Assembly: GCA_965216915.1 (NCBI GenBank)
Contig: CBDCGS010000011.1
Coordinates: 269,925 to 333,924 of the forward strand
Direction: 5' to 3'
DNA length: 64,000 nucleotides
From: Alphaproteobacteria bacterium
Lineage (GTDB): Bacteria; Pseudomonadota; Alphaproteobacteria; UBA828
Shown here: one piece after another, positions 1 through 64,000 of the stretch
Layout: each line of letters opens with the position of its first letter
Position numbering within the stretch: the stretch's first letter is position 1
Notes under the pieces: model-generated
The model's input: the letters and a program-made list of their open reading frames with translations, nothing else
Database searches by the model: none
Told to the model about the DNA's origin: nothing
Made by a program: the position numbers and the translations under genes

Positions 1-756
1 CCAGGCGTTGAACGGGCTCAATGTCGGGCCGGTGGTGCGCAGAAATGGCGTGATCTCGTCCTCGATGAGCTGGCGCTTGCCAAGGATCGCGCCCCCGAGG
101 CAGCGGCCCTGACCGTCGACATGCTTCGTGGTCGAATAGACGACGAGATCGGCACCCAGCGCGAGGGGCTGCTGGAAAAGGCCGGTGGCCAGCACATTAT
201 CGACCACAACACGCGCGCCGACGCCATGCGCCAGATCGGCGACGGCTGCGATATCGGTCAGCTCGAGGGTTGGATTGGCCGGGCTTTCGAGCAGCACACA
301 CCGCGTGTTGGGCCGAAGCGCCGCGCGCCATGCCGCGGTATCGCGGCCGTCGATCAGTGTTGTCTCGATGCCGTAGCGGGGCAGCCAATCGCTGACGATC
401 AGCCGGCAGCCGCCGAACATGACGCGCGAGGCCACCACATGATCGCCCGCCCTGAGCTGGGCCATGAGCGCCGCGAAGACCGCCGCCATCCCGGTGGCCG
501 TGGCGCAGCATGCCTCGGCGTCTTCGAGCCAGCGCAAGCGCTCCTCGAGCATCGTGATGGTCGGGTTGCCGAAACGGCCATACACGTACCCCTCGGCTTC
601 GCCCGCGGTGCGCGCCTCACCCTCGGCGGCGCTCGGATAGGCGAAGCCCGAGGTCAGGAAAAGCGCTTCGCTGGTCTCGCCGTGGGCGGAGCGTGCGGTC
701 GCGCCGCGAACCAACCGGGTGGCGAGATCCCAGTCGGCGGTGTTGGTGGTCGCCAT
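1..756 (-). CDS. metZ: O-succinylhomoserine sulfhydrylase (Cys/Met PLP enzyme), 3' end runs off the window
   Basis: Manual translation of the minus strand from ATG 756 gives MATTNTADWDLATRLVRG...ETSEALFLTSGF...YGRFGNPT...ESPANPT...VVDN...VVYSTTKHVDGQGRCLGG (PLP Lys)...GPTLSPFNAW. Absent from the ORF track because it is open-ended. A SAM riboswitch lies upstream. Confidence 0.92.
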   Translation of the reverse strand, partial: MATTNTADWDLATRLVRGATARSAHGETSEALFLTSGFAYPSAAEGEARTAGEAEGYVYGRFGNPTITMLEERLRWLEDAEACCATATGMAAVFAALMAQLRAGDHVVASRVMFGGCRLIVSDWLPRYGIETTLIDGRDTAAWRAALRPNTRCVLLESPANPTLELTDIAAVADLAHGVGARVVVDNVLATGLFQQPLALGADLVVYSTTKHVDGQGRCLGGAILGKRQLIEDEITPFLRTTGPTLSPFNAW

Positions 757-771
757 TCCCCATCCTCCAAC

Positions 772-799
772 AAAAAACCCCGGCCGCTGGGCCAGGGTC
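772..799 (-). terminator. Intrinsic terminator in the metZ leader
   Basis: Minus strand reads ACCCTGGCC-CAGC-GGCCGGGGT-TTTTT: a 9-bp stem (one G-U) plus U-tract, between the riboswitch and the RBS (GGAGG). Confidence 0.7.
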
Positions 800-809
800 T
801 CTCGCCACA

Positions 810-874
810 CCGACCTTTTAGCGGGGTTGTTTAGCGTGGCCGCAAGCCGGTCGGGCTCAAATCACCACGAGGGG
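810..874 (-). ncRNA. SAM-II (SAM_alpha) riboswitch
   Basis: Minus strand CCCTCGTGGTGATTTGAGCCCGACCGGCTTGCGGCCACGCTAAACAACCCCGCTAAAAGG matches the SAM_alpha pattern (CGTGGTGATTT...GGCTTGCRGCCACG...AAACAA...GCTAAA) and sits upstream of a methionine biosynthesis gene. Confidence 0.9.
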
Positions 875-937
875 TCTGTCAAACCACAGCGGCGCCGACC
901 CGTCAAGGTCCGTGCGTCACCGCGCACACCGAGCGGG

Positions 938-1891
938 CTAGCCGTCGACCGAGCAAGAACCGCCGCCGAGGACGCAAAAGCGGGCGCAGTGGGGATGGTT
1001 CAACCACACCGCGTCCTGTGCCTCGGCGAGCGTGCGTCCCATCTCGAACGCCCGATCATAGGGCAGCAGCGTGCACGGCATGACCGAGGCGTGGGCCGCT
1101 CCCTTATGCTTGACCACCATGCGAGCGCTTGCGCACATCATGGCATCGGGCGAGACATCGAGAATCTCCCAGCACGCCGTCGTGATCTCCGGCACATCAG
1201 CGGTCTCGTCCATCTCCGGAAACAGCACGAGGTCGTTCCGGTCGTCAGCGTCGAGCGCAAGATCGAGGCGTGCGAAGAGCGCAGCGTAGCCGCGCCGGAG
1301 CGATGCCTCATCCTCTTCCCAGCGCGTACGGCCTGCGACCGCGACGTTGAACCCGTTGGACGCAAGCCAGCGCAGGCCATCGAGGGTTGCGCGCCAGCTT
1401 TTCGGGCCGCGTTCGGAGCGATGCAACGCTTCGGTGTGGTGATCGACGGAGACGCGAACCGCCAGCCGAGTGCCGTGCGCCCGGCGAAGCGCCAAAAGAG
1501 CGTGGGCGCACTTCATCATTGGGCGCATCGCATTGGTGAGCACGAGCGCCCGCAAGCCACGCCCGAGCACCTCGTCGAGCAGGTCCACGATCGCGGGGTT
1601 CATGAACGGCTCACCACCCGTGAAGCCGATCTCCTCCGTGGTGTGCCTTTCGCGCTCAATCTCGTCGAGATAGGGACGCACATCGGCCAGTGTGAGATAG
1701 CTGAGACGGTCGTTGCGCGGGCTCGAGTCGATGTAGCAATTCTCGCAAGTGAGATTGCAGAGCGTGCCCGTGTTGAACCAAAGCGTGCGAAGCGCACGGA
1801 GCGCAACCGACGCACGGCGGCTGCCGTCGGCCGTCAGCCTTTGGTCGCGAAATTTCTCGGGGAGGCGTGCGTTCGCGAGGGCATTCGCCAT
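938..1891 (-). CDS. Radical SAM protein of unknown function
   Basis: CxxxCxxC (CNLTCENC), FTGGEPF, LTNA and a Cys-rich C-terminus (HPHCARFCVLGGGSC). Start set at ATG 1891. Confidence 0.85.
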   Translation of the reverse strand: MANALANARLPEKFRDQRLTADGSRRASVALRALRTLWFNTGTLCNLTCENCYIDSSPRNDRLSYLTLADVRPYLDEIERERHTTEEIGFTGGEPFMNPAIVDLLDEVLGRGLRALVLTNAMRPMMKCAHALLALRRAHGTRLAVRVSVDHHTEALHRSERGPKSWRATLDGLRWLASNGFNVAVAGRTRWEEDEASLRRGYAALFARLDLALDADDRNDLVLFPEMDETADVPEITTACWEILDVSPDAMMCASARMVVKHKGAAHASVMPCTLLPYDRAFEMGRTLAEAQDAVWLNHPHCARFCVLGGGSCSVDG

Positions 1892-2053
1892 TCTGGGTCC
1901 TTGCGGGATCGCGCGGGTCGCGCACTTGCCCACAACGTCCCGTCGACCGTCAAGTCACATTTCAGTGTGATGCGACCCGTCAGCATGATGCGACGGCGAC
2001 GCTCGGTCTCTTGCTTGCCCTGGCCTAGGTGCGGAATTATCTTGAGGCGCAAC

Positions 2054-2127
2054 GCGGGTGTAGCTCAATGGCAGAGCAGAAGCTTCCCAAGCTTACGACG
2101 AGGGTTCGATTCCCTTCACCCGCTCCA
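2054..2127 (+). tRNA. tRNA-Gly (CCC)
   Basis: GCGGGTG acceptor stem pairs with CACCCGC; D-arm GCTCAATGGCAGAGC; anticodon loop TTCCCAA; T-loop GGTTCGATTCC; encoded TCCA end; 74 nt. Confidence 0.97.
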
Positions 2128-2270
2128 GCTCTGCCGATCGCGCGGCCCGCCGCGAATGCGCTGGCCGGACGGCGCTGGCTTTGCTACTTGTTCTGCGACG
2201 TGACACCGTTGTTCGCCGGTCGATGATTCGCTCGATCATCGTGCGGCGCTTTGGAGGGGAGACTCCAGGG

Positions 2271-3344
2271 ATGCGACTGAAACACTTGCTCTGCGCGCTC
2301 GCGATTGCCGCCATTGCGCCGTCTGCAGCGATGGCGGATGGCAACTTCTATCTCGGCGCCAGCGGTGGCGCCAATCTGATGCACGACTCCGACCTCGACA
2401 ACGGATCGGTGGTCGATTTCGACACCGGGATCGCGGGCGCCATCACTGGCGGCTACCGGTTTGGCGACAGCGGGTTCCGTAGCGAGGTCGAACTCGGCTA
2501 TCGCGGCAACGAGGTCGACACTGTGAGCGGGGTCAGCGGCACCGGAGATGCGCGCACCATCAGTGGCATGGTCAACCTGCTGTACGACATCCCGATCTCG
2601 GACCTCATCACACCCTATGTCGGTGGCGGCATCGGCGCCGCCCATGTCGATTTCGACGGCATCTCGCCAATCGCGGGCCTCTCGGGAAGCGGCGACGACA
2701 TCACGTTCGCCTACCAAGGCATTGCCGGCGTGTCGGTGGGTCTCACCGACCGCCTCGAGATGTTTGCCGATTACAAATATTTCGAGACCACGGACGTCGA
2801 CCTGACCCTCAGCAACGGCACGACCGTGGGCGCCGAGAACGGAAGCCATACCGTTTCGCTCGGCCTTCGCTTCACCTTTGGCGCCACGAAACCCGCGCCG
2901 AAGCCCGTCCCCGTGAAGGAGGCGCCACCACCGCCGCCGCCGGAGCCCGAGCCGGAGCCAATCCCCGAACCGGAGCCGATCCCGGAGCCCGAGCCGGAGC
3001 CAGAGGCCACAGCGACCCGCGCCTTCCTGGTGTTCTTCGACTGGGATCAATCTGTGCTCACCGCGGAAGCCGATGAAATCGTGGCCTCGGCCGCCGCTTG
3101 GTCGCAAGACACCACAGTCACCCGGATCGAGGTGACCGGCCATGCGGACCGCTCCGGTCCGGCGCGCTACAACGAGGGGCTCTCGCTTCGGCGCGCGGAA
3201 GCGGTGCGCGACCGGCTTGTCAGCCTCGGTGTGCCCGGGAACGCGATCTCGATCTTCGCCAAAGGCGAGACCGAGCCGCTGGTTCCGACTGAAGATGGCG
3301 TGCGCGAGCCGCAGAACAGGCGCGTCGAGATCTATCTCGAGTAG
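2271..3344 (+). CDS. OmpA-family outer membrane protein (8-stranded barrel, Pro/Glu linker, peptidoglycan-binding domain)
   Basis: Signal peptide (MRLKHLL...AMA), barrel motifs (PYVGGGIG, AYQGIAG), PEPEP linker, C-terminal GHADRSG...YNEGLSLRRAEAV...NRRVEI. Confidence 0.93.
   Translation: MRLKHLLCALAIAAIAPSAAMADGNFYLGASGGANLMHDSDLDNGSVVDFDTGIAGAITGGYRFGDSGFRSEVELGYRGNEVDTVSGVSGTGDARTISGMVNLLYDIPISDLITPYVGGGIGAAHVDFDGISPIAGLSGSGDDITFAYQGIAGVSVGLTDRLEMFADYKYFETTDVDLTLSNGTTVGAENGSHTVSLGLRFTFGATKPAPKPVPVKEAPPPPPPEPEPEPIPEPEPIPEPEPEPEATATRAFLVFFDWDQSVLTAEADEIVASAAAWSQDTTVTRIEVTGHADRSGPARYNEGLSLRRAEAVRDRLVSLGVPGNAISIFAKGETEPLVPTEDGVREPQNRRVEIYLE
2925..3005 (+). repeat. Low-complexity Pro/Glu coding repeat (PPPPPPEPEPEPIPEPEPIPEPEPEPE)
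   Basis: Directly visible CCGGAG/CCCGAG tandem repeats in the OmpA linker. Confidence 0.85.
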
Positions 3345-3384
3345 GGTCTCGCGCTATCACGTTCGCTCATGCTCAGGCGACATG

Positions 3385-3510
3385 CTCTCTCATTGGCATT
3401 GACGCAAATGAGTCGTCGCAGGTGATTCCACCTGCTCGGGATTTGCTCTCTCTCATTGGGATTGACGCAATTGCGTCGTCGCAGGTGATTCCACCTGCCC
3501 GGGACTTGCG
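3385..3510. repeat. Two tandem 63-bp palindromic intergenic repeats
   Basis: Unit CTCTCTCATTGGSATTGACGCAAWTGMGTCGTCGCAGGTGATTCCACCTGCYCGGGAYTTGC occurs twice (CATTGG at 3391 and 3454). Each copy has the hairpin GCAGGTG-ATTC-CACCTGC. Confidence 0.9.
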
Positions 3511-4023
3511 CTAGCGCTCGTCGGCGGCGCGCCCATCCGCAGCGTCGACCAGGAGCACGTCATCGCCGCTACAATCGACCACGCCGTGGCTCGCCGCGTG
3601 CGGCCGGTAGAGCGCATATAGCGCGAGCTGACCGCGCTCGAGATCGAGCACGACATCGAAAAGCGAGCGTGCCTCGCGGCAGAAGGCCGCGCCGGCATCG
3701 ATGCTCCGTTGCGAAGCCTCGTTGGCGAGGCGGGTGACCAGCGCATCAATCTTCTTCGTCGCCCGCGCCCCATAGTGCTGGCCGTAGAAGCTGCGCAACG
3801 CGTCGGCGCTCGCCACGAGATCGGGCTGGAAGCGCCGCACGAAGGTGGCGTATTGGTCGTGCTGTCGACAGCTCAGGGCGGCGACCATGAGCTCCGTCTG
3901 CAGCACACGGGTGGTCAGGGCCATCTGTGCATCGCCACCCGCGCAAACGCGCGCCTGGGCGCCATTGGCGGCAGCGCCAACCATTGCGCCGAGCAACACC
4001 GCAGCGACCAGTTGACGCCTCAT
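3511..4023 (-). CDS. Conserved hypothetical exported protein
   Basis: Signal peptide (MRRQLVAAVLLG...AQA), LQTELMVAALSC motif, four Cys, coding-like codon pattern. Confidence 0.7.
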   Translation of the reverse strand: MRRQLVAAVLLGAMVGAAANGAQARVCAGGDAQMALTTRVLQTELMVAALSCRQHDQYATFVRRFQPDLVASADALRSFYGQHYGARATKKIDALVTRLANEASQRSIDAGAAFCREARSLFDVVLDLERGQLALYALYRPHAASHGVVDCSGDDVLLVDAADGRAADER

Positions 4024-4092
4024 AAAGCCACCCCTCGACGAACCGCCGTTGGTTTTACTCTACCACAGGATCGGGAGTGTATCCCCCCGTGA

Positions 4093-4107
4093 TTAGGATG
4101 CGCTTAA
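4093..4107. promoter_or_regulatory. Candidate CtrA box (TTAG-N7-TTAA)
   Basis: TTAGGATGCGCTTAA, one mismatch to TTAA-N7-TTAA, 70 bp upstream of the 3511..4023 gene. Confidence 0.35.
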
Positions 4108-4181
4108 ACAATGGGGCGAATTTCGCGCCTCGGACGACCCGCCTCCCGGTCGCACCTGCTCCGCGTGGTCGATTGCGGGAT

Positions 4182-6428
4182 CTATTCGGCCGCTTCGGGA
4201 AAAACCAGCACGCGCCGTGCTGGAAGATACACCGTCACGGTCGTGCCCTGGCCAAGCGTGCTTGCCACCGACACCTCGCCGCCATGGAGCCGGGTGAATG
4301 AGCGGACGAGCGCCAACCCAAGCCCCGTTCCTTCGTGGCGGCGGCTCAGCGAACCGTCGACCTGCGTGAAGGGCTCCAGCACATCGCTCAGCTGGTCGGC
4401 GGGGATGCCACAGCCGGTATCGGCCACCTCAATGCACGCCTCGCCGTTGGGCTCGACCGACGCGTTGAGAGCGATGCGGCCTCCGGCAGGAGTGAACTTG
4501 AGTGCGTTCGCAAGCAGGTTAAGCAAGATCTGCATGACGACTCGCTCGTCCGCGTGGACTGCGCGGAGCGGCGGCGTCACCACATGTTCGAGCGCGACCT
4601 CCGCGCGGTCGGCCTGCTCTTGCACCATGCGCCGGCTCGCGGCGAACAGTCCCTCCACGTCGACATCCCCTTCCGTAAGCTCGAACCGACCGGCTTCGAC
4701 CTTCGAGAGGTCCAGGATGTCGTTCACGATCCGAAGCAGATGCCCGCCACTGTCGTGGATGTCTTTCGCGTATTGGAGATATTGCTCGGACCCGAGTGGG
4801 CCGAAGGCCTGCTGAAAGAGGATCTCCGAGAACCCCAGGATCGCGTTGAGCGGGGTGCGGAGCTCATGGCTCATGGACGCGAGAAACTCGGTCTTAGCGC
4901 GGCTCGCTTGCTCCGCCTCTGCCTTGGCACGCTCGAGCGTGCTCTCGATGCGCTTGCGTTCGGTCAAATCGGTCATATGGATCAATACGACCGGCCGGCC
5001 GTCGATTTCGATGGCCGACGCCGAGAGCTCGACCGGGATCTCGGCGTCACGGGCCCGACAGGTCAGGGCGTCGGTACGGCCGTTCCGCTCGGCGATGACC
5101 TGGTCGACGAAACGTGAAAGCTGTGAGTCGTTGAACAGCATGCCGCGCGGTGTCGTGGTGCCAAGCAGAACGCCCCGGTCGACCCCGAGCAACCGTGTGG
5201 CCTGTGGGTTCGTGTCGATCACCGCGTGAGTGGTGGGGTCGAGCAAGAGGATCGCGTCGTTGGAGCGCTCGAACAGTGTGCGAAACCGTGCCTCGCCTTC
5301 GCGCAGCGCGTCCTCGGCCTGCTTCCGCACCGTGATGTCCCGGAAGCTTGCGTGGTAGAGCGACTCGTCGCATCCCTCGTCGAACAGGCGGTTTGCACTG
5401 CAAAGGATGGTGCGCTGGGCGCCATTGCTCATCGTGACCGTGAGCTCCCTCACGAAGGGGCCGCGTTTGAGGATATCGAACAGATCGGTATCGGCTGCAC
5501 GACCCGACCCGTCGGGATCGGCGCCGATGATTACGGGTTCGCCCATGGTGATCTCGAATAGATCCCGTGCGGCCTTGTTGGCGTAGACGATCGCGCCGTC
5601 TTCTCCGTAGGCGACGATGCCATCGAGGCTGTTGTCCGTCATCGCCATGACCCGGGCCAAGGCGGCCCGTCGCGCGCTCGAGATGAATTTCATCAGGATG
5701 TTGATGCGCCGGACGATTTCGCCGAGTTCATCATTTCGCTGGCGTTCCGCCGTGAAGCGCTCCGGGTGCTCAGGGTCTTGGCTCGCCGCAATCAGATGCT
5801 CACGCAGGGCGAGGACAGGCGCCAGGACCAGGTGGCCCAAAATCAACACCGAGATCGCGGTGACGAAGGCCGAGATCAGCAGCGTCAGGCCACCGATGCG
5901 ATAGACGAACGACCACAATTTGCCATTCACGGCGCTCGCATCCGCGCGCACCGCGATGTCGTGCTGAAAACCGCTTTTTTCGGCCGGCCACAGGAACTCG
6001 AAACGCTCACCGTCGTCGACCCGGCGTTGGCGCGGCGCGCGATCGCGAAGCGCGGCCCGATTGAGCGTCGGCGCCTCGCCGAACACGCCGGCCGACCGGC
6101 CGGCCCGATCGAGGAACGCACCGCCGCGCAACGGCGTCCCGTCGAGCAGGGCGCTCAGGGTGCTACCGAGATTTGCCGGAGCGTCGGACCGGGCGGTTGC
6201 GGCAACCGCGGTCAGCCCCGCGACGGTTGTCTCCTCGATTCGCGAGAGAAGGTCACGCTCGTGGTTGCGCAACGAGGGGAGCAGGATGATCGCCTCGATC
6301 GCGAGAATGCTGAACAGGACCAAGAGGCCGATTCGCCAGCAAAGGCGGCAGCGCAGCAGTCGATGGTGATATGTTGCACTGAAGAATCCGGTACCCGGAC
6401 GGGCCCGTGGCTGATCAGGGAGCGACAT
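4182..6428 (-). CDS. Membrane sensor histidine kinase (2 TM, HAMP-like, 2 PAS, HisKA, HATPase), PleC/DivJ-like H-box
   Basis: EFLASMSHELRTPLNAILGFSE...FGPLG, NLLANALKFT, DTGCGI, GTGLGL; PAS ends DITVRK and DLTERK. Confidence 0.93.
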   Translation of the reverse strand: MSLPDQPRARPGTGFFSATYHHRLLRCRLCWRIGLLVLFSILAIEAIILLPSLRNHERDLLSRIEETTVAGLTAVAATARSDAPANLGSTLSALLDGTPLRGGAFLDRAGRSAGVFGEAPTLNRAALRDRAPRQRRVDDGERFEFLWPAEKSGFQHDIAVRADASAVNGKLWSFVYRIGGLTLLISAFVTAISVLILGHLVLAPVLALREHLIAASQDPEHPERFTAERQRNDELGEIVRRINILMKFISSARRAALARVMAMTDNSLDGIVAYGEDGAIVYANKAARDLFEITMGEPVIIGADPDGSGRAADTDLFDILKRGPFVRELTVTMSNGAQRTILCSANRLFDEGCDESLYHASFRDITVRKQAEDALREGEARFRTLFERSNDAILLLDPTTHAVIDTNPQATRLLGVDRGVLLGTTTPRGMLFNDSQLSRFVDQVIAERNGRTDALTCRARDAEIPVELSASAIEIDGRPVVLIHMTDLTERKRIESTLERAKAEAEQASRAKTEFLASMSHELRTPLNAILGFSEILFQQAFGPLGSEQYLQYAKDIHDSGGHLLRIVNDILDLSKVEAGRFELTEGDVDVEGLFAASRRMVQEQADRAEVALEHVVTPPLRAVHADERVVMQILLNLLANALKFTPAGGRIALNASVEPNGEACIEVADTGCGIPADQLSDVLEPFTQVDGSLSRRHEGTGLGLALVRSFTRLHGGEVSVASTLGQGTTVTVYLPARRVLVFPEAAE

Positions 6429-6474
6429 CGGCTCGCGAAATTGATCTATGCCGGTGGCCCCGACGTCTTAGCCA

Positions 6475-7824
6475 ATGCCGATTTCGGAAAACTTAACGCT
6501 GTTCAAATCACCTCCGTTCGGGAAGCGGGCCTACGCCGTTGGGTGGGCGGTCGCCCTCGCGCTCGGCGCGGCTCTGTTCGGCGGCGGGACCTTGGCCGGC
6601 GAGCCGGCGCCGATCGATGGCCTCTCCGCCGCCGAGGCGGTGCGCTTTGCGGAAGGCCGCGCACTCTTCGCCACCTCTTGGCTGGCGCCGGCGTGGACGG
6701 ACCGCCCCTTCGACGGTCTCGGCCCGACCTTCAATGCCCGGGCCTGCCTCTCTTGCCACCCCGAGAGCGGACGCGGCGGCGCCCCGGCACCCGGGCGGCC
6801 GCTCACGACGGTGCTGCTCAAGCTCGGAATCGATCGGGCCGCCGGGCAGGACCTTGCGCCGCATCCTGCCTATGGCCGCCAGCTCAACCCGCGCGCGGTC
6901 CCCGGCGTCCCACCCGAGGGCCAAGCCTTTGTGGAGTACCGCGCAACGGAGGCGACCCTTGCCGATGGCACGCGCCTTTCGCTGCGCCAACCAGCCTACG
7001 CGTTTTTTCGCCTCGCGTTCGGGCCGCTTGGCGACGCCACGGTTCTTTCGCCGCGCATCGCGCCGGCGCTCGCCGGACTCGGGCTTCTCGAGGCCGTGCC
7101 GGAGGCGCGAATTCGGGCCCGCGCCGACCCGCACGACCGGAACGGCGACGGCATCTCCGGGCGCGCGCGCCTCGTCGAGGACCCCGAAACGGGCGTGCGC
7201 AAACTCGGGCGGTTCGGATGGAAAGCGGCGCAGCCGAGCCTTCGCGCACAAGCCGCCGCCGCATTCCACCAGGACATGGGCGTCACCACGCCGCTCCACC
7301 CGGACGAGAATTGCCCCGACCCTCAGATCTTCTGCTTGAGCGCCGAGGAGGACCCGCATCCGGACGCGAACGCCGACATGTTGGACGCCGTCACGCTCTA
7401 TACACAGGCTCTTCCCGCGCCGCGCGCCGATGGGCTGCGCAATGATGACGGCGCGCGGGCCTTTCGCGACGCCGGGTGCGCGGCATGCCACACCCCGCTG
7501 CTCGAGACGGGTCCACACCCGCTCGCGGCGCTAAGTGGGCGCCGGGTCGCGGCCTACACCGACCTTCTCCTGCACGACATGGGCCCCGGACTCGCGGATC
7601 GGCGGGGCGATGGCGCCGTCGCAGACCGGGAGTGGCGCACACCACCCTTGTGGGGGCTCCAGCAGGGCGATGCGGTGCCGTTTCTGCTTCACGACGGGCG
7701 CGCCCGCGGCTTCGCCGAGGCGATCCTCTGGCACGGGGGCGAGGGCGCCGCCGCCCGCGAGGCGTTTCGCGCCATGCCAGACGCGACACGCATGGCGCTT
7801 CTGGCCTTCCTCCGCAGCCTCTGA
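6475..7824 (+). CDS. Di-heme oxidoreductase / putative peroxidase (DHOR family)
   Basis: Two CxxCH (CLSCH, CAACH), GLGPTFNA, GRFGWKA, YTDLLLHDMG, WRTPPLWG, LHDGRAR...EAILWHGGE. Confidence 0.88.
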   Translation: MPISENLTLFKSPPFGKRAYAVGWAVALALGAALFGGGTLAGEPAPIDGLSAAEAVRFAEGRALFATSWLAPAWTDRPFDGLGPTFNARACLSCHPESGRGGAPAPGRPLTTVLLKLGIDRAAGQDLAPHPAYGRQLNPRAVPGVPPEGQAFVEYRATEATLADGTRLSLRQPAYAFFRLAFGPLGDATVLSPRIAPALAGLGLLEAVPEARIRARADPHDRNGDGISGRARLVEDPETGVRKLGRFGWKAAQPSLRAQAAAAFHQDMGVTTPLHPDENCPDPQIFCLSAEEDPHPDANADMLDAVTLYTQALPAPRADGLRNDDGARAFRDAGCAACHTPLLETGPHPLAALSGRRVAAYTDLLLHDMGPGLADRRGDGAVADREWRTPPLWGLQQGDAVPFLLHDGRARGFAEAILWHGGEGAAAREAFRAMPDATRMALLAFLRSL

Positions 7825-7868
7825 TTTCGCGCCGGGGCCCGCGGGGCCGGTCGCGTTTGATTCGTCTC

Positions 7869-7901
7869 TTGACATTCTTCGATAATTCAATAATTATCGA
7901 A
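7869..7901 (+). promoter_or_regulatory. Promoter with ArsR-type operator
   Basis: TTGACA at 7869 followed by the perfect inverted repeat TTCGATAATT-CAAT-AATTATCGAA (7878-7901), immediately before ATG 7904. Confidence 0.75.
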
Positions 7902-7903
7902 AT

Positions 7904-8248
7904 ATGGAAAAGACAATGGCACTGACGGCGCTCGGCGCTCTCGCCCACGAGACGCGGCTCGACATCTTTCGGACCCTGGTTCGCCAAGGGCCCAAGGGCC
8001 TTGCCGCCGGCGAAATCGGCGCCGCGCTCGGGATTGCGCCGACCACGCTTTCCTTTCATCTGTCGCAGCTCTCCCATGCCGGGCTCGTGACCGCCCGGCG
8101 CGATGGCCGGTTCATCTACTACGCGGCGGCGTTTCCGGCGATCGGCGCGCTATTGCGTTACCTCGTCGAGGACTGCTGTCACGGCGTCGATCTCGGTGCC
8201 ATCCGTCCCGTCGCCCCAAAACCCGATATTCAGGAGACCACACCATGA
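7904..8248 (+). CDS. arsR: ArsR/SmtB family transcriptional repressor (C-terminal CC type)
   Basis: ALAHETRLDIFRTLV...TLSFHLSQLSHAGLV...YLVEDCC. Confidence 0.85.
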   Translation: MEKTMALTALGALAHETRLDIFRTLVRQGPKGLAAGEIGAALGIAPTTLSFHLSQLSHAGLVTARRDGRFIYYAAAFPAIGALLRYLVEDCCHGVDLGAIRPVAPKPDIQETTP

Positions 8249-8724
8249 AACGCCTGCATGTTTTCGTGTCCGTCGAGAACCTCGATCGCTCGATCCAATT
8301 CTACGAGACTCTCTTCGGCGCCAAGCCGAGCGTGAAGGAGGCTGACTACGCCAAGTGGATGCTTGAGGACCCGCGGGTGAACTTCGCCATCGGCGCCGGC
8401 GCAGAGGCGGTCGGCATCGACCATGTCGGCATCCAAGCCGAGACAGAGGACGAGCTCGCCGAGATCGCCGTGCGGCTCAAGGCGGCGGGCGAGCCCCATC
8501 AGGACCAAACCGACGCGCATTGCTGCTACGCCCGGTCCGACAAGACGTGGGTCCTGGACCCGCAAGGCATCTATTGGGAAACCTTCCACACCAAGGGTTC
8601 GAGCACGCATTACGGCGAGGACAAGCGGGTCGCGATCGAGCCTGAGGTGGAGGCCTGCTGCGCGGCCGATACCGCCGCGAAGCGACGGGGCGAGGCGGCC
8701 TGCTGTGGACCGGCGGCCAGCTGA
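8245..8724 (+). CDS. ArsI/CadI-family VOC (glyoxalase-like) protein
   Basis: KRLHV...YAKWMLEDPRVNFAI...DHVGIQ...CCYARSDKTWVLDPQG..WETF; ATGA-coupled to arsR; C-terminal CC pairs. Confidence 0.88.
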   Translation: MKRLHVFVSVENLDRSIQFYETLFGAKPSVKEADYAKWMLEDPRVNFAIGAGAEAVGIDHVGIQAETEDELAEIAVRLKAAGEPHQDQTDAHCCYARSDKTWVLDPQGIYWETFHTKGSSTHYGEDKRVAIEPEVEACCAADTAAKRRGEAACCGPAAS

Positions 8725-8732
8725 CCCGCCGA

Positions 8733-10553
8733 TCAGCTGGCCTTGCGCGCGCGAGCAGCCCGGCGGCGCATCGTCGGGTCGAGCTCGCGCTTGCGCAGGC
8801 GTATATGCGCCGGCGTGACCTCGACCAGCTCGTCGTCGGCGATGTAGGCGAGCGCGGCCTCGAGGCCAAGCTCCCGTGGCGGCGAAAGGCGCACCGCGTC
8901 GTCACGCCCAGCCGCGCGAAAGTTCGTGAGCTGCTTGGCCTTGAGCGGGTTGACGTCGAGATCGACGTCGCGCGCGTGCTCGCCAATGAGCATCCCGCGA
9001 TAGACCGGCGTGCCCGGCACGATGAAAAGCTCGCCACGCTCCTCGAGATTCCAGAGCGCATAGGCCACGGCCTCGCCCCGCTCGCTCGACACCAAAACAC
9101 CGTTGCGCCGGCCCGGCACTGAGCCCGCGTAGGGCTCATAGGCGCCGAAAACGCGATGCATCACGCCGGTGCCGCGGGTCGCGGTGAGCAGCTCGCCGTT
9201 GTAGCCGATGAGCCCGCGCGAGGGCCCGTGGAACAGAAGCCGCGTCTTGCCGAGGCCCGAGGGCGCCATGTCCACCAGAATCGCACGGCGCGGGGCGAGG
9301 GTGTTCACCACGTCGCCGATATGCGCCTCGTCGACGTCGATCTGAATGTCCTCCATCGGCTCGAGCGGCGCACCGCCGGCCGGATCGTCGCGCAGCAAGA
9401 CCCGCGGCCGGCTCACCGAGAGCTCATAGCCCTCGCGACGCATGGTCTCGATGAGCACCGCGAGCTGCAGCTCCCCGCGCGCCGCGACCTCGAAGCTGTT
9501 TTCGTCCTCGGTCTCGCGCACCGTGATCGCGACATTGCCCTCGGCCTCGCGCGCGAGCCGTGCGCCAATCTCGCGCGACGTGAGATAGCTGCCGTCGGTA
9601 CCGGCGAGCGGCGAATCATTCACCGAGAACACCATGGCGATCGTCGGCGGATCGACCGGCTCGGCATCGAGCGGGGTGTCGGCGGGCGGGAGCACCACCG
9701 TGTCGGCCACCGATGCGGACTTCAGGCCCGCGAGGCTCACGATCTCACCGGCGTCGGCGCGTTCCGTCGGCAGGCGCTGCAGCCCATGCGCGCGCAGCAG
9801 CTTCGTCACGCGCGCCTCCTCGACCTTGCAGCCGTCGCGGCGCAGCGCGATCGCGATGTCGTTGACGGCAATCGCCCCGGAGGTGACGCGGCCGGTGACC
9901 ACGCGTCCGAGATAGGGATCGGATTCGATCAGGCTGACCAGCATGCGAAAGGGCCCCGGCGCGACTGTCGGGGGCGCCACATGCGCGGCGATCGTATCGA
10001 GCAAGGGCGCGAGATCGCTGCCCGCGCGCGCCTCGTCGAGCGAGGCCCAACCCGCGCGGGCGGAGGTGTAGACCACCGGAAAGTCGAGCTGCGCATCGCT
10101 CGCACCCAGGGCGGCAAAGAGATCGAACACCGCCTCATGCACGACGTTCGGGCGCGCGTCCGGCCGATCCATCTTGCTGATTGCGACGATCGGCCGGAGC
10201 CCCAGCCGGAGCGCCTTGCCGACCACGAACTTGGTTTGGGGCATCGGCCCCTCCGCGGCATCCACGAGGACGAGCACGCCGTCGACCATGCCCAACACAC
10301 GCTCCACCTCGCCGCCGAAATCCGCGTGGCCGGGCGTGTCGACGATATTGATGCGCACACCGCGCCAGTCGATCGCCGTGGTCTTGGCGAGAATGGTGAT
10401 GCCCCGTTCGCGCTCCAGATCACCACGATCGAGCGCACGCTCCTGCACGCGCTGGTTGCTGCGCACGAGGCCACTTTCGCGCAGCATGGCGTCGACCAGG
10501 GTCGTCTTGCCGTGGTCGACATGCGCGATGATCGCAATGTTGCGTAGCTCCAT
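8733..10553 (-). CDS. typA: Translational GTPase TypA/BipA
   Basis: [72 protein letters not shown]. Confidence 0.97.
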
Positions 10554-10788
10554 GGCCCTTTCGGTGTCGCTGGGGGCGATTGCGTGCCGCGCGCCCAGCG
10601 GATAGAGTTCCGGTCCCCACGCGGCCAACTGCGGCCGCGGGCGGTGCCGAACGGTGGATCGGCCGGCCTTCTGGGGCACCGGCGGCGGGTGGAGATGCGG
10701 ACGCGCCTCCTCCACTTGGCGAAGCCGCCCCTATACCGCAAGAGATGGGATGGAGCGAGGCTTTTTGAGGCCCCGAATGCTGCCGCGT

Positions 10789-11610
10789 ATGAAAGCTGCG
10801 AGGCCGACGCGAGAGGCACACCGACGTGGCGTGCGCTGGGCTCGGCGCGGCCTCCTGGCGGGCCTCCTCGCGGCGGCGATGATCGCCCACGCGCCGCGCG
10901 CCCACGGCGCCGACGAGATCCTGGTGTTTGCGGCGGCGAGCATGGCGGCTCCCATCGACGATGCCATCCGCGCCTTCGCGGCGGGCGCGGGCGCGCGGGT
11001 GCGCGGGGTCTATGCCGGCACCTCCACGCTCGCGCGCCAGATCGAGCAGGGCGCGCCTGCGAGCCTGTTCATCTCGGCGAACGAGGCATGGATGGACTAT
11101 GTCGCCGAGCGCGGGCTCATCGAGGCGGCGAGCCGCGTGCGCTTGGTCGGCAATCGCCTCGTCCTCATCGCACCCGCCGACAGCGCGCTCCCGGACTCGC
11201 TCCGGCTCGATGACGATTGGGCGACGCTCGTGGGTGACCGGCGCCTCGCGGTGGGTGACCCGGCGCACGTCCCGGTCGGCATCTACACGGCCCAAGCGCT
11301 GCGCGCCCTCGGGCACTGGCCGGTGCTGCACAGCAAGCTCGCGCCCGCGGCCGATGTGCGTGGCGTGACGGCGCTGGTGGCGCGCGGCGAGGCGCCGCTC
11401 GGTGTGGTCTACGCCAGCGACCTCGGCTTGAGCGGCGCCGTGCGGGCCGTTGCGACGATCCCGAGCCACCTGCACGACCCCATCACCTATTCGGCTGCCC
11501 TGATCGAGGGCGGCGCGTCGCCGCTCGCGCGGCGCTTCCTCGATTTCCTCTTGAGCCCCGAGGCGCGTGAGATCTTCGCGCGCCACGGCTTCACGACCGA
11601 TCTGCCGTGA
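10789..11610 (+). CDS. modA: Molybdate ABC transporter substrate-binding protein (start uncertain)
   Basis: VFAAAS, STLARQIEQGAPASLFISA, GNRLVL, GDPAHVPVGIY, VYASD, PITY; directly upstream of modB. Confidence 0.92.
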   Translation: MKAARPTREAHRRGVRWARRGLLAGLLAAAMIAHAPRAHGADEILVFAAASMAAPIDDAIRAFAAGAGARVRGVYAGTSTLARQIEQGAPASLFISANEAWMDYVAERGLIEAASRVRLVGNRLVLIAPADSALPDSLRLDDDWATLVGDRRLAVGDPAHVPVGIYTAQALRALGHWPVLHSKLAPAADVRGVTALVARGEAPLGVVYASDLGLSGAVRAVATIPSHLHDPITYSAALIEGGASPLARRFLDFLLSPEAREIFARHGFTTDLP

Positions 11611-12302
11611 TGGGACTGACGCCGCTCGAGAACGAAGCGATCCTGCTCAGCCTCCGCGTCGCGGGATGGGCGGTGCTGGTGAGCCTGCCCCTCGGGATCG
11701 CGGTGGCGTGGCTCCTCGCACGCCATCGCTTTCCGGGGCACACGCTCCTCAATGGCCTGGTGCACATGCCGCTCGTTGTTCCACCCGTGGTGGTGGGCTA
11801 CCTGCTGCTCCTGCTACTCGGGCGTAAGGGGCCGATCGGCAGCTGGCTCGACGATTGGTTCGGCGTAACCCTCGCGTTCACCTGGCAAGGTGCGGCGATC
11901 GCGGCCGCCGTCGTCTCGTTTCCACTCATGGTGCGCGCAATCCGTCTTTCGATCGAGGCGGTCGACGTGCGCCTCGAGGCCGCGGCCCGAACCCTCGGCG
12001 CGCCGCGCTATTGGGTGTTTGCGACGGTGAGCCTGCCTCTGATCGCCCCGGGCATCCTCACGGGCGTGATCCTCGCCTTCGCCCGCAGCCTCGGCGAGTT
12101 CGGCGCGACCATCACGTTCGTCTCCAACATCCCCGGCGAGACGCGCACGCTCCCGCTCGCCCTCTATGGCCTCACCCAGGTGCCGGGCGAGACCGACGGC
12201 GCGCTTCGGCTGATGATCATCTCGCTCGTGATCGCACTGGCCGCGCTCATCGCCTCGGAGCTCATCGCCCGGGCCGTGCGACGGCGATTGGCGGCCGGCT
12301 AA
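11610..12302 (+). CDS. modB: Molybdate ABC transporter permease
   Basis: HMPLVVPPVVVGY, FPLMVRAIRLS, FARSLGEFGATITFVSNIPGETRTLPLA. Confidence 0.95.
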   Translation: MGLTPLENEAILLSLRVAGWAVLVSLPLGIAVAWLLARHRFPGHTLLNGLVHMPLVVPPVVVGYLLLLLLGRKGPIGSWLDDWFGVTLAFTWQGAAIAAAVVSFPLMVRAIRLSIEAVDVRLEAAARTLGAPRYWVFATVSLPLIAPGILTGVILAFARSLGEFGATITFVSNIPGETRTLPLALYGLTQVPGETDGALRLMIISLVIALAALIASELIARAVRRRLAAG

Positions 12303-13498
12303 TGCTCGCGATCGACGCCCGCAAGCGCCTTGGCGCCTTCGCGCTCGATATCGCGTTCGAGGCCGATGCCCGCGGCGTGGTCGCGCTCTTCGGCGCATCG
12401 GGGTCCGGCAAGACGACCACGGTCGACATGATCGCAGGCCTCGCCCGCCCCGATGAGGGCATGATCTCGTTGGACGGCGCGGTGCTCTTCGAGTCGTCGA
12501 CGGGATCCCATGTGAAGCCCGAGAGACGGCGCATCGGCTATGTCTTCCAGGATGCACGCCTCTTTCCGCACATGAGCGTGCGCCGCAACCTTCTCTACGG
12601 CCGCCGGTTTGCCCCGCGCGCGGCCCGCCGTGTGGCATTGGACGACATCGTCGCGCTGCTCGGGCTCGACCGCTTGCTGCGGCGCCGGCCCGCGGGGCTT
12701 TCCGGCGGCGAGCGGCAGCGGGTGGCGATTGGCCGCGCCCTGTTGGCCGAGCCCGCGCTGCTCTTGATGGACGAGCCCCTGGCGTCGCTCGACGCATCCC
12801 GACGCAACGAGATCCTCGGTTATGTCGAGCGTCTGCGCGATGATATCGGGGTCCCGATCGTCTATGTCAGCCATTCGATCGATGAGGTGGCGCGCCTCGC
12901 CGGCACCATGGTCGTGCTCTCGGAGGGCCGCGTGGCCGCCGTCGGATCCACCGCCGACATCATGGCGCGCCTCGATCTCGATCCTGTGGTCGCGGGCGAT
13001 GACCCGAGCGCGCTCCTGCCCGTCGCCGTCGACGGGCACGACGATGCCTTCGCGCTCACGGCCCTCCGCTTGCCGGGGGGCGGCCGACTGCATGTCTCGC
13101 GCTTCGACGCGCCTCTGGGCCAACGCCTCCATGTGCGGATCAAGGCCCGCGATGTCGCCATCGCGACCGAGGAGCCGCGGGCGACCAGCGTGCTCAACGT
13201 GCTGCAAGGCCGCATCACCGATCGTGCCCCGATGGGTCAGGGCGCCGTCGACTTCGCGATCGATGTGGGCGCGCCGTTGCGGGCGCGGATCACCGCGCGC
13301 TCTGCGCACCAGCTCGGACTTGCGCCGGGTGACCCGGTGTTCGCGCTGATCAAGAGCGTCGCCATCGATTCGACTCGTGTCGGCGCCACCAGCCGCTTGT
13401 CAGGCCCCACCGAACCTGAGACCCTGCGCCAAGGTGCAACCGCCAAGGGAAGGAACAGCGATGGGATCGGCAACGCCAACCCAACTCATCGACAATGA
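12302..13498 (+). CDS. modC: Molybdate ABC transporter ATPase with TOBE domain
   Basis: GASGSGKTT, YVFQDARLFPH, LSGGERQRVAIGRAL, MDEPLASLD, SVLNVL, ALIKSVAI. Start ATG 12302 overlaps the modB stop. Confidence 0.95.
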   Translation: MLAIDARKRLGAFALDIAFEADARGVVALFGASGSGKTTTVDMIAGLARPDEGMISLDGAVLFESSTGSHVKPERRRIGYVFQDARLFPHMSVRRNLLYGRRFAPRAARRVALDDIVALLGLDRLLRRRPAGLSGGERQRVAIGRALLAEPALLLMDEPLASLDASRRNEILGYVERLRDDIGVPIVYVSHSIDEVARLAGTMVVLSEGRVAAVGSTADIMARLDLDPVVAGDDPSALLPVAVDGHDDAFALTALRLPGGGRLHVSRFDAPLGQRLHVRIKARDVAIATEEPRATSVLNVLQGRITDRAPMGQGAVDFAIDVGAPLRARITARSAHQLGLAPGDPVFALIKSVAIDSTRVGATSRLSGPTEPETLRQGATAKGRNSDGIGNANPTHRQ

Positions 13499-13742
13499 GC
13501 GCGTGCGCGTCACCGAATGGCGTTTTCGCCCGGGTGAATCCACCGGCTGGCATCGGCATGGCTTCGACTATGTCGTGGTCCCCATGACGACCGGGAAGCT
13601 GCATCTCAAGGAGACCGACGGCGAGCGCACCATCGAGATCGTCACCGGCCAGCCCTACTTCCGCGAGGAGGGCGTCGAGCACGACGTGATCAACCCGAGC
13701 GACACCGACGACGTGATCTTCGTCGAGGTTGAGATGAAATAG
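13461..13742 (+). CDS. Small cupin-domain protein
   Basis: DNERVRVTEWRFRPG..TGWHRHGFDYVVVP...GVEHDVIN...FVEVE; RBS AAGGA upstream. Confidence 0.88.
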   Translation: MGSATPTQLIDNERVRVTEWRFRPGESTGWHRHGFDYVVVPMTTGKLHLKETDGERTIEIVTGQPYFREEGVEHDVINPSDTDDVIFVEVEMK

Positions 13743-13753
13743 TGGTCGGCCAC

Positions 13754-13806
13754 AAACACCGGCGCAGGCCCGAGGGCCGGTCTTCCGCCGGCCCTCGTCG
13801 TGTTTC
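13754..13806. terminator. Hairpin between convergent genes (possible bidirectional terminator)
   Basis: CGAGGGCCGG-TCTTCCG-CCGGCCCTCG 10-bp stem flanked by AAACAC/GTGTTT. Confidence 0.55.
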
Positions 13807-13811
13807 GGCGG

Positions 13812-14441
13812 CTACGCCGCGAGCTGAGGCTGCGTCGCGCCGAAGCTCTCCCGCGCGGCCATGGCGTCTTGCCAGCGCTCGATGTTGCCGAACTTCTTCA
13901 GAAGCTCACCGCCTTCGGGCGTGATGCCGGTGTACGCCAACACCGGGACATAGAAGAAGTCGGCAATGCTCAGCGCACCGCCCGCCATGAACCCGGATGC
14001 GCCGAGATTGTCGTCGATCAGCGCGAGCTGTGTCTCGATATTGGGGAGATTGTCGCGGAGCGCGTCTTCATCCACCGCCTGACCGCGTTGCGGGTACACC
14101 AAGCGAGGCAAGACCAACCCGCCGACCACCGTCGGATACACATAGTCGAGCAAGACGCTCACCCATTGGAACATGCTGGCGCGACCGGCGGCATCCGCCG
14201 GCTGGATGCGCGGGCCGTCGAACGCCTCGTCGACATAGACCGCGATCGCCAAGGTCTCGAACAGGCGCACGTCGCCGTGCGTCATCGCCGGCATCTTTAG
14301 GAACGGGTGGACGGCGCGGTGCTCCGCCGAGCCGAACTCGAAGCCGGCGATGGTGTACGGCACGCCCTTCTCCTCGCAGGCGAGCCGCGCCGTGCGCATG
14401 TAGGTGCTCGGGGGAAACCCGTGCAATACCAGATCGGCCAT
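13812..14441 (-). CDS. Glutathione S-transferase family protein
   Basis: LHGFPPSTY...EEKGVPY...HPFLKMP...LFETLAIAVYVDE...SIADF. Confidence 0.9.
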   Translation of the reverse strand: MADLVLHGFPPSTYMRTARLACEEKGVPYTIAGFEFGSAEHRAVHPFLKMPAMTHGDVRLFETLAIAVYVDEAFDGPRIQPADAAGRASMFQWVSVLLDYVYPTVVGGLVLPRLVYPQRGQAVDEDALRDNLPNIETQLALIDDNLGASGFMAGGALSIADFFYVPVLAYTGITPEGGELLKKFGNIERWQDAMAARESFGATQPQLAA

Positions 14442-14446
14442 GATCA

Positions 14447-14902
14447 TCATCTCCTTTCGAGGAAGTCCGCGAAGCAGTCCAGCGTGCTGGACCAACCCTG
14501 TTTGTGCGCTGCCACGGCGCCTTCGCTCGGCAGCAGAGCGTGGGTGAGGTGGATCTCGGTGGCGTCACCGACCGGACGAAAGTCAACCGTCACCAGCATC
14601 TCGCGACCCGCCAGATCGCCTTGCTCCCACACCCATGAGTAGACAAGCCGCTCGGGCGCCACGACCTCGTGGAACGTGCCGTGGAGCCAATGGCCGATGC
14701 CATCGGCGCCGCGCATCTCCAGGCGATAGGCGCCGCCGGGTCTGACATCGAACTCTTCCAGGATGGCGGTCATGCCGGCGGGTCCCCACCACTGCGAAAA
14801 ACGCTCGGCCTCGGACCAAGCTTTGAAGACGACGTCGCGTGGCGCCGAGAAAACGCGCCGGATCTCGAGCGTGTGCTCTGCGGTGGCCGCGGGCTCCGCC
14901 AT
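14447..14902 (-). CDS. SRPBCC/AHSA1-like domain protein
   Basis: RRVFSAPRDVVFKAWS...WWGP...DVRPGGAYR...PERLVYSW...HKQGWSSTLD. Confidence 0.9.
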   Translation of the reverse strand: MAEPAATAEHTLEIRRVFSAPRDVVFKAWSEAERFSQWWGPAGMTAILEEFDVRPGGAYRLEMRGADGIGHWLHGTFHEVVAPERLVYSWVWEQGDLAGREMLVTVDFRPVGDATEIHLTHALLPSEGAVAAHKQGWSSTLDCFADFLERR

Positions 14903-15247
14903 CTATTCACTCCCTTCGGGTTGCGTGGTTTCGAGATAGGCGGCAAGCGAATCGAGCTGCACATCCCAAAATTGCCGGTAGCGATCGATCCAATCCGCCG
15001 CCTCGCGCATCGACGCTGGTTTGAGCCGACAGCGGTGAACCCGCCCTTCGCGCCGCCGCGCGATGAGGCCTGCGTTCTCCAAGACGCGCAAATGGCGCGA
15101 GATCGCCGGCGGGGAGATGTCGAACGGCGCGGCGAGCTCGCCCACGCTACGCTCACCCGAGGCGAGCTGCGCGAGGATCGCCCGGCGAGTCGGATCCGCC
15201 AGCGCGCCGAAAGTCAGATCGAGCGGGGTCGCCGAATTATTAACCAT
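14903..15247 (-). CDS. ArsR-family regulator (SRPBCC-associated)
   Basis: FGALADPTRRAIL...VGELAAPFDISPPAISRHLRVLENAGLI...FWDVQLDSL. Confidence 0.9.
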   Translation of the reverse strand: MVNNSATPLDLTFGALADPTRRAILAQLASGERSVGELAAPFDISPPAISRHLRVLENAGLIARRREGRVHRCRLKPASMREAADWIDRYRQFWDVQLDSLAAYLETTQPEGSE

Positions 15248-15282
15248 ATGGTTAAGTTTGATCGCGCGCCACACAATGTCAA
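15240..15282 (-). promoter_or_regulatory. Promoter (TTGACA) with perfect palindromic operator TTAACCATATGGTTAA over the ArsR start codon
   Basis: 16-bp perfect palindrome at 15240-15255 containing the ATG; minus-strand TTGACA at 15282-15277. Confidence 0.75.
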
Positions 15283-15326
15283 GCCCGCCGTGGCGGGACC
15301 CGGGGATCCTTGTGGGCGCGAAGGTG

Positions 15327-15348
15327 CTGTAAGAAAAGCGTCACAAAA
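15327..15348 (+). promoter_or_regulatory. Candidate Pho box
   Basis: CTGTAAG-AAAA-GCGTCAC-AAAA has 11-bp periodicity and resembles CTGTCAT-A(A/T)A(T/A)-CTGTCAC; upstream of pstS. Confidence 0.55.
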
Positions 15349-15459
15349 TCGTATCATTTCCTTGGTGGGCTCCACGTAGCGTCGCGTCCGCGGTCGCCGG
15401 GGCGCAATGGGGCGCTCGCGCACCGCATGCTTCTCGAGCCCTCATTGGGAGATCTCGCC

Positions 15460-16515
15460 GTGCTCAGAAAACCCCTCGCGACCGCCGCAGCGCTTGCCGT
15501 CACGCTTGTGGTGTCTGCCGCCATCACCCAAGCGGCCGATGCGCGCGATCAAATTCGCATCGTCGGCTCCTCCACCGTGTTCCCGTTCTCCACGGCCGTC
15601 GCCGAGGAATTCGGGAAGGTCACCGAGTTCAAAGTGCCAGTCGTCGAGAGCACGGGCTCCGGCGGCGGCCTCAAGCTGTTCTGCGCCGGCGTCGGCGTGG
15701 GGCATCCAGACGTTACCAACGCGTCCCGTCGCATCAAGCAGTCCGAAGTCGAGACCTGCGCGAAGAACGGCGTGGCCGAGATCACCGAGGTGAAGATCGG
15801 TTTCGACGGCATCGTGCTGGCGAACTCGAAAAAAACCGATCAGGTGAGCCTGACTCTCCAGCAGCTTTTCCTGGCTCTCGCGAAGGACGTTCCGCAAGAC
15901 GGCAAGCTCGTGCCGAACCCGTACAAGAAGTGGTCGGAGATCGACGCCTCCCTACCCGACCGCGAGATCGAGGTGCTCGGCCCTCCGCCGACCTCGGGCA
16001 CGCGCGATGCCTTCGTCGAGCTCGCGATGGAGGGTGGTTGCAAGACCTTCCCCGATATCAAGGCCCTCAAGAAGAGCGACAAGTCGCAGTACAAGGCGGT
16101 TTGCCATTCGATCCGTGAGGATGGCGCCTTCATCGAGGCAGGCGAGAACGACAACCTGATCGTCCAGAAGCTGGAGGCCAATCCGGCCGCGCTGGGCGTG
16201 TTCGGTTTCAGCTTCCTCGACCAGAACCGCGACAAGATCCAGGGCAGCCTGATCAACGGTGTCGCGCCAGAGTTCGATTCCATCACCAACGGTGATTACC
16301 CGGTGTCGCGCTCGCTCTACTTCTACGTCAAGCGCGCGCATGTCGGCGTCGTTCCGGGGATCGGCGAATTCATCGCAACGTTCACCGACGAAGATACCTG
16401 GGGCCCGTTCGGCTTTTTGATCGACAAAGGCCTGATCCCGCTGCCCGATGACGAGCGCGACGCCATGCGCGCCCAGGCAACCGGCATGGCCCAGCTCGAC
16501 ATGAGCAAAGAGTAG
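15460..16515 (+). CDS. pstS: Phosphate ABC transporter substrate-binding protein
   Basis: RDQIRIVGSSTVFPF, ESTGSGGGLKLFC, NASRRIK, GPPPTSGTRDAF, YPVSRSLYFYVK; GTG start after GGGAGA. Confidence 0.93.
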   Translation: MLRKPLATAAALAVTLVVSAAITQAADARDQIRIVGSSTVFPFSTAVAEEFGKVTEFKVPVVESTGSGGGLKLFCAGVGVGHPDVTNASRRIKQSEVETCAKNGVAEITEVKIGFDGIVLANSKKTDQVSLTLQQLFLALAKDVPQDGKLVPNPYKKWSEIDASLPDREIEVLGPPPTSGTRDAFVELAMEGGCKTFPDIKALKKSDKSQYKAVCHSIREDGAFIEAGENDNLIVQKLEANPAALGVFGFSFLDQNRDKIQGSLINGVAPEFDSITNGDYPVSRSLYFYVKRAHVGVVPGIGEFIATFTDEDTWGPFGFLIDKGLIPLPDDERDAMRAQATGMAQLDMSKE

Positions 16516-16655
16516 TCATCCGACCTCACCGGGAGCACCCCGGCCACTTCGGCGCCCGCTCGCGCAAGGGAGCGGGCGCAATCTTTTGGCAAGGTCTAGC
16601 GATGCTATAATGGCGGGAGTTTTCATGAAATTGCCACGCGTCGCGGGATTGTTGC

Positions 16656-18893
16656 GTGCGCTTCTTACGACGCATCTTTCGCCGATTCAGCTGGACACAT
16701 TCGATCGCGCTCGGCGTGCTCGCGCTGTTCGTGATCCTGCGCGGGCTCGATTCCGCGCCGGTCGAAATCCTCCGGCTTAACGTTTTCGACGGCTATCAAC
16801 AGCTGAAGCCGCGCGAATCGCTGGAAAATCCGCCGATTGTCATCGTCGATGTCGATGAGGAAAGCCTCAAGGCCCATGGGCAATGGCCGTGGCCCCGCAC
16901 CCTCGTGGCATCGCTGGTCGAGGTTCTGCACCACAACGGTGTCAACGCGATCGCCTTCGACATTCTGTTTGCCGAGGAGGACCGTACATCGGGCGCCAAC
17001 ATCGCCCGAATTCTGCCCTCGCTCGGAGAGGACACCAGCAACGCGCTGAGGGCGCTGCAGAGCAACGACAGCGTGCTCGCGGACGCCTTTCAACGGGGAC
17101 GCGTGGTGCTCGGCCAGTCGGTGATCGGGCGCTCCGTCGAGGGCGATGACAGCCGCAAATCGCTAAAGGCGAATTTCGCCTACCGGTCTGCACCGGGGGT
17201 CGATGCGCGCGACCACGTCAAGCGCTATCCGGCGCTCGTGCGCAACCTGCCGATTCTGGAGGAGGCCGCCACCGGCATCGGCGTCTTCACGATCGAGCCC
17301 TCGCTCGACGGCATCGTACGCCAGGTTCCGCTTCTGCTCCGCGTGGGCGAGCACGTTTACCCGGCGCTTTCCATCGAGCTCCTGAGGGTCGCGAGCGCCC
17401 AATCGACCTTTGCCGTGCTGGCGCCGCAACCGAACGGAATCCAGTCGTTGCGCGTGCCCGCCGGCCAAGACCCGCGCGTCGTGCCCACCGAAGGCAATGG
17501 TCAAGTGTGGGTGCACTTCGCGCCCCACAATCCCGATATCTACGTGTCGGCGGCGGATATTCTTAGCGGTGCCGTCGGGCCTGAGCGCCTGGCCGGCCGA
17601 TTGGCCTTCGTCGGAACCTCGGCGATCGGCCTTCGCGACATCAAAGCGACGCCCGTCGAGGAGGCAATGCCCGGCGTCGAGGTTCACGCCCAGCTGGTCG
17701 AGACGATCCTCACCAACGATTTCCTCACCCGCCCCTTTTGGGCGATCGGCGCCGAGATCACCGCGCTGATCTTCGTCGGCCTGCTGTTGGTCGGCACGGT
17801 GCCGTTCCTCGGCGCGGTCTGGACGCTCCTCCTCGGCACAGGCATCGTCGCCGCCCTGCTCGGCCTCTCCTGGTATCTCTTTGCCGAGCAAGGGTTCCTG
17901 CTCGACATGGTCTACGTCTCGATCGCGAGCTTCGTGGTCTATGTCGTCCTGACCTACCTCAACTACATGCGCGAGGAGCGCGAGCGTCGCCAGGTGAGGG
18001 GCGCGTTCAGCCGTTACATGTCGCCGGACCTGGTCGCCCAACTCGCCGACGACCCCAGCCGGCTCAAGCTCGGCGGCGAGATGCGCGACATGACGCTTTT
18101 GTTTGCCGATATCCGGGGTTTCACGACGATCTCCGAGCAATTCGACGCCCAGGGGCTTACCCGGTTCATCAACCGTTACCTCACGCCGATGACCAACGTG
18201 ATCCTCGACCGCCGCGGCACCATCGACAAATATATGGGCGACTGCATCATGGCGTTCTGGAATGCGCCGCTCAGGGACGAGAACCATGCCGAGAACGGCG
18301 TGCGGTCCGGCCTCGCCATGCTCGCAGAGAGCGAGCGCATGAACGAGGCGCTCAAGGCGGAAGCCGAGGCGAGCGGACGCAAATACATCCCGCTCCGCAT
18401 CGGCATCGGCGTAAACACGGGCGAATGCTGCGTCGGCAACATGGGCTCCGAATTGCGCTTCGACTACTCGGTGCTCGGCGATAGCGTCAATCTTGCCTCG
18501 CGCCTGGAGGGTCAGTCCAAGAACTATGGCGTCGACTTTGTGATTGGCGAGGACACGCTTGCCCAGCTCGACGGCTTCGCCTGCCTCAAGCTCGACCGCA
18601 TCCAAGTCAAAGGCAAGACCGTACCCGTGGACATTTACTGCGTGCTCGGTGACGAGACGTTGGCGCAAGACCCGAAGTTCCGGGAGCTAGGCGAGCGTCA
18701 CGGCGAGATGCTGAACGCCTACCGCGCGCAAGACTGGAAGGTCATGCGCCGGAAGATCACCGAATGCCGCTCCCTCGACGAGGAGGGCCGCCTCAGCGTG
18801 CTCTACAACCTCTACACGGAGCGGCTCGACGAGTACGAGCGCAATCCGCCAGGCGCGGACTGGGACGGGGTCTACGTCGCGCTCAGCAAGTAG
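16656..18893 (+). CDS. CHASE2-domain class III adenylate cyclase
   Basis: CHASE2 (IVDVDEESL..GQWPWPR, FDILFAEEDR, DGIVRQVPL, PGVEVHAQ), 3 TM helices, catalytic FADIRGFT, DKYMGD, DYSVLGDSVNLASRLE. The Lys/Asp pair indicates ATP specificity. Confidence 0.95.
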   Translation: MRFLRRIFRRFSWTHSIALGVLALFVILRGLDSAPVEILRLNVFDGYQQLKPRESLENPPIVIVDVDEESLKAHGQWPWPRTLVASLVEVLHHNGVNAIAFDILFAEEDRTSGANIARILPSLGEDTSNALRALQSNDSVLADAFQRGRVVLGQSVIGRSVEGDDSRKSLKANFAYRSAPGVDARDHVKRYPALVRNLPILEEAATGIGVFTIEPSLDGIVRQVPLLLRVGEHVYPALSIELLRVASAQSTFAVLAPQPNGIQSLRVPAGQDPRVVPTEGNGQVWVHFAPHNPDIYVSAADILSGAVGPERLAGRLAFVGTSAIGLRDIKATPVEEAMPGVEVHAQLVETILTNDFLTRPFWAIGAEITALIFVGLLLVGTVPFLGAVWTLLLGTGIVAALLGLSWYLFAEQGFLLDMVYVSIASFVVYVVLTYLNYMREERERRQVRGAFSRYMSPDLVAQLADDPSRLKLGGEMRDMTLLFADIRGFTTISEQFDAQGLTRFINRYLTPMTNVILDRRGTIDKYMGDCIMAFWNAPLRDENHAENGVRSGLAMLAESERMNEALKAEAEASGRKYIPLRIGIGVNTGECCVGNMGSELRFDYSVLGDSVNLASRLEGQSKNYGVDFVIGEDTLAQLDGFACLKLDRIQVKGKTVPVDIYCVLGDETLAQDPKFRELGERHGEMLNAYRAQDWKVMRRKITECRSLDEEGRLSVLYNLYTERLDEYERNPPGADWDGVYVALSK

Positions 18894-18959
18894 CCCGAGG
18901 CTCCCTCACGACGCGGCGCAGCGACCCCAGCGCCCGCCGCCGCGGGCAGCGCCGAGACG

Positions 18960-20942
18960 CTAGTCGTAAGGCCAAAGCCGCGTGAAATTCGCCCCTTCGG
19001 CGGGACTCGTCGAGCCGGCCGTACGAGCCTCGCGCGCCACCGCGGACGCATGGGCGGGCGCCGTGGTCGCCACCACCTTCGTCTCCTGCTGAGCACGGGT
19101 CTCGCGCGGCGTCTCGACCACGTTTTCGCGCGATCCGGTCTCTTCTCCCAAGGCCGGCGCGATGTTCGCCATCGCCTCGGCCAAGGAACCGGCTGGGTCT
19201 TCGGCCGGCGGTGTCTCAGGCGCCGCAGAGGCCCCAACACGCTCGGCGTCGCGCACCGCGTCCTCGACGGCGATATCCCACGACCGCGCCTCGCCCCACA
19301 GCTCGCCGACGAGAGACTCGACGTTCATTTCCTCTGTCTCGTCAAAGGAGGCATCGGCGGCGCCGCCGCGTGCCGTCTTGACCTGCGTCACGGGGTCCAC
19401 GGGCGCGGGCGCCTCGGGCACACCGGCATCGGCACGCTCGCCGGTGGTCGTTTCGGGAGCGGGGCGCGCCTCGGCACCCCCGCGAATGCGCGTAATATGG
19501 TCGACGTCCTCACCGACCTCCGCGACCGCGCGACCATCGGGAAAGTCGGTTTGCGCGAGGCCGGAGATATTGTCCTGCGTAAGCCGCCCCATCGCGCCCA
19601 GCACGCGATAGACGCCGACCCGCGCATCGTGCTGGGCGGCGACCAAATTGATGCGAGCGTTGAAGAGCTCGTTTTCGGCGCCCAGCACGTTGATCACGGT
19701 CTCCCGACCGTTGTCACGCAGCTTGCGGCGCGCTTCGAAGACCTCGGCTGCGATATTGACGGCGTTTTGCAAAAGCCGCACGCGCTCGCGCGCCGTTTCG
19801 AGGCCGTGCCAGGCGAGGCGGACCTCCTCGACGACCTTGCGCCGCACGAAGTTGCTCGTGTCGATGCTCGCACGATACTGGTGCGACGATTCAGCCACAG
19901 CCGCGCGCGTCGCGAAGCCATTGAACAGCACCCAGCTCGCCTGAACCTTGGCCTTGTAGTCGCGGCGATCACCCTGCACGCCATCGAGATCCTGCTCGTA
20001 GGTCCACTCGCCGACGAGATCGACCGACGGGTAGAAATCAGCCTTTGCGATGCGTCGATCTTCTTCGGCGAGATCAATGCGCGTTGTCGCGTTGACGATC
20101 GCGGGATGCTCCGCCAGGGCGATGTCTTCGGCCGCGTCGAGCGAATCGGGCATGAGGCTGAGCGGCGGCGTGGGCATGACCAAATCATCGACGATCGCCG
20201 CGTGGCCGAACACCTGCGCGAAGCGGCTCAACGAATCCTCAAGCGCTCCCTCCAGCGCGACGCGGCGTTCCTTGGCGACTTGGAGGCTCCCCTTGGATTG
20301 CAGGACGTCGACCGTGATGCCCGAGCCGCGGCGGACGCGCTCGTCTTCGAGCTGCAACTGCCGCTTGATGTTGTTCTCCTGATCGCGCGAGAGCTCCACG
20401 AGGCGCGCATTGCGCAGGACCTCGAGGTAGGCATTGATCGCCTCGAAAATGACGTTCTGCGTGTTCTCCTCGAGCTCGACCTCGGCGACGTCCTTGGTAA
20501 GCCGCGCGCGGGCGTTGTTCGCCTCGGCCCGGAAGCCCGTGAACAGCGGCTGGGTGATGGTGACCGAGAGTTGCGCAGCATCGGCATTGTGAGACGCACC
20601 CTGGCCCGGGGCGGCAGCGCGCCGGCCGGGGCTATCGATCCGCTCATAGCCGTAGTCACCGAATAGGCGGGCGTTGGGGAGGTATTCGGAAAAGGCGCGG
20701 TTGATGCCTTCTTCGGTCGCCGCGACGTTCTCGCGCGCGGCCTTGATCTGGGGATGCGTCGCAAGCAGGGCGGCGATTTCGTCCTCGAGTGTCTCCGCCT
20801 GCGAGCCCACCGCCGGGAGGCTCAAGAGCGCAGCCGCTGCCGTCGCCGCAAGGGCGGCCGCGCGCCATTGCCTCAAGCGCGGTCTGGTCGATCGTTGCGG
20901 CGTTCGCTCGCGTTGGGCCGCACTGCCCTGCCCTGTCAGCAT
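18960..20942 (-). CDS. TolC-family outer membrane channel with a long low-complexity C-terminal extension
   Basis: HPQIKAARE, YLP, ITQPLFTGF, AYLEVLR, FYPSVDL, LFNGF, ETVINVLGAENELFNARINLV..H...YRVLGAMGRL. Confidence 0.9.
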   Translation of the reverse strand: MLTGQGSAAQRERTPQRSTRPRLRQWRAAALAATAAAALLSLPAVGSQAETLEDEIAALLATHPQIKAARENVAATEEGINRAFSEYLPNARLFGDYGYERIDSPGRRAAAPGQGASHNADAAQLSVTITQPLFTGFRAEANNARARLTKDVAEVELEENTQNVIFEAINAYLEVLRNARLVELSRDQENNIKRQLQLEDERVRRGSGITVDVLQSKGSLQVAKERRVALEGALEDSLSRFAQVFGHAAIVDDLVMPTPPLSLMPDSLDAAEDIALAEHPAIVNATTRIDLAEEDRRIAKADFYPSVDLVGEWTYEQDLDGVQGDRRDYKAKVQASWVLFNGFATRAAVAESSHQYRASIDTSNFVRRKVVEEVRLAWHGLETARERVRLLQNAVNIAAEVFEARRKLRDNGRETVINVLGAENELFNARINLVAAQHDARVGVYRVLGAMGRLTQDNISGLAQTDFPDGRAVAEVGEDVDHITRIRGGAEARPAPETTTGERADAGVPEAPAPVDPVTQVKTARGGAADASFDETEEMNVESLVGELWGEARSWDIAVEDAVRDAERVGASAAPETPPAEDPAGSLAEAMANIAPALGEETGSRENVVETPRETRAQQETKVVATTAPAHASAVAREARTAGSTSPAEGANFTRLWPYD

Positions 20943-21018
20943 ATCTTCCCCAACACCTTATGGTCTTACCGCGCGTCTTTCCGGCGCGGCGTCAACGAGA
21001 CGTATAGTGCGCGCGCGC

Positions 21019-22299
21019 CTATGCGTCGAGCACCAGATTGCCCTTTGGCACGGAAATGCAAGCGAGGCACGATCCGGATTCCGGCTCGGAGCCGGGCGGA
21101 TTGAGGTAATCGACATCGCCCTCTTTGATCGCAGTGATGCACGTGCCGCAATTGCCGGCCCGGCACCCAAAGTCGATATCGACGTCGTTTTCCTCGGCGA
21201 AGTCGAGGAGGGCGCCGATGTCCGGATTCCAATCGACCGTCTTACCCGATTTGGCGAAGGTCACCTGGATCCCGGCGGCCGCCTGAGATGCTTCGGTCGC
21301 ATCCTTCTGCGCCACCGGTGCCGTTTTCTTGACGGTCGCAGGGCCGAATGCCTCGTAGTGGACATGCTTCTCGGGCACGCCCCATTCCTCGAGGTCCGGA
21401 ACGATGGTGTTCATCATGGGCGGCGGGCCGCACATGTAGAAGTCGTAGTTGTTCGACGGCAGAACACGCTTGAAGAGGTCTACGCTCACCCGCTCCGCAT
21501 ATTTGTAGTCCTTGCCCTCCTCGTCATCGTCTCCGGGCGATGAGTAGCAGACGCACATGCGGACATTGTCATGCTCTCGGGCGATCCGGGCGAGATGCTC
21601 CTTCATGACGTGTTCTTTGCCATTGCGAACGCCATAGAAAAACCACGTCTCGCGCGTCGAGCCGCTCTCCACGATCTGGTTCAGCATGCTGAGCACCGGC
21701 GTCAACCCGATCCCGCCGCCGATCAGAACGACGGGTGTGTTTTTCGTCGTGTCCATGAAGAAGTGGCCGCCGGGCGCCTTGATGTCGACGATGTCGCCTT
21801 CGTCGACCTGGTCGTGGAAGAAGTTGGAGGAGAGACCGGGCGGCACGTCCGGCTTGTCGCGCGGCGGCGGCACGCGCTTGATCGAGCAGCGGTAATAGTC
21901 GGGATGATGGGGACTGTCCGACAGCGAGTAGCACCGGATCGTCGGCCGCTTCTCGCCCGGAATGTCGAGCGAGAAAGTGATGTATTGACCCGGTTCGAAC
22001 GGCGGCAGCGGCTTGCCGTCATGCGGCGAGAAATAGAACGAGCAGATGCCGCCGCCCTCCGGGGCCTTCCGCTTGATCTCGAACTTGCGAAAGCCGCTCC
22101 AAGCCCCCTCCGCCTTGGCTTGCTCGTGCTGGCGTTGGGTGACGATGCGATCGATCTCCGTTTGGAAAACCTTCGCCTGCATATCGGCCGTGCGCACGGC
22201 GGCCGCGGAGCGACGCAGGTTGCCAACGGCCGTGTTCAAGAGAACGAGCGTCAGTATCGCGAGAAAGACGATCGCGACGACCTGAATTGCGATCTCCAT
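21019..22299 (-). CDS. Membrane-anchored FAD/NAD(P)H oxidoreductase (FNR-like) with C-terminal [2Fe-2S] ferredoxin
   Basis: N-terminal TM helix; PGQY, RCYSL, GLSS, GGGIGLTP, YMCGP, EAF; CRAGNCGTC...C plant-type ferredoxin motif. Confidence 0.93.
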   Translation of the reverse strand: MEIAIQVVAIVFLAILTLVLLNTAVGNLRRSAAAVRTADMQAKVFQTEIDRIVTQRQHEQAKAEGAWSGFRKFEIKRKAPEGGGICSFYFSPHDGKPLPPFEPGQYITFSLDIPGEKRPTIRCYSLSDSPHHPDYYRCSIKRVPPPRDKPDVPPGLSSNFFHDQVDEGDIVDIKAPGGHFFMDTTKNTPVVLIGGGIGLTPVLSMLNQIVESGSTRETWFFYGVRNGKEHVMKEHLARIAREHDNVRMCVCYSSPGDDDEEGKDYKYAERVSVDLFKRVLPSNNYDFYMCGPPPMMNTIVPDLEEWGVPEKHVHYEAFGPATVKKTAPVAQKDATEASQAAAGIQVTFAKSGKTVDWNPDIGALLDFAEENDVDIDFGCRAGNCGTCITAIKEGDVDYLNPPGSEPESGSCLACISVPKGNLVLDA

Positions 22300-22319
22300 G
22301 GCTCGCCCCTCTCCTCAGC

Positions 22320-23858
22320 CTAGAACTTGCGTCGGATCTCCAGCCGTGCGCCCGCGATGTCCGCTTCCTCGACCCGGGCGCCATACATCGCGTCGGCACG
22401 CAGGATCCAAGCCTCGCTGAGCGGAAATTGGTAGCGCACGCCGGCCGCGTACTCGTCACCCGCAGCCGGGCGGCCCGGTTCGTTGTCGCTCCCCATGACC
22501 TGCACGGTCGCCACCTCGACGACGATCTGCCGGTCGAGGGCGAACAAGTACTGCAATCCAAGCGCCCCGCCGAAGGTGTCTTGGCCGCTCGCATCGAGGG
22601 TCGGGAAGCCTGTCAGGTTGTCGCTCTCGAAGTTGATGCCCGTATTGCGTAGCACGCCACCGGCGGCACCAGCGCGGGCGGCGGCTTGCGGACGATCGAA
22701 GCCGGCCCAGACGTTGAAGTAAGGAAGCAGGGTCGAGGGCAGCTCGGTGATCAGCGAATTCTCCACCAGGAAAATGACGCCGTCGGCCGTCTGCTGACCC
22801 ACCGTCGGATCCTGCGAAACGTTCCAGATGACCCGCACGCTGTTGGAGAGCCAGGCCCCGTAGCGCTTGGAGAACGCCAAGGTCAGGTTGAGATAGTCGA
22901 ACTCGTCGAAACTGTCCTTGCCGTCGATATAGGCCATACCGAGTTCCCAGAAGCCCTGGTTGGCCTCGATGAACGCGGCAGCACCGTAGATACTGACATT
23001 GTGATCGGCGGCGGCGCCATCGGCGGCCACGATCGCCGGCGTCGTCACTTTGTCAAACCCGAAGAAGAACGAGAAATCCATGTTGGAAATGTCGAGCGTC
23101 GGGCTGTTGAGCGCGGGAATGGCGAACGCGAAACCGGTGAACGCATCCTCTAGCCACACGCCGTTTTGATAGAGGAGCGGCATCAGGCCGACGGCGAACG
23201 GCAGATCCAGCGACGTGTAATTCCCGGTCAGGCCAGACCAGATGGGTCCCACGTCGCCTTCGAAGAACAACGCATCCAAGTTGAGATTGAATACGAGGTC
23301 GCAGCGGTCGCTCTGGCTGCGATCGTTACCGAAGAGCTCGCAGTTGGTAAAGTTCGCGCCCTGCTGAAGCGGACCAATGAACCAATGGATGCGCTCGGTC
23401 GAGGTGAATTGATAATCGAATTCGAGATTGAGCCGCGTGGCAACCTGGCCAAGCTCGGCCGCGCCGTTGTCGTTGTACGCGACGGCCGCGCGCCAATCAC
23501 CGTAGACGTAGAACTCGGTGAAGGTCGGGTTGAGCTCACCGAGGAAGGTCCCGTGGTCCGTGAACGGACCAGCGGTGTAGAGCTCGCGGCCCGCCTCGAT
23601 GAGAGGCCGCGTCACCACATAAGCTGACTTGCCACCATAGATCTCGAGCTGCGCGTCGATATCGTAGGGCTTGTCCTCGTAGCTTGGATCGGGCCGAAAC
23701 ACATCCCGGTCATGCTCGACCTGGCGTGCCGCCGGATCCATTTCGATCTCAGCGGAAACCACCGGGTCAACGACACCAAGAGTCAGCGCCACTGCCGCGG
23801 CAACCGCTCCCCCCGCCAGGCGGCGGGGGGAAACGGCGGAACGTCCTGTGGTATTCAC
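22320..23858 (-). CDS. Putative outer-membrane beta-barrel protein
   Basis: Signal peptide, many amphipathic aromatic-bounded strands, C-terminal beta-signal-like ARLEIRRKF ending in Phe; 2-nt gap after the pentaheme cytochrome gene. Confidence 0.7.
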   Translation of the reverse strand: MNTTGRSAVSPRRLAGGAVAAAVALTLGVVDPVVSAEIEMDPAARQVEHDRDVFRPDPSYEDKPYDIDAQLEIYGGKSAYVVTRPLIEAGRELYTAGPFTDHGTFLGELNPTFTEFYVYGDWRAAVAYNDNGAAELGQVATRLNLEFDYQFTSTERIHWFIGPLQQGANFTNCELFGNDRSQSDRCDLVFNLNLDALFFEGDVGPIWSGLTGNYTSLDLPFAVGLMPLLYQNGVWLEDAFTGFAFAIPALNSPTLDISNMDFSFFFGFDKVTTPAIVAADGAAADHNVSIYGAAAFIEANQGFWELGMAYIDGKDSFDEFDYLNLTLAFSKRYGAWLSNSVRVIWNVSQDPTVGQQTADGVIFLVENSLITELPSTLLPYFNVWAGFDRPQAAARAGAAGGVLRNTGINFESDNLTGFPTLDASGQDTFGGALGLQYLFALDRQIVVEVATVQVMGSDNEPGRPAAGDEYAAGVRYQFPLSEAWILRADAMYGARVEEADIAGARLEIRRKF

Positions 23859-23860
23859 GG

Positions 23861-25678
23861 CTACCCCTCTATCTCGAATTCCACCGTGTAATCGTCAATG
23901 TCGATCATCCACTCGTTCATCGCACGCTCCATCTCGGTCGTCGCGCCGACGAATCGCATGAAATAGATCGGCTCTGCCCGGCTGCGCATGCGCACGGCAA
24001 GGCGATAGGTCCCGGGCTTGGCGATCAGATCGCCCGGAACGGAATAGTCAGCATCCCGCGCCATGAGCGGCGGCAGGCTCCGCCCTTCCATGCGCACGAA
24101 CGGCGGATGATTGATCACCGTCACGGGCTGTGCGGGCGGCCGCAGGAACGGCAGCTGATCGACATCGAAATTGACCGGCAAGTACATCTCGCGATCGGTG
24201 CCCTTGACGTTGGTCGTCAAGAACTTCGTCTGGAGATTGAACAGCTGGTCGTCGTGCGGAATCTTGCCCGCCAGCACGTCGGCGCTGTGCAAGTCGGCCA
24301 TGTCGCCGGCGCTGTCGATGTAGCCGGATTCCCAGATATTGTTGCCGTCCGGATCGATCAGCGCGACGTTGAGCCACAGCTCCGGCTGCGCGCCGAGCGA
24401 GCCCGACGGCAGATTGTGGCCGGCGTTCTTGTTGGTCACGACGTATTTGAACGAAAGCGTCTGACCGACGCGCCGATCGCTCGAGAAGAACGGGCCATCG
24501 ACGTGCGACCCGTTGGTCATGACCTGACGCCGAAGCTCGGCTTTCTCCTCGATCAGCTCGATGTTCTGATCGATGATGGCGCGCGCTTCCTCGCGATCGA
24601 AGCGATCTTCCCAAATCTCGGGGAACGCGATCTCCTCCATCTCACCGGCATCGACCGCCTCTTCATATTCATCCTCCCACTCCTCGACGCCCCACTCGGA
24701 CCGGTAATCGAACTGGAGCCACTCCTCCATCGTCCAGTTCTCGGCCTCGGGGTTGTGCGGGAAGATGCCCGGATGCGCGATCGGATAACCCGGACCCGCG
24801 AAGGCATGGCTATGCCGGACCCGGTCTGGATTGACCGGCCGCCCGTCGACCACCGCCGCCGGACCGCGCTTGAAGCCATCCGGCACGCCCGGCGTGTAGC
24901 TCATATGGCAGTCCTGGCAGGTCACGCCTTCCTTGAACGCGGGCGAATCGCGGAACTGATCCCACACGACCTCGAGCTTGATGCCGAGGTTCACCTTCAC
25001 CTGGTGGCACGACACGCAGAACTCGGATTCGGAGAGCTGGGTGAACTTGATGCCGTCATTGTGGATCTGATTGCCGCGTTCGGTCTCATCGGTCGCGACC
25101 TTCCAGCCGCCCTTGTCCTCGACCACCGCGCGCACGCCATCGCCGCCGATGTTGCCGTAGACCGGCTCGAAAATCTTGCCGGGCTCGATGTTGCGTTGGC
25201 CGTTGACCTTGTAATAGCTGTCGCCGACGCGGTGGCACGTGATGCAGGTGATACCTTCTCGGGAGACCTGCGAACGCTCCCACACCGGCATCTCGCGCGC
25301 TTCGCCCATCTGCGTGCCGACCTGCGCGTGGCAACGCACGCAGAATGTGTTGATGGTCGGCGCCAAGCTGTTGATGGCGTTCTCGAACTTGTGGAACATC
25401 GGCGAGATCGACGCGTAGGCATGGTTCGAGGAGGCCCATTCCCAATAGATCTCCTCATGACAGGCCATGCATTTCGACGCGCTCGGGAAATCATCCTCAT
25501 CGAGGATCGCCGCGTGCATCGCAGCAGCATCCTCGTCGCTGATCTCCATCGCCTCGTCGGCCCCCTCGTGCTCGTCCGCGAGGACCGGTTGGGTGGCCCA
25601 GCAAGCCGCGGCGAAAAATCCCGCCGCGAAAAGGGGCAGCCAGCGTTTGCGCCAAGGTTTTTTCATCAGCTCACTCAT
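23861..25678 (-). CDS. Periplasmic pentaheme c-type cytochrome with a C-terminal beta-rich domain
   Basis: Signal peptide; CMACH, CVRCH, CITCH, CVSCH, CQDCH; AGHNLPSG motif in the C-terminal half. Confidence 0.9.
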   Translation of the reverse strand: MSELMKKPWRKRWLPLFAAGFFAAACWATQPVLADEHEGADEAMEISDEDAAAMHAAILDEDDFPSASKCMACHEEIYWEWASSNHAYASISPMFHKFENAINSLAPTINTFCVRCHAQVGTQMGEAREMPVWERSQVSREGITCITCHRVGDSYYKVNGQRNIEPGKIFEPVYGNIGGDGVRAVVEDKGGWKVATDETERGNQIHNDGIKFTQLSESEFCVSCHQVKVNLGIKLEVVWDQFRDSPAFKEGVTCQDCHMSYTPGVPDGFKRGPAAVVDGRPVNPDRVRHSHAFAGPGYPIAHPGIFPHNPEAENWTMEEWLQFDYRSEWGVEEWEDEYEEAVDAGEMEEIAFPEIWEDRFDREEARAIIDQNIELIEEKAELRRQVMTNGSHVDGPFFSSDRRVGQTLSFKYVVTNKNAGHNLPSGSLGAQPELWLNVALIDPDGNNIWESGYIDSAGDMADLHSADVLAGKIPHDDQLFNLQTKFLTTNVKGTDREMYLPVNFDVDQLPFLRPPAQPVTVINHPPFVRMEGRSLPPLMARDADYSVPGDLIAKPGTYRLAVRMRSRAEPIYFMRFVGATTEMERAMNEWMIDIDDYTVEFEIEG

Positions 25679-27650
25679 TGTCGTCTCTCGCCATCCGCAG
25701 GTCAAAACCGGGCTCAAAGTGATACACGTGGCAAAGTTGGCAATCCTGCCGCACCTGGCCTTCGTTGTGGCATTGAGCGCATGATTCCTGACTTATCGGA
25801 TAAAAGTTGCTCTCGAAGTGATGGGGGTCACTCTGTCCAAATGACTCCGCGAACTGCGCCGCCTCATTGATCTTATGACACACTCTGCAGCCGCTGTCCG
25901 GATCCATGAGGTTGACGCCTTCCGGATCGAGGAGTGTGAGATGCGTCCCGTGCGAATAGCTCGTGTAGGGACGCGCTTCAGACGGCCGGTAACGCCATTC
26001 GAGTTCCAGCGCGCCGTCAGCGTTGCCTGAAACCGCATGGCATTTCGTGCAGGCGCCGACGCCATCCGAGCGGCTGAGCACGCTGTCGCGCATCATCGTC
26101 GCGTATTCCACCAGGTCGTCCTCGCCCGCTTCGTGCACGCTCTCGACGGAAAACTCGAGCCAGGCACGCGCCACCGCATCGCCATGGTCGAGCGGCCGGT
26201 ATTTAAGCTCGACCAGATCGCCGTACCAACCGCCGAAATCCGGATCCATCGGCGCCTCATATTCGAGGTTGTTCGCCCACGCGCAAGCCACTCGCTTCAC
26301 GAGCTCGGCGTTGAGGCCGGACAACAGGTCCGTCGCATTGCCGCCGCGCTCCTCGACGAGCTCCGCGATCGGCGCCGGACCCTCTTCCATCAACCGCGCC
26401 ACGAACTCTTGAATCGGCTCGCTATATTCTTCCATGTCGTCCGTCGGCACGCCCAGCAGATAGGCGATCACGGGCGTCGGCTCGTCCACCGAGGCGGGGT
26501 CGTACCACTCCTCCTCCTCGTCGTCCTCCGACATATCGAGCATGCCCGCGTCGTCGGCCTCCATGGCCTCGTCGATCATCTCCTTCAGGCCGGTCATCTG
26601 CTCCATCACGGCTTCCCACGCTTCCAGCGTGGGGCCGCACGCTTCCATGACCCGCTCGGGATCGATGAGGTTCTCCTCGAACTCCGGGAGCCGAAGCAGG
26701 ATGAGGTCGCGCGTGACCACCGTGTCGTAGTGGCAGGTCGCGCACGCCTCGAAGCCGGTCGGCTGGACCGCCTGCGCCGCGGTGTCGACCTCGTGGCAGG
26801 TGGTGCAGTCCTCGGGCGCGAGATCGGCGTAGCGTTGATCCACGAAATGCTTGGTGATGTGCGAGGAATGGTTGAAGGCGATCGACGTGCGCCGGTCGTG
26901 CGGGAATGTGTTGCCGAACGACGGATGGTTGTCGCCGAAATCATCCGCCTGCTTCTCATGGCAGAGATTGCATTGCCCGTCGGAGAGGTTCGTCAGGTCG
27001 TAGTCCTCTCCCTTGTGCTCGGTGTGGCACATGACGCATTGGGTCGGCGGGGCGTTGGCGTTGCTCGTCTGGACCAAGCCCGCGTTGTTGTGGGCAAGCC
27101 GCGCATCGCCGCCAAAGGTATGACAATCGAGGCATTGGCCGGTCATGTCCTGCTCGTGGAAGGCCGCCAGGAACCAGTCGCCTGCATCCTCCCCATGCGC
27201 CGTGTGGCAGGAGACGCACCCAGTCTCGGCGGTGAAGTTGGCATGTCCACCGGTGAGTGTGCCGGCGCTCTTCACGGCGTCACCGGCATCGCCACCGAAG
27301 GTCAGGAAGACGGCGATCAAGGCCACCACGGTCGCAAACGCCCCGCCCGCAAGAAACTGGCGCACGCGACGGATGGTGCGCCGTGGTCGACACGGTGGAT
27401 GCTGTTGCGAGCACGTGCCGTCGGACTTCGGCCCGGTGTCGCACGGGCCGCCGAAGAGCGGCGAGCGGCGGCACTCGAAGCGATCGCCGACCTGCGCCGG
27501 TCGGCACTCGGTTGTCCCACCGCATCGTCCATTCACGGTGGGCCCGAACTCGCAAGGCTTGTCCCAGGCGGCGCCGCGGCCGCACCGGAAGCGCAGAGTC
27601 GGCCGCTCGTAACGGCTGACGTCGTGCTTGAATTTCTCCGGATCCATCAT
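25671..27650 (-). CDS. Membrane-anchored decaheme c-type cytochrome with an N-terminal Cys-rich domain
   Basis: Ten CxxCH (CVSCH, CLDCH, CVMCH, CNLCH, CTTCH, CATCH, CTKCH, CRVCH, CAQCH, CQLCH); one TM helix after an 8-Cys N-terminus; ATGA-coupled to the upstream gene. Confidence 0.92.
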   Translation of the reverse strand: MMDPEKFKHDVSRYERPTLRFRCGRGAAWDKPCEFGPTVNGRCGGTTECRPAQVGDRFECRRSPLFGGPCDTGPKSDGTCSQQHPPCRPRRTIRRVRQFLAGGAFATVVALIAVFLTFGGDAGDAVKSAGTLTGGHANFTAETGCVSCHTAHGEDAGDWFLAAFHEQDMTGQCLDCHTFGGDARLAHNNAGLVQTSNANAPPTQCVMCHTEHKGEDYDLTNLSDGQCNLCHEKQADDFGDNHPSFGNTFPHDRRTSIAFNHSSHITKHFVDQRYADLAPEDCTTCHEVDTAAQAVQPTGFEACATCHYDTVVTRDLILLRLPEFEENLIDPERVMEACGPTLEAWEAVMEQMTGLKEMIDEAMEADDAGMLDMSEDDEEEEWYDPASVDEPTPVIAYLLGVPTDDMEEYSEPIQEFVARLMEEGPAPIAELVEERGGNATDLLSGLNAELVKRVACAWANNLEYEAPMDPDFGGWYGDLVELKYRPLDHGDAVARAWLEFSVESVHEAGEDDLVEYATMMRDSVLSRSDGVGACTKCHAVSGNADGALELEWRYRPSEARPYTSYSHGTHLTLLDPEGVNLMDPDSGCRVCHKINEAAQFAESFGQSDPHHFESNFYPISQESCAQCHNEGQVRQDCQLCHVYHFEPGFDLRMARDDNE

Positions 27651-28462
27651 AGCGCGTACACGTTCACGACGATCACGTGCCAGAACATCAGCCCGAGCAC
27701 GGCCGCGGCGAGCGGCACGTGCACCAGCAGCCACATCTTCATGATCGACTGGCAGGCGTAGTGGAGGTCGATGTCGTTCTTGTAGCGCGCGAGCGCCGTG
27801 ATCGTTTCGAGATGCGCCCGCTCGGCGTCGTTCAGGTAACGATCGATGGTCTGGTGCTGATGGCTGATCCAGTGCTCGCCGGCCTGACCGCCGAGCGCGT
27901 GGTTGAGGTAGAAGCGCGGCTTCCGGAAGTACCAGCGCATGGTCTCGAGGTAATGACGCGCGAGGGTGTCGCTGCCGGTCTCATCTGCGCAGGCGCGCAC
28001 CGCAGCCTCGGCCTTCTCGCGCACCTCGGCGATCTCCGCCGGAATGCGCTCGTAGATGATCTCGAAATCGGATTGCACGAGGCGCTTCGGGTAATAGCGC
28101 TGAATGATGTAGCCGAAGATCCCACTCAACGAGACCATGTAGAACGTCACGGCAAGCGCCTGCTCATAGGCGCCGCTCGGCCAGAAGCTCCCGGTGTGCA
28201 CGAAGAAGATCGCGATGGCCACCATGCCGCCGACCGCGTGGAACGCGAGCCAATAGGCGACCCGCCCGAGCGGCACCATCGAGAGCTTCTTGCGCGTGTT
28301 GAAGATGGCGAGCGCCAGCATCAGGGCGAACAGGGCGTAGCCGGTGATAAATTCCGAGCGGCCCAGGCTCAGCCGCGCCTCGTTCGCGTAGACGGTGAGC
28401 GAGATGATCGCGGCGATCGCGATCAGCCAGAGGACCGCGTAGCGGACGAGGATCGCGTTCAC
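27647..28462 (-). CDS. Integral membrane protein, putative diheme cytochrome b
   Basis: About 5 TM segments; two helices each carry His at i and i+14 (HAVGGMVAIAIFFVH; HVPLAAAVLGLMFWH); GTG start overlaps the upstream stop (GTGA). Confidence 0.75.
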   Translation of the reverse strand: MNAILVRYAVLWLIAIAAIISLTVYANEARLSLGRSEFITGYALFALMLALAIFNTRKKLSMVPLGRVAYWLAFHAVGGMVAIAIFFVHTGSFWPSGAYEQALAVTFYMVSLSGIFGYIIQRYYPKRLVQSDFEIIYERIPAEIAEVREKAEAAVRACADETGSDTLARHYLETMRWYFRKPRFYLNHALGGQAGEHWISHQHQTIDRYLNDAERAHLETITALARYKNDIDLHYACQSIMKMWLLVHVPLAAAVLGLMFWHVIVVNVYAL

Positions 28463-30132
28463 AGCGTCGCCCCCCGGAAGGTCTCGTCGCCCTTGAAGTC
28501 GACCCGCCTCAGCGCGTCGTGCGGACAGGCGCGCACACAGGCCGGCCCACCCGGATTGCCGGCGCAAAGATCGCACTTCGTCGCCTTCATGATCGGCTTC
28601 TGGCTGTCCGGATCGCGCAGCAGCTGCCCTTGCATGTCGCGAATCTCGACCAGACGGATGTTGTTGTAGGGGCAGGAGTTCGCGCAGGTTCCGCAGCCGA
28701 TGCAGGTGTCGTCATTGACCACCACCGCGCCCGTTGACAGCGAACGGTGAATGGCGCCCGTGGGGCAGCCGATCATGCACACCGGGTCGGCGCAATGCAT
28801 GCAGGCATTAGCCACCATCCAATGGTCGAACGTGCGCCCGTGGCGCGCGAAGCGCGGGTTGCCGCCATGGGTCGAGGCGCACGCACGCACGCAATCATCG
28901 CAGCGCACACAGCGATTGATGTCGATCAACATCGCCATTGTGCCGTTGATGAAGCGCTGCTCGACCGACCATTCCATCGGCGCATCCGCCGAGACGGCGC
29001 GCGTCGCCAGATCCGTAAGCGGCGTTGGGGCCTGACGCAAATTGGGGAACACATACTTCTCGAGGATCGGCGCCGGCACGCGCAGCAGGTCGACATAGCC
29101 GAGCGCCGTGAGCGTGGTCTGCAAGGAGACATCGGTGCCGTCGCGGCCCGCCCACAGCTCGTCGAAGCCGAACACGTCGCCGGCGCCGAGATAAGTCAGC
29201 GTGCGCTGGCCCTTGCCCATACTGATCGACACCCGTGCGAAACCCGCGCGAATCATCAAGAGGCCGTCCGGATACTCGCCCTGCTTGGCGATCACCGGCT
29301 CCTTGTCGGCCTTGCCCTGGTCGCGCATGCGCTTGTAGCTGACGTGCCAGTCGAAAGCGCCGTGGGTCTCGAACAGCGTGGCGTCACTCACCTCCTGGAT
29401 TTGCTCGTCGGTGAGACGCGCGAACAACGGCGACTCGCGAAGGTGCACCTTGAGAGCATTCTCGCGGTAGCGCTCGTCGATGGTGCGCCGCCAGCCGGGA
29501 TCGTATTTGCGCAACTCGCGCAGACCCTGCCAGCGGATCTCGAGCAGCTCCGCTTCTTCCTCCGCGAAGATCGTTGCGGTGCGCGGCACGCGCCCGAGCG
29601 CCGCGAGCTCCCCAAACAGGGTGCCGGCGCCAAGCTCGGCGGTGTTGTGCTTGTCGACCACCGCCGGCACGTCCTGGAGGAACACGCGGGTCGACCCGAG
29701 ATCGGCATCGCCCGACTCCCGGCGCACCGCCTGGCCGCCATAGCGGTGCGTGTCACGCACCTCGGGCACGATGCGGTTGGTCCAGAGCTGTGCCAATGCC
29801 TCCACGAAGGTCTTCTTGCGGGTGACCTGGCGGCCGATCAGGTTGCGCGGCAAGCCGGGTGCGAGCACCACGCGCAGCTTGCCCGAGATCACCAAGAACG
29901 CCGAATTGCCGTAGTCACCTTCGCGAACGACGAGGTCGCCCGGCCGATAGCTGACGAGCCGAGTGTCATTCCGGATGATGCCCTGGAGCGGGGTGTGCTT
30001 GGGGAAGCTATCGGCGTCGATCGCCGCGAACTCGGACAGGTCCATGAGCCGCTCTGCGTCGGCATCTGACATATCCGGCCCGAACGGCGCGTCCCAACGT
30101 TGCGGGCGCGCCATCATGGCGACGTTTGCCAA
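28459..30132 (-). CDS. Tandem cyclic-nucleotide-binding domains fused to a 4x[4Fe-4S] (DmsB/NrfC-type) ferredoxin
   Basis: VVREGDYGNSAFLVISG...FGELAALGRVPRTAT; second domain KQGEYPDGLLMIRAG...GDVFG; 16 Cys in CVRCDDCVRAC, CMHCADPVCMIGC, CIGCGTCANSC, CDLC...CVRAC. Confidence 0.92.
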   Translation of the reverse strand: MANVAMMARPQRWDAPFGPDMSDADAERLMDLSEFAAIDADSFPKHTPLQGIIRNDTRLVSYRPGDLVVREGDYGNSAFLVISGKLRVVLAPGLPRNLIGRQVTRKKTFVEALAQLWTNRIVPEVRDTHRYGGQAVRRESGDADLGSTRVFLQDVPAVVDKHNTAELGAGTLFGELAALGRVPRTATIFAEEEAELLEIRWQGLRELRKYDPGWRRTIDERYRENALKVHLRESPLFARLTDEQIQEVSDATLFETHGAFDWHVSYKRMRDQGKADKEPVIAKQGEYPDGLLMIRAGFARVSISMGKGQRTLTYLGAGDVFGFDELWAGRDGTDVSLQTTLTALGYVDLLRVPAPILEKYVFPNLRQAPTPLTDLATRAVSADAPMEWSVEQRFINGTMAMLIDINRCVRCDDCVRACASTHGGNPRFARHGRTFDHWMVANACMHCADPVCMIGCPTGAIHRSLSTGAVVVNDDTCIGCGTCANSCPYNNIRLVEIRDMQGQLLRDPDSQKPIMKATKCDLCAGNPGGPACVRACPHDALRRVDFKGDETFRGATL

Positions 30133-30338
30133 CTCCTGTCCCCCCTGTCTCAGGCCTTCGCGACGTCAGGAGACGACCGCCTCGGCCGGGCGCCGTCTCC
30201 CCCCTTTTCGCGTCGCGTTAGCTTCCCTTTGAACGCAATAGAGTCGGGTGTTTCGGTCTCTCGGGTCCTTCAAACATACCGGCGAGCGGGGGTGAAGCCT
30301 CGCACGGCCGCTCGGCATCCCCCGCCGCGCTCACAAAC

Positions 30339-31277
30339 CTACTTGTAGCTATCCTTGCTAGGCAACTTGCCGCCGACCTCTCCGCTGAGGTCTTTGCCCT
30401 TGATCGCTTCGACCATTGCCCGCGCGGCTTCAGCCGTCGGGTTGGCAAGCAAATCAGCCGCCGCGCTGACACTGCTCAAGGCGTCCCGAGCCGCGGCCGC
30501 GCGTGCTTCCTGGAACTCCTTGTACTTGGCCGATACGTCATTTGCCGCAGCCTGGGTCGCGGACACGAGCTTCGCCGCCTGGCCGACGACGAACATGTTG
30601 GCAGCCTCCTGCGGCGTCATCTCCGCATTCACGGTCATGTTGGGCGGATAGAACCGATGGCGCACCGAGCCCTGGCTGTAGCGCACCAGCTCCCAATCGG
30701 GAACGGTGGGATGGCCGGCCTCGAGCATCTTGGCCAAGGTGTCGGCCGGGACGTTGGGGTTGGCGAGACCGTGGCACTCCTGGCAATTCTCGGCGACGCC
30801 ATAGGTGTCGCTCGGCCAACGCATGCCGGCCGCTGCGGCGTCCGCGATGCGCTTGGCCTTGTGCTCGGCTGATTCATCCTCGCGCTTGACGCTCGGTCCG
30901 CCATAGTCGTTGTGGATCTTTAACCAGTCGGACGATGCGCCGTGGCAGCTTTCACATGACGGGCCAGCCTTCGGGCTCGCCTTGCCGCCGGGCTTCTTGG
31001 CAATCATCGTGTAGTGGCACTGCGTGCACACCTCACTCTTCTTCATGCTTTTCTCGCCGATGGCCTTCAGAATGCCCTTGGCCTTGTCGGACTTGTGCAC
31101 CGTCTTGAGTGATTTGGCGTGCGCCGTGGCTTCCCAGATCTCGTGCTCCGCGCGATGACACTCGGCGCAAACCTTGGGCCCCTGATTGTAGGCCTCGGCT
31201 TTCGCACCGATTGTCGGCGCAATCATGAAGGCCGCGAACAGCATCGCCGCCGCCACCCCAAATGCCGCAAATCGCAT
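30339..31277 (-). CDS. Periplasmic tetraheme c-type cytochrome (c554-like)
   Basis: Signal peptide (AKA-EA); CAECH, CTQCH, CESCHG, CQECH. Confidence 0.9.
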   Translation of the reverse strand: MRFAAFGVAAAMLFAAFMIAPTIGAKAEAYNQGPKVCAECHRAEHEIWEATAHAKSLKTVHKSDKAKGILKAIGEKSMKKSEVCTQCHYTMIAKKPGGKASPKAGPSCESCHGASSDWLKIHNDYGGPSVKREDESAEHKAKRIADAAAAGMRWPSDTYGVAENCQECHGLANPNVPADTLAKMLEAGHPTVPDWELVRYSQGSVRHRFYPPNMTVNAEMTPQEAANMFVVGQAAKLVSATQAAANDVSAKYKEFQEARAAAARDALSSVSAAADLLANPTAEAARAMVEAIKGKDLSGEVGGKLPSKDSYK

Positions 31278-31350
31278 GTGTGAATCCCCCGCAGACTAGT
31301 GAATGCCTCCTGCTGTCATGATGCGTGATTTGCCCGAGTCAGACAACCCC

Positions 31351-31366
31351 CGTGATGGAACTCAAA
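31351..31366. promoter_or_regulatory. Candidate CRP/FNR-family binding site
   Basis: CGTGA-TGGAAC-TCAAA matches 8/10 of TGTGA-N6-TCACA and also 8/10 of TTGAT-N4-ATCAA; about 75 bp upstream of the tetraheme cytochrome gene. Confidence 0.35.
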
Positions 31367-31436
31367 GCGCCGAGTCCGTTTTGGTTCAAACGATTACCAA
31401 ACACAACCAACCCCCGGTGCCCCCCGCGGCACGGGC

Positions 31437-32261
31437 TCACGCGAGGCGGATGCGCATGTTCTCGCGCGCGACGAAGGCGCCGCGCCAGGTCCGCCGGGCT
31501 TCTGCTTCGACGCGCTCCATGAAGCGGTCCTCGTGGTCCGGATCGTGGTGGAAGATCGCGAGCGAGCGCACGTTGGCGGCGCGCGCCAACCTGACGCCCT
31601 CCTGCCATGTCGAATGACCCCAGCCGACCTTGCTGGGGAACTCGTCGTCGGTGTACGTCGAATCGTAGATCATCAGGTCGGTGCCCTCGACGAGCCCGAG
31701 AATGTTCTCGTCCGGTTGATCGGGGATATGCTCGGTGTCCGTCACGTAGCAGACCGATTTGCCGGCATAGTCCAGGCGATAGCCGGTCGCGCCATTGGGG
31801 TGGTTGAGCGGCGCGGTTCGCACCTTGATGCCACCAGTGAGCTCGAACGCGTCGCCCGCCTCGAAATCCTCGAAGCGGAGCGTCGCCTTCATCGCCTCGA
31901 GCGGCACCGGGAACATCGGGTTCTGCATCTGCCCCGACAGCACCTGCTTCAGCCCGCCCCGCGTGTTCAGATGGCCCGCCATCAGGACGAACTCGTGGTC
32001 CGGCCGAAAGGCCGGCGCGAAGAACGGGAAGCCCGTGATGTGATCCCAGTGCGTGTGGGAGAACAGGAGCGTCGACCGACTGATCCCCTTGCGGAAATTC
32101 CAGTGGCCGAGATTGCGCACACCGGTGCCAGCGTCGAGGATCAGCTGGGTGCCACCGGCGTTGACCTCGACGCAGCTCGTGTTGCCGCCGAACACGATGT
32201 GGCTCGGTGACGGACAGGCAATGCTTCCACGCACGCCCCAGAACTTAACCTTCAGACCCAT
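31437..32261 (-). CDS. MBL-fold metallo-hydrolase (RNase Z / phosphodiesterase-like)
   Basis: KFWGVRGS..GGNTSCVEV, DAGTG, SHTHWDH, NHP, TDTEH, WGHS, FHHDP. Confidence 0.9.
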   Translation of the reverse strand: MGLKVKFWGVRGSIACPSPSHIVFGGNTSCVEVNAGGTQLILDAGTGVRNLGHWNFRKGISRSTLLFSHTHWDHITGFPFFAPAFRPDHEFVLMAGHLNTRGGLKQVLSGQMQNPMFPVPLEAMKATLRFEDFEAGDAFELTGGIKVRTAPLNHPNGATGYRLDYAGKSVCYVTDTEHIPDQPDENILGLVEGTDLMIYDSTYTDDEFPSKVGWGHSTWQEGVRLARAANVRSLAIFHHDPDHEDRFMERVEAEARRTWRGAFVARENMRIRLA

Positions 32262-32511
32262 CGCGCGCCTCCGGGCGACGCTGACCCCCACGGTCTTTCT
32301 GAACGTGCCGACCCATGCAGACGAGCCCTTGTCGCGACCAAGGCCCCGTGTGGCCCGTACGCGTCGGCACGCCCGTTCTCAGCGCATTTCACCCGCCGGC
32401 AGTCCGGCCCGCTGTGACCGCCGTCACACGCATGCGCGGCTCTTGTTCTTGAGCGGCAGTCCCCATGAGCACGTCGGTGCCAGGCCCCGGCACCCCACGG
32501 CACGACGCGTG

Positions 32512-34179
32512 CTAGATCGGATACTCGATCTGCCCGAGCCGTGCCGAGAGCTTCATGTTCTCGGCGTAGTCGATCGGCACGCCGATCACCGCCGGGCCCT
32601 CTTGCTTGAACGCTTCCTCGAGCGCGGCGGGCAGCTCGCCCGCGCTTTCGATCGTGCGGCCCCAAGCGCCGTACGACTTGGCCCACATCTCGAGATCGGG
32701 GTTGGTGAAGCGTAGATCGCTGTGGCGGCCGTCGAACGAGTTCTGCTGCTTCCACTTGATCAGGCCGTATTCGCCATCCATCCACACCATGGCGACGACG
32801 TTGATCTTGCGGCGCACCGCAACCTCGATGTCCTGCGCGTTCATGAAGAAGCCGGCATCACCGTTGATCGAGAGCACCTTGCGATCGGGCAAGGCGATCT
32901 TGGCGCCGATCGACCCCGGGAACGCGAATCCCATCGTGCAGAAGCCGTTTGAGATTAAGCAGGTGTTCGGCTCGTCGCACTGGTAGTAGCGCGCGATCCA
33001 CATTTTGTGGGCACCGACGTCCGACAGCAGGATGTCTTTGGCCCCGAGGAACTCGCGCACGTCGTAAAGCACCTTCTGCGGGCGCATCGGGAAGTGGTCG
33101 CTGTCCTTCTCCGCCTCGAGGTCGTTCTTGATGGTGGTGCGGAGCTCTTGCCGGTCGTCGATGTTGAACAGGGGCAGGCCCTTGCCGCCCTTCTTCGCGC
33201 GTCGCTCGATCTCCTCGTTCACCTGCCAGAGGGCGTCGGCGATGTCGCCCGCGATGTCGACGGTGGTCGTGTAGTCGTCGTCGATCTCCGCCGGCCAGAA
33301 GTCGATATGGACGATGTTCTTGTTGGCGCCCTGGTTCCAGAAGCTCGGCGAATACTCGACCAGGTCGTAGCCGATCGAGATGATCGTGTCGGCGGCGCGG
33401 AGCGCCGCGATGATGTGGTCCTTGCCCTGCAGGCCGACCGTGAACAAGCAATGCTTGTCGGAACGCGGGATCGCGCCCTTGCCCATGAACGTGTTGACCA
33501 CGCCGATGCCGGTCTGCTCGGCAAAGCGCTTGAGCTGGGCCGAGGCGCGCTTGCGGATCGCGCCGTTGCCGGCGATGACCAGCGGGTTCTTCGACGCCAC
33601 GATGAGGTCGACCGCCTGCGCGACCGCCTTGTGGTCGGCACCCGGCCGGCGCGTCTTCACCGGCTTGATCGGGTCGCCTTTGGCCTGGGCGTGCGCGAGG
33701 TCCTCCGGCAGCTCGACCAGCACGGCACCCGGCTTCTCGGTCTCGGCCACCTTGAAGGCCTTGCGCACAACCTCCGGAATGTTGTCCGGGTGGTGGATGG
33801 TCTGCGCCCATTTCGTGATCGGGCGGAACATGGACACCGAGTCCATGTTCTGGTGGCTCTCCTTGTGGAGACGCTCGGTGTCGGCCTGGCCGATGATGCA
33901 GACGAGCGGCGCCCGATCCATGTTGGCGTCGGCGACCCCCGTCACCAAGTTGGTCGCGCCCGGGCCGAGCGTGCCGAGGCAAATCCCCGAGATCCCGGTG
34001 AGCCGGCCGTAGACATCGGCCATGAAGGCCGCAGCCTGCTCGTGACGGCAAAGGACGAAGTCGATATCGCTGTCGATCAGCGAGATCATGACGTCCGCAT
34101 TCTCCTCTCCGGGAATGCCGAAGATGTGCGTGACGCCCTCTTCCTCGAGGCACTTCACGAAAAGATCCGACGCTTTCAT
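32512..34179 (-). CDS. ThDP-dependent enzyme (acetolactate synthase large-subunit-like; possible 2-oxoacid decarboxylase)
   Basis: FGIPGEEN, RHEQAAAFMA, TLGPGATN, DVGAHKMWIAR, GDAGF ThDP motif; no regulatory small subunit adjacent. Confidence 0.9.
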   Translation of the reverse strand: MKASDLFVKCLEEEGVTHIFGIPGEENADVMISLIDSDIDFVLCRHEQAAAFMADVYGRLTGISGICLGTLGPGATNLVTGVADANMDRAPLVCIIGQADTERLHKESHQNMDSVSMFRPITKWAQTIHHPDNIPEVVRKAFKVAETEKPGAVLVELPEDLAHAQAKGDPIKPVKTRRPGADHKAVAQAVDLIVASKNPLVIAGNGAIRKRASAQLKRFAEQTGIGVVNTFMGKGAIPRSDKHCLFTVGLQGKDHIIAALRAADTIISIGYDLVEYSPSFWNQGANKNIVHIDFWPAEIDDDYTTTVDIAGDIADALWQVNEEIERRAKKGGKGLPLFNIDDRQELRTTIKNDLEAEKDSDHFPMRPQKVLYDVREFLGAKDILLSDVGAHKMWIARYYQCDEPNTCLISNGFCTMGFAFPGSIGAKIALPDRKVLSINGDAGFFMNAQDIEVAVRRKINVVAMVWMDGEYGLIKWKQQNSFDGRHSDLRFTNPDLEMWAKSYGAWGRTIESAGELPAALEEAFKQEGPAVIGVPIDYAENMKLSARLGQIEYPI

Positions 34180-34334
34180 CACTCTTGACTCCCCCCGAAG
34201 CGATAGTGGAACGCGGTCGAGTATCGTGACGGGACTTGGGCCCGTCAACCGGTACCAGGCTATCCGGCCGGAGGCTGAGGCTTCGTTAACCTCATCGATC
34301 GAGACTCTCACCGCCCAACAGTCACGCCAGGCCG

Positions 34335-36044
34335 ATGCCGACCGCCGACCGAATCGAGCCGACCGATGCCGACGCGCTCTACCGGGCGGCGCTCGCCGCG
34401 CATGAGAGGGGCGCGCTTCGCGACGCTGTGTCCGGCTATCGCGCCGTGCTCGCGGTAGCACCCGGTCACGCGTCCGCGCTCGGCAATCTGGGCACCGCCT
34501 TGCAGACCCTAGGAGACCATGACGGCGCCATCGCGAGCCACCGTCGTGCGCTCGATGCCGGCGCGCCGCCCGCCCCCGTCTATGCCAATCTCGGCATGGC
34601 GCTCCGCGCGGCCGGACGCCTCGACGAAGCCCGCGACGCCTTGGAACGTGCCGTCGCGCTCGACCCGAAGGCGGCAAACGCGCATCTCAACCTGGGGAAC
34701 GTTCTGCGCGCGGCAGGAGACCCTGAAGCCGCGCTCGGTTGCTATCGAGCGGCGCAGGTGCTGGCTCCCGCCGATCCCGCGGCGTTCTCGAACGCGGCGC
34801 TCGCCCTTAAGGACCTGGATCGCCACGGCGACGCCGTCGACGCGCTGCGCACCGCTCTTGAACGCGCGCCGGCGTCGGCGGAGCTTCACTACAATCTCGC
34901 CAATACGCTTCACGAGATGGGGCTGGTCGAGGCCGCTGAAGCGGCCTTCCATCAAGCGCTCGGATGCGATCCAAACCACCTGAATGCCCGGGCCAATCTC
35001 GGCGTGCTGCACCGTGAGATCGGCGACATCGAGGGTGCGCTCGCGGCCTTCGACTCGGTCCTCGCGCGCGATCCGCACCACGCGAACGCCCACTGGAACC
35101 GGGCGCTCGCGCTGCTTCTTGCCGGCGATTTCGCGCCTGGCTGGGCCGCCTATGAGTGGCGCTGGCAAGCCACACCGCTGCGCCCGCGGGCCCTGCCCAT
35201 GCCGCGCTGGGCGGGCGAAGACCTGCGGGGCCGACGCATTCTGCTGTGGGCCGAGCAAGGCTATGGCGACACCGTGCAGTTCGTGCGCTTCGCGGCGAAC
35301 CTCGGGGCGCTCGGCGCGCGCGTGGTGGCGCAGGTGCAGGCGCCGCTCGTCCGCCTCCTCGAGCCAATGGATCCGCTCGAGGCCGTGCTCGACGAGCGTG
35401 CGCCCCCGCCCGCCTGCGATTACCATGCGCCGCTCATGAGCCTGCCGGGCCTGCTCGGTCTCGCGGCACCGCCGCCGGGTGAGCCCTACCTCCCGGCTCC
35501 GGCCGCCGCGCCGGCCCTTGCCGAGGCCATCGCGGCCGCGCGCGGCCGCCGAATCGGCGTGGTGTGGGCCGGCAATCCGTCCCACGAGAACGACGCCAAG
35601 CGTTCCTGCGCGGCGGTCCATTTCGCGCCGCTCGCCGCGCGCGCGAACACGCAGCTTTTCAGCCTCCAGCTCAACGCGCAGGAAGCGCTGCGCGATATCC
35701 CTGGCGCAATCGACCTGGCGCCCTATCTCAGCGACTTCGCGGACACTGCATCCGCGATTGCCGCGCTCGATTTGGTGATCTCGGTCGACACCGCGGTCGC
35801 CCACATCGCCGGCGCGCTTGGCCGGCCCGTCTGGCTCCTCCTCCCCCACGCGCCGGACTGGCGATGGATGCTCGCGCGTGAGGACAGCCCGTGGTATCCC
35901 ACGATGCGTCTATTCCGGCAGCGAGAACCGGGTGATTGGCGGGGCGTCTTTGCGCGCGTCGAAGGCGCATTGGACGAGCGCCAAGCCACCGGACGAGGGG
36001 AGAATGATGGCGCAGGACGGATCCTACAAGGCGCTGGTGGTTGA
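34335..36044 (+). CDS. TPR-repeat protein with C-terminal glycosyltransferase-like domain
   Basis: About 7 TPRs (NLG repeats), YEWRW, EQGYGDTVQF, GVVWAGNP, DLVISVDTAVAHIAGALG, WYPTMRLFRQ. Confidence 0.9.
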   Translation: MPTADRIEPTDADALYRAALAAHERGALRDAVSGYRAVLAVAPGHASALGNLGTALQTLGDHDGAIASHRRALDAGAPPAPVYANLGMALRAAGRLDEARDALERAVALDPKAANAHLNLGNVLRAAGDPEAALGCYRAAQVLAPADPAAFSNAALALKDLDRHGDAVDALRTALERAPASAELHYNLANTLHEMGLVEAAEAAFHQALGCDPNHLNARANLGVLHREIGDIEGALAAFDSVLARDPHHANAHWNRALALLLAGDFAPGWAAYEWRWQATPLRPRALPMPRWAGEDLRGRRILLWAEQGYGDTVQFVRFAANLGALGARVVAQVQAPLVRLLEPMDPLEAVLDERAPPPACDYHAPLMSLPGLLGLAAPPPGEPYLPAPAAAPALAEAIAAARGRRIGVVWAGNPSHENDAKRSCAAVHFAPLAARANTQLFSLQLNAQEALRDIPGAIDLAPYLSDFADTASAIAALDLVISVDTAVAHIAGALGRPVWLLLPHAPDWRWMLAREDSPWYPTMRLFRQREPGDWRGVFARVEGALDERQATGRGENDGAGRILQGAGG

Positions 36045-37008
36045 CCAGCGCGACGGCGAGACGGTCGCCGAGGTCCGGTCGCTCACCGATGATGCGCTTC
36101 CCGACGGCGACGTCACCGTTCAGATCGACTACTCCACCGTCAACTACAAGGACGGCCTCGCCCTGACCGGCGCCGCGCCGATCATTCGGCAGTTTCCGAT
36201 GACCCCCGGGATCGACTTCGCCGGCGTGGTGACGGCGAGCGACGACGCGGCGTTCGAGGTCGGCGAGCGGGTCGTGCTGACCGGATGGGGCGTGGGTGAG
36301 CGCCACCCCGGCGGCCTGGCGCAAAAGGCGCGGGTGCGCGGCGATTGGCTCGAGAAGCTGCCGGACGGCCTCAGCACGAAAGATGCCATGACCATCGGCA
36401 CGGCGGGCTTCACCGCCATGCTCTGCGTGATCGCGCTCGAGAACGCGGGCGCCACGCCCGATCGCGGCCCCATCCTCGTCACCGGTGCCGCCGGCGGTGT
36501 CGGCAGCACGGCGGTCGCGCTCCTGGCCAAGCTCGGCTATTCGGTGACCGCGGTGACCGGCCGCGCCTCGGCGCACGACTACCTCAAGGGCCTCGGCGCC
36601 AGTGAGATCGTCGACCGCGATGCGTTGGGCTCAGCCCCCGATAAGCCGCTCCTGAAGGAACGCTGGGCCGGCGGAGTCGACACCGTGGGCGGCGACATGC
36701 TCGCGCACCTGCTTGCCGAGACAAAATATGGCTCGGCGGTCGCGGCGTGCGGGCTCGCCGGCGGCGCGGGCCTCAAAACCACCGTGCTTCCCTTCATTCT
36801 GCGCGGGGTCGCGCTGCTCGGCATCGATTCGGTGATGTGTCCGCGCGCGCCACGCCAGGCGGCGTGGCGCCGGCTCGCCGAAGACCTGCCGCGCGCCGCG
36901 ATGGAAGCCATGACCGAGGTCGTGCCGCTCGCCGATGTCCCCGCGCGCGGCGCCGAGATCATCAAGGGTCAGGTGCGAGGCCGCCTGGTCGTCGACGTCA
37001 ACGCGTAA
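36004..37008 (+). CDS. acuI: Acryloyl-CoA reductase AcuI/YhdH (MDR family)
   Basis: YSTVNYKDGLA, PGIDFAG, IGTAGFTAML, TGAAGGVGS, CGLAGG, PFILRGVALLGIDSV, GQVRGR. Confidence 0.9.
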   Translation: MMAQDGSYKALVVDQRDGETVAEVRSLTDDALPDGDVTVQIDYSTVNYKDGLALTGAAPIIRQFPMTPGIDFAGVVTASDDAAFEVGERVVLTGWGVGERHPGGLAQKARVRGDWLEKLPDGLSTKDAMTIGTAGFTAMLCVIALENAGATPDRGPILVTGAAGGVGSTAVALLAKLGYSVTAVTGRASAHDYLKGLGASEIVDRDALGSAPDKPLLKERWAGGVDTVGGDMLAHLLAETKYGSAVAACGLAGGAGLKTTVLPFILRGVALLGIDSVMCPRAPRQAAWRRLAEDLPRAAMEAMTEVVPLADVPARGAEIIKGQVRGRLVVDVNA

Positions 37009-37032
37009 CCCGTTTCCACCATGCGCGGTCGG

Positions 37033-38475
37033 CTATTGGAGCTGCGGTGAGTGCAGAACCATCATCTTTTCGGTCTGCATCTCCTCCATCGTGTGATGGA
37101 TCCCGCCAACGCCGTGGCCGGAATGCTTGAGGCCCGCAAACGGCATCCAATCGACCCGGAATGCCGTGTGGTCATTGACCATCACCGCTGAGCCGTCGAG
37201 CCGGCGATAGCAGCGGAGCGCCGTCTCCATGTCCTGCGTGAAAACGGCGGACTGGAACGCGACGTCCAAGCTGTTTGCCTGCTCGAGCGCCGCGTCGATG
37301 TCATCGAAAGGATAGACGCAGACCACCGGGCCGAACACCTCGTTCTGGCTAATCGTCGCATCCGCCGGCGGATTGACGAGCACCGTGGGCTTGTAGCAGG
37401 TCTCGGATTGGCGCTCTCCGCCGCAGATGACCGTGGCGCCGCCATCGCGCGCCTCGTCGACCCATTTTTCGACGCGGTCGACCTCGCGGGGCAGGATCAG
37501 CGGCCCGACGTCGGTCTTCGCGTCGGTCGGATCACCGACCACCATCTTGCCGCAGAGCGTCGCCAAACCGTTCGCGAGATCGTCGGCGAGCGACGAATGG
37601 GCGAAGATTCGCTGCACCGACACGCACACCTGGCCGGCGTGATAGAAGCCACCCTTGGCCAGCAGCGGCAACGCCCGCTCGAGGTCCGCGTCCTCCGCGA
37701 CGATCACGGGCGCGACACCGCCATGCTCCAACGCGCAGCGCGCGCCCGGCGCGAGCGCGGAGCGCAGCATCCAACCCACCCGCGCGCTGCCGATAAAGCT
37801 GAAGAACGCCACCCGCGCATCGGTCACGAGCGACTGCGAGACATCGCGTCCGGAGGTCACGGTGGGCTGGCACCAGACATCGGGCAGGCCCGCCTCGCGC
37901 AAGATCTGCACAAAGCGCAGGCATGAGAGCGGCGTCGCCTCGGCCGGCTTGACGATCACCGGGCAGCCGGCGGCGACGGCGGGCCCGACCTGGTGCACGA
38001 TCAGGTTGAGCGGATGGTTGAACGCGCTCACCGCGACCACCACACCGATCGGCTCCTTGGTGGTGAACGCCAGCCGGTTCATCGACGAGCGGCTGATCCC
38101 CATCGGAATCTCGACGCCGTGCTGCGTGCGCAGCGCTTCAACGCAGAGCTTCACGCCATCGATGGCGCGGGCCACCTCGTGCTGCGAATCGACGAGCGGC
38201 TTGCCGCCCTCGCGCGCCGCCTCGACCGCGAGGTAGTCGGCGCGGTCGCCCATGATTTCGATGGCGCGCTCGAGAATGTCGACGCGCCGCCAGGCGGGGA
38301 GCCAGCTGTCGCGGTCGCGATACAACCCGTGCGCGGTGTCCAGGGCGCGATCGACCGCAGATTGGTCGGCGGCCGCGACGGTGCCGATCGGTGAGAGATC
38401 ATATGGCGCCACGACCTTGACATCAGGCGCGCTCGACGACGCACCAGGCACCATCAACGGATAGTTCTCGGCCAT
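37033..38475 (-). CDS. Aldehyde dehydrogenase
   Basis: AFNHPLNL, KPAEATPLS, FIGSARVG, LEHGG (variant of LELGG), GQVCVS, EVFGP, PFAGLKHSG. Confidence 0.93.
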   Translation of the reverse strand: MAENYPLMVPGASSSAPDVKVVAPYDLSPIGTVAAADQSAVDRALDTAHGLYRDRDSWLPAWRRVDILERAIEIMGDRADYLAVEAAREGGKPLVDSQHEVARAIDGVKLCVEALRTQHGVEIPMGISRSSMNRLAFTTKEPIGVVVAVSAFNHPLNLIVHQVGPAVAAGCPVIVKPAEATPLSCLRFVQILREAGLPDVWCQPTVTSGRDVSQSLVTDARVAFFSFIGSARVGWMLRSALAPGARCALEHGGVAPVIVAEDADLERALPLLAKGGFYHAGQVCVSVQRIFAHSSLADDLANGLATLCGKMVVGDPTDAKTDVGPLILPREVDRVEKWVDEARDGGATVICGGERQSETCYKPTVLVNPPADATISQNEVFGPVVCVYPFDDIDAALEQANSLDVAFQSAVFTQDMETALRCYRRLDGSAVMVNDHTAFRVDWMPFAGLKHSGHGVGGIHHTMEEMQTEKMMVLHSPQLQ

Positions 38476-38566
38476 GCCCCCGTTCCCCCCTATCCAACGC
38501 GAATCGCGGCGAGCCTACTCGGCCCCGTGAGTCCGAACAAGGGCGGCGCCGGGGAACCGACGCCGC

Positions 38567-39040
38567 TTATTTGAAGCGGAGTCCGAGCACTTCGTAGGAA
38601 TGCCGACCGCCCGGGGTTTCGATCTCGACCGAATCGCCGACCACTTTGCCGACCAGCGCCTGGGCGAGCGGTGAGGTGATGGAGAGCCTGCCTTCGTTCA
38701 CGTCGGCCTCATCGGCGCCGACGATTTGGTAGGTGCTCTCGTTCTCCGTGTCTTCGTCGACGACGGTCACGATCGCGCCAAACTGCACGCGATCGCCCGA
38801 AAGCGTGGAGATGTCGATCACCTGGGCCCGGCCGACTTTCGCTTCGAGCTCCTGGATCCGCGCCTCGATCATCCCCTGGCGATCCTTGGCCGCGTGATAT
38901 TCGGCGTTTTCCGACAGGTCGCCATGCTCACGGGCGGTGGCGATTTCCTGGATGATCCGGGGCCGCTCGGTCGTCTTGAGCTGGATCAGCTCTTCCTTGA
39001 GCCGCGCGAGGCCCTGCGGAGTCATGAGATGCTTTTCCAT
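38567..39040 (-). CDS. greA: Transcription elongation factor GreA
   Basis: AREHGDLSENAEYHAAK, SITSPLAQAL. Confidence 0.97.
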   Translation of the reverse strand: MEKHLMTPQGLARLKEELIQLKTTERPRIIQEIATAREHGDLSENAEYHAAKDRQGMIEARIQELEAKVGRAQVIDISTLSGDRVQFGAIVTVVDEDTENESTYQIVGADEADVNEGRLSITSPLAQALVGKVVGDSVEIETPGGRHSYEVLGLRFK

Positions 39041-39074
39041 CGCGTTGGCCTTTCAAACGCCACGCAACGCAACC

Positions 39075-39107
39075 AAAAAAGCTCGGGGCCTCACCGCTCC
39101 CCGAGCT
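39075..39107 (-). terminator. Intrinsic terminator between carB and greA
   Basis: Minus strand AGCTCGGGG-AGCGGTGAGG-CCCCGAGCT-TTTTT: 9-bp stem plus U-tract. Confidence 0.8.
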
Positions 39108-39130
39108 GATCCGAGTGTCACGTATGTGGG

Positions 39131-42383
<3,253 letters not shown>

Positions 42384-42391
<8 letters not shown>

Positions 42392-43559
42392 GCGGCACCG
42401 GCGCGTTGCGCCCCATGAGCGCGGTGAACCGCGCGAAGAGGTGCTGCGCGTCCTGCGGGCCGGGGGACGCCTCGGGGTGATATTGCACCGAGAAAATCGG
42501 CCGGTCCGCGACCTCGAGACCCTCGAGCGTGTTGTCGAAAAGCGAGACATGCGTCGGCCGAACGCCGGCCGGAAGCGATTCGGCGATCACCTCGAAGCCG
42601 TGGTTCTGGCTCGTGATCTCGACGCGTCCGGTGGCAAGCTCCTTCACCGGGTGGTTCGCGCCGCGGTGGCCGAAGGGCATCTTCTTCGTGGTCGCGCCGA
42701 GCGCGAGCGCGAGCAGCTGATGGCCGAGACAAATGCCGAAGATCGGGAGCTCGCTCTCGATCAAACGCCGGACGGTCGGGACGGCGTAGGCAGCCGTCGC
42801 GGCCGGATCGCCAGGGCCGTTCGACAGGAACACGCCGTCCGGCGCGTGGCTTAGGATGTCGTCGGCGCTGGCGCTCGCCGGCACCACGGTCACCGCGCAG
42901 CCGGCCGAGGCCAACGAGCGCAAGATGTTGCGCTTCGCGCCGTAGTCGATCGCCACCACTTTATGGCGCGGTCGGCTCATGAGGCCGTAGCCCACCCCGG
43001 GCCGCCAGGCCGTTTCGTCCCACTGATACGCCGTTTGGCACGAGACCTCGCAGGCGAGATCCATGCCTTCGAGACCCGGCCAGCGCGCCGCGAGCGCAAC
43101 AAGCTCCTCCTGGGGCATCGGCTCGTCGGGCGCGTGGCAGAGGGTGCCGTGCGCCGCCCCTTGCGAGCGCAGCCGCCGGGTCAAGCGCCGGGTGTCGACA
43201 CCCGCGATGCCGACCAGGTTGCGCCGCGCGAGCCAGTCGCTGAGCGGCTGCAGCGCACGCCAGTTGGAGGGGACCGTGATGTCGGTGCGAAGCACGAGCC
43301 CGAGTGCGGCCGGGTTGGTCGCCTCATGATCGTCATCATTCGCTCCCACATTGCCGATATGTGGGAACGTGAAGGTGATGATTTGTCCGGCGTAGGACGG
43401 ATCCGTCAGAATCTCCTGATAGCCGGTCATCGACGTGTTGAAGCAAACCTCGCCGGTGACGACACCGTGCGCGCCGATACCACGGCCCACATACACCGTC
43501 CCATCGGCGAGTGCGAGCATCGCAGGCGCCGGGCCTGTCGCCGTTTCTTTCCGGGGCAT
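42384..43559 (-). CDS. carA: Carbamoyl-phosphate synthase small subunit
   Basis: [52 protein letters not shown]. Confidence 0.98.
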
Positions 43560-43772
43560 GGTCAGCTTCCAGGCCCGGGCGTTTTGTTCGCGACCGGGCC
43601 ATTCCATCTCTCGTGCGCGCGCAGTTTATCCGGGGCTCTTGCGCCGTCAAGCGACCACCACAATGCTAACCCGCCACACCGCAACGATATATGTGTCAAG
43701 CGCGTTTCCGCGGTTGATCACCGGCGGCGCGGCGCTATAGTCCCGGCTCCGCGGAAATGCTGGAGGCATTGC

Positions 43773-44228
43773 ATGTTGCGGACCGAGCTGAACGACGCGC
43801 TCAAGGTTGCTTTGAAGGGGCGAGATGAGCGCGCCGTTGCGACGATTCGTTTGATCCTCGCCGCGCTCAAAGATCGAGACATCGCCGAGCGCACCAAAGG
43901 CAACTCTGTCTGCCTAAGCGACGACGAGATCCTCACGCTGCTTCAAACCATGATCCGGCAGCGGCGCGAGAGCATCGCGCTTTACGAGCGCGGCGGGCGC
44001 GTCGACCTCGCCGAGCGCGAAGCGCAGGAGATCGAGGTGATCGAGCGCTTTTTGCCGCCGCCCATCGAGGGCGACGATCTGATCTCGGCGGTGCGCACGG
44101 TGATTCGCGAACTCGACGCGCAGACGATCAAGGACATGGGACGCACCATGGCCTGCCTCAAGAAAAATTACGCGGGACGGATGGACTTCGCGAAGGCGAG
44201 CGGCGTCGTCAAGGAGCTGCTCGCCTAG
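43773..44228 (+). CDS. GatB/YqeY domain protein
   Basis: TIRLILAALKDRDI...MIRQRRESI..YERGGR.DLAERE..EI...KDMG; the usual position upstream of dnaG. Confidence 0.92.
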   Translation: MLRTELNDALKVALKGRDERAVATIRLILAALKDRDIAERTKGNSVCLSDDEILTLLQTMIRQRRESIALYERGGRVDLAEREAQEIEVIERFLPPPIEGDDLISAVRTVIRELDAQTIKDMGRTMACLKKNYAGRMDFAKASGVVKELLA

Positions 44229-44300
44229 CGCGACAAGCGCGCGCCTGAGCGTGCGCCTGGGACCTTGAGAGGCGCGGGCCGCGGGCCCCGCATGCGATGG

Positions 44301-46172
44301 ATGGCGTTTCCACCGCACTTCCTCGATGAAATCCGCGCGCGCGTGCCGCTCGAGGACGTGATCGGCAAGCGTGTGCGTCTTGCGCGCCGCGGCCGTGAGC
44401 TGATCGGGCTGTGCCCGTTCCACAATGAGAAGACGCCGTCTTTCACTGTGAGCCCGGAGAAGGCGTTCTACCACTGCTTCGGCTGTGGCGCGCATGGCGA
44501 TGTGATCGGGTTCGTCATGCGCGATGAGGGGCTCGGCTTCCCAGAGGCCGTCGAGCGGCTCGCCGGACAGGCGGGCATTCCGGTGCCCCGCGAATCGCCC
44601 GAGGCGCAGGCCCGCAACCGCGAGCGGCGCTCGCTCTTCGAGGTGACCGAGGCGGCCTGCGTGTGGTTTCAACGGCGCTTGGGTGCGCCCGAAGGTGCGG
44701 CCGCGCGCCGCTACCTCGAGGGGCGGGGCGTCACACCCGACATGGTCGAGGCCTTTCGCCTTGGCTTCGCACCGGCGCGCCGAGACGGGCTGAAGGGCGC
44801 CCTCGCGCAGCAGGGCATCGCCGAGACGCTGCAGCTTGCGGCGGGCCTGCTCGTGGAGCCGGAGGGTCAGGGCGCGCCATACGACCGCTTCCGCGGGCGC
44901 ATCATGTTCCCGATCGGCGATCGCCGGGGCCGCGTGATCGGGTTTGGCGGGCGGGCGATGGGCGATGCGCAGCCCAAATATCTCAACTCGCCAGAAACCT
45001 CGCTGTTTCACAAAAGCATCGTCCTCTACGGCGTGGCGCACGCGGCGCCGGCCGTGCGCAAGGGCGCGCGGCTCGTCGCGGTCGAGGGCTATATGGATGT
45101 GATCGCGCTCCACCAGGCAGGAATCACGGGCGCCGTCGCACCGCTCGGCACGGCCCTCACCGAGGGCCAGCTCGAAGAGATGTGGCGCCTCGCGGACGAG
45201 CCGGTCCTCTGCTTCGACGGCGACGCGGCCGGCGCGCGGGCCGCGGGCCGGGCAGCCGAGCGCGCGCTGCCGGGCCTCCGGGCCGGGCGGGGCCTGCGCT
45301 TTGCGCGCCTGCCCGACGGACACGACCCCGACACGCTCGTGCGCGCCGGCGGCGCGGCGGCGATGGCAGCCCTTATCGAGGACGCCATCCCCCTTTCGAT
45401 GCAACTGTGGGACATGGCAACCGGCGGGCGGGTGCCGACCGAGCCGGAGGCACGGGCCCGGGTCAGCCATTGGATCGGCGAGCGCGTGGCGCGCATCCCC
45501 GATCGCGACCTCCGGTTCTACTACACCAACTTCGTGCGCGACCGGCTGCGCGCGCCATTCGGCGGTGCGGCAAGGCGCGATGCGGCGCGCGGCGAGCGCG
45601 CGCATGCCGAACCCGCGCAAGGCCTCGGCCGGCATGCGGGCCGCGCCAGCGAGGACCCCGAGCGGCGGGAGCGGGCGCTGCTGCAAACCCTGCTCAATTT
45701 TCCGGAACTGATCCAACCCGAGCGCGAGGCCCTTGGCACCATGCGGCTCGTGACGGCGCCCTATCGGGCGCTGATGGAAGCATTGATGAAGTGGGCGGAC
45801 GGCCGCTCCGCCGCGGCGCCCGCCGATATCTCACCGGATGCGTACGATGCGCTCCACGCGTGGCTCGCCGAACACGGGTTCGGCCCGCGGGTGGCGCAGC
45901 TCCTGGCCGCCCCCAGCCTCGAATGGGCGAGCCGGCGCACACGCGCGAGCCTCGGGGATGCGCGGCTCCAGCTGCGGCAAGCCCTGCAGCTGCACCACCA
46001 ATCCCGGCTCCTGGCGGCCCGCGAGGAAGCGGTCTCGGCGCTCGCCGAAGAGATGAGCGAAGCCAATTGGGAGCGCCTTCAGCAGGCCATGGAGGCCGCC
46101 CGGGAGGCCGGGCATGTCGAGGCCGACGTACCAGGCTTCGGCGCACCGAACATCCTGCCCGACCGGCGTTGA
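44301..46172 (+). CDS. dnaG: DNA primase
   Basis: CPFHNEKTPSF, YHCFGC zinc finger, YDRFRGRIMFPI, KYLNSPET, EGYMDVI, FDGDAAG, DPD. Confidence 0.97.
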   Translation: MAFPPHFLDEIRARVPLEDVIGKRVRLARRGRELIGLCPFHNEKTPSFTVSPEKAFYHCFGCGAHGDVIGFVMRDEGLGFPEAVERLAGQAGIPVPRESPEAQARNRERRSLFEVTEAACVWFQRRLGAPEGAAARRYLEGRGVTPDMVEAFRLGFAPARRDGLKGALAQQGIAETLQLAAGLLVEPEGQGAPYDRFRGRIMFPIGDRRGRVIGFGGRAMGDAQPKYLNSPETSLFHKSIVLYGVAHAAPAVRKGARLVAVEGYMDVIALHQAGITGAVAPLGTALTEGQLEEMWRLADEPVLCFDGDAAGARAAGRAAERALPGLRAGRGLRFARLPDGHDPDTLVRAGGAAAMAALIEDAIPLSMQLWDMATGGRVPTEPEARARVSHWIGERVARIPDRDLRFYYTNFVRDRLRAPFGGAARRDAARGERAHAEPAQGLGRHAGRASEDPERRERALLQTLLNFPELIQPEREALGTMRLVTAPYRALMEALMKWADGRSAAAPADISPDAYDALHAWLAEHGFGPRVAQLLAAPSLEWASRRTRASLGDARLQLRQALQLHHQSRLLAAREEAVSALAEEMSEANWERLQQAMEAAREAGHVEADVPGFGAPNILPDRR

Positions 46173-46187
46173 GCCGGTGTCCGCCGC

Positions 46188-46261
46188 TTGACACGTCCTA
46201 AGCGTGCGTTTAGAGATTTTTAGGGGTTTGGGCTTGAATTGAGCGCTTGCGGCGCCAATTC
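46188..46261 (+). promoter_or_regulatory. Candidate rpoD promoters (sigma70-like TTGACA; sigma32-like CTTGAA-N16-CCAATT)
   Basis: AT-rich intergenic stretch with TTGACA at 46188 and CTTGAA at 46233. Confidence 0.4.
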
Positions 46262-46412
46262 ACGTTCCTAGCATATAGGCGTGAGTGTGTTTCCAAGGCC
46301 CCGCGGCCGGGGCATGTCGTTGCGCGGCCGGGAGAGCCCGGAAACCGATGGTTCCTCGTGTGACCACGCGTCTACACGGCTGGGCCGTGTAGAGTGGGAG
46401 GATTCGATTCGA

Positions 46413-48488
<2,076 letters not shown>

Positions 48489-48516
48489 CGCCACCCGTCC
48501 GCGCAGGACCGCGCGC

Positions 48517-49266
48517 GTGGCCGGCCCGGCGCGCGAGCCGCTCATCGACCGTTTACGCGATCCGGGCAAACGCGGCGCGCTTCTCATCGGCATGCGCGAT
48601 GCGGCCGGCATTCCAACGGTGGCCGTGGTCGCCAGCATGGTCGGCTTCGGCTCGCTCTGCCGCGCGGCGGATCTCTCGATCGGCTTCGCCATCGCGACGA
48701 GCGGCGGCATGTGGGCGTTGCCGGGCCAAATCGCCTATGTCGAGCTCGCGGCAGGCGGCCACGCGCTGATCGCCGTGCTGCTCGCGGTGGCCATGGCGAA
48801 TGCGCGCTTTCTCCCGATGACAGCGGTGCTGATGCCCTACATGCGCCAGGGCATGACGCGCACGGGGTGGCTCTACCCGCTCTCTCAGCTGGTGAGCTTC
48901 AACGCCTGGATCTGGATGGTGCGCCGCTTTCCGGCAATGCCGCCGGCGCATCGCCTCTACTACTATTTCGGTTTCACCGGCGTGCTGTTCCCGATGGGCA
49001 TGGTGGGCACCGCGCTTGGCTATGCCGTTGCGGGTGAGGTGCCCCACGGCGTCGCGCTCGGGCTGGTCTACGTCAACATCGTCTACTTCGCGCTGATCTT
49101 CGCCGATGTGCGGGACCTCGCGGCAGTGGCCTCGGTGCTCGCGGGCGCGATCGGCGCGCCGTTCTTCCACTTGGTCGCCAGCGATTGGGGCCTTTTGATC
49201 ACCGGCGTCGTGTGCGGCAGCGTCGGCTTCGCCGTCTCACGCGCGTGGAGCGTCAAGCGTGAGTGA
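48517..49266 (+). CDS. AzlC-family membrane protein
   Basis: Hydrophobic; WALPGQIA...MANARFLPM motif; paired with AzlD. Confidence 0.8.
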   Translation: MAGPAREPLIDRLRDPGKRGALLIGMRDAAGIPTVAVVASMVGFGSLCRAADLSIGFAIATSGGMWALPGQIAYVELAAGGHALIAVLLAVAMANARFLPMTAVLMPYMRQGMTRTGWLYPLSQLVSFNAWIWMVRRFPAMPPAHRLYYYFGFTGVLFPMGMVGTALGYAVAGEVPHGVALGLVYVNIVYFALIFADVRDLAAVASVLAGAIGAPFFHLVASDWGLLITGVVCGSVGFAVSRAWSVKRE

Positions 49267-49591
49267 GACACTGCTCTGGCTCGGCCTGGTGCCGGCGATC
49301 GCGATTAGCTTGGGCTGGCGCGTGCTCGGCGTCGCGCTGTCCGGGCGGGTCAATGTCGACGGGCCCGTCTTCGCCTGGATCCGCTGCGTCGCCTTCGCGC
49401 TGCTCGCCGGCTTGATCGCGCGCATGATGATCTTTCCGGAGGCGGTCCTGGACGAAGTGCCACTGACCCACCGGATCGGGCCGCTCGCATTCGGCCTTGC
49501 GGTGTTCTTCCTCACGCGCCGCAGCTTGCTGGCCGGGCTTGCTGCGGGCGTCGGCCTCTTCATGGTGTTGGCGAGCTTCTTCGCCACGTGA
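49259..49591 (+). CDS. AzlD-family membrane protein
   Basis: Small TM protein (WRVLGV...WIRCVAFALLAGLIARMMIFP) overlapping the AzlC-like gene. Confidence 0.75.
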   Translation: MSETLLWLGLVPAIAISLGWRVLGVALSGRVNVDGPVFAWIRCVAFALLAGLIARMMIFPEAVLDEVPLTHRIGPLAFGLAVFFLTRRSLLAGLAAGVGLFMVLASFFAT

Positions 49592-49604
49592 TCCGGGAAG
49601 CGCC

Positions 49605-53374
<3,770 letters not shown>

Positions 53375-53383
53375 CGGGTGGAA

Positions 53384-54220
53384 TCAGAACACCGCGCTGA
53401 ACATGCGGCTGATCCAGGAGCCGCGGTCTTCCTCTGGCGCGAGATCGACCTCCTCAAGCAGCGCATAGGAGCGGATATACCAGTCGCTTCCGGGGAAGTT
53501 GTAGCCGAGCACGGCACCGGCGGTTTGCGCCTCCTGGGGCACGCCAAGCGCGAGGTAGACCTCGGTGAGGCGATGCAGTGCCTCGGGCACGTGGCTCGTC
53601 GTCTGGTAGCGCTCGATCACGCGGCGAAAGCGCGTGAGCGCGGCGACATACTGGTCACGCTCCAAGTAGTAGCGCCCGATGCTCATCTCCTTGCCCGCCA
53701 GATGGTCGCGGGCAAGGTCGATCTTGAGGCTCGCGTCGCGCGCATATTTCGTGTCCGGGAACCGGCGCACCACCTCGTCGAGCGATTGCAAGGCGAGCTC
53801 GGTCATGCGCTGGTCGCGGCCGACATCCGAAATCTGCTCGTAATAGGACATCGCGATCAGATAGTAGGCATAGGCGACATCCCGGTGACCGGGATGAAGC
53901 TCGACGAAGCGCTGGCCGGCCAAAATGGCGTCGTCATACGAATCGGCTTGGTAGTAGGCGAAGGTCGCCATGATCTGCGCGCGGGTCGCCCAGAGCGAAT
54001 AGGGGTGCTGGCGCTCGACCTCGTCGAACGCTTGGGCGGCGAGGAGATATTGCTCGTCGAGCAGCAGGTCCATGGCGTTGTTGTAGAGGCTCTCGACGGG
54101 CTGCTCGACGTAAACCGGCTCCTCGTCGCCGGCGCAGGCGGCGAGGATGACGGCGAGCGCCGCGAGCGCGGACAGCGCAATCCCGCGCGGCGCCCTCAAC
54201 CATGTCCGGCCGGTGATCAT
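53384..54220 (-). CDS. bamD: Outer membrane protein assembly lipoprotein BamD
   Basis: Lipobox LAAC, VERQHPYS, RDQ, HLAGKEM.IGRYY, PEALHRLTE.Y. Confidence 0.95.
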   Translation of the reverse strand: MITGRTWLRAPRGIALSALAALAVILAACAGDEEPVYVEQPVESLYNNAMDLLLDEQYLLAAQAFDEVERQHPYSLWATRAQIMATFAYYQADSYDDAILAGQRFVELHPGHRDVAYAYYLIAMSYYEQISDVGRDQRMTELALQSLDEVVRRFPDTKYARDASLKIDLARDHLAGKEMSIGRYYLERDQYVAALTRFRRVIERYQTTSHVPEALHRLTEVYLALGVPQEAQTAGAVLGYNFPGSDWYIRSYALLEEVDLAPEEDRGSWISRMFSAVF

Positions 54221-54262
54221 GGCGCGATTATAGGCGGGCGCCGGGCACAGATCGAGGGCCGC

Positions 54263-56305
54263 TCAGAGCTTGCGCGCCTGGCGGTGCCCCTCGTAGACGG
54301 CCTCGTAGGTGCCGCGCGGCGCGACGGCATCACCGATCACCTCGACGCTCACGCCACGCTCCCTGAGCGGCTGATGAAGCGTCGCCTCGGAGCGCCGCCC
54401 CGTTGCCATCACGATCCAATCCGCGGGAAGCTTGATCTCGTCCTTCTCGTGATGAACGTTGTAGAGCCGCACATGGTCGGCCTCGATGCGCCGGACGAAA
54501 CGGTCGCACATCAAGACGACCCCTTTCTCGTAGAGCTTCGGCAAGATCCAATCGAGATAGACGTCGAGGATCGTCTCCATGCCGACCATGGGCCAGCGAG
54601 TCACCAGGGTGACCGACTCCGCCCCACTGTCGACGAGGGCCACCGCCGTCAGCGGCGCCACCACGTCGCACATGTCGTCGAGCACGACCGCGTGGCCCGG
54701 AAACGAAGCGCCGGCCGCGCGCTGCCGCGCCGTGACCACCTCATCCCAACCGATGCAATTGCCGCTCTCCCAGCCGGGCAGCGGCTCGGCCGTCCAGCCC
54801 TGGAAGCCGTCGACGCAGGCGCGCGAGCCCGTCGCGACCACCACGTGATCGGGCGCTTCGGCTTGCAGGAGCGCGTCCAGGCCCTCGACTGTGACCGGCA
54901 CATCCGTGCGGATGTCGGCGCCGCTCTTGCGCGCCTGATCGGTGAGCCATCGGCCGATTTCGCCATACTCCGACCGGCTCGGCAGGAGCGATTGAAGCCG
55001 CACATGGCCGCCGGTCTCGGATTCGCCCTCGAGCAGGGTGACCGCATGGCCACGCGCCGCAGCAACGCGGGCGAACTCCAGGCCGGCCGGCCCACCGCCG
55101 ATGACAAGCGCCTTCTTCGGCGTTGCCGCCGGGGTGAGCGTGCCTTCACCCCACGCGGCCTCGCGCCCGATCGTTGGGTTGTAGACGCATTGAACGCGGC
55201 CACCGCGGCTCACGCTCTTCCAGCAGAAGTTCGCGGCGACGCAGGTGCGAATGTCCTCGGTTTTGCCGTCTTCCGCCTTTTTGGCCCAATAGGGGTCCGT
55301 GAACAGCTGCCGGGCGAGGCAGATCGCATCGGCATCGCCGGCTTCCAGCAGGGCCTCGGCAACATCGGGCGTGGTGATCCGGCCGACCGCGAGCACCGGC
55401 TTGGACGAGACAGCGCGGATGCGCCGCGCATAGCCGCGCTCCCAGCCGCCCTCGAACTCCATGGGCGTGTGGATGAACGCGTGATGGACCCCCGCTGACA
55501 CGTCCACATAGTCGATATCGGCGCGCGCCTCGATGTCCGGGACGATCCGCTCGATCTCCTCGATCTCGAGGTCACCCGGCCAGAACGAGGTCGAGTTGAT
55601 GCGATAGCCGACGAAGGGTCCATCGCCGACGGCTGCGCGAATCGCGTCGAGCACGGCAACCGGAAAGTTCAGGCGCCTTTCGTAGGAGCCGCCCCAATGA
55701 TCGGTGCGCTTATTGTAGAGCGGCGACAAAAACTGCCACGGCAGATAGCCGTGGCTCAGGTGAAGCTCGACCCCGTCGAGGCCGGCCGCGATCGCACGTC
55801 TCGCCGCCGCGGCATAAGCCTCGATCAGCTCCGCGATCTCGTCCTCGTCGAGCTCCTTCGGCGTCGAGGCACCGGGAAACTCGCCGAGCGGCACCTGGCT
55901 CGGCGAGACCGTGTACCAGGTCGCGTCCGGGTCGAAGCCCGGCGCCTGCTTGTAGGTGGGGAAGCCGCGCACACCGGAGTGCCACAGCTGGATCGCGAGC
56001 TTGCACCCGTGGGCGTGGACCGCGTCGGCGATCTTCGAGAGAGGCTCGATCTGCCGGTCGTCGAACAGCTGCGGCATGAGCAGCGGCGCCATGATCGAGC
56101 TTTCATGCACATGGGTGCCGCCGATGATAATGAGGCCTAGCCCGCCCTTGGCGCGCTCCTCGTAGTAGGCCGTCGCCATGTCGGTAAACAGGCCATTCCA
56201 AGGATCCGAGACCCAGCTCGGACAGGTCGGCGGAAACACGACGCGGTTCTTGATCGTCGTGTTTCGGATGGTCCAGTTGGAAAAGAGTCGTGGGTAGCGC
56301 GACAT
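54263..56305 (-). CDS. Old-yellow-enzyme / TMADH-like flavoprotein (FMN barrel, Fe-S motif, FAD/ADP domain)
   Basis: KNRVV, YYEERAKGG, AGLDGVELH..HGYL..QFLSPLYNKRTD, GGGPAGLE, GDAVAPR. Confidence 0.92.
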   Translation of the reverse strand: MSRYPRLFSNWTIRNTTIKNRVVFPPTCPSWVSDPWNGLFTDMATAYYEERAKGGLGLIIIGGTHVHESSIMAPLLMPQLFDDRQIEPLSKIADAVHAHGCKLAIQLWHSGVRGFPTYKQAPGFDPDATWYTVSPSQVPLGEFPGASTPKELDEDEIAELIEAYAAAARRAIAAGLDGVELHLSHGYLPWQFLSPLYNKRTDHWGGSYERRLNFPVAVLDAIRAAVGDGPFVGYRINSTSFWPGDLEIEEIERIVPDIEARADIDYVDVSAGVHHAFIHTPMEFEGGWERGYARRIRAVSSKPVLAVGRITTPDVAEALLEAGDADAICLARQLFTDPYWAKKAEDGKTEDIRTCVAANFCWKSVSRGGRVQCVYNPTIGREAAWGEGTLTPAATPKKALVIGGGPAGLEFARVAAARGHAVTLLEGESETGGHVRLQSLLPSRSEYGEIGRWLTDQARKSGADIRTDVPVTVEGLDALLQAEAPDHVVVATGSRACVDGFQGWTAEPLPGWESGNCIGWDEVVTARQRAAGASFPGHAVVLDDMCDVVAPLTAVALVDSGAESVTLVTRWPMVGMETILDVYLDWILPKLYEKGVVLMCDRFVRRIEADHVRLYNVHHEKDEIKLPADWIVMATGRRSEATLHQPLRERGVSVEVIGDAVAPRGTYEAVYEGHRQARKL

Positions 56306-56452
56306 TCTGAGCCTCCCCCATCGAGCGGACGCGGTCTGCCGGCGAATGCTGCCAGAAATCTGCCGTGCGCGTCACGCATCGCGTGCACCGCGGAAGCGGG
56401 AGACTTGCGATTGGGGGGTGGCGGCGCCCCGAGCGTCGGCCGCTGGGCGCGC

Positions 56453-57364
56453 CTAGGCGATGGCCGCGAAGGGCTCCTCGCGCTCTTCCAGGCGCGTGCC
56501 GTCGAGCGTGATCATGCGCCAAGCGCTCCGGTCGGCGAGAAGCGCGTCCAACAGCGCATGGTTCATCTTGTGCCCGGCGCGAACGCTGTGGACGTGGCCG
56601 AGAATGGGCGCACCCGAGAGATAAAGGTCGCCCAGGCAATCAAGCGCCTTGTGCCGCACGAATTCATCCGGGTAGCGCAGGCCATCCTCGTTCAGCACGC
56701 CGTTCTGGCCGACCACCACGGCGTTCTCCAGCGAGCCTCCGAGTCCGAAGCCGGCCGCCTGCATTTGCTTGACATCGGCCTCGAAGCAGAAGGTGCGCGC
56801 ACGCGCCAGCTCCAGCCTGAACGAGCTGCGTGCCGGATCATAGGTGACCGCTTGCGCGCCCACCGTCGAATCGCCGAATTCGATCTCGCACCGGATCGAG
56901 AAGCGGTCCGCCGGGCGGATGCTGATCGTGCGCTGATCGTCGCCAATCGAGATCGGCTTGATCACCTCGATCGCGCGCCGCGCGGCGGCTTGCTCAACCG
57001 TGCCCGCACATTCGATCAAAAACACGAAAGGCGCGGCGCTGCCATCCATGATCGGCACCTCCTCGCCATCGAGCTCGACGATCGCGTTGTCCACCGCACA
57101 TCCGGCGAACGCCGCCATCAGGTGCTCGATGGTTCGTACCCTGACGTCGCCCTGGCCGATCGTGGTGCACAGCATGTTGTCGACCACGCGATCGTGGGTG
57201 GCCGGCACCTCACGCGCACCGTTGTGCCGATCGATTCGGCGGAACACGATGCCGGTGTTCGGCTCCGCCGGCCGCAACGACATCGAGACCTTGGTGTTGC
57301 TGTGTACCCCGACGCCCGTGCAGTGAATGGCGGATTTAAGCGTCCGCTGCCCTATTCTGGTCAC
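56453..57364 (-). CDS. lpxC: UDP-3-O-acyl-N-acetylglucosamine deacetylase
   Basis: QRTLK, TIEHLMAA, EVPIMDGSA, ARARTF, EFVRHKALD, GHKMN. Confidence 0.97.
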   Translation of the reverse strand: MTRIGQRTLKSAIHCTGVGVHSNTKVSMSLRPAEPNTGIVFRRIDRHNGAREVPATHDRVVDNMLCTTIGQGDVRVRTIEHLMAAFAGCAVDNAIVELDGEEVPIMDGSAAPFVFLIECAGTVEQAAARRAIEVIKPISIGDDQRTISIRPADRFSIRCEIEFGDSTVGAQAVTYDPARSSFRLELARARTFCFEADVKQMQAAGFGLGGSLENAVVVGQNGVLNEDGLRYPDEFVRHKALDCLGDLYLSGAPILGHVHSVRAGHKMNHALLDALLADRSAWRMITLDGTRLEEREEPFAAIA

Positions 57365-57545
57365 GTTGTTCGCCTATCGTCCCCAATCCATGACGGAACC
57401 GCATCCACCATGCCATCAGCCGTGGCACTTCGTTCGATGATCCGGTTAACGATACCCCTCACCATCGCGCGTCGGCCGCGCACCAGCGCGGCCGACACTG
57501 CGACGGCCTTCTAGCAACAGCACCGGAGGCGCACAAATCACTATT

Positions 57546-57561
57546 TGTTACAGAATGTTAC
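57546..57561 (-). promoter_or_regulatory. Direct repeat GTAACA-N4-GTAACA upstream of lpxC
   Basis: Plus strand TGTTAC-AGAA-TGTTAC, 10-bp period, in an AT-rich patch right after the ftsZ stop. Confidence 0.45.
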
Positions 57562-57587
57562 GCCTTCCGCGCCGGTAGCGCCTGCCG

Positions 57588-59411
57588 CTAATTCGCCTGG
57601 CGACGAAGGAACGCCGGGATCTCCAGCGGGTCATCGTCGGCGGGTCCCGCGGCGGATGAAGCTCGCAGCGGATCGAAACCCGCATCCTCCGACCGGGCGC
57701 GCGGGGCCACGCCGGCCACGCGGCTCGCCGCGACGTGATCGGGCGCGCCTTCGGTCCGTGGGGCAGGGCGTGCCTCGTCCTCTTGGCGACGCGCGCGACC
57801 GGTGCCGGTCATGCGCTCGAAGAGCGTGAGGCGACGTCCCGCGCGCGGCTCCTCCTTCGCGCCCGTCTCCTTCGGGTCGCCTCCCGCCTGGGGCGGAGCG
57901 CCGTAGGCTGGAGCCGTGGCCCGTGGCGCCGGGGTGGCCGGTGCGGGCTGGCGGTGCGGCATCGCCGGCGCCCCGAGCTTCGCTGGCAGTCCCATGTCCG
58001 GCTTGCCAAGCGCGCGCGCTGTGCTGGCGCCCGCGATCCCCGCCGCAACCGCGCCGGCGGTGTTCGCCGCCACGGTCTTTGTCGCAGGCTCACCGGTGGG
58101 CGGGCTCGGCTCGACCGCGACTGCAGCAGAGCGCGGCTCGGGTGCCGTCGTCGGCGCTTCGCCCGGCTCGTTCAGATCGGAGAGCGCTGGGTCGGCCACG
58201 TGAGCCGCCTCGCGCGGCGGTTGTGGAGCCGGCTCGGGCGCTGCCGGTGCGCTCTCGGCGCGGGCCTCGGTGGCCGGCATGTCGGGCTGCTCGTCCGACC
58301 AATCGTCGATCTTCGGTGCCTCTGCCGGCTGCTCCGGCATCGCGGTCGCGCTGGTCGCCGCCGGCGTGTTGGGCGTGACCTTGCGCTCCGAGAAGCCGAG
58401 GACGTGAACCTTGTCCGAATGCTCGGGCAAGGGCGCACGCGCCTCATCGGCGTCGATGCCCGTCGCAATCACCGCCACGCGCATGCGGTCTTCGAGCGCG
58501 GCGTCGAGGCTGGTACCGAAGATGATGTTGGCGTTGGTATCCACCTCCTTGCAGATCCGCATCGCCGCCTCGTCGATCTCGTGCAAGGTGAGATCGGGTC
58601 CGCCGGTGATGTTGATCAGCACGCCGTGCGCGCCCTCGATCGAGGCATTGTCGAGCAGCGGATTGTTGATCGCCGCTTCGGCGGCCGCCGTGGCCCGATT
58701 CTCGCCGTCGGCCTCACCGGTGCCCATCATCGCCTTGCCCATCTCGCTCATGACCGTGCGAATATCTGCGAAGTCGAGGTTGATCAGCCCGGGGTTGACC
58801 ATCAGATCGGTCACCCCGCGCACGCCCGCATGAAGCACGTCGTCGGCCATCTTGAAGGCCGAGGCGAAGGTCGTCTGCTCATTCGCGACGCGGAACAGAT
58901 TCTGGTTCGGGATGACGATCAGTGTGTCGACATATTGCTGCAGCTCCTGGATTCCGAGCTCGGCGGAACGCATCCGCTGGACACCCTCGAACTGGAACGG
59001 CTTGGTCACGACACCGACCGTCAGAATGCCCTTCTCGCGCGCTGCCCGCGCGATGACCGGCGCGGCGCCCGTGCCCGTGCCGCCGCCCATCCCGGCCGCA
59101 ATGAAGACCATGTTGTTTCCTTCGAAATAACGCTGGATCTCGTCGAGCGCCTCCTCGGCCGCGACCTTGCCGATATCCGGCCGCGCGCCCGCGCCGAGCC
59201 CATGGGTGATGTTCACCCCGAGCTGGATCCGTTGATCGCAGAGCGACTGATGCAGAGATTGCGAATCGGTGTTCGCGACGACGAACTCGACACCGTCGAG
59301 CTGGCCGCTGATCATGTTGTTGACCGCGTTGCCGCCGCCGCCGCCAACGCCGAACACGGTGATCCTTGGCTTGTATTCAATGTTTTGGTCGGGCACGAAG
59401 TCGATCGTCAT
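57588..59411 (-). CDS. ftsZ: Cell division protein FtsZ (long alphaproteobacterial linker)
   Basis: [29 protein letters not shown]-terminal [12 protein letters not shown]. Confidence 0.98.
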
Positions 59412-59499
59412 GTGGTCCTCCAAGTGCGGGTGTCGTTCGATCCAGCGTTTGTTCTTCCCCCAGGGCGGCGCCTGATCCCACGTCGTTGCGCGGGCCTTG

Positions 59500-60723
59500 T
59501 TAGAAATTGCTGCGGAGCCATTGGCCAATGCGTCCCAACGCCGAGCCAAACACCAACGGGCCGTCGTCGGCGACCGATCGGCTTCCTGGCTCGGTATGTT
59601 TCTGTGTTGCGTAGACGAGGAGCCCAGCGCATGCGGCGAACTCGGGCCCCGAAACGGCCTCGGCGAGGCCGGGCAGCGGCAGCGGACGGGCGATGCGGAT
59701 CTGCCGGTCCATCACGCGCTCCGCAAGCTCGCCCAATCCCTGCAGCTGGCTCGCCCCGCCGCTGATCACGACGCGCCGGCCCGCACGCTCGCCCGCGCCG
59801 CTCGATTCGAGGCGGTCGCGCGCAAGCTCCAAGATCTCCTCGATACGCGGGCGCACGACGCCGCCGAGCAGCGAGCGCGCCACTTGCCGGCCGGAGGCGG
59901 CGCCATTCTGGCCAAGCTCCGGCACCTCGATCATCTCGGAATCGTCGCTCGAGTCGGGGAGGGCGGAGGCGTAGAGCCGCTTCATGCGCTCGGCGCTCGC
60001 GAGTGGGGTCGAGAGGCCGCGCGCAATGTCGTTGGTGACGTGTGCACCGCCGATCGGCAGCATCTCGGTCCAGACCAACTTGCCCTCGGCGAACACCGCG
60101 AGATCGGTCGTGCCGCCGCCCATGTCGATGAAGGTCACGCCGAGGTCCATCTCGTCCGCCACCAGGCATCCGAGCCCCGACGCATAAGCCGCCACCACCG
60201 GCGCATCGACGTCGAGATCGGAGCGCTTCACGCAGCCGAGGAGGTTGCGCAGGCTGCCATGGGCCGCGCGCACGAGATGGAGGCGCACTTTCAGGCGGTC
60301 CCCATGCATGCCGCGGGGATCGCGGATCCCGGCCGATCCATCGAGCTCGTATCCCACCGGGATCGCGTGAACGATATCGGTCTCGCCACGCGACGGGTCG
60401 ACCTCGTCGAAAGCGCGCTGAATGTCGCGCTCCTCGATCACGCCGCCGCCGACACCGATGCCGACCTCGACCATGTCCGACTGCGGCGTGCCGCCCGAGA
60501 GGCTGACGAACACGCTCTCGACATGCTCGTTGGCCATGATTTCTGCGCGGTGCACGGCAGTGCGAATGGCGCGCTCGGCCGCGTCCATGTCGATGACGCT
60601 GCCCGCCCGCAGACCATCGGAGATTTCCTGGCCGATGCCGACGATCCGCATGCCCGCCTGGACATCGTGCCGCGCGAGAAAGCACGCGATCTTGCTGGTT
60701 CCGACGTCGAGTGCCGCAATCAC
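59500..60723 (-). CDS. ftsA: Cell division protein FtsA
   Basis: [45 protein letters not shown]-terminal amphipathic WLRSNF; GTG start estimated. Confidence 0.95.
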
Positions 60724-60734
60724 CGGGCGGGGTC

Positions 60735-61634
60735 CTATGTCTCTTCCGCGCGCGGCGGCGCGGGGGGTTTCAACCGCACGATGGTGCGATCCTTGAGCCG
60801 AATGTCGACGAGCGCCGCGGGCCGGTCGAGCAGGCGCCGCTCGTGGATCACGGCGGCGAGCCGCTCGAGCGCGGCGTCGGTGTCGCCCTCGGGTAGGCGG
60901 GCTTCGAGCCCCGTGTCGAAACGCAGGTTCCAGCGCCGCTCGCTGACCCACACCGCAGCCGAGAGGCGGCTCAGCAATGTCGGGTCGGCGGCCATCGCAT
61001 CGAGGAGCGCGGGCGCCGCCAACGGCGCGCCCGGTCCGACGATAATGGGCAGGTGGGCGTGGCGCGAAATGGCCTGGGCATCGAGCACCGCGCCCTCGCG
61101 CCCCACCACGACCAAATTGCCTTCGCGCTGCCAAAGCGCAAACGGCCTCCGCTCGATCAGGTTCACGAAGATCGTCGATGGGAGCCGGCGCTCGACGCGC
61201 GCACGCGCGACCCAGGGCAGGCCTTCGAGGCGGCGGCGCGCCTCGTCGGTGTCGACGGCGAAGATCGGCGTGCCGATCTCCGCGTCAAGCGCATCGAGGA
61301 TCGCGGTGACCGGCACCTCGCGGCGCCCGGCGCTGAGCACGCGCTGCACGGTCATGCCCTGATCCGCCGTGACCGAAAGGAACAGCGAGCGGGCCTGCTC
61401 ACCGAGATCGGCCACGTGACCGGGCGGAGCAAGCCAGCCACCAAGCCCAAGGCAAATCGAGACGCCGAGGAGGCTCCGCCACCGCCTCAGCGCGAAGCGA
61501 CGCAGCTTCGCCGAGCGGGACCGCGGGCGGCCGCCCGGCCGGGCGCGTCCCTTGGCGGCCTGACCGCGCCGCTTGCCCGCCTGGCCACCGCGCTTGCCGT
61601 CGGTGGCGGCGTAGTGGAGGCTCAGTTGTCGCAT
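60735..61634 (-). CDS. ftsQ: Cell division protein FtsQ
   Basis: Basic N-terminus, one TM, POTRA (LPWV..A.VERRLP), RRWNL, DIRLKDR; between ddl and ftsA. Confidence 0.93.
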   Translation of the reverse strand: MRQLSLHYAATDGKRGGQAGKRRGQAAKGRARPGGRPRSRSAKLRRFALRRWRSLLGVSICLGLGGWLAPPGHVADLGEQARSLFLSVTADQGMTVQRVLSAGRREVPVTAILDALDAEIGTPIFAVDTDEARRRLEGLPWVARARVERRLPSTIFVNLIERRPFALWQREGNLVVVGREGAVLDAQAISRHAHLPIIVGPGAPLAAPALLDAMAADPTLLSRLSAAVWVSERRWNLRFDTGLEARLPEGDTDAALERLAAVIHERRLLDRPAALVDIRLKDRTIVRLKPPAPPRAEET

Positions 61635-62533
61635 GTCGCGTTTTCCACGAGCCAGCTCACCAGGCTCTCGAACGAGATGCCGGAATCGGCGGCGATCTCG
61701 GGAACCAGGGAGAGCGGCGTCATGCCGGGCTGTGTGTTGATCTCGAGCAGATAGAATCGTCCGGGCTCGCCGGCGGTGTCGTCATAGCGCAAGTCGGCGC
61801 GGGTGACGCCGCGGCAGCCGAGCGTTTGATGGGCGAGGAGCGCGATGTCGAGCGCGTTCGCGTAGGCATCGGGGTGGATGCGCGCCGGCATGTGATGCGC
61901 CGCCTTGCCCTCGGTGTATTTCGCCTCGTAGTCGTAGAACCGGCCCGTGGGCTCGATCTCGATCGCGCCGAGCGCGCGCTCGCCCATCACCGCGACCTGG
62001 ATCTCGCGGCCCGGGATGTAGCGCTCGACCAGGACGTGGTCGCCGTAGGGCCAATCGCCGTTGAGCGGCACCAGGTTGTCACCGTTGAAGATCAGATGAA
62101 CGCCGACGCTCGAGCCCTCGTTGAGCGGCTTGATCACATAGGGCGGCGGATTGGCACCCCCGCCGATCACCTCGCGCCGGTGCATCACGCGCCCTTCCGG
62201 GCAGGCGATGCCGACCTCTTCGAAGAGCCGTTTGGCGGCGGGCTTGTTCATCGCCAACGCGGAGGCCAGCACGCCCGAATGGGTGTAGCGGAGACCCAGC
62301 ACCTCGAGCAGCCCCTGGATGCTGCCATCCTCGCCGATGCGCCCGTGAAGCGCATTGAACACGACGTCCGGCCGCAGCGTGTTCAACCGATCGGCAACGT
62401 CGCGGTCCACATCGATCGGGCTCACCCGATAGCCGCCATCACGCAAGGCGTCGCACACCGCCCCGCCGCTCACCAGCGAGACCTCGCGCTCGGCGGACCA
62501 GCCGCCCATGAGGACCGCGACATGCTTGCTCAT
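61622..62533 (-). CDS. ddl: D-alanine--D-alanine ligase
   Basis: GGWSAEREVSL, NALHG..GEDG, EGSSVG, FYDYEAKY, EINTQPGMTPLSLVPE. Confidence 0.97.
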   Translation of the reverse strand: MSKHVAVLMGGWSAEREVSLVSGGAVCDALRDGGYRVSPIDVDRDVADRLNTLRPDVVFNALHGRIGEDGSIQGLLEVLGLRYTHSGVLASALAMNKPAAKRLFEEVGIACPEGRVMHRREVIGGGANPPPYVIKPLNEGSSVGVHLIFNGDNLVPLNGDWPYGDHVLVERYIPGREIQVAVMGERALGAIEIEPTGRFYDYEAKYTEGKAAHHMPARIHPDAYANALDIALLAHQTLGCRGVTRADLRYDDTAGEPGRFYLLEINTQPGMTPLSLVPEIAADSGISFESLVSWLVENATCDN

Positions 62534-63498
62534 GCCCCGCCCTCCTCGCCGGCGACGGCCGTTGCCCGCGCCAGATGATCGCCGACCCGTTGGATCTCCC
62601 ATTCGAGGGTCACGCCAGTGCGCTGCTGCACGCGGCGGCGCACCTCCTCGCCCAGACCCTCGATGTCGGCGGCCGTCGCATCACCCGTGTTGACGAGAAA
62701 GTTGCAATGCTTCTCGGAGACCTGCGCACCGCCGCGCCGGAGCCCGCGGCAACCGGCGGCGTCGATCAGCTCCCACGCCTTGTTGCCCGACGGGTTGGTG
62801 AAGGTGCTGCCGCCGGTGCGCGTGCGGATCGGCTGGCTGGCCTCGCGCGCCTGAGAGATCTCGTCCATGTGGCGGGCGATCTCGGCGGGGTCGCCACGCA
62901 CCCCTTCGAGCACCGCGGAGACGAAGATCAGGTCATCCGCGGCTGCGCAGTGCCGATAGCTGAAGCCAAGATCGGCGCGCGCGAATTGATGGACCGTGCC
63001 CGCCGGATCGATCGCGGAGGCCTCGACCAGAACGTCGGCGAGCTCCTTCCCGTAGGCGCCCGCGTTCATCCGAACAGCGCCGCCGATGGTGCCGGGGACT
63101 CCGCTCAGGAATGCGAGCCCCGCGACCCCGGCATCGCGCGCCGCTCGGGCGACCGTCACGTCGAGCGCGCCGGCGCCGACCGCGACGAGGGCGCGATCGC
63201 CATCCCAAGAGACGGAGAAGCCGCGGAAGCCCTGCCTCAACCTGATCACCACACCGGCTATGCCACCGTCTCGGACCAGCACATTCGAGCCGACGCCGAG
63301 CACCGTGACCGGCAGGTCGTCCGGCTTCTCCGTGAGAAAGTGCATCAGGTCGTCGAGATCTGCGGGCCGGAACATGACCTCGGCAGGCCCGCCGACGCGG
63401 AACCAGGTCACGCGCGAGAGATCGACGCCGAAGCTGTAGCGGCCGCGCACCGTGGGCAGCCGATCGGCAAGATCAGGCGGTCGCTTGCGCGCCATCAT
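62530..63498 (-). CDS. murB: UDP-N-acetylenolpyruvoylglucosamine reductase
   Basis: [53 protein letters not shown]. Confidence 0.97.
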
Positions 63499-64000
63499 GC
63501 GGAGTTCCCCGCGGGCTTGGGCTCGCGCTGAAACTTCTCGAGCGCCAGCGGCAAGCCGTTGGCCCACTGGGTGATGCTGCCGGCCCCGAGGCAAACCACC
63601 AGATCCCCGGGACCGGTCAGCGTGCTGATGAGCTCGGGCAGCGCGCCCGGCGCGCCTAGCGGCAGCACGTGGCGGTGGCCGTGGCGCCGCAGACCCTCGA
63701 CCAGCGCCTCCCGGTCGAAGCCTTCGATGGGCTCCTCGCCCGCCGCGTAGACGTCGGCCACGACCACCGTGTCCGCGTCGTTGAAGCAGGAGCAGAACTC
63801 CTCGAACAGATCGCGCAAGCGCGTGTAGCGGTGGGGCTGAACGACCGCGACGATGCGATCCGCATAGGCCGCCCGCGCCGAGCGCAGCACGGCCGCGATC
63901 TCGACCGGATGGTGGCCATAATCGTCGATCACCGTCACGCCGCCGACGACACCCACCTTGGTGAAGCGACGCTTGACCCCGCGGAAGCCTGCGAGCGCGG
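63495..64000 (-). CDS. murC: UDP-N-acetylmuramate--L-alanine ligase, 3' part (5' end outside the window)
   Basis: [42 protein letters not shown]. Confidence 0.96.

What the first reader, a model, noticed from the sequence alone, without database searches (positions are those of the whole stretch)
16656..32261. Putative cyclic-nucleotide-gated multiheme/porin electron conduit with its own cyclase and candidate phosphodiesterase
Seen in sequence: a co-oriented minus-strand run of MBL hydrolase, tetraheme cyt c, 2x cNMP plus 4x[4Fe-4S] protein, His-paired membrane protein, decaheme cyt c, pentaheme cyt c, Phe-terminated probable beta-barrel, TM-anchored FAD/NAD(P)H/[2Fe-2S] reductase and TolC, converging on a CHASE2 adenylate cyclase. 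The core genes are tightly coupled (GTGA and ATGA overlaps, an 8-nt overlap, 2-nt and 20-nt gaps). Established: porin-cytochrome complexes (MtrAB type) and cytochrome b/ferredoxin modules move electrons across the envelope; class III cyclases with a Lys/Asp pair make cAMP. Inference: the parts could form a continuous wire from NAD(P)H through FAD, [2Fe-2S], [4Fe-4S], heme b and 19 c-hemes to the outer membrane, switched post-translationally by cAMP binding to the Fe-S subunit. No Mo-bisPGD, hydrogenase or other catalytic subunit is present, and I know of no characterised system with this composition.
Basis: partly seen in the sequence, partly recalled or inferred. Interest (0 to 1): 0.92.

Follow-up and report, generated by a model that had tools for sequence, protein, structure and literature searches.

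The report
Uncharacterised ptd multiheme cytochrome operon
This is a copy of the recently named but functionally unknown 'ptd' gene cluster, which probably carries electrons from inside the cell to a five-heme protein docked on an outer-membrane channel, while the neighbouring cyclase, hydrolase and TolC genes look like ordinary chromosomal neighbours rather than parts of it.

Summary
The seven core genes are the 'ptdABCDEFG' cluster, here in the order D-E-F-G-A-B-C. A 2024 preprint (10.1101/2023.11.21.568154) named it from marine Alphaproteobacteria and left its function unknown. So the composition is not new, but it is uncharacterised. In 143 distinct related loci the seven genes recur: 61 show the same order. 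The MBL hydrolase (5 of 59), TolC (10 of 60) and the CHASE2 cyclase (9 of 46) usually do not. Alphaproteobacteria with no ptd nearby keep the same MBL, cyclase and, in one genome, TolC neighbourhood. New here: PtdB models as an 18-20-strand barrel like OprD/AlgE, not MtrB. PtdA is predicted to dock on and plug that barrel (score 0.83, best control 0.16). PtdF is a five-helix membrane protein with four invariant histidines and no known fold or family. PtdG has a conserved eight-cysteine segment before its membrane anchor. PtdE keeps 16 cysteines and one canonical cyclic-nucleotide pocket. Cyclic-nucleotide control of PtdE stays plausible and untested.

The parts
30339..31277 (-). ptdD: exported tetraheme cytochrome c (c554-like), probable periplasmic shuttle
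   Evidence: 4 CXXCH. Cytochrome_C554 49.9 bits. N-terminal signal-like sequence read. First gene of the D-E-F-G module in 61 of 143 loci.
28459..30117 (-). ptdE: cytoplasmic protein with two cNMP-binding-like domains and a four-cluster ferredoxin domain (start ATG 30117; alternative TTG 30132)
   Evidence: cNMP_binding 88.8 bits, Fer4_11 39.7 bits. No signal or Tat motif seen. 16 Cys invariant in 52 of 52.
29575..29616 (-). phosphate-binding cassette of the first cNMP domain of PtdE (residues 168-181, FGELAALGRVPRTA)
   Evidence: F168 52/52, G169 51/52, E170 51/52, R179 51/52, T/S180 48/52, A181 46/52. The second domain has no conserved Arg at the matching place (R in 7 of 52).
28525..28911 (-). 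four Cys groups of PtdE (residues 403-531), taken as 4 x [4Fe-4S]
   Evidence: All 16 Cys invariant. Best NCBIfam matches are DmsB/HybA/NrfC-type four-cluster subunits, all below their cut-offs.
27647..28462 (-). ptdF: five-helix inner-membrane protein with a cytoplasmic helical insert; putative di-heme b carrier
   Evidence: GTGA overlap with ptdE. AlphaFold2 pLDDT 92.7. No Pfam or NCBIfam family. No PDB fold match at E <= 0.001.
28196..28240 (-). His75 and His89 of PtdF on helix 3 (H-x13-H)
   Evidence: Invariant in 42 of 42.
27677..27721 (-). His248 and His262 of PtdF on the last helix (H-x13-H)
   Evidence: Invariant in 42 of 42.
25671..27650 (-). ptdG: decaheme cytochrome c anchored by one membrane helix
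   Evidence: 10 CXXCH. ATGA overlap with ptdF. Mtrc-MtrF_II-IV_dom 32.9 bits (cut-off 30) on residues 556-660 of the 687-aa ORF translated from the upstream GTG at 27734.
27390..27584 (-). N-terminal 8-Cys segment of PtdG (residues 23-87; two C-x9-C-x9-C-x5/6-C units), placed in the cytoplasm by inference
   Evidence: Each Cys conserved in 95-100% of 55 sequences. No Pfam family at E <= 10. No Atlas hit.
23861..25678 (-). ptdA: exported pentaheme cytochrome c with a family-specific C-terminal domain
   Evidence: 5 CXXCH. 3085 relatives, the 119 listed relatives 62-79% identical. Nearest solved relative is T. tepidum cytochrome c552, 5ZE8, E 1.5e-8 with a profile.
24056..24214 (-). PtdA residues 489-541, the segment predicted to lie against many strands of the PtdB barrel
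   Evidence: Interface list. Many invariant residues in this stretch.
22320..23858 (-). ptdB: outer-membrane beta-barrel of about 18-20 strands, with a conserved N-terminal extension
   Evidence: AlphaFold2 pLDDT 84.6. Foldseek best matches OccK3 4.3e-11, AlgE 5.8e-11, chitoporin 3.5e-10. C-terminal Phe invariant in 50 of 50. Within 400 bases of ptdA (match end to match start, both on the + strand) in 124 of 128 loci.
21019..22299 (-). ptdC: membrane-anchored NAD(P)H/FAD/[2Fe-2S] reductase
   Evidence: NAD_binding_1, FAD_binding_6 and Fer2. The reductase part resembles that of flavohemoprotein, 274.5 bits with cut-off 432.
18960..20942 (-). TolC-family outer-membrane channel with a low-complexity C-terminal tail; a neighbour, probably not part of Ptd (start codon uncertain)
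   Evidence: TIGR01844 241.3 bits over cut-off 225.15. Next to ptdC in only 10 of 60 loci. Also convergent with the cyclase orthologue in G045, in a stretch with no ptd gene.
16656..18893 (+). CHASE2 sensor + class III nucleotide cyclase; a neighbour, link to Ptd not shown
   Evidence: CHASE2 194.5 bits, Guanylate_cyc 74.8 bits. One of 6 CHASE2 proteins in the genome. Orthologues sit beside the MBL in stretches without ptd.
31437..32261 (-). MBL-fold hydrolase (RNase Z-like); a neighbour, probably not part of Ptd
   Evidence: Lactamase_B_2 83.8 bits. Orthologues in 96 of 201 Alphaproteobacteria. Directly upstream of ptdD in 5 of 59 loci.

Best explanation
Window 21019-31277 is a ptdDEFGABC operon. 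It is a member of the ptd cluster already named in marine bacteria but never characterised. I read it as a two-module redox system that spans the envelope.

Inner-membrane module. PtdE is a cytoplasmic four-cluster ferredoxin fused to cNMP-binding domains. PtdF is a new five-helix membrane protein. Its four invariant histidines, two on each of two helices, would hold one b-heme near each membrane face. PtdG is a decaheme on the periplasmic side, held by one helix, with an 8-Cys segment on the cytoplasmic side.

Link and outer-membrane module. PtdD, a soluble tetraheme, links the inner module to PtdA. PtdA is a very conserved pentaheme protein that docks on the periplasmic mouth of the 18-20-strand barrel PtdB and pushes a heme-free conserved segment into its lumen.

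Electron flow. PtdC (NAD(P)H, FAD, [2Fe-2S]) is the likely electron input. Electrons would run outward from NAD(P)H, without quinone, to a small soluble acceptor that reaches PtdA through PtdB. This resembles an enzyme-plus-porin pair more than a heme wire through the outer membrane. Such outward flow spends membrane potential rather than making it, so a switch is plausible. The conserved cNMP pocket of PtdE is the candidate switch.

Neighbours. The MBL hydrolase, TolC and the CHASE2 cyclase belong to an older chromosomal neighbourhood in which this ptd copy lies.

Shown: gene content, conservation, folds, conserved ligand residues. Inferred: cofactors, topology, direction of flow, acceptor, regulation.
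For: Identity. Composition matches the published PtdA-G list gene for gene.

Conservation. 70 of 143 distinct loci hold all seven genes and 61 share this order. D-E-F-G and A-B-C move as two blocks, seen as ABC-DEFG, gfed-ABC and ABC-gfed.

PtdF. H75, H89, H248 and H262 are invariant in 42 of 42. The model has pLDDT 92.7 with five long hydrophobic helices.

PtdE. 16 of 16 Cys are invariant. The first cNMP pocket is conserved in 51 of 52.

PtdG. 8 N-terminal Cys are conserved in 95% or more of 55 sequences. They precede an Arg-rich stretch and one hydrophobic helix.

PtdB. Barrel model with pLDDT 84.6. 211 Foldseek matches at E <= 0.001, led by the 18-strand channels OccK/OprD, AlgE and chitoporin.

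PtdA-PtdB. Predicted complex score 0.83 (runs 0.87, 0.83, 0.81), best of 3 controls 0.16. That mark was reached by 58 of 80 solved complexes and 2 of 110 mismatched pairs. Runs agree in at least 61% of contacts and partner pLDDT is at least 80. Counts hold only roughly because my own alignments were used. The interface includes the PtdB N-terminal extension (57-111), its C-terminal residues 509-512, and residues from most strands against PtdA 489-541. No like complex is solved: the PtdA profile's significant matches to solved chains (5ZE8 and four weaker cytochromes) all lie within its first 148 of 584 profile positions, and PtdB has no Pfam family.

PtdC. FNR-type reductases with a C-terminal plant-type ferredoxin work in the direction NAD(P)H to acceptor (established knowledge). 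Domains.

Neighbours. Tallies, the genome sample, synteny without ptd, and the tree.
Against: No biochemical or expression datum exists for this copy; no RNA run was listed.

Heme b in PtdF, clusters in PtdE and any cofactor in the PtdG 8-Cys segment are inferred from conserved residues only. The models carry no cofactors.

PtdC travels with ptdA-ptdB, not with ptdE-F-G, in rearranged loci. That is not what a dedicated PtdC-to-PtdE couple would predict.

14 of 143 loci show only ptdA-ptdB. Several of these have 5 kb or more on both sides (L062, L065, L075, L078). So PtdAB can be encoded away from the rest and may take electrons from other donors.

The complex score is the model's own confidence, and I could not see coordinates. 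'Insertion into the lumen' is my reading of the contact list.

A CHASE2 cyclase lies in the flanks of 17 of 143 loci, in at least five arrangements and in loci named Alphaproteobacteria, Planctomycetota and Acidobacteriota. That is 19 per Mb of flank, against 1.3 per Mb in this genome. These loci are related to one another, so the contrast is overstated. Even so, a functional link with cNMP signalling is not excluded.
Confidence: 0.6

Rival explanations
1. This is a self-contained module in which the adjacent CHASE2 cyclase makes cAMP, the adjacent MBL hydrolase degrades it, and cAMP bound to PtdE switches the wire on or off.
For: The first cNMP pocket of PtdE is conserved in 51 of 52 sequences. 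A CHASE2 cyclase lies in the flanks of 17 of 143 distinct ptd loci, in at least five arrangements. These include L062 (named Planctomycetota) and L065 (named Acidobacteriota: cyclase, FecR, TPR, then divergent MBL-ptdA-ptdB). The MBL aligns over its full length to NCBIfam 'cyclic nucleotide-degrading phosphodiesterase', though at 46.3 bits against a cut-off of 400. MBL and CHASE2 cyclase orthologues stay within 3-15 kb of each other in five other genomes.
Against: MBL is directly upstream in 5 of 59 loci and a cyclase downstream in 9 of 46. MBL orthologues are in 96 of 201 Alphaproteobacteria, against PtdA orthologues in 5 of 201. In all 4 other PtdA carriers of that sample the best MBL match is on another contig. 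0 of the 29 best MBL loci from other genomes had a ptd gene (25%-identical FNR-type stretch apart) or a CHASE2 gene within 1.5 kb. The same MBL, cyclase and, in one genome, TolC neighbourhood exists in stretches without ptd. ptd-linked cyclases need 4 label changes on the tree (shuffled mean 5.3; as low in 82 of 500 shuffles), and the nearest outgroup of the window's clade is a pair from stretches without ptd. An MBL paralogue sits directly upstream of a CHASE2-SpoIIE/PP2C protein. That ties the MBL family to CHASE2 sensing rather than to cyclic nucleotides.
Confidence: 0.15
2. An MtrAB/PioAB-type extracellular electron conduit. A heme chain passes through the barrel and reduces or oxidises insoluble minerals or electrodes outside the cell.
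For: Multiheme cytochromes are encoded beside a barrel. The C-terminal four-heme part of PtdG matches the MtrC/MtrF domain II/IV model at 32.9 bits (cut-off 30). The preprint proposes this by analogy. PtdA is predicted to bind the barrel.
Against: The barrel has about 18-20 strands, and its nearest folds are narrow substrate channels. MtrB has 26 strands (recalled; PMC7198977 seen only in a search listing). The PtdA segment predicted in the lumen (489-541) carries no CXXCH. The DmsE/MtrA family model scores 34.8 bits against a cut-off of 192.2. The decaheme is tethered to the inner membrane. No surface lipoprotein cytochrome is encoded. Named carriers are mostly marine and freshwater taxa such as Minwuia, Kordiimonadales and Marinobacter, none of them a known mineral respirer by recall.
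Confidence: 0.1
3. A quinone-linked respiratory module. PtdF is a quinol dehydrogenase or quinone reductase of the NarI/NrfD/CybB kind. PtdC and PtdE then serve another purpose, such as sensing or a side input.
For: Four-cluster ferredoxin plus membrane subunit plus periplasmic multiheme protein is the layout of Hmc/Tmc/Nrf-type complexes (recalled). Di-heme membrane proteins often carry quinone sites.
Against: PtdF matches no NrfD, NarI, cytochrome b or ferric-reductase family. PtdE has no export signal, so it lies on the cytoplasmic side, unlike NrfC/DmsB-type partners (inference). An NAD(P)H reductase is conserved in the cluster in 41 to 47 of the 80 genome-collection loci, depending on how it is counted.
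Confidence: 0.1
4. Electron uptake. PtdA oxidises an external or periplasmic donor such as Fe(II) or a reduced sulfur or nitrogen compound, and the chain carries electrons inward to NAD(P)+.
For: The preprint states that ptd genes occur in nitrite oxidisers (Nitrospirales) and that the carriers transcribe sulfur-oxidation genes. Cyc2-type and MtoAB-type systems work in this direction (recalled).
Against: Inward electron transfer across the membrane works against the membrane potential. Reducing NAD(P)+ from such donors is also uphill (established bioenergetics; inference). FNR/[2Fe-2S] reductases of this layout normally oxidise NAD(P)H.
Confidence: 0.05

Closest known systems
ptdABCDEFG cluster of marine oxygen-deficient-zone Alphaproteobacteria (bioRxiv 10.1101/2023.11.21.568154; abstract and passages read)
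   Same: The seven gene products are the same: pentaheme with a C-terminal beta-rich domain, porin, FAD/NAD(P) oxidoreductase, tetraheme, cNMP-domain Fe-S protein, membrane protein, decaheme. Function is unknown in both.
   Different: Here the order is D-E-F-G-A-B-C, the commonest order in my sample (61 of 143). The preprint credits PtdE with two [4Fe-4S] clusters, but 16 invariant Cys in four groups argue for four. It calls PtdG periplasmic and PtdF ferric-reductase-like. I find a membrane anchor plus an 8-Cys N-terminal segment on PtdG, and no detectable relation of PtdF to PF01794. Its main text does not mention a cyclase, CHASE2, lactamase, TolC or phosphodiesterase. Its Figure 4 and Tables S7 and S8 were not visible to me and may show such neighbours.
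MtrCAB / PioAB / MtoAB porin-cytochrome conduits
   Same: Multiheme cytochromes are encoded beside an outer-membrane barrel. A cytochrome is predicted to bind the barrel.
   Different: The barrel has 18-20 strands and resembles OprD/AlgE, rather than 26 or more strands (the MtrB strand number is recalled). The inserted segment carries no heme. There is no MtrA/DmsE-family decaheme above cut-off and no MtrC-like surface lipoprotein.
Geobacter ExtHIJKL: the periplasmic pentaheme selenoenzyme MccSep (ExtKL) and the porin ExtI (PMC13510729; abstract, passages, sections 8 and 12 read)
   Same: [quoted passage not shown] It is a catalytic enzyme rather than a wire. It is my model for how PtdA-PtdB may work.
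   Different: PtdA is not a member. The ExtKL model scores 37.8 bits against a cut-off of 250, and the MccSep chains match at E 0.01 over the N-terminus only. PtdA has no conserved Cys or Sec outside the five CXXCH motifs, so the His/Cys-heme plus Sec chemistry is absent.
NADPH oxidase (NOX) / ferric reductase family and the two-component Fre-MsrQ system (recalled)
   Same: The logic is the same. A cytoplasmic NAD(P)H flavoreductase feeds two b-hemes, held by two His pairs on two helices, which carry electrons outward across the membrane without quinone.
   Different: PtdF has five helices and a roughly 110-residue cytoplasmic insert. There is no PF01794 match in this genome at E <= 1e-8, hhalign probability is 0.5%, and no NOX/STEAP/MsrQ chain appears among the Foldseek rows shown. 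Fe-S proteins lie between the flavin and the hemes.
Thermochromatium tepidum pentaheme cytochrome c552 (PDB 5ZE8)
   Same: It is the nearest solved relative of the PtdA heme domain (E 1.5e-8 with the family profile). The preprint also names it.
   Different: Only the N-terminal heme region aligns. The PtdA C-terminal domain has no solved or Pfam relative. The function of c552 is itself unknown.

Membership tests
ptd cluster (as defined in 10.1101/2023.11.21.568154) | Penta-, tetra- and deca-heme cytochromes c encoded together | tested here: met
   5, 4 and 10 CXXCH.
ptd cluster | Porin next to the pentaheme gene | tested here: met
   Barrel model with pLDDT 84.6 and porin-like Foldseek matches. 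A 2-nt gap to ptdA.
ptd cluster | FAD/NAD(P) oxidoreductase, cNMP-domain 4Fe-4S protein and a membrane protein in the same cluster | tested here: met
   Pfam domains. Same set and order in 61 of 143 loci.
ptd cluster | Sequence orthology to the preprint's own PtdA (IMG gene named in its methods) | not testable with these tools
   That sequence could not be fetched by id. Indirect support: PtdA relatives include MAGs from the same ocean region by record title (L016), and both link to 5ZE8.
MtrAB-type porin-cytochrome | Large barrel (26 strands in MtrB, recalled) that sheathes a decaheme | tested here: not met
   About 19 strand segments. Best folds are 18-strand OccK/OprD, AlgE and chitoporin.
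MtrAB-type porin-cytochrome | MtrA/DmsE-family periplasmic decaheme | tested here: not met
   TIGR03508 scores 34.8 bits against a cut-off of 192.2, and on PtdA rather than on the decaheme.
Ferric reductase transmembrane family (PF01794) for PtdF | Match to the family model | tested here: not met
   No Pfam match even at E <= 10. 0 matches in this genome at E <= 1e-8. hhalign probability 0.5% against 7 family members from related genomes, a small target alignment. An automatic Atlas cluster label says 'ferric reductase like' but no Pfam family is common in that cluster.
Ferric reductase transmembrane family (PF01794) for PtdF | Two His pairs, each about 13 residues apart, on two transmembrane helices (recalled) | tested here: met
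   H75/H89 and H248/H262 are invariant in 42 of 42. This is a resemblance in working principle only.
Four-cluster ferredoxin subunits (DmsB/NrfC/HybA type) for the PtdE C-terminus | Four Cys groups and a match to the Fer4_11 model | tested here: met
   Fer4_11 39.7 bits over cut-off 26.2. 16 Cys invariant. No equivalog model reaches its cut-off.
Cyclic-nucleotide-binding domain (PF00027) for PtdE | Family match and an intact phosphate-binding cassette (Glu and Arg) | tested here: met
   88.8 bits. E170 and R179 in 51 of 52. This holds for the first domain only. Ligand binding itself is not testable here.
Cyclic-nucleotide phosphodiesterase for the MBL | Match to a phosphodiesterase family model above its cut-off | tested here: not met
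   NF041851 scores 46.3 bits against 400. RNase Z models score higher (70.2) but are also below cut-off. The only solved match is RNase Z 2CBN at E 1.6e-7.
MccSep/ExtKL polysulfide reductase for PtdA | Family model match, a heme-ligating Cys and a Sec/Cys in the C-terminal domain | tested here: not met
   37.8 bits against 250. The only invariant Cys are in the CXXCH motifs.
TolC family | Match to TIGR01844 above its cut-off | tested here: met
   241.3 bits against 225.15.

The most novel reading that the evidence does not exclude
Ptd is a cyclic-nucleotide-gated, quinone-independent electron valve. cNMP bound to the Fe-S subunit PtdE would open or close a chain from NAD(P)H to the periplasm. 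The chain would run through a new family of di-heme membrane proteins (PtdF), perhaps helped by new Fe-S or zinc sites in the 8-Cys head of PtdG. It would end at a new kind of enzyme-porin complex, in which a pentaheme reductase plugs its own outer-membrane substrate channel. That would be direct second-messenger control of a respiratory-type electron chain, in a system found in at least 570 species-representative genomes.
Probability: 0.25. Interest if true: 0.85.

Novelty: new member of a known kind. Interest (0 to 1): 0.55.

Why it matters
The ptd system is common: 3085 PtdA relatives were found in the protein collection. At least 570 places in genomes standing for single species encode one, spanning Pseudomonadota, Planctomycetota, Verrucomicrobiota and Acidobacteriota by record title. 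In the one study that noticed it, ptdAB were reported as highly transcribed in an ocean oxygen-deficient zone. Yet nobody knows what it does.

Four of its building blocks have no family or solved relative: PtdB, PtdF, the PtdG head and the PtdA tail. If the reading here is right, it is a bacterial counterpart of NADPH-oxidase-type electron export. It would be coupled to an enzyme docked on its own outer-membrane channel, and possibly switched by a cyclic nucleotide. That would bear on iron, nitrogen, sulfur or reactive-oxygen chemistry at the cell surface of abundant aquatic bacteria.

For the scan, the lesson is narrower. The striking 'own cyclase and phosphodiesterase' framing comes from where this copy sits in the chromosome, not from the system itself.

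Tried and rejected

Promoter and terminator scan of 16000-33000. It gave no more sites than shuffles (2 against 2.7; 12 against 11.0). The one strong hairpin, at 16552-16579, lies after the PstS-like gene. Transcription units are therefore not defined.

RNA evidence. No RNA holder was listed for window 22300-32291. The 4 listed runs all belong to one study and their kind was not on record.

PtdF. There was no PDB fold match: 0 of 217 listed matches reached E <= 0.001 and the best was 0.31. The profile against PDB sequences gave a best E of 0.54. Pfam at E <= 10 gave only noise, including DUF4405 at E 5.

PtdG N-terminus. No Pfam family and no Atlas hit.

PtdA as an MccSep-like sulfur enzyme. 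Rejected, because no conserved extra Cys or Sec exists.

MBL as a Ptd part. Rejected.

Cyclase as a Ptd-specific subfamily. Rejected. Rows left out of that tree: every match aligned over fewer than about 600 residues of the query. That covers partial or distant cyclases (L004, L027, L152, L061, L062, L100), the other own-genome cyclase-domain genes, and the duplicate loci.

Literature. No later paper on ptd was found in searches for 'ptdABCDEFG', 'ptd operon', 'PtdA', 'Ptd complex', for decaheme + pentaheme + tetraheme + cyclic nucleotide + gene cluster, or for 'UBA11136', 'Elbon', 'ptd genes'. The library lacks most subscription journals.

Method limits. My ORF picking by length chose antisense ORFs in several high-GC loci, so all tallies rest on tblastn matches instead. 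L081's cyclase and FecR are named only by tblastn likeness to L065's proteins, not by Pfam.

Full report
**1.

The ORF list and translations place one + strand gene at 16656-18893 (CHASE2 + class III cyclase). They also place a co-oriented - strand run:
- TolC, 18960-20942
- FNR-like reductase, 21019-22299
- a protein with no Pfam family that ends in ...RRKF, 22320-23858
- pentaheme cytochrome, 23861-25678
- decaheme cytochrome, 25671-27650
- membrane protein, 27647-28462
- cNMP/Fe-S protein, 28459-30117
- tetraheme cytochrome, 30339-31277
- MBL hydrolase, 31437-32261

CXXCH counts are 4, 10 and 5. The GTGA and ATGA overlaps, the 8-nt overlap and the 2-nt and 20-nt gaps follow from these coordinates. 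Pfam and NCBIfam confirm each domain call.

**2. The cluster already has a name**

A full-text search for the unusual domain combination led to bioRxiv 10.1101/2023.11.21.568154. I read its abstract and passages through 'find', not the whole text, its figures or its supplements.

[quoted passage not shown] It states that the function 'remains completely unknown'. It reports the genes in Alpha- and Gammaproteobacteria, Nitrospirales and Planctomycetes from saline habitats, with ptdAB highly transcribed.

The window holds the same seven products in the order D-E-F-G-A-B-C. Three further searches found no later work on ptd.

**3. Conservation**

PtdA has 3085 relatives in the protein collection, and the 119 listed relatives are 62-79% identical. 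A scan of species-representative genomes found 570 encoding places, of which 80 were kept. A metagenome scan found 536, of which 80 were kept.

After removing 17 duplicates, 143 distinct loci remain. Of these, 70 show all seven genes and 61 show exactly D-E-F-G-A-B-C. Many of the rest are cut by contig ends. The genes move as two blocks, D-E-F-G and A-B-C, seen as ABC-DEFG, gfed-ABC and ABC-gfed. ptdB lies within 400 bases of ptdA (match end to match start, both on the + strand) in 124 of 128 loci. 14 loci show ptdA-ptdB alone. The window's genome has one copy of each ptd gene.

**4. The neighbours are not part of the system**

Among loci with enough flank, the MBL lies directly upstream of ptdD in 5 of 59. 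TolC follows ptdC in 10 of 60. A CHASE2 cyclase lies downstream in 9 of 46.

In an evenly drawn sample of 201 Alphaproteobacteria, MBL relatives at E <= 1e-20 occur in 96. PtdA orthologues of 62% identity or more occur in 5. In all 4 other carriers the best MBL match is on a different contig. None of the 29 best MBL loci from other genomes had a ptd gene or a CHASE2 gene within 1.5 kb, apart from one 25%-identical FNR-type stretch.

Cross-reading searches showed MBL and CHASE2 genes a few kb apart in several genomes. I fetched six such regions.
- In G127, G045, G098, G029 and G006, with no ptd gene in the stretch, an MBL orthologue (56-68% identical) lies 3-15 kb from a CHASE2 cyclase (39-49% identical).
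- In four of these the cyclase match is full-length. In G006 it is cut by the end of the stretch.
- In G045 a TolC orthologue is also convergent with the cyclase, as in the window.
- The sixth region, G191, ended before its CHASE2 gene.

On a maximum-likelihood tree of 19 full-length cyclases, the 'ptd-linked' label needs 4 changes (shuffled mean 5.3; as low in 82 of 500 shuffles). The sister of the window's clade is the G045/G098 pair (support 90/92). So this ptd copy sits inside an older MBL, TolC and cyclase neighbourhood.

An MBL paralogue in the same genome lies directly upstream of a CHASE2-SpoIIE/PP2C protein (L161). By coordinates the same pairing recurs in G111, G129, G182 and G100. 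This links the MBL family to CHASE2 sensors whatever their output. It argues against a cyclic-nucleotide phosphodiesterase role.

**5. What remains of the cyclase idea**

A CHASE2 cyclase is found in the flanks of 17 of 143 loci. That is 878,658 bp of flank, about 19 per Mb. This genome has 6 CHASE2 genes in 4.68 Mb, and 89 of 201 Alphaproteobacteria have at least one.

The arrangements differ:
- convergent after TolC (the window's clade)
- after a glutamate-dehydrogenase gene (L044)
- upstream of ptdD (L027, L152)
- downstream of ptdB (L061)
- upstream of ptdA-ptdB in a locus named Planctomycetota (L062)
- cyclase-FecR-TPR divergent from MBL-ptdA-ptdB in a locus named Acidobacteriota (L065, Pfam), with a similar cyclase-FecR pair in L081

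The loci are related to one another and the test is not phylogenetically corrected. I treat this as a lead, not support.

**6. PtdE**

All 16 Cys of four ferredoxin-type groups are invariant in 52 of 52 sequences.

The first cNMP domain keeps a canonical phosphate-binding cassette: F168 52/52, G169, E170 and R179 each 51/52, T/S180 48/52. The second domain has no conserved Arg at the matching position. No export signal is visible, so I place PtdE in the cytoplasm (inference).

**7. PtdF**

In 42 sequences the only invariant histidines are H75, H89, H248 and H262, two H-x13-H pairs. The AlphaFold2 model (pLDDT 92.7, pTM 0.84) has four N-terminal long helices, a helical insert of about 110 residues, and a last helix of 59 residues.

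By the positive-inside rule, the insert and the H75/H248 ends face the cytoplasm, and the H89/H262 ends face the periplasm. That is the geometry for one b-heme near each face (inference).

It matches no Pfam or NCBIfam family. No solved fold matches: the best Foldseek E is 0.31. No solved sequence matches. The ferric-reductase model PF01794 finds nothing in this genome at E <= 1e-8. hhalign against 7 family members from related genomes gives probability 0.5%. PtdF therefore works like a NOX/MsrQ-type di-heme carrier in principle but is not a detectable member.

**8. PtdG**

Before its single hydrophobic helix it has eight Cys in two C-x9-C-x9-C-x5/6-C units, each conserved in 95-100% of 55 sequences. 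An Arg-rich stretch lies between them and the helix. I place this head in the cytoplasm (inference). It has no known family. It may bind Fe-S clusters or zinc and may be the docking point for PtdE.

**9. PtdB and PtdA**

PtdB models as a barrel (pLDDT 84.6) with about 19 strand segments. Its best Foldseek matches are the 18-strand channels OccK3 (4.3e-11), AlgE (5.8e-11), OpdK and chitoporin. 211 matches reach E <= 0.001.

The nearest solved relative of PtdA is T. tepidum c552 (5ZE8, E 1.5e-8 with the profile). MccSep follows at E 0.01 and c554 at 0.036, in each case over the N-terminal heme region only.

A complex prediction of PtdB 55-512 with PtdA 64-605 gave scores of 0.87, 0.83 and 0.81, against 0.16, 0.00 and 0.00 for three controls. 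Its mark was reached by 58 of 80 solved complexes and 2 of 110 mismatched pairs. The runs agree in at least 61% of contacts, and partner pLDDT is at least 80. My own alignments were used, so the counts hold only roughly.

The contact list joins the PtdB N-terminal extension (57-111) and C-terminal residues (509-512) to the PtdA heme domain. Both termini are periplasmic in outer-membrane barrels (established). It also joins residues from most strands to PtdA 489-541, a highly conserved stretch without heme motifs.

I read this as PtdA docked under the barrel with a plug in the lumen. I could not inspect coordinates.

**10. How it most likely works**

MccSep of Geobacter is a periplasmic pentaheme cap with an Ig-like stem. 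It was shown in 2026 to be a polysulfide reductase (PMC13510729). Its gene lies beside that of the porin ExtI (recalled). This gives a precedent for an enzyme-plus-porin reading.

The high conservation of PtdA fits a catalyst rather than a generic wire. PtdC has the layout of reductases that oxidise NAD(P)H.

Outward electron flow through PtdF would be helped by, and would spend, the membrane potential. This is therefore a costly reductive pathway, worth gating, rather than an energy-conserving respiration (inference). The acceptor is unknown.

**11. Points against my reading**

- ptdC travels with ptdA-ptdB rather than with ptdE-F-G.
- ptdA-ptdB occur alone in loci with ample flanks.
- All cofactors are inferred.
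- No expression datum could be had.

**12. Verdict**

This is a real and well-conserved system that is already named, so it is a new member of a known but uncharacterised kind. Cyclic-nucleotide control through PtdE remains a fair, untested hypothesis.

Noticed in passing
L161:2496-5657 (G000:C11:1017495-1020656); also G111:C42, G129:C44, G182:C19, G100:C9 by coordinates: A paralogue of the MBL hydrolase (34-40% identical) lies directly upstream of a CHASE2 protein. In this genome that protein's output domain is SpoIIE/PP2C, not a cyclase. This is a recurring MBL-CHASE2 gene pair of unknown meaning.
   Followed up: partly
G017:C86:5141-6706, G176:C111:8369-9955, G131:C30:162901-164445, G182:C12:7750-9321, G172:C3:46091-47632, G155:C3:2830566-2831570: A second, more distant PtdA-like family (39-43% identical over most of the length) is present in 6 of 201 sampled Alphaproteobacteria. 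I did not look at its gene context.
   Followed up: no
L080, L197, L071, L072: In loci with the order D-A-B, very divergent relatives of PtdE, PtdF and PtdG (23-35% identical) lie nearby on the opposite strand or downstream. The inner-membrane module therefore has at least two deep lineages.
   Followed up: no
window 18960-19560: The TolC protein carries a roughly 200-residue low-complexity Ala/Pro/Glu-rich C-terminal tail beyond the TolC family match (residues 48-459).
   Followed up: no
window 15310-16515 (+) and 16552-16579: A PstS-like periplasmic binding protein (PBP_like_2, 167.2 bits) lies next to the cyclase, ending 140 bases before its start on the same strand. It is followed by the only strong terminator-like hairpin in the region. 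The same gene sits beside the cyclase in L001 and L002.
   Followed up: partly
L065:314-2662 and a related ORF just after ptdC in L029: A heavy-metal P-type ATPase (E1-E2 ATPase, HMBD and YHS domains) lies near ptd genes in two unrelated loci. This may be a hint of a metal link, or chance.
   Followed up: no
window 14000-34000: G+C is 0.615-0.662 across the ptd genes and their neighbours, against 0.68-0.71 on both sides. The lower-GC stretch includes the cyclase, TolC, MBL and the thiamine-pyrophosphate enzyme gene, not ptd alone.
   Followed up: no
window 26400-26700 (PtdG residues about 320-420): The two heme groups of PtdG (six hemes, then four) are separated by a poorly conserved, very acidic linker. 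Its length differs among relatives (proteins of 537-702 residues).
   Followed up: no

Follow-up and report, generated by a model that had tools for sequence, protein, structure and literature searches.

PtdE, a protein with cNMP-binding domains and a predicted four-cluster ferredoxin domain, belongs to a widespread cytochrome system with a probable role in electron export from the cell

In the transmembrane redox complexes Tmc, Hmc and DsrMKJOP of sulfate reducers, and in the ferric-reductase-domain proteins NOX, FRE, STEAP and MsrQ, a cytoplasmic redox module passes electrons to a two-heme membrane subunit and from there to a periplasmic or outer acceptor. Subunits of the NrfC/DmsB type are exported by the Tat system and are located on NrfD-type quinol-interacting subunits. 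Ferredoxins of the HycB/HydN type, including HycB3 and HycB4 of hydrogen-dependent CO2 reductase (7qv7) and HycB of formate hydrogenlyase (7z0s), are soluble, have no export signal and serve as electron wires between modules. The closest described gene set is ptdABCDEFG, which was named in a preprint (bioRxiv 10.1101/2023.11.21.568154) and defined as a penta-, tetra- and decaheme set with a porin (PtdB) and an FAD/NAD(P) oxidoreductase. According to the available text of this preprint, the set also includes an Fe-S protein with cNMP domains (PtdE), to which no function is assigned, and a ferric-reductase-like membrane protein, and ptdAB show high transcription in a marine oxygen-deficient zone. 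It is the single description of the cNMP/Fe-S fusion or of the ptd operon found in the full-text literature outside subscription journals.

All seven ptd genes are present in the 64,000-nucleotide stretch of alphaproteobacterial DNA analyzed here (the window). They are contiguous on one strand (21019–31277, reverse), in the order DEFG-ABC:

30339–31277, reverse strand: ptdD, a 312-residue tetraheme cytochrome c (four CXXCH motifs; Cytochrome_C554, E 6e-13) with an N-terminal hydrophobic, signal-like segment.
28459–30132, reverse strand: ptdE, 557 residues, predicted to be cytoplasmic, in which CNB-A and CNB-B precede a 4×[4Fe-4S] ferredoxin domain (reading frame, Pfam, AF2).
27647–28462, reverse strand: ptdF, a 271-residue membrane protein with five hydrophobic segments (alignment; AF2 model, pLDDT 93.7).
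25671–27650, reverse strand: ptdG, 659 residues, with ten CXXCH motifs, a Cys-rich N-terminal segment and one hydrophobic segment (residues 96–126).
23861–25717, reverse strand: ptdA, a pentaheme cytochrome c (five CXXCH motifs; Pfam multiheme families).
22320–23858, reverse strand: ptdB, 512 residues, a putative barrel of the outer membrane with a signal-like N-terminus and Phe as the last residue.
21019–22299, reverse strand: ptdC, 426 residues, in which an N-terminal anchor is combined with an FAD/NAD(P)H reductase module and a 2Fe-2S domain of the plant type.

The gene at 28459–30132 is a PtdE orthologue, the Fe-S subunit of this seven-gene ptdDEFG-ABC set. The assignment rests on architecture and gene context, the preprint being compared by its descriptions and not by its protein sequences. 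As described there, a full gene set is found in an alphaproteobacterial genome, the domain make-up of PtdE is the same, a tetraheme gene is located upstream, and genes for a ferric-reductase-like membrane protein and a decaheme protein are located downstream. There are also differences from the available description. The gene order is DEFG-ABC instead of ABCDEFG, the 16 conserved Cys residues of PtdE indicate four clusters instead of two 4Fe-4S clusters, and PtdG, given as periplasmic, has a membrane anchor that is preceded by a conserved Cys-rich segment at the N-terminus. The fusion is not new, having been named PtdE in the preprint and labeled in databases ('Fe-S-cluster-containing dehydrogenase component/CRP-like cAMP-binding protein'). 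An earlier note on this DNA, made from the sequence alone, had called it an unusual effector type. Unusual it is, though the preprint and the database labels already record the protein.

The GTG start codon of ptdF overlaps the stop codon of ptdE by 4 nt (GTGA), and the ATG of ptdG overlaps the stop of ptdF by 4 nt (ATGA). In a synteny set of 80 loci, ptdF follows ptdE at all 77 with room for it, and ptdG is adjacent at 71 of 71. The ptdD gene is directly upstream of ptdE at 65 of 70 loci, and ptdA, ptdB and ptdC are all within 10 kb at 28 of 30. The system is found in Alpha-, Beta- and Gammaproteobacteria, Nitrospinota, Nitrospirota, Planctomycetota, Verrucomicrobiota, Omnitrophota and Elusimicrobiota; the tree made with FastTree carries no support values. 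Kordiimonadales bacterium IMCC3096 (L027, a chromosome record without a MAG label in its title) also carries the cluster. A sigma-70 scan gave 1 site against 2.1 expected, and a search for FNR/FixK-type boxes gave 17 sites against 9.2 expected. One such box, with two mismatches, is located 75–88 nt upstream of ptdD, and a perfect one is within ptdE, where it codes for conserved residues. Neither is accepted as functional.

The ptdE reading frame is called from a TTG codon, giving 557 residues, while the database copy starts at an ATG 5 residues downstream and has 552. The gene is present in a single copy in the genome. Both the cNMP_binding family (E 2.4e-25; 88.8 bits, cut-off 27.5; three stretches) and a Fer4 family (Fer4_11; 39.7 bits, cut-off 26.2; residues 438–541) exceed their Pfam cut-offs in this one protein, and HTH, kinase and channel families are absent from its 13 Pfam families (E ≤ 0.01). 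The AF2 model has a pLDDT of 92 and a pTM of 0.88. In Foldseek, the N-terminal half is closest to the PKA regulatory subunit and PKG, matching their tandem CNB domains (E 1e-17). The domains are arranged as follows:

29434–30000, reverse strand: CNB-A, residues ~45–233 including the B/C helix (Pfam stretches, PKG/PKA alignments, Foldseek).
29644–29865, reverse strand: insertion in the CNB-A β-roll, residues ~90–163, with a helix at 109–118 (gap in the PKG alignment, AF2).
29572–29616, reverse strand: phosphate-binding cassette of CNB-A, FGELAALGRVPRTAT, residues 173–187 (by arithmetic from the start of the reading frame).
29038–29415, reverse strand: CNB-B, residues ~240–365, with the cassette FGFDEL and no Arg (best Pfam stretch 278–359, column counts).
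28495–28941, reverse strand: four-cluster ferredoxin domain, residues ~398–546 (Fer4_11, HycB3/HycB4 matches).

Pfam, the PDB profile search, AF2 and Foldseek agree with the claim of the earlier note that cNMP domains are joined here to a four-cluster ferredoxin, with no DNA-binding domain. The architecture is beyond chance, as 8141 library representatives are matched at E ≤ 0.001 and 658 at E ≤ 1e-30. Ten longer forms were found in the search at E ≤ 1e-30; FHA is present in nine of them and a flavoprotein domain in none. No hydrophobic segment was found in PtdE, indicating a soluble protein, and there is no twin-arginine export signal, the N-terminus MANVAMMARPQRWDAPF having no hydrophobic segment after it.

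PtdE has exactly 16 Cys residues, all located between residues 408 and 536 and arranged in four groups. Each is retained in 82–84 of 85 diverse homologues. The ferredoxin domain matches the profiles of HycB3 and HycB4 in 7qv7 (E 3.6e-28 and 4.9e-24), and its four Cys groups align with all four groups of HycB3. The best solved relatives are these cytoplasmic four-cluster proteins and HycB (7z0s), in which the groups are likewise of the CxxCxxCxxxC type. The aligned Cys residues indicate that the C-terminus of PtdE carries four clusters, as had been proposed earlier from 16 Cys in a DmsB/NrfC-like spacing. Like the HycB/HydN-type ferredoxins, the domain would then be a wire, of four [4Fe-4S] clusters. 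PtdE differs from that type in having ~395 additional residues of sensor domains and a five-helix, His-rich membrane partner, and it reaches no NCBIfam equivalog cut-off (DmsB, 64.3 bits against 214.1; HybA, 63.4 against 263; HydN, 59.5 against 260; DsrO, 55.5 against 200; NrfC, 47.5 against 377.6). Cys spacing and Fer4_11 membership are shared with the periplasmic subunits NrfC, DmsB, PsrB, DsrO, HmcB and ActB. In comparison with these, however, PtdE lacks both a signal and a hydrophobic segment and is modeled on the cytoplasmic face of its partner.

CNB-like domains together with Fe-S clusters recall FNR, and the automatic name reads 'CRP-like cAMP-binding protein', so that PtdE might be a CRP/FNR-like regulator or a redox sensor, its clusters sensing oxygen or the redox state instead of carrying electrons. 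We consider this very improbable. The 13 Pfam families include neither an HTH nor any other output family, the HycB arrangement of the four clusters suggests a wire and not a sensor, and ptdE is always linked with genes for a membrane partner and cytochromes, with PtdE-PtdF fusions also occurring.

The N-terminal half of PtdE is predicted to form a tandem of cNMP-binding domains like that of the PKA regulatory subunit. It shares with PKA-R and PKG the order CNB-A/CNB-B, a long B/C helix and, in the first domain, a cassette of equal length with Gly-Glu and Arg. On the other hand, the output is an Fe-S domain and not a kinase, the first domain has a ~60-residue insertion, and the Arg of the second domain is lost. 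The insertion splits CNB-A in the PDB profile search, where PKG residues 178–221 align with profile positions 52–95 and residues 218–310 with positions 159–258. In the AF2 model, loops and two short helices come between strand 86–89 and strands 149–151 and 164–167; pLDDT is 63–66 across residues 131–150. As both the alignment and the strands show a split domain, the insertion is placed at ~60 residues. The insertion of ~70 residues in this β-roll given by the earlier note is thus borne out in its presence but not in its length, which is similar in most homologues.

The CNB-A cassette is of canonical length and has Gly174, Glu175 and Arg184 all present. Recomputing its position from the start of the reading frame gave the same coordinates, 29572–29616, at which an intact cassette had been reported before. 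Among the 85 diverse homologues, G174 is conserved in 83, E175 in 70, R181 in 79, R184 in 71 and T/S187 in 78. Gly-Glu is present in 79 of 79 syntenic orthologues from many phyla and R184 in 78, the exception (L073) having Leu in its place. All three residues are kept in 106 of 140 mappable distant representatives; in the other 34, a minority of lineages, Glu, Arg or both are missing. A lack of conservation of the cassette Arg or Glu, which would have spoken against the original proposal, was thus not found. The losses indicate that not all members of the family would bind a cNMP. Judged by its cassette residues, CNB-A of the protein studied here probably binds cAMP or cGMP. The Thr following the cassette Arg does not settle which of the two, as HCN and MloK1 have R-T/S and yet prefer or accept cAMP.

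CNB-B is different. Among the 85 homologues, G322 is conserved in 83 and E325 in 65, and the family lacks a conserved cassette Arg. The degenerate second cassette (FGFDEL, no Arg) described in the earlier note therefore applies to the family as a whole, and CNB-B may be a ligand-blind scaffold.

The membrane partner PtdF has four His residues, His75, His89, His248 and His262, that are invariant in 41 of 41 aligned sequences. They form two pairs (75/89 and 248/262), the members of each being 13–14 residues apart, and are located in the AF2 helices 68–90 and 212–270. Natural fusions of PtdE and PtdF were observed in three representative clusters and were found again on separate contigs. A model of the PtdE-PtdF complex, from custom-built alignments of what amounts to a split gene, passes with a score of 0.72 (best control, 0.00). 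Of 80 solved complexes, 58 attain this mark, and of 110 mismatched pairs, 2 do. The runs share at least 95% of their contacts, and partner pLDDT is not below 84. The interface is formed by residues 405–421, 429–439 and 526–539 of PtdE (the first and fourth Cys groups) together with residues 109–116, and by residues 58–72, 121–137 and 238–242 of PtdF. The model thereby brings a terminal cluster and the CNB-A insertion (residues 109, 112–113 and 115–116) to the cytoplasmic side of PtdF, close to one pair of invariant His residues.

Synteny, the fusions, the PtdF His residues and the complex model place PtdE as an electron-conduit subunit docking on a two-heme-type membrane protein, and they support the earlier suggestion of an electron-transfer subunit. 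One terminal cluster of PtdE would dock at the cytoplasmic face of PtdF beside His75/His248, and the two pairs His75/His248 and His89/His262 would hold two hemes b, stacked across the inner membrane. This scheme follows the logic of the Tmc, Hmc, DsrMKJOP, NOX, FRE, STEAP and MsrQ systems, with two His pairs ~14 residues apart on two helices. In comparison with these, however, a kinship of the PtdF membrane fold has no support from the searches, and PtdE is a sensor-tagged polyferredoxin and not an HdrD-like or flavin domain. Foldseek gave no match of PtdF in the PDB at E ≤ 0.001. In a wide structural search, chemoreceptor sensor domains were on top (Z 10.4), a designed two-heme protein had a Z score of 8.3, and STEAP4 (Z 7.7, rank 23) was within the helical-bundle noise. 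These searches tied PtdF to no solved two-heme fold, the wide one having given only helical-bundle look-alikes. Pfam matches among the 41 members are marginal at E ≤ 1 (Ferric_reduct in 3, Ni_hydr_CYTB in 7, DUF4405 in 7), and the Atlas cluster name of PtdF is automatically assigned.

PtdC contains the Pfam families NAD_binding_1, FAD_binding_6 and Fer2, and matches the reductase module of flavohemoglobin (3ozu, E 1.9e-58) and phthalate dioxygenase reductase (2pia, E 2.1e-23). PtdA has a weak match to cytochrome c552 (5ze8, E 0.003), and no Pfam family was found for PtdB. The most likely path would run from NAD(P)H through PtdC (FAD, 2Fe-2S) and PtdE to PtdF, and then through the periplasmic cytochromes PtdD and PtdG to PtdA with the barrel PtdB. 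The widespread Ptd cytochrome system is probably a route for electrons out of the cell.

The same proteins could also form an inward conduit, with electrons from a periplasmic or extracellular donor passing through the cytochromes, PtdF and PtdE to PtdC or another cytoplasmic acceptor, and with PtdE, regulated or not, as the exit. Porin-cytochrome systems run both ways, in iron oxidizers and reducers, and no computed result constrains the direction here. The available text of the preprint reports ptd genes in nitrite oxidizers and an NrfA-like COG for PtdA (bioRxiv 10.1101/2023.11.21.568154). However, PtdC is a NAD(P)H-oxidizing, flavohemoglobin-type module with a 2Fe-2S domain, and such modules normally donate electrons. 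Moreover, the reduction of NAD(P)+ from cytochromes c needs energy, for which the gene cluster suggests no source. We regard inward flow as fairly improbable.

A candidate source of the ligand for CNB-A is encoded one gene beyond ptdC:

16656–18893, forward strand: CHASE2-class III nucleotide cyclase, 745 residues (CHASE2, E 3e-57; Guanylate_cyc, E 8.5e-21).

This role of the cyclase is possible but unproven. There are 29 cyclase-domain matches in the 4.68 Mb of the host genome, so the chance of finding one within a few kb is ~1 in 8. A class III cyclase was found in 20 of 21 ptdE-bearing genomes searched; PF00211 gave no match in one Kiritimatiellae MAG with ptdE, which is possibly incomplete. 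In one Omnitrophica genome the only cyclase found adjoins ptdG. Cyclase-domain matches are located near ptd at 12 of 80 loci, with linkage only in some lineages, and the best orthologue of the CHASE2 cyclase is near ptd in none of five further genomes, being far off or on another contig in each. Linkage as a general rule was therefore rejected. The MBL-fold gene upstream of ptdD was also rejected as a cNMP phosphodiesterase (NF041851, 46 bits against a cut-off of 400); its sole PDB match is RNase Z (E 1.9e-07).

CNB-A might tune docking or electron flow through its B/C helix and the insertion that touches PtdF. Specifically, a cNMP bound to CNB-A, made in some lineages by the linked, envelope-sensing CHASE2 cyclase, would shift the insertion and the terminal cluster on PtdF and so gate the NAD(P)H-fed path across two membranes. 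We offer this gating only tentatively. Alternatively, PtdE would be the wire of the Ptd system, with CNB domains that are a scaffold or bind another small molecule or a partner, and there would be no second-messenger control. The degenerate CNB-B throughout the family is consistent with this, as are the retention of the fusion although 34 of 140 distant representatives have lost Glu and/or Arg of the first domain, the patchy linkage of the cyclase and the one host MAG with no class III cyclase match. In addition, the contacts of the insertion with PtdF in the model point to a structural role, and the Foldseek matches include trypanosome PKA regulatory subunits that bind nucleosides and not cAMP, according to their entry titles. 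On the other hand, 78 of 79 syntenic orthologues, from many phyla, retain Gly-Glu and Arg in a cassette of canonical length, which is difficult to account for unless the phosphate and ribose contacts are under selection, and all seven PtdE variants with added FHA signaling domains have this cassette as well. A wire whose CNB domains do not sense a messenger is, in our assessment, rather unlikely. The overall reading, with a PtdE wire docked on PtdF, an outward path fed by NAD(P)H and tuning by CNB-A, is on balance slightly favored.

A built-in sensor has a rationale, since NAD(P)H-fed export that bypasses the quinone pool wastes energy unless it is tightly switched. Candidate substrates of Ptd are iron or manganese, a nitrogen oxide and oxygen. 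The export is perhaps under second-messenger control. If the gating is as proposed, the messenger would act on the redox wire itself and not by way of a kinase, channel or transcription factor, and in variants with FHA domains the same valve would be controlled by Ser/Thr phosphorylation. Kinases, channels, exchange factors and transcription factors are the known targets of cNMP-binding domains, and the control of an electron wire would add an output of a new type.

The fusion of two cNMP-binding domains (CNB-A and CNB-B) to a ferredoxin, with no DNA-binding domain, is confirmed for the product of ptdE.

28459-30132, minus strand, ptdE, open reading frame of 557 amino acids
29572-29616, minus strand, phosphate-binding cassette of CNB-A, FGELAALGRVPRTAT, residues 173-187, read from the open reading frame
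28916-28929, within ptdE, perfect palindrome TTGATGTCGATCAA

A Pfam search with PtdE finds cNMP_binding (E 2.4e-25, in three stretches) and, among several 4Fe-4S families, Fer4_11 (39.7 bits against a cut-off of 26.2, residues 438-541); DNA-binding, kinase and channel families are all absent from this search. The cassette lies exactly where the earlier note had placed it. With a profile built from 83 PtdE homologs, PKG among the PDB sequences aligns to domain 1 as two separate segments (positions 52-95 and 159-258 of the profile), indicating an insertion of about 60 residues within the β-roll. The insertion proposed earlier is therefore present, but is shorter than the 70 or so residues suggested for it. 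The AF2 model (pLDDT 92, pTM 0.88) agrees with this picture, and in it the insertion comprises a pair of short helices along with a loop of low confidence. In Foldseek, the top matches are the CNB-A/B tandems of PKG and of the regulatory subunits of PKA (E 1e-17).

PtdE contains exactly 16 cysteines, confined to residues 408-536, and in a profile alignment they match group by group those of HycB3 of the hydrogen-dependent CO2 reductase (7qv7), in line with the four-cluster ferredoxin claimed before. Its scores are nowhere near the cut-offs of the NCBIfam equivalogs DmsB, NrfC, HybA, HydN and DsrO. Neither a hydrophobic segment nor an export signal was found in the sequence, which places PtdE in the cytoplasm. 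The palindrome matches the FNR/FixK-box consensus; it encodes the conserved L-I-D-I-N right before the first Cys group, and is probably a coding coincidence.

Conservation of the cassette was followed in 85 diverse full-length homologs (the query and 84 of the 150 listed representatives, those of 530-630 residues). Gly174 is kept in 83 of them, Glu175 in 70, Arg184 in 71 (His in 7), and Thr or Ser187 in 78. Among 79 syntenic orthologs (the ptd-cluster set, with locus L070 left out for its short match), Gly-Glu is kept in all 79 and Arg in 78, the exception being a Leu in L073. The Arg/Glu pair on which the earlier note had staked its reading is therefore conserved here. For the representatives, 140 of the 150 could be mapped; Gly-Glu and Arg are kept in 106, with Glu missing in 16, Arg in 14 and both in 4. 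Selection thus acts on the cassette in the clade of this ptdE, with decay in some of the distant branches. The degenerate domain 2 is without the Arg throughout the 85 homologs and the 79 orthologs. The sequence alone cannot tell which nucleotide would bind PtdE, and a Thr after the cassette Arg is found in cGMP-preferring and cAMP-preferring domains alike.

FHA domains, which read phosphothreonine, are present in seven listed representatives, either at the N-terminus or separating CNB-A from CNB-B; all seven keep the cassette. Nine of ten longer PtdE forms are FHA-bearing, with about 1233 residues; the FHA-bearing variants include a Planctomycetota group of this size. The N-terminal half of PtdE therefore acts as a module for signal input.

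FHA-bearing PtdE-family library proteins: P0125, P0127, P0150, P0179, P0213, P0235, P0240, P0271-P0278

The sole description of this fusion found by full-text literature search is a preprint (bioRxiv 10.1101/2023.11.21.568154). It names an operon ptdABCDEFG, assigns ptdA to a pentahaem protein, ptdB to a porin, ptdC to an FAD/NAD(P) oxidoreductase, ptdD to a tetrahaem protein, ptdE to an Fe-S protein with a cNMP domain, ptdF to a ferric-reductase-like membrane protein and ptdG to a decahaem protein, and terms the function completely unknown. All seven genes are located in the window, on the minus strand (31277-21019), in the order D-E-F-G-A-B-C. The cytochromes have 4 (ptdD), 10 (ptdG) and 5 (ptdA) CXXCH motifs. 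The ptdE and ptdF frames overlap in GTGA, those of ptdF and ptdG in ATGA.

In a sample of 80 loci from the species-genome collection, ptdF directly follows ptdE in 77 of the 77 loci with room, ptdG comes next in 71/71, ptdD is upstream of ptdE in 65/70, and ptdA, ptdB and ptdC all lie within 10 kb in 28/30. The PtdE family is large, with 658 representatives at E ≤ 1e-30. Its distribution is patchy: of 201 genomes sampled from the class to which the window belongs, 9 carry ptdE, the window's genome included. In a FastTree of the 79 orthologs, which has no support values and takes its labels from MAG titles, phyla are intermixed, and the PtdE of eight loci (L014, L015, L021, L025, L030, L034, L040, L042) nests among alphaproteobacterial sequences. 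The MAG labels of these eight are Planctomycetota, Chloroflexota, Flavobacteriales, Nitrospinota, Omnitrophota, Verrucomicrobiota and Elusimicrobiota. The mixing suggests either gene transfer or binning errors.

PtdF has 271 residues and five hydrophobic segments. His75, His89, His248 and His262 are among the 13 invariant columns in an alignment of 41 orthologs. His75 and His89 are located in helix 68-90 and His248 and His262 in the last helix, both pairs 14 residues apart, a spacing that would suit a pair of haems b stacked across the membrane. The positive-inside rule puts His75 and His248 on the cytoplasmic side. Sequence and structure searches established no family or fold match to known two-haem proteins.

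PtdE is tied to PtdF because their genes are always adjacent with overlapping frames, because natural fusions of the two exist, and because their predicted complex passes. The fusions belong to three representative clusters (P0124, P0129, P0143), with the PtdF part 32-40% identical, and full-length members were found again on separate contigs.

PtdE-PtdF fusion proteins, 842-856 amino acids: P0124, P0129, P0143, P0280, P0283, P0285 (one from Methylococcales MAGs)

The complex prediction, in effect for a split-gene pair, scores 0.72 (best control 0.00), a mark that 58 of 80 solved complexes attained, as did 2 of 110 mismatched pairs. Contact agreement between runs is at least 95%, with a partner pLDDT of 84 or higher. 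Foldseek turned up no comparable solved complex for PtdF, so that the score is unlikely to reflect recall of a known structure. In the model, residues 405-421, 429-439 and 526-539 of PtdE face residues 58-72, 121-137 and 238-242 of PtdF. The first and last of these PtdE segments hold the first and fourth Cys groups, which would set a terminal cluster at the interface, against the cytoplasmic ends of the helices bearing His75 and His248. Moreover, helix 109-116 of the CNB-A insertion contacts PtdF. The model supports binding of PtdE to PtdF.

PtdC combines a flavohaemoglobin-type FAD/NAD(P)H module (3ozu, E 1.9e-58) with a plant-type 2Fe-2S domain; it has an anchor at its N-terminus and would be a natural electron donor to PtdE. 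PtdG has only one hydrophobic segment (residues 96-126), preceded by a conserved region of about 90 residues with some ten cysteines, found across phyla.

27366-27650, minus strand, Cys-rich N-terminal segment of PtdG, pattern YERP..RCGR..C..GP..G.CGG..EC.P....CRR..GG.C..GP..DG.C...PPC.PR

The preprint (bioRxiv 10.1101/2023.11.21.568154) terms PtdG periplasmic; it is predicted here not to be purely so, and the Cys-rich segment is possibly a cytoplasmic metal-binding domain.

Three other genes lie close to the cluster.

16656-18893, plus strand, CHASE2-class III nucleotide cyclase, 745 amino acids, one gene past ptdC
18960-20942, minus strand, TolC-type outer-membrane efflux protein (OEP, two repeats), between ptdC and the cyclase
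31437-32291, minus strand, MBL-fold hydrolase, immediately upstream of ptdD

Genomes closely related to that of the window have the cyclase near ptd. It is one gene past ptdC and co-directional in L068 and L071, where PtdE is 50-51% identical to that of the window. In L046, a gammaproteobacterial MAG, 3 kb separate it from ptdD, and in L030, an Omnitrophica MAG, it adjoins ptdG as the sole PF00211 match in 2.2 Mb. The ptdF of L030 is divided over two overlapping frames (11666-12348), and ptdD, ptdA, ptdB and ptdC are not within 10 kb; this cluster may be decaying or mis-assembled. In five of five other genomes the CHASE2 cyclase ortholog is far from ptd or on a different contig, and a search of the window's own genome gives 29 matches to the cyclase domain. 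A class III cyclase is present in 20 of 21 ptdE-bearing genomes searched, and a PF00211 search of one ptdE-bearing Kiritimatiellae MAG gave no cyclase match. The linkage of cyclase and ptd is suggestive only.

The TolC-type gene is kept between ptdC and the cyclase in close relatives only; its product ends in an Ala-, Glu- and Pro-rich tail of about 200 residues. The hydrolase keeps its position in 8 of 80 loci. It matches a cyclic-nucleotide phosphodiesterase model weakly (46 bits against a cut-off of 400), and its sole PDB match is RNase Z.

The earlier reading of PtdE as a second-messenger-gated electron-transfer subunit is partly supported, the supported part being the electron-transfer subunit, through the adjacency of ptdF, the fusions and the complex model. 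This kind of gene was already known and named, and is uncharacterised. Relative to the preprint (bioRxiv 10.1101/2023.11.21.568154), which gives PtdE two clusters, the new points are its four clusters, the cassette statistics, the PtdE-PtdF fusions and the variants with FHA domains, the PtdF His pairs, the docking model setting a terminal cluster and the sensor insertion on PtdF, and the Cys-rich segment of PtdG. PtdE is an electron-transfer subunit with a predicted cyclic-nucleotide pocket that is probably functional.
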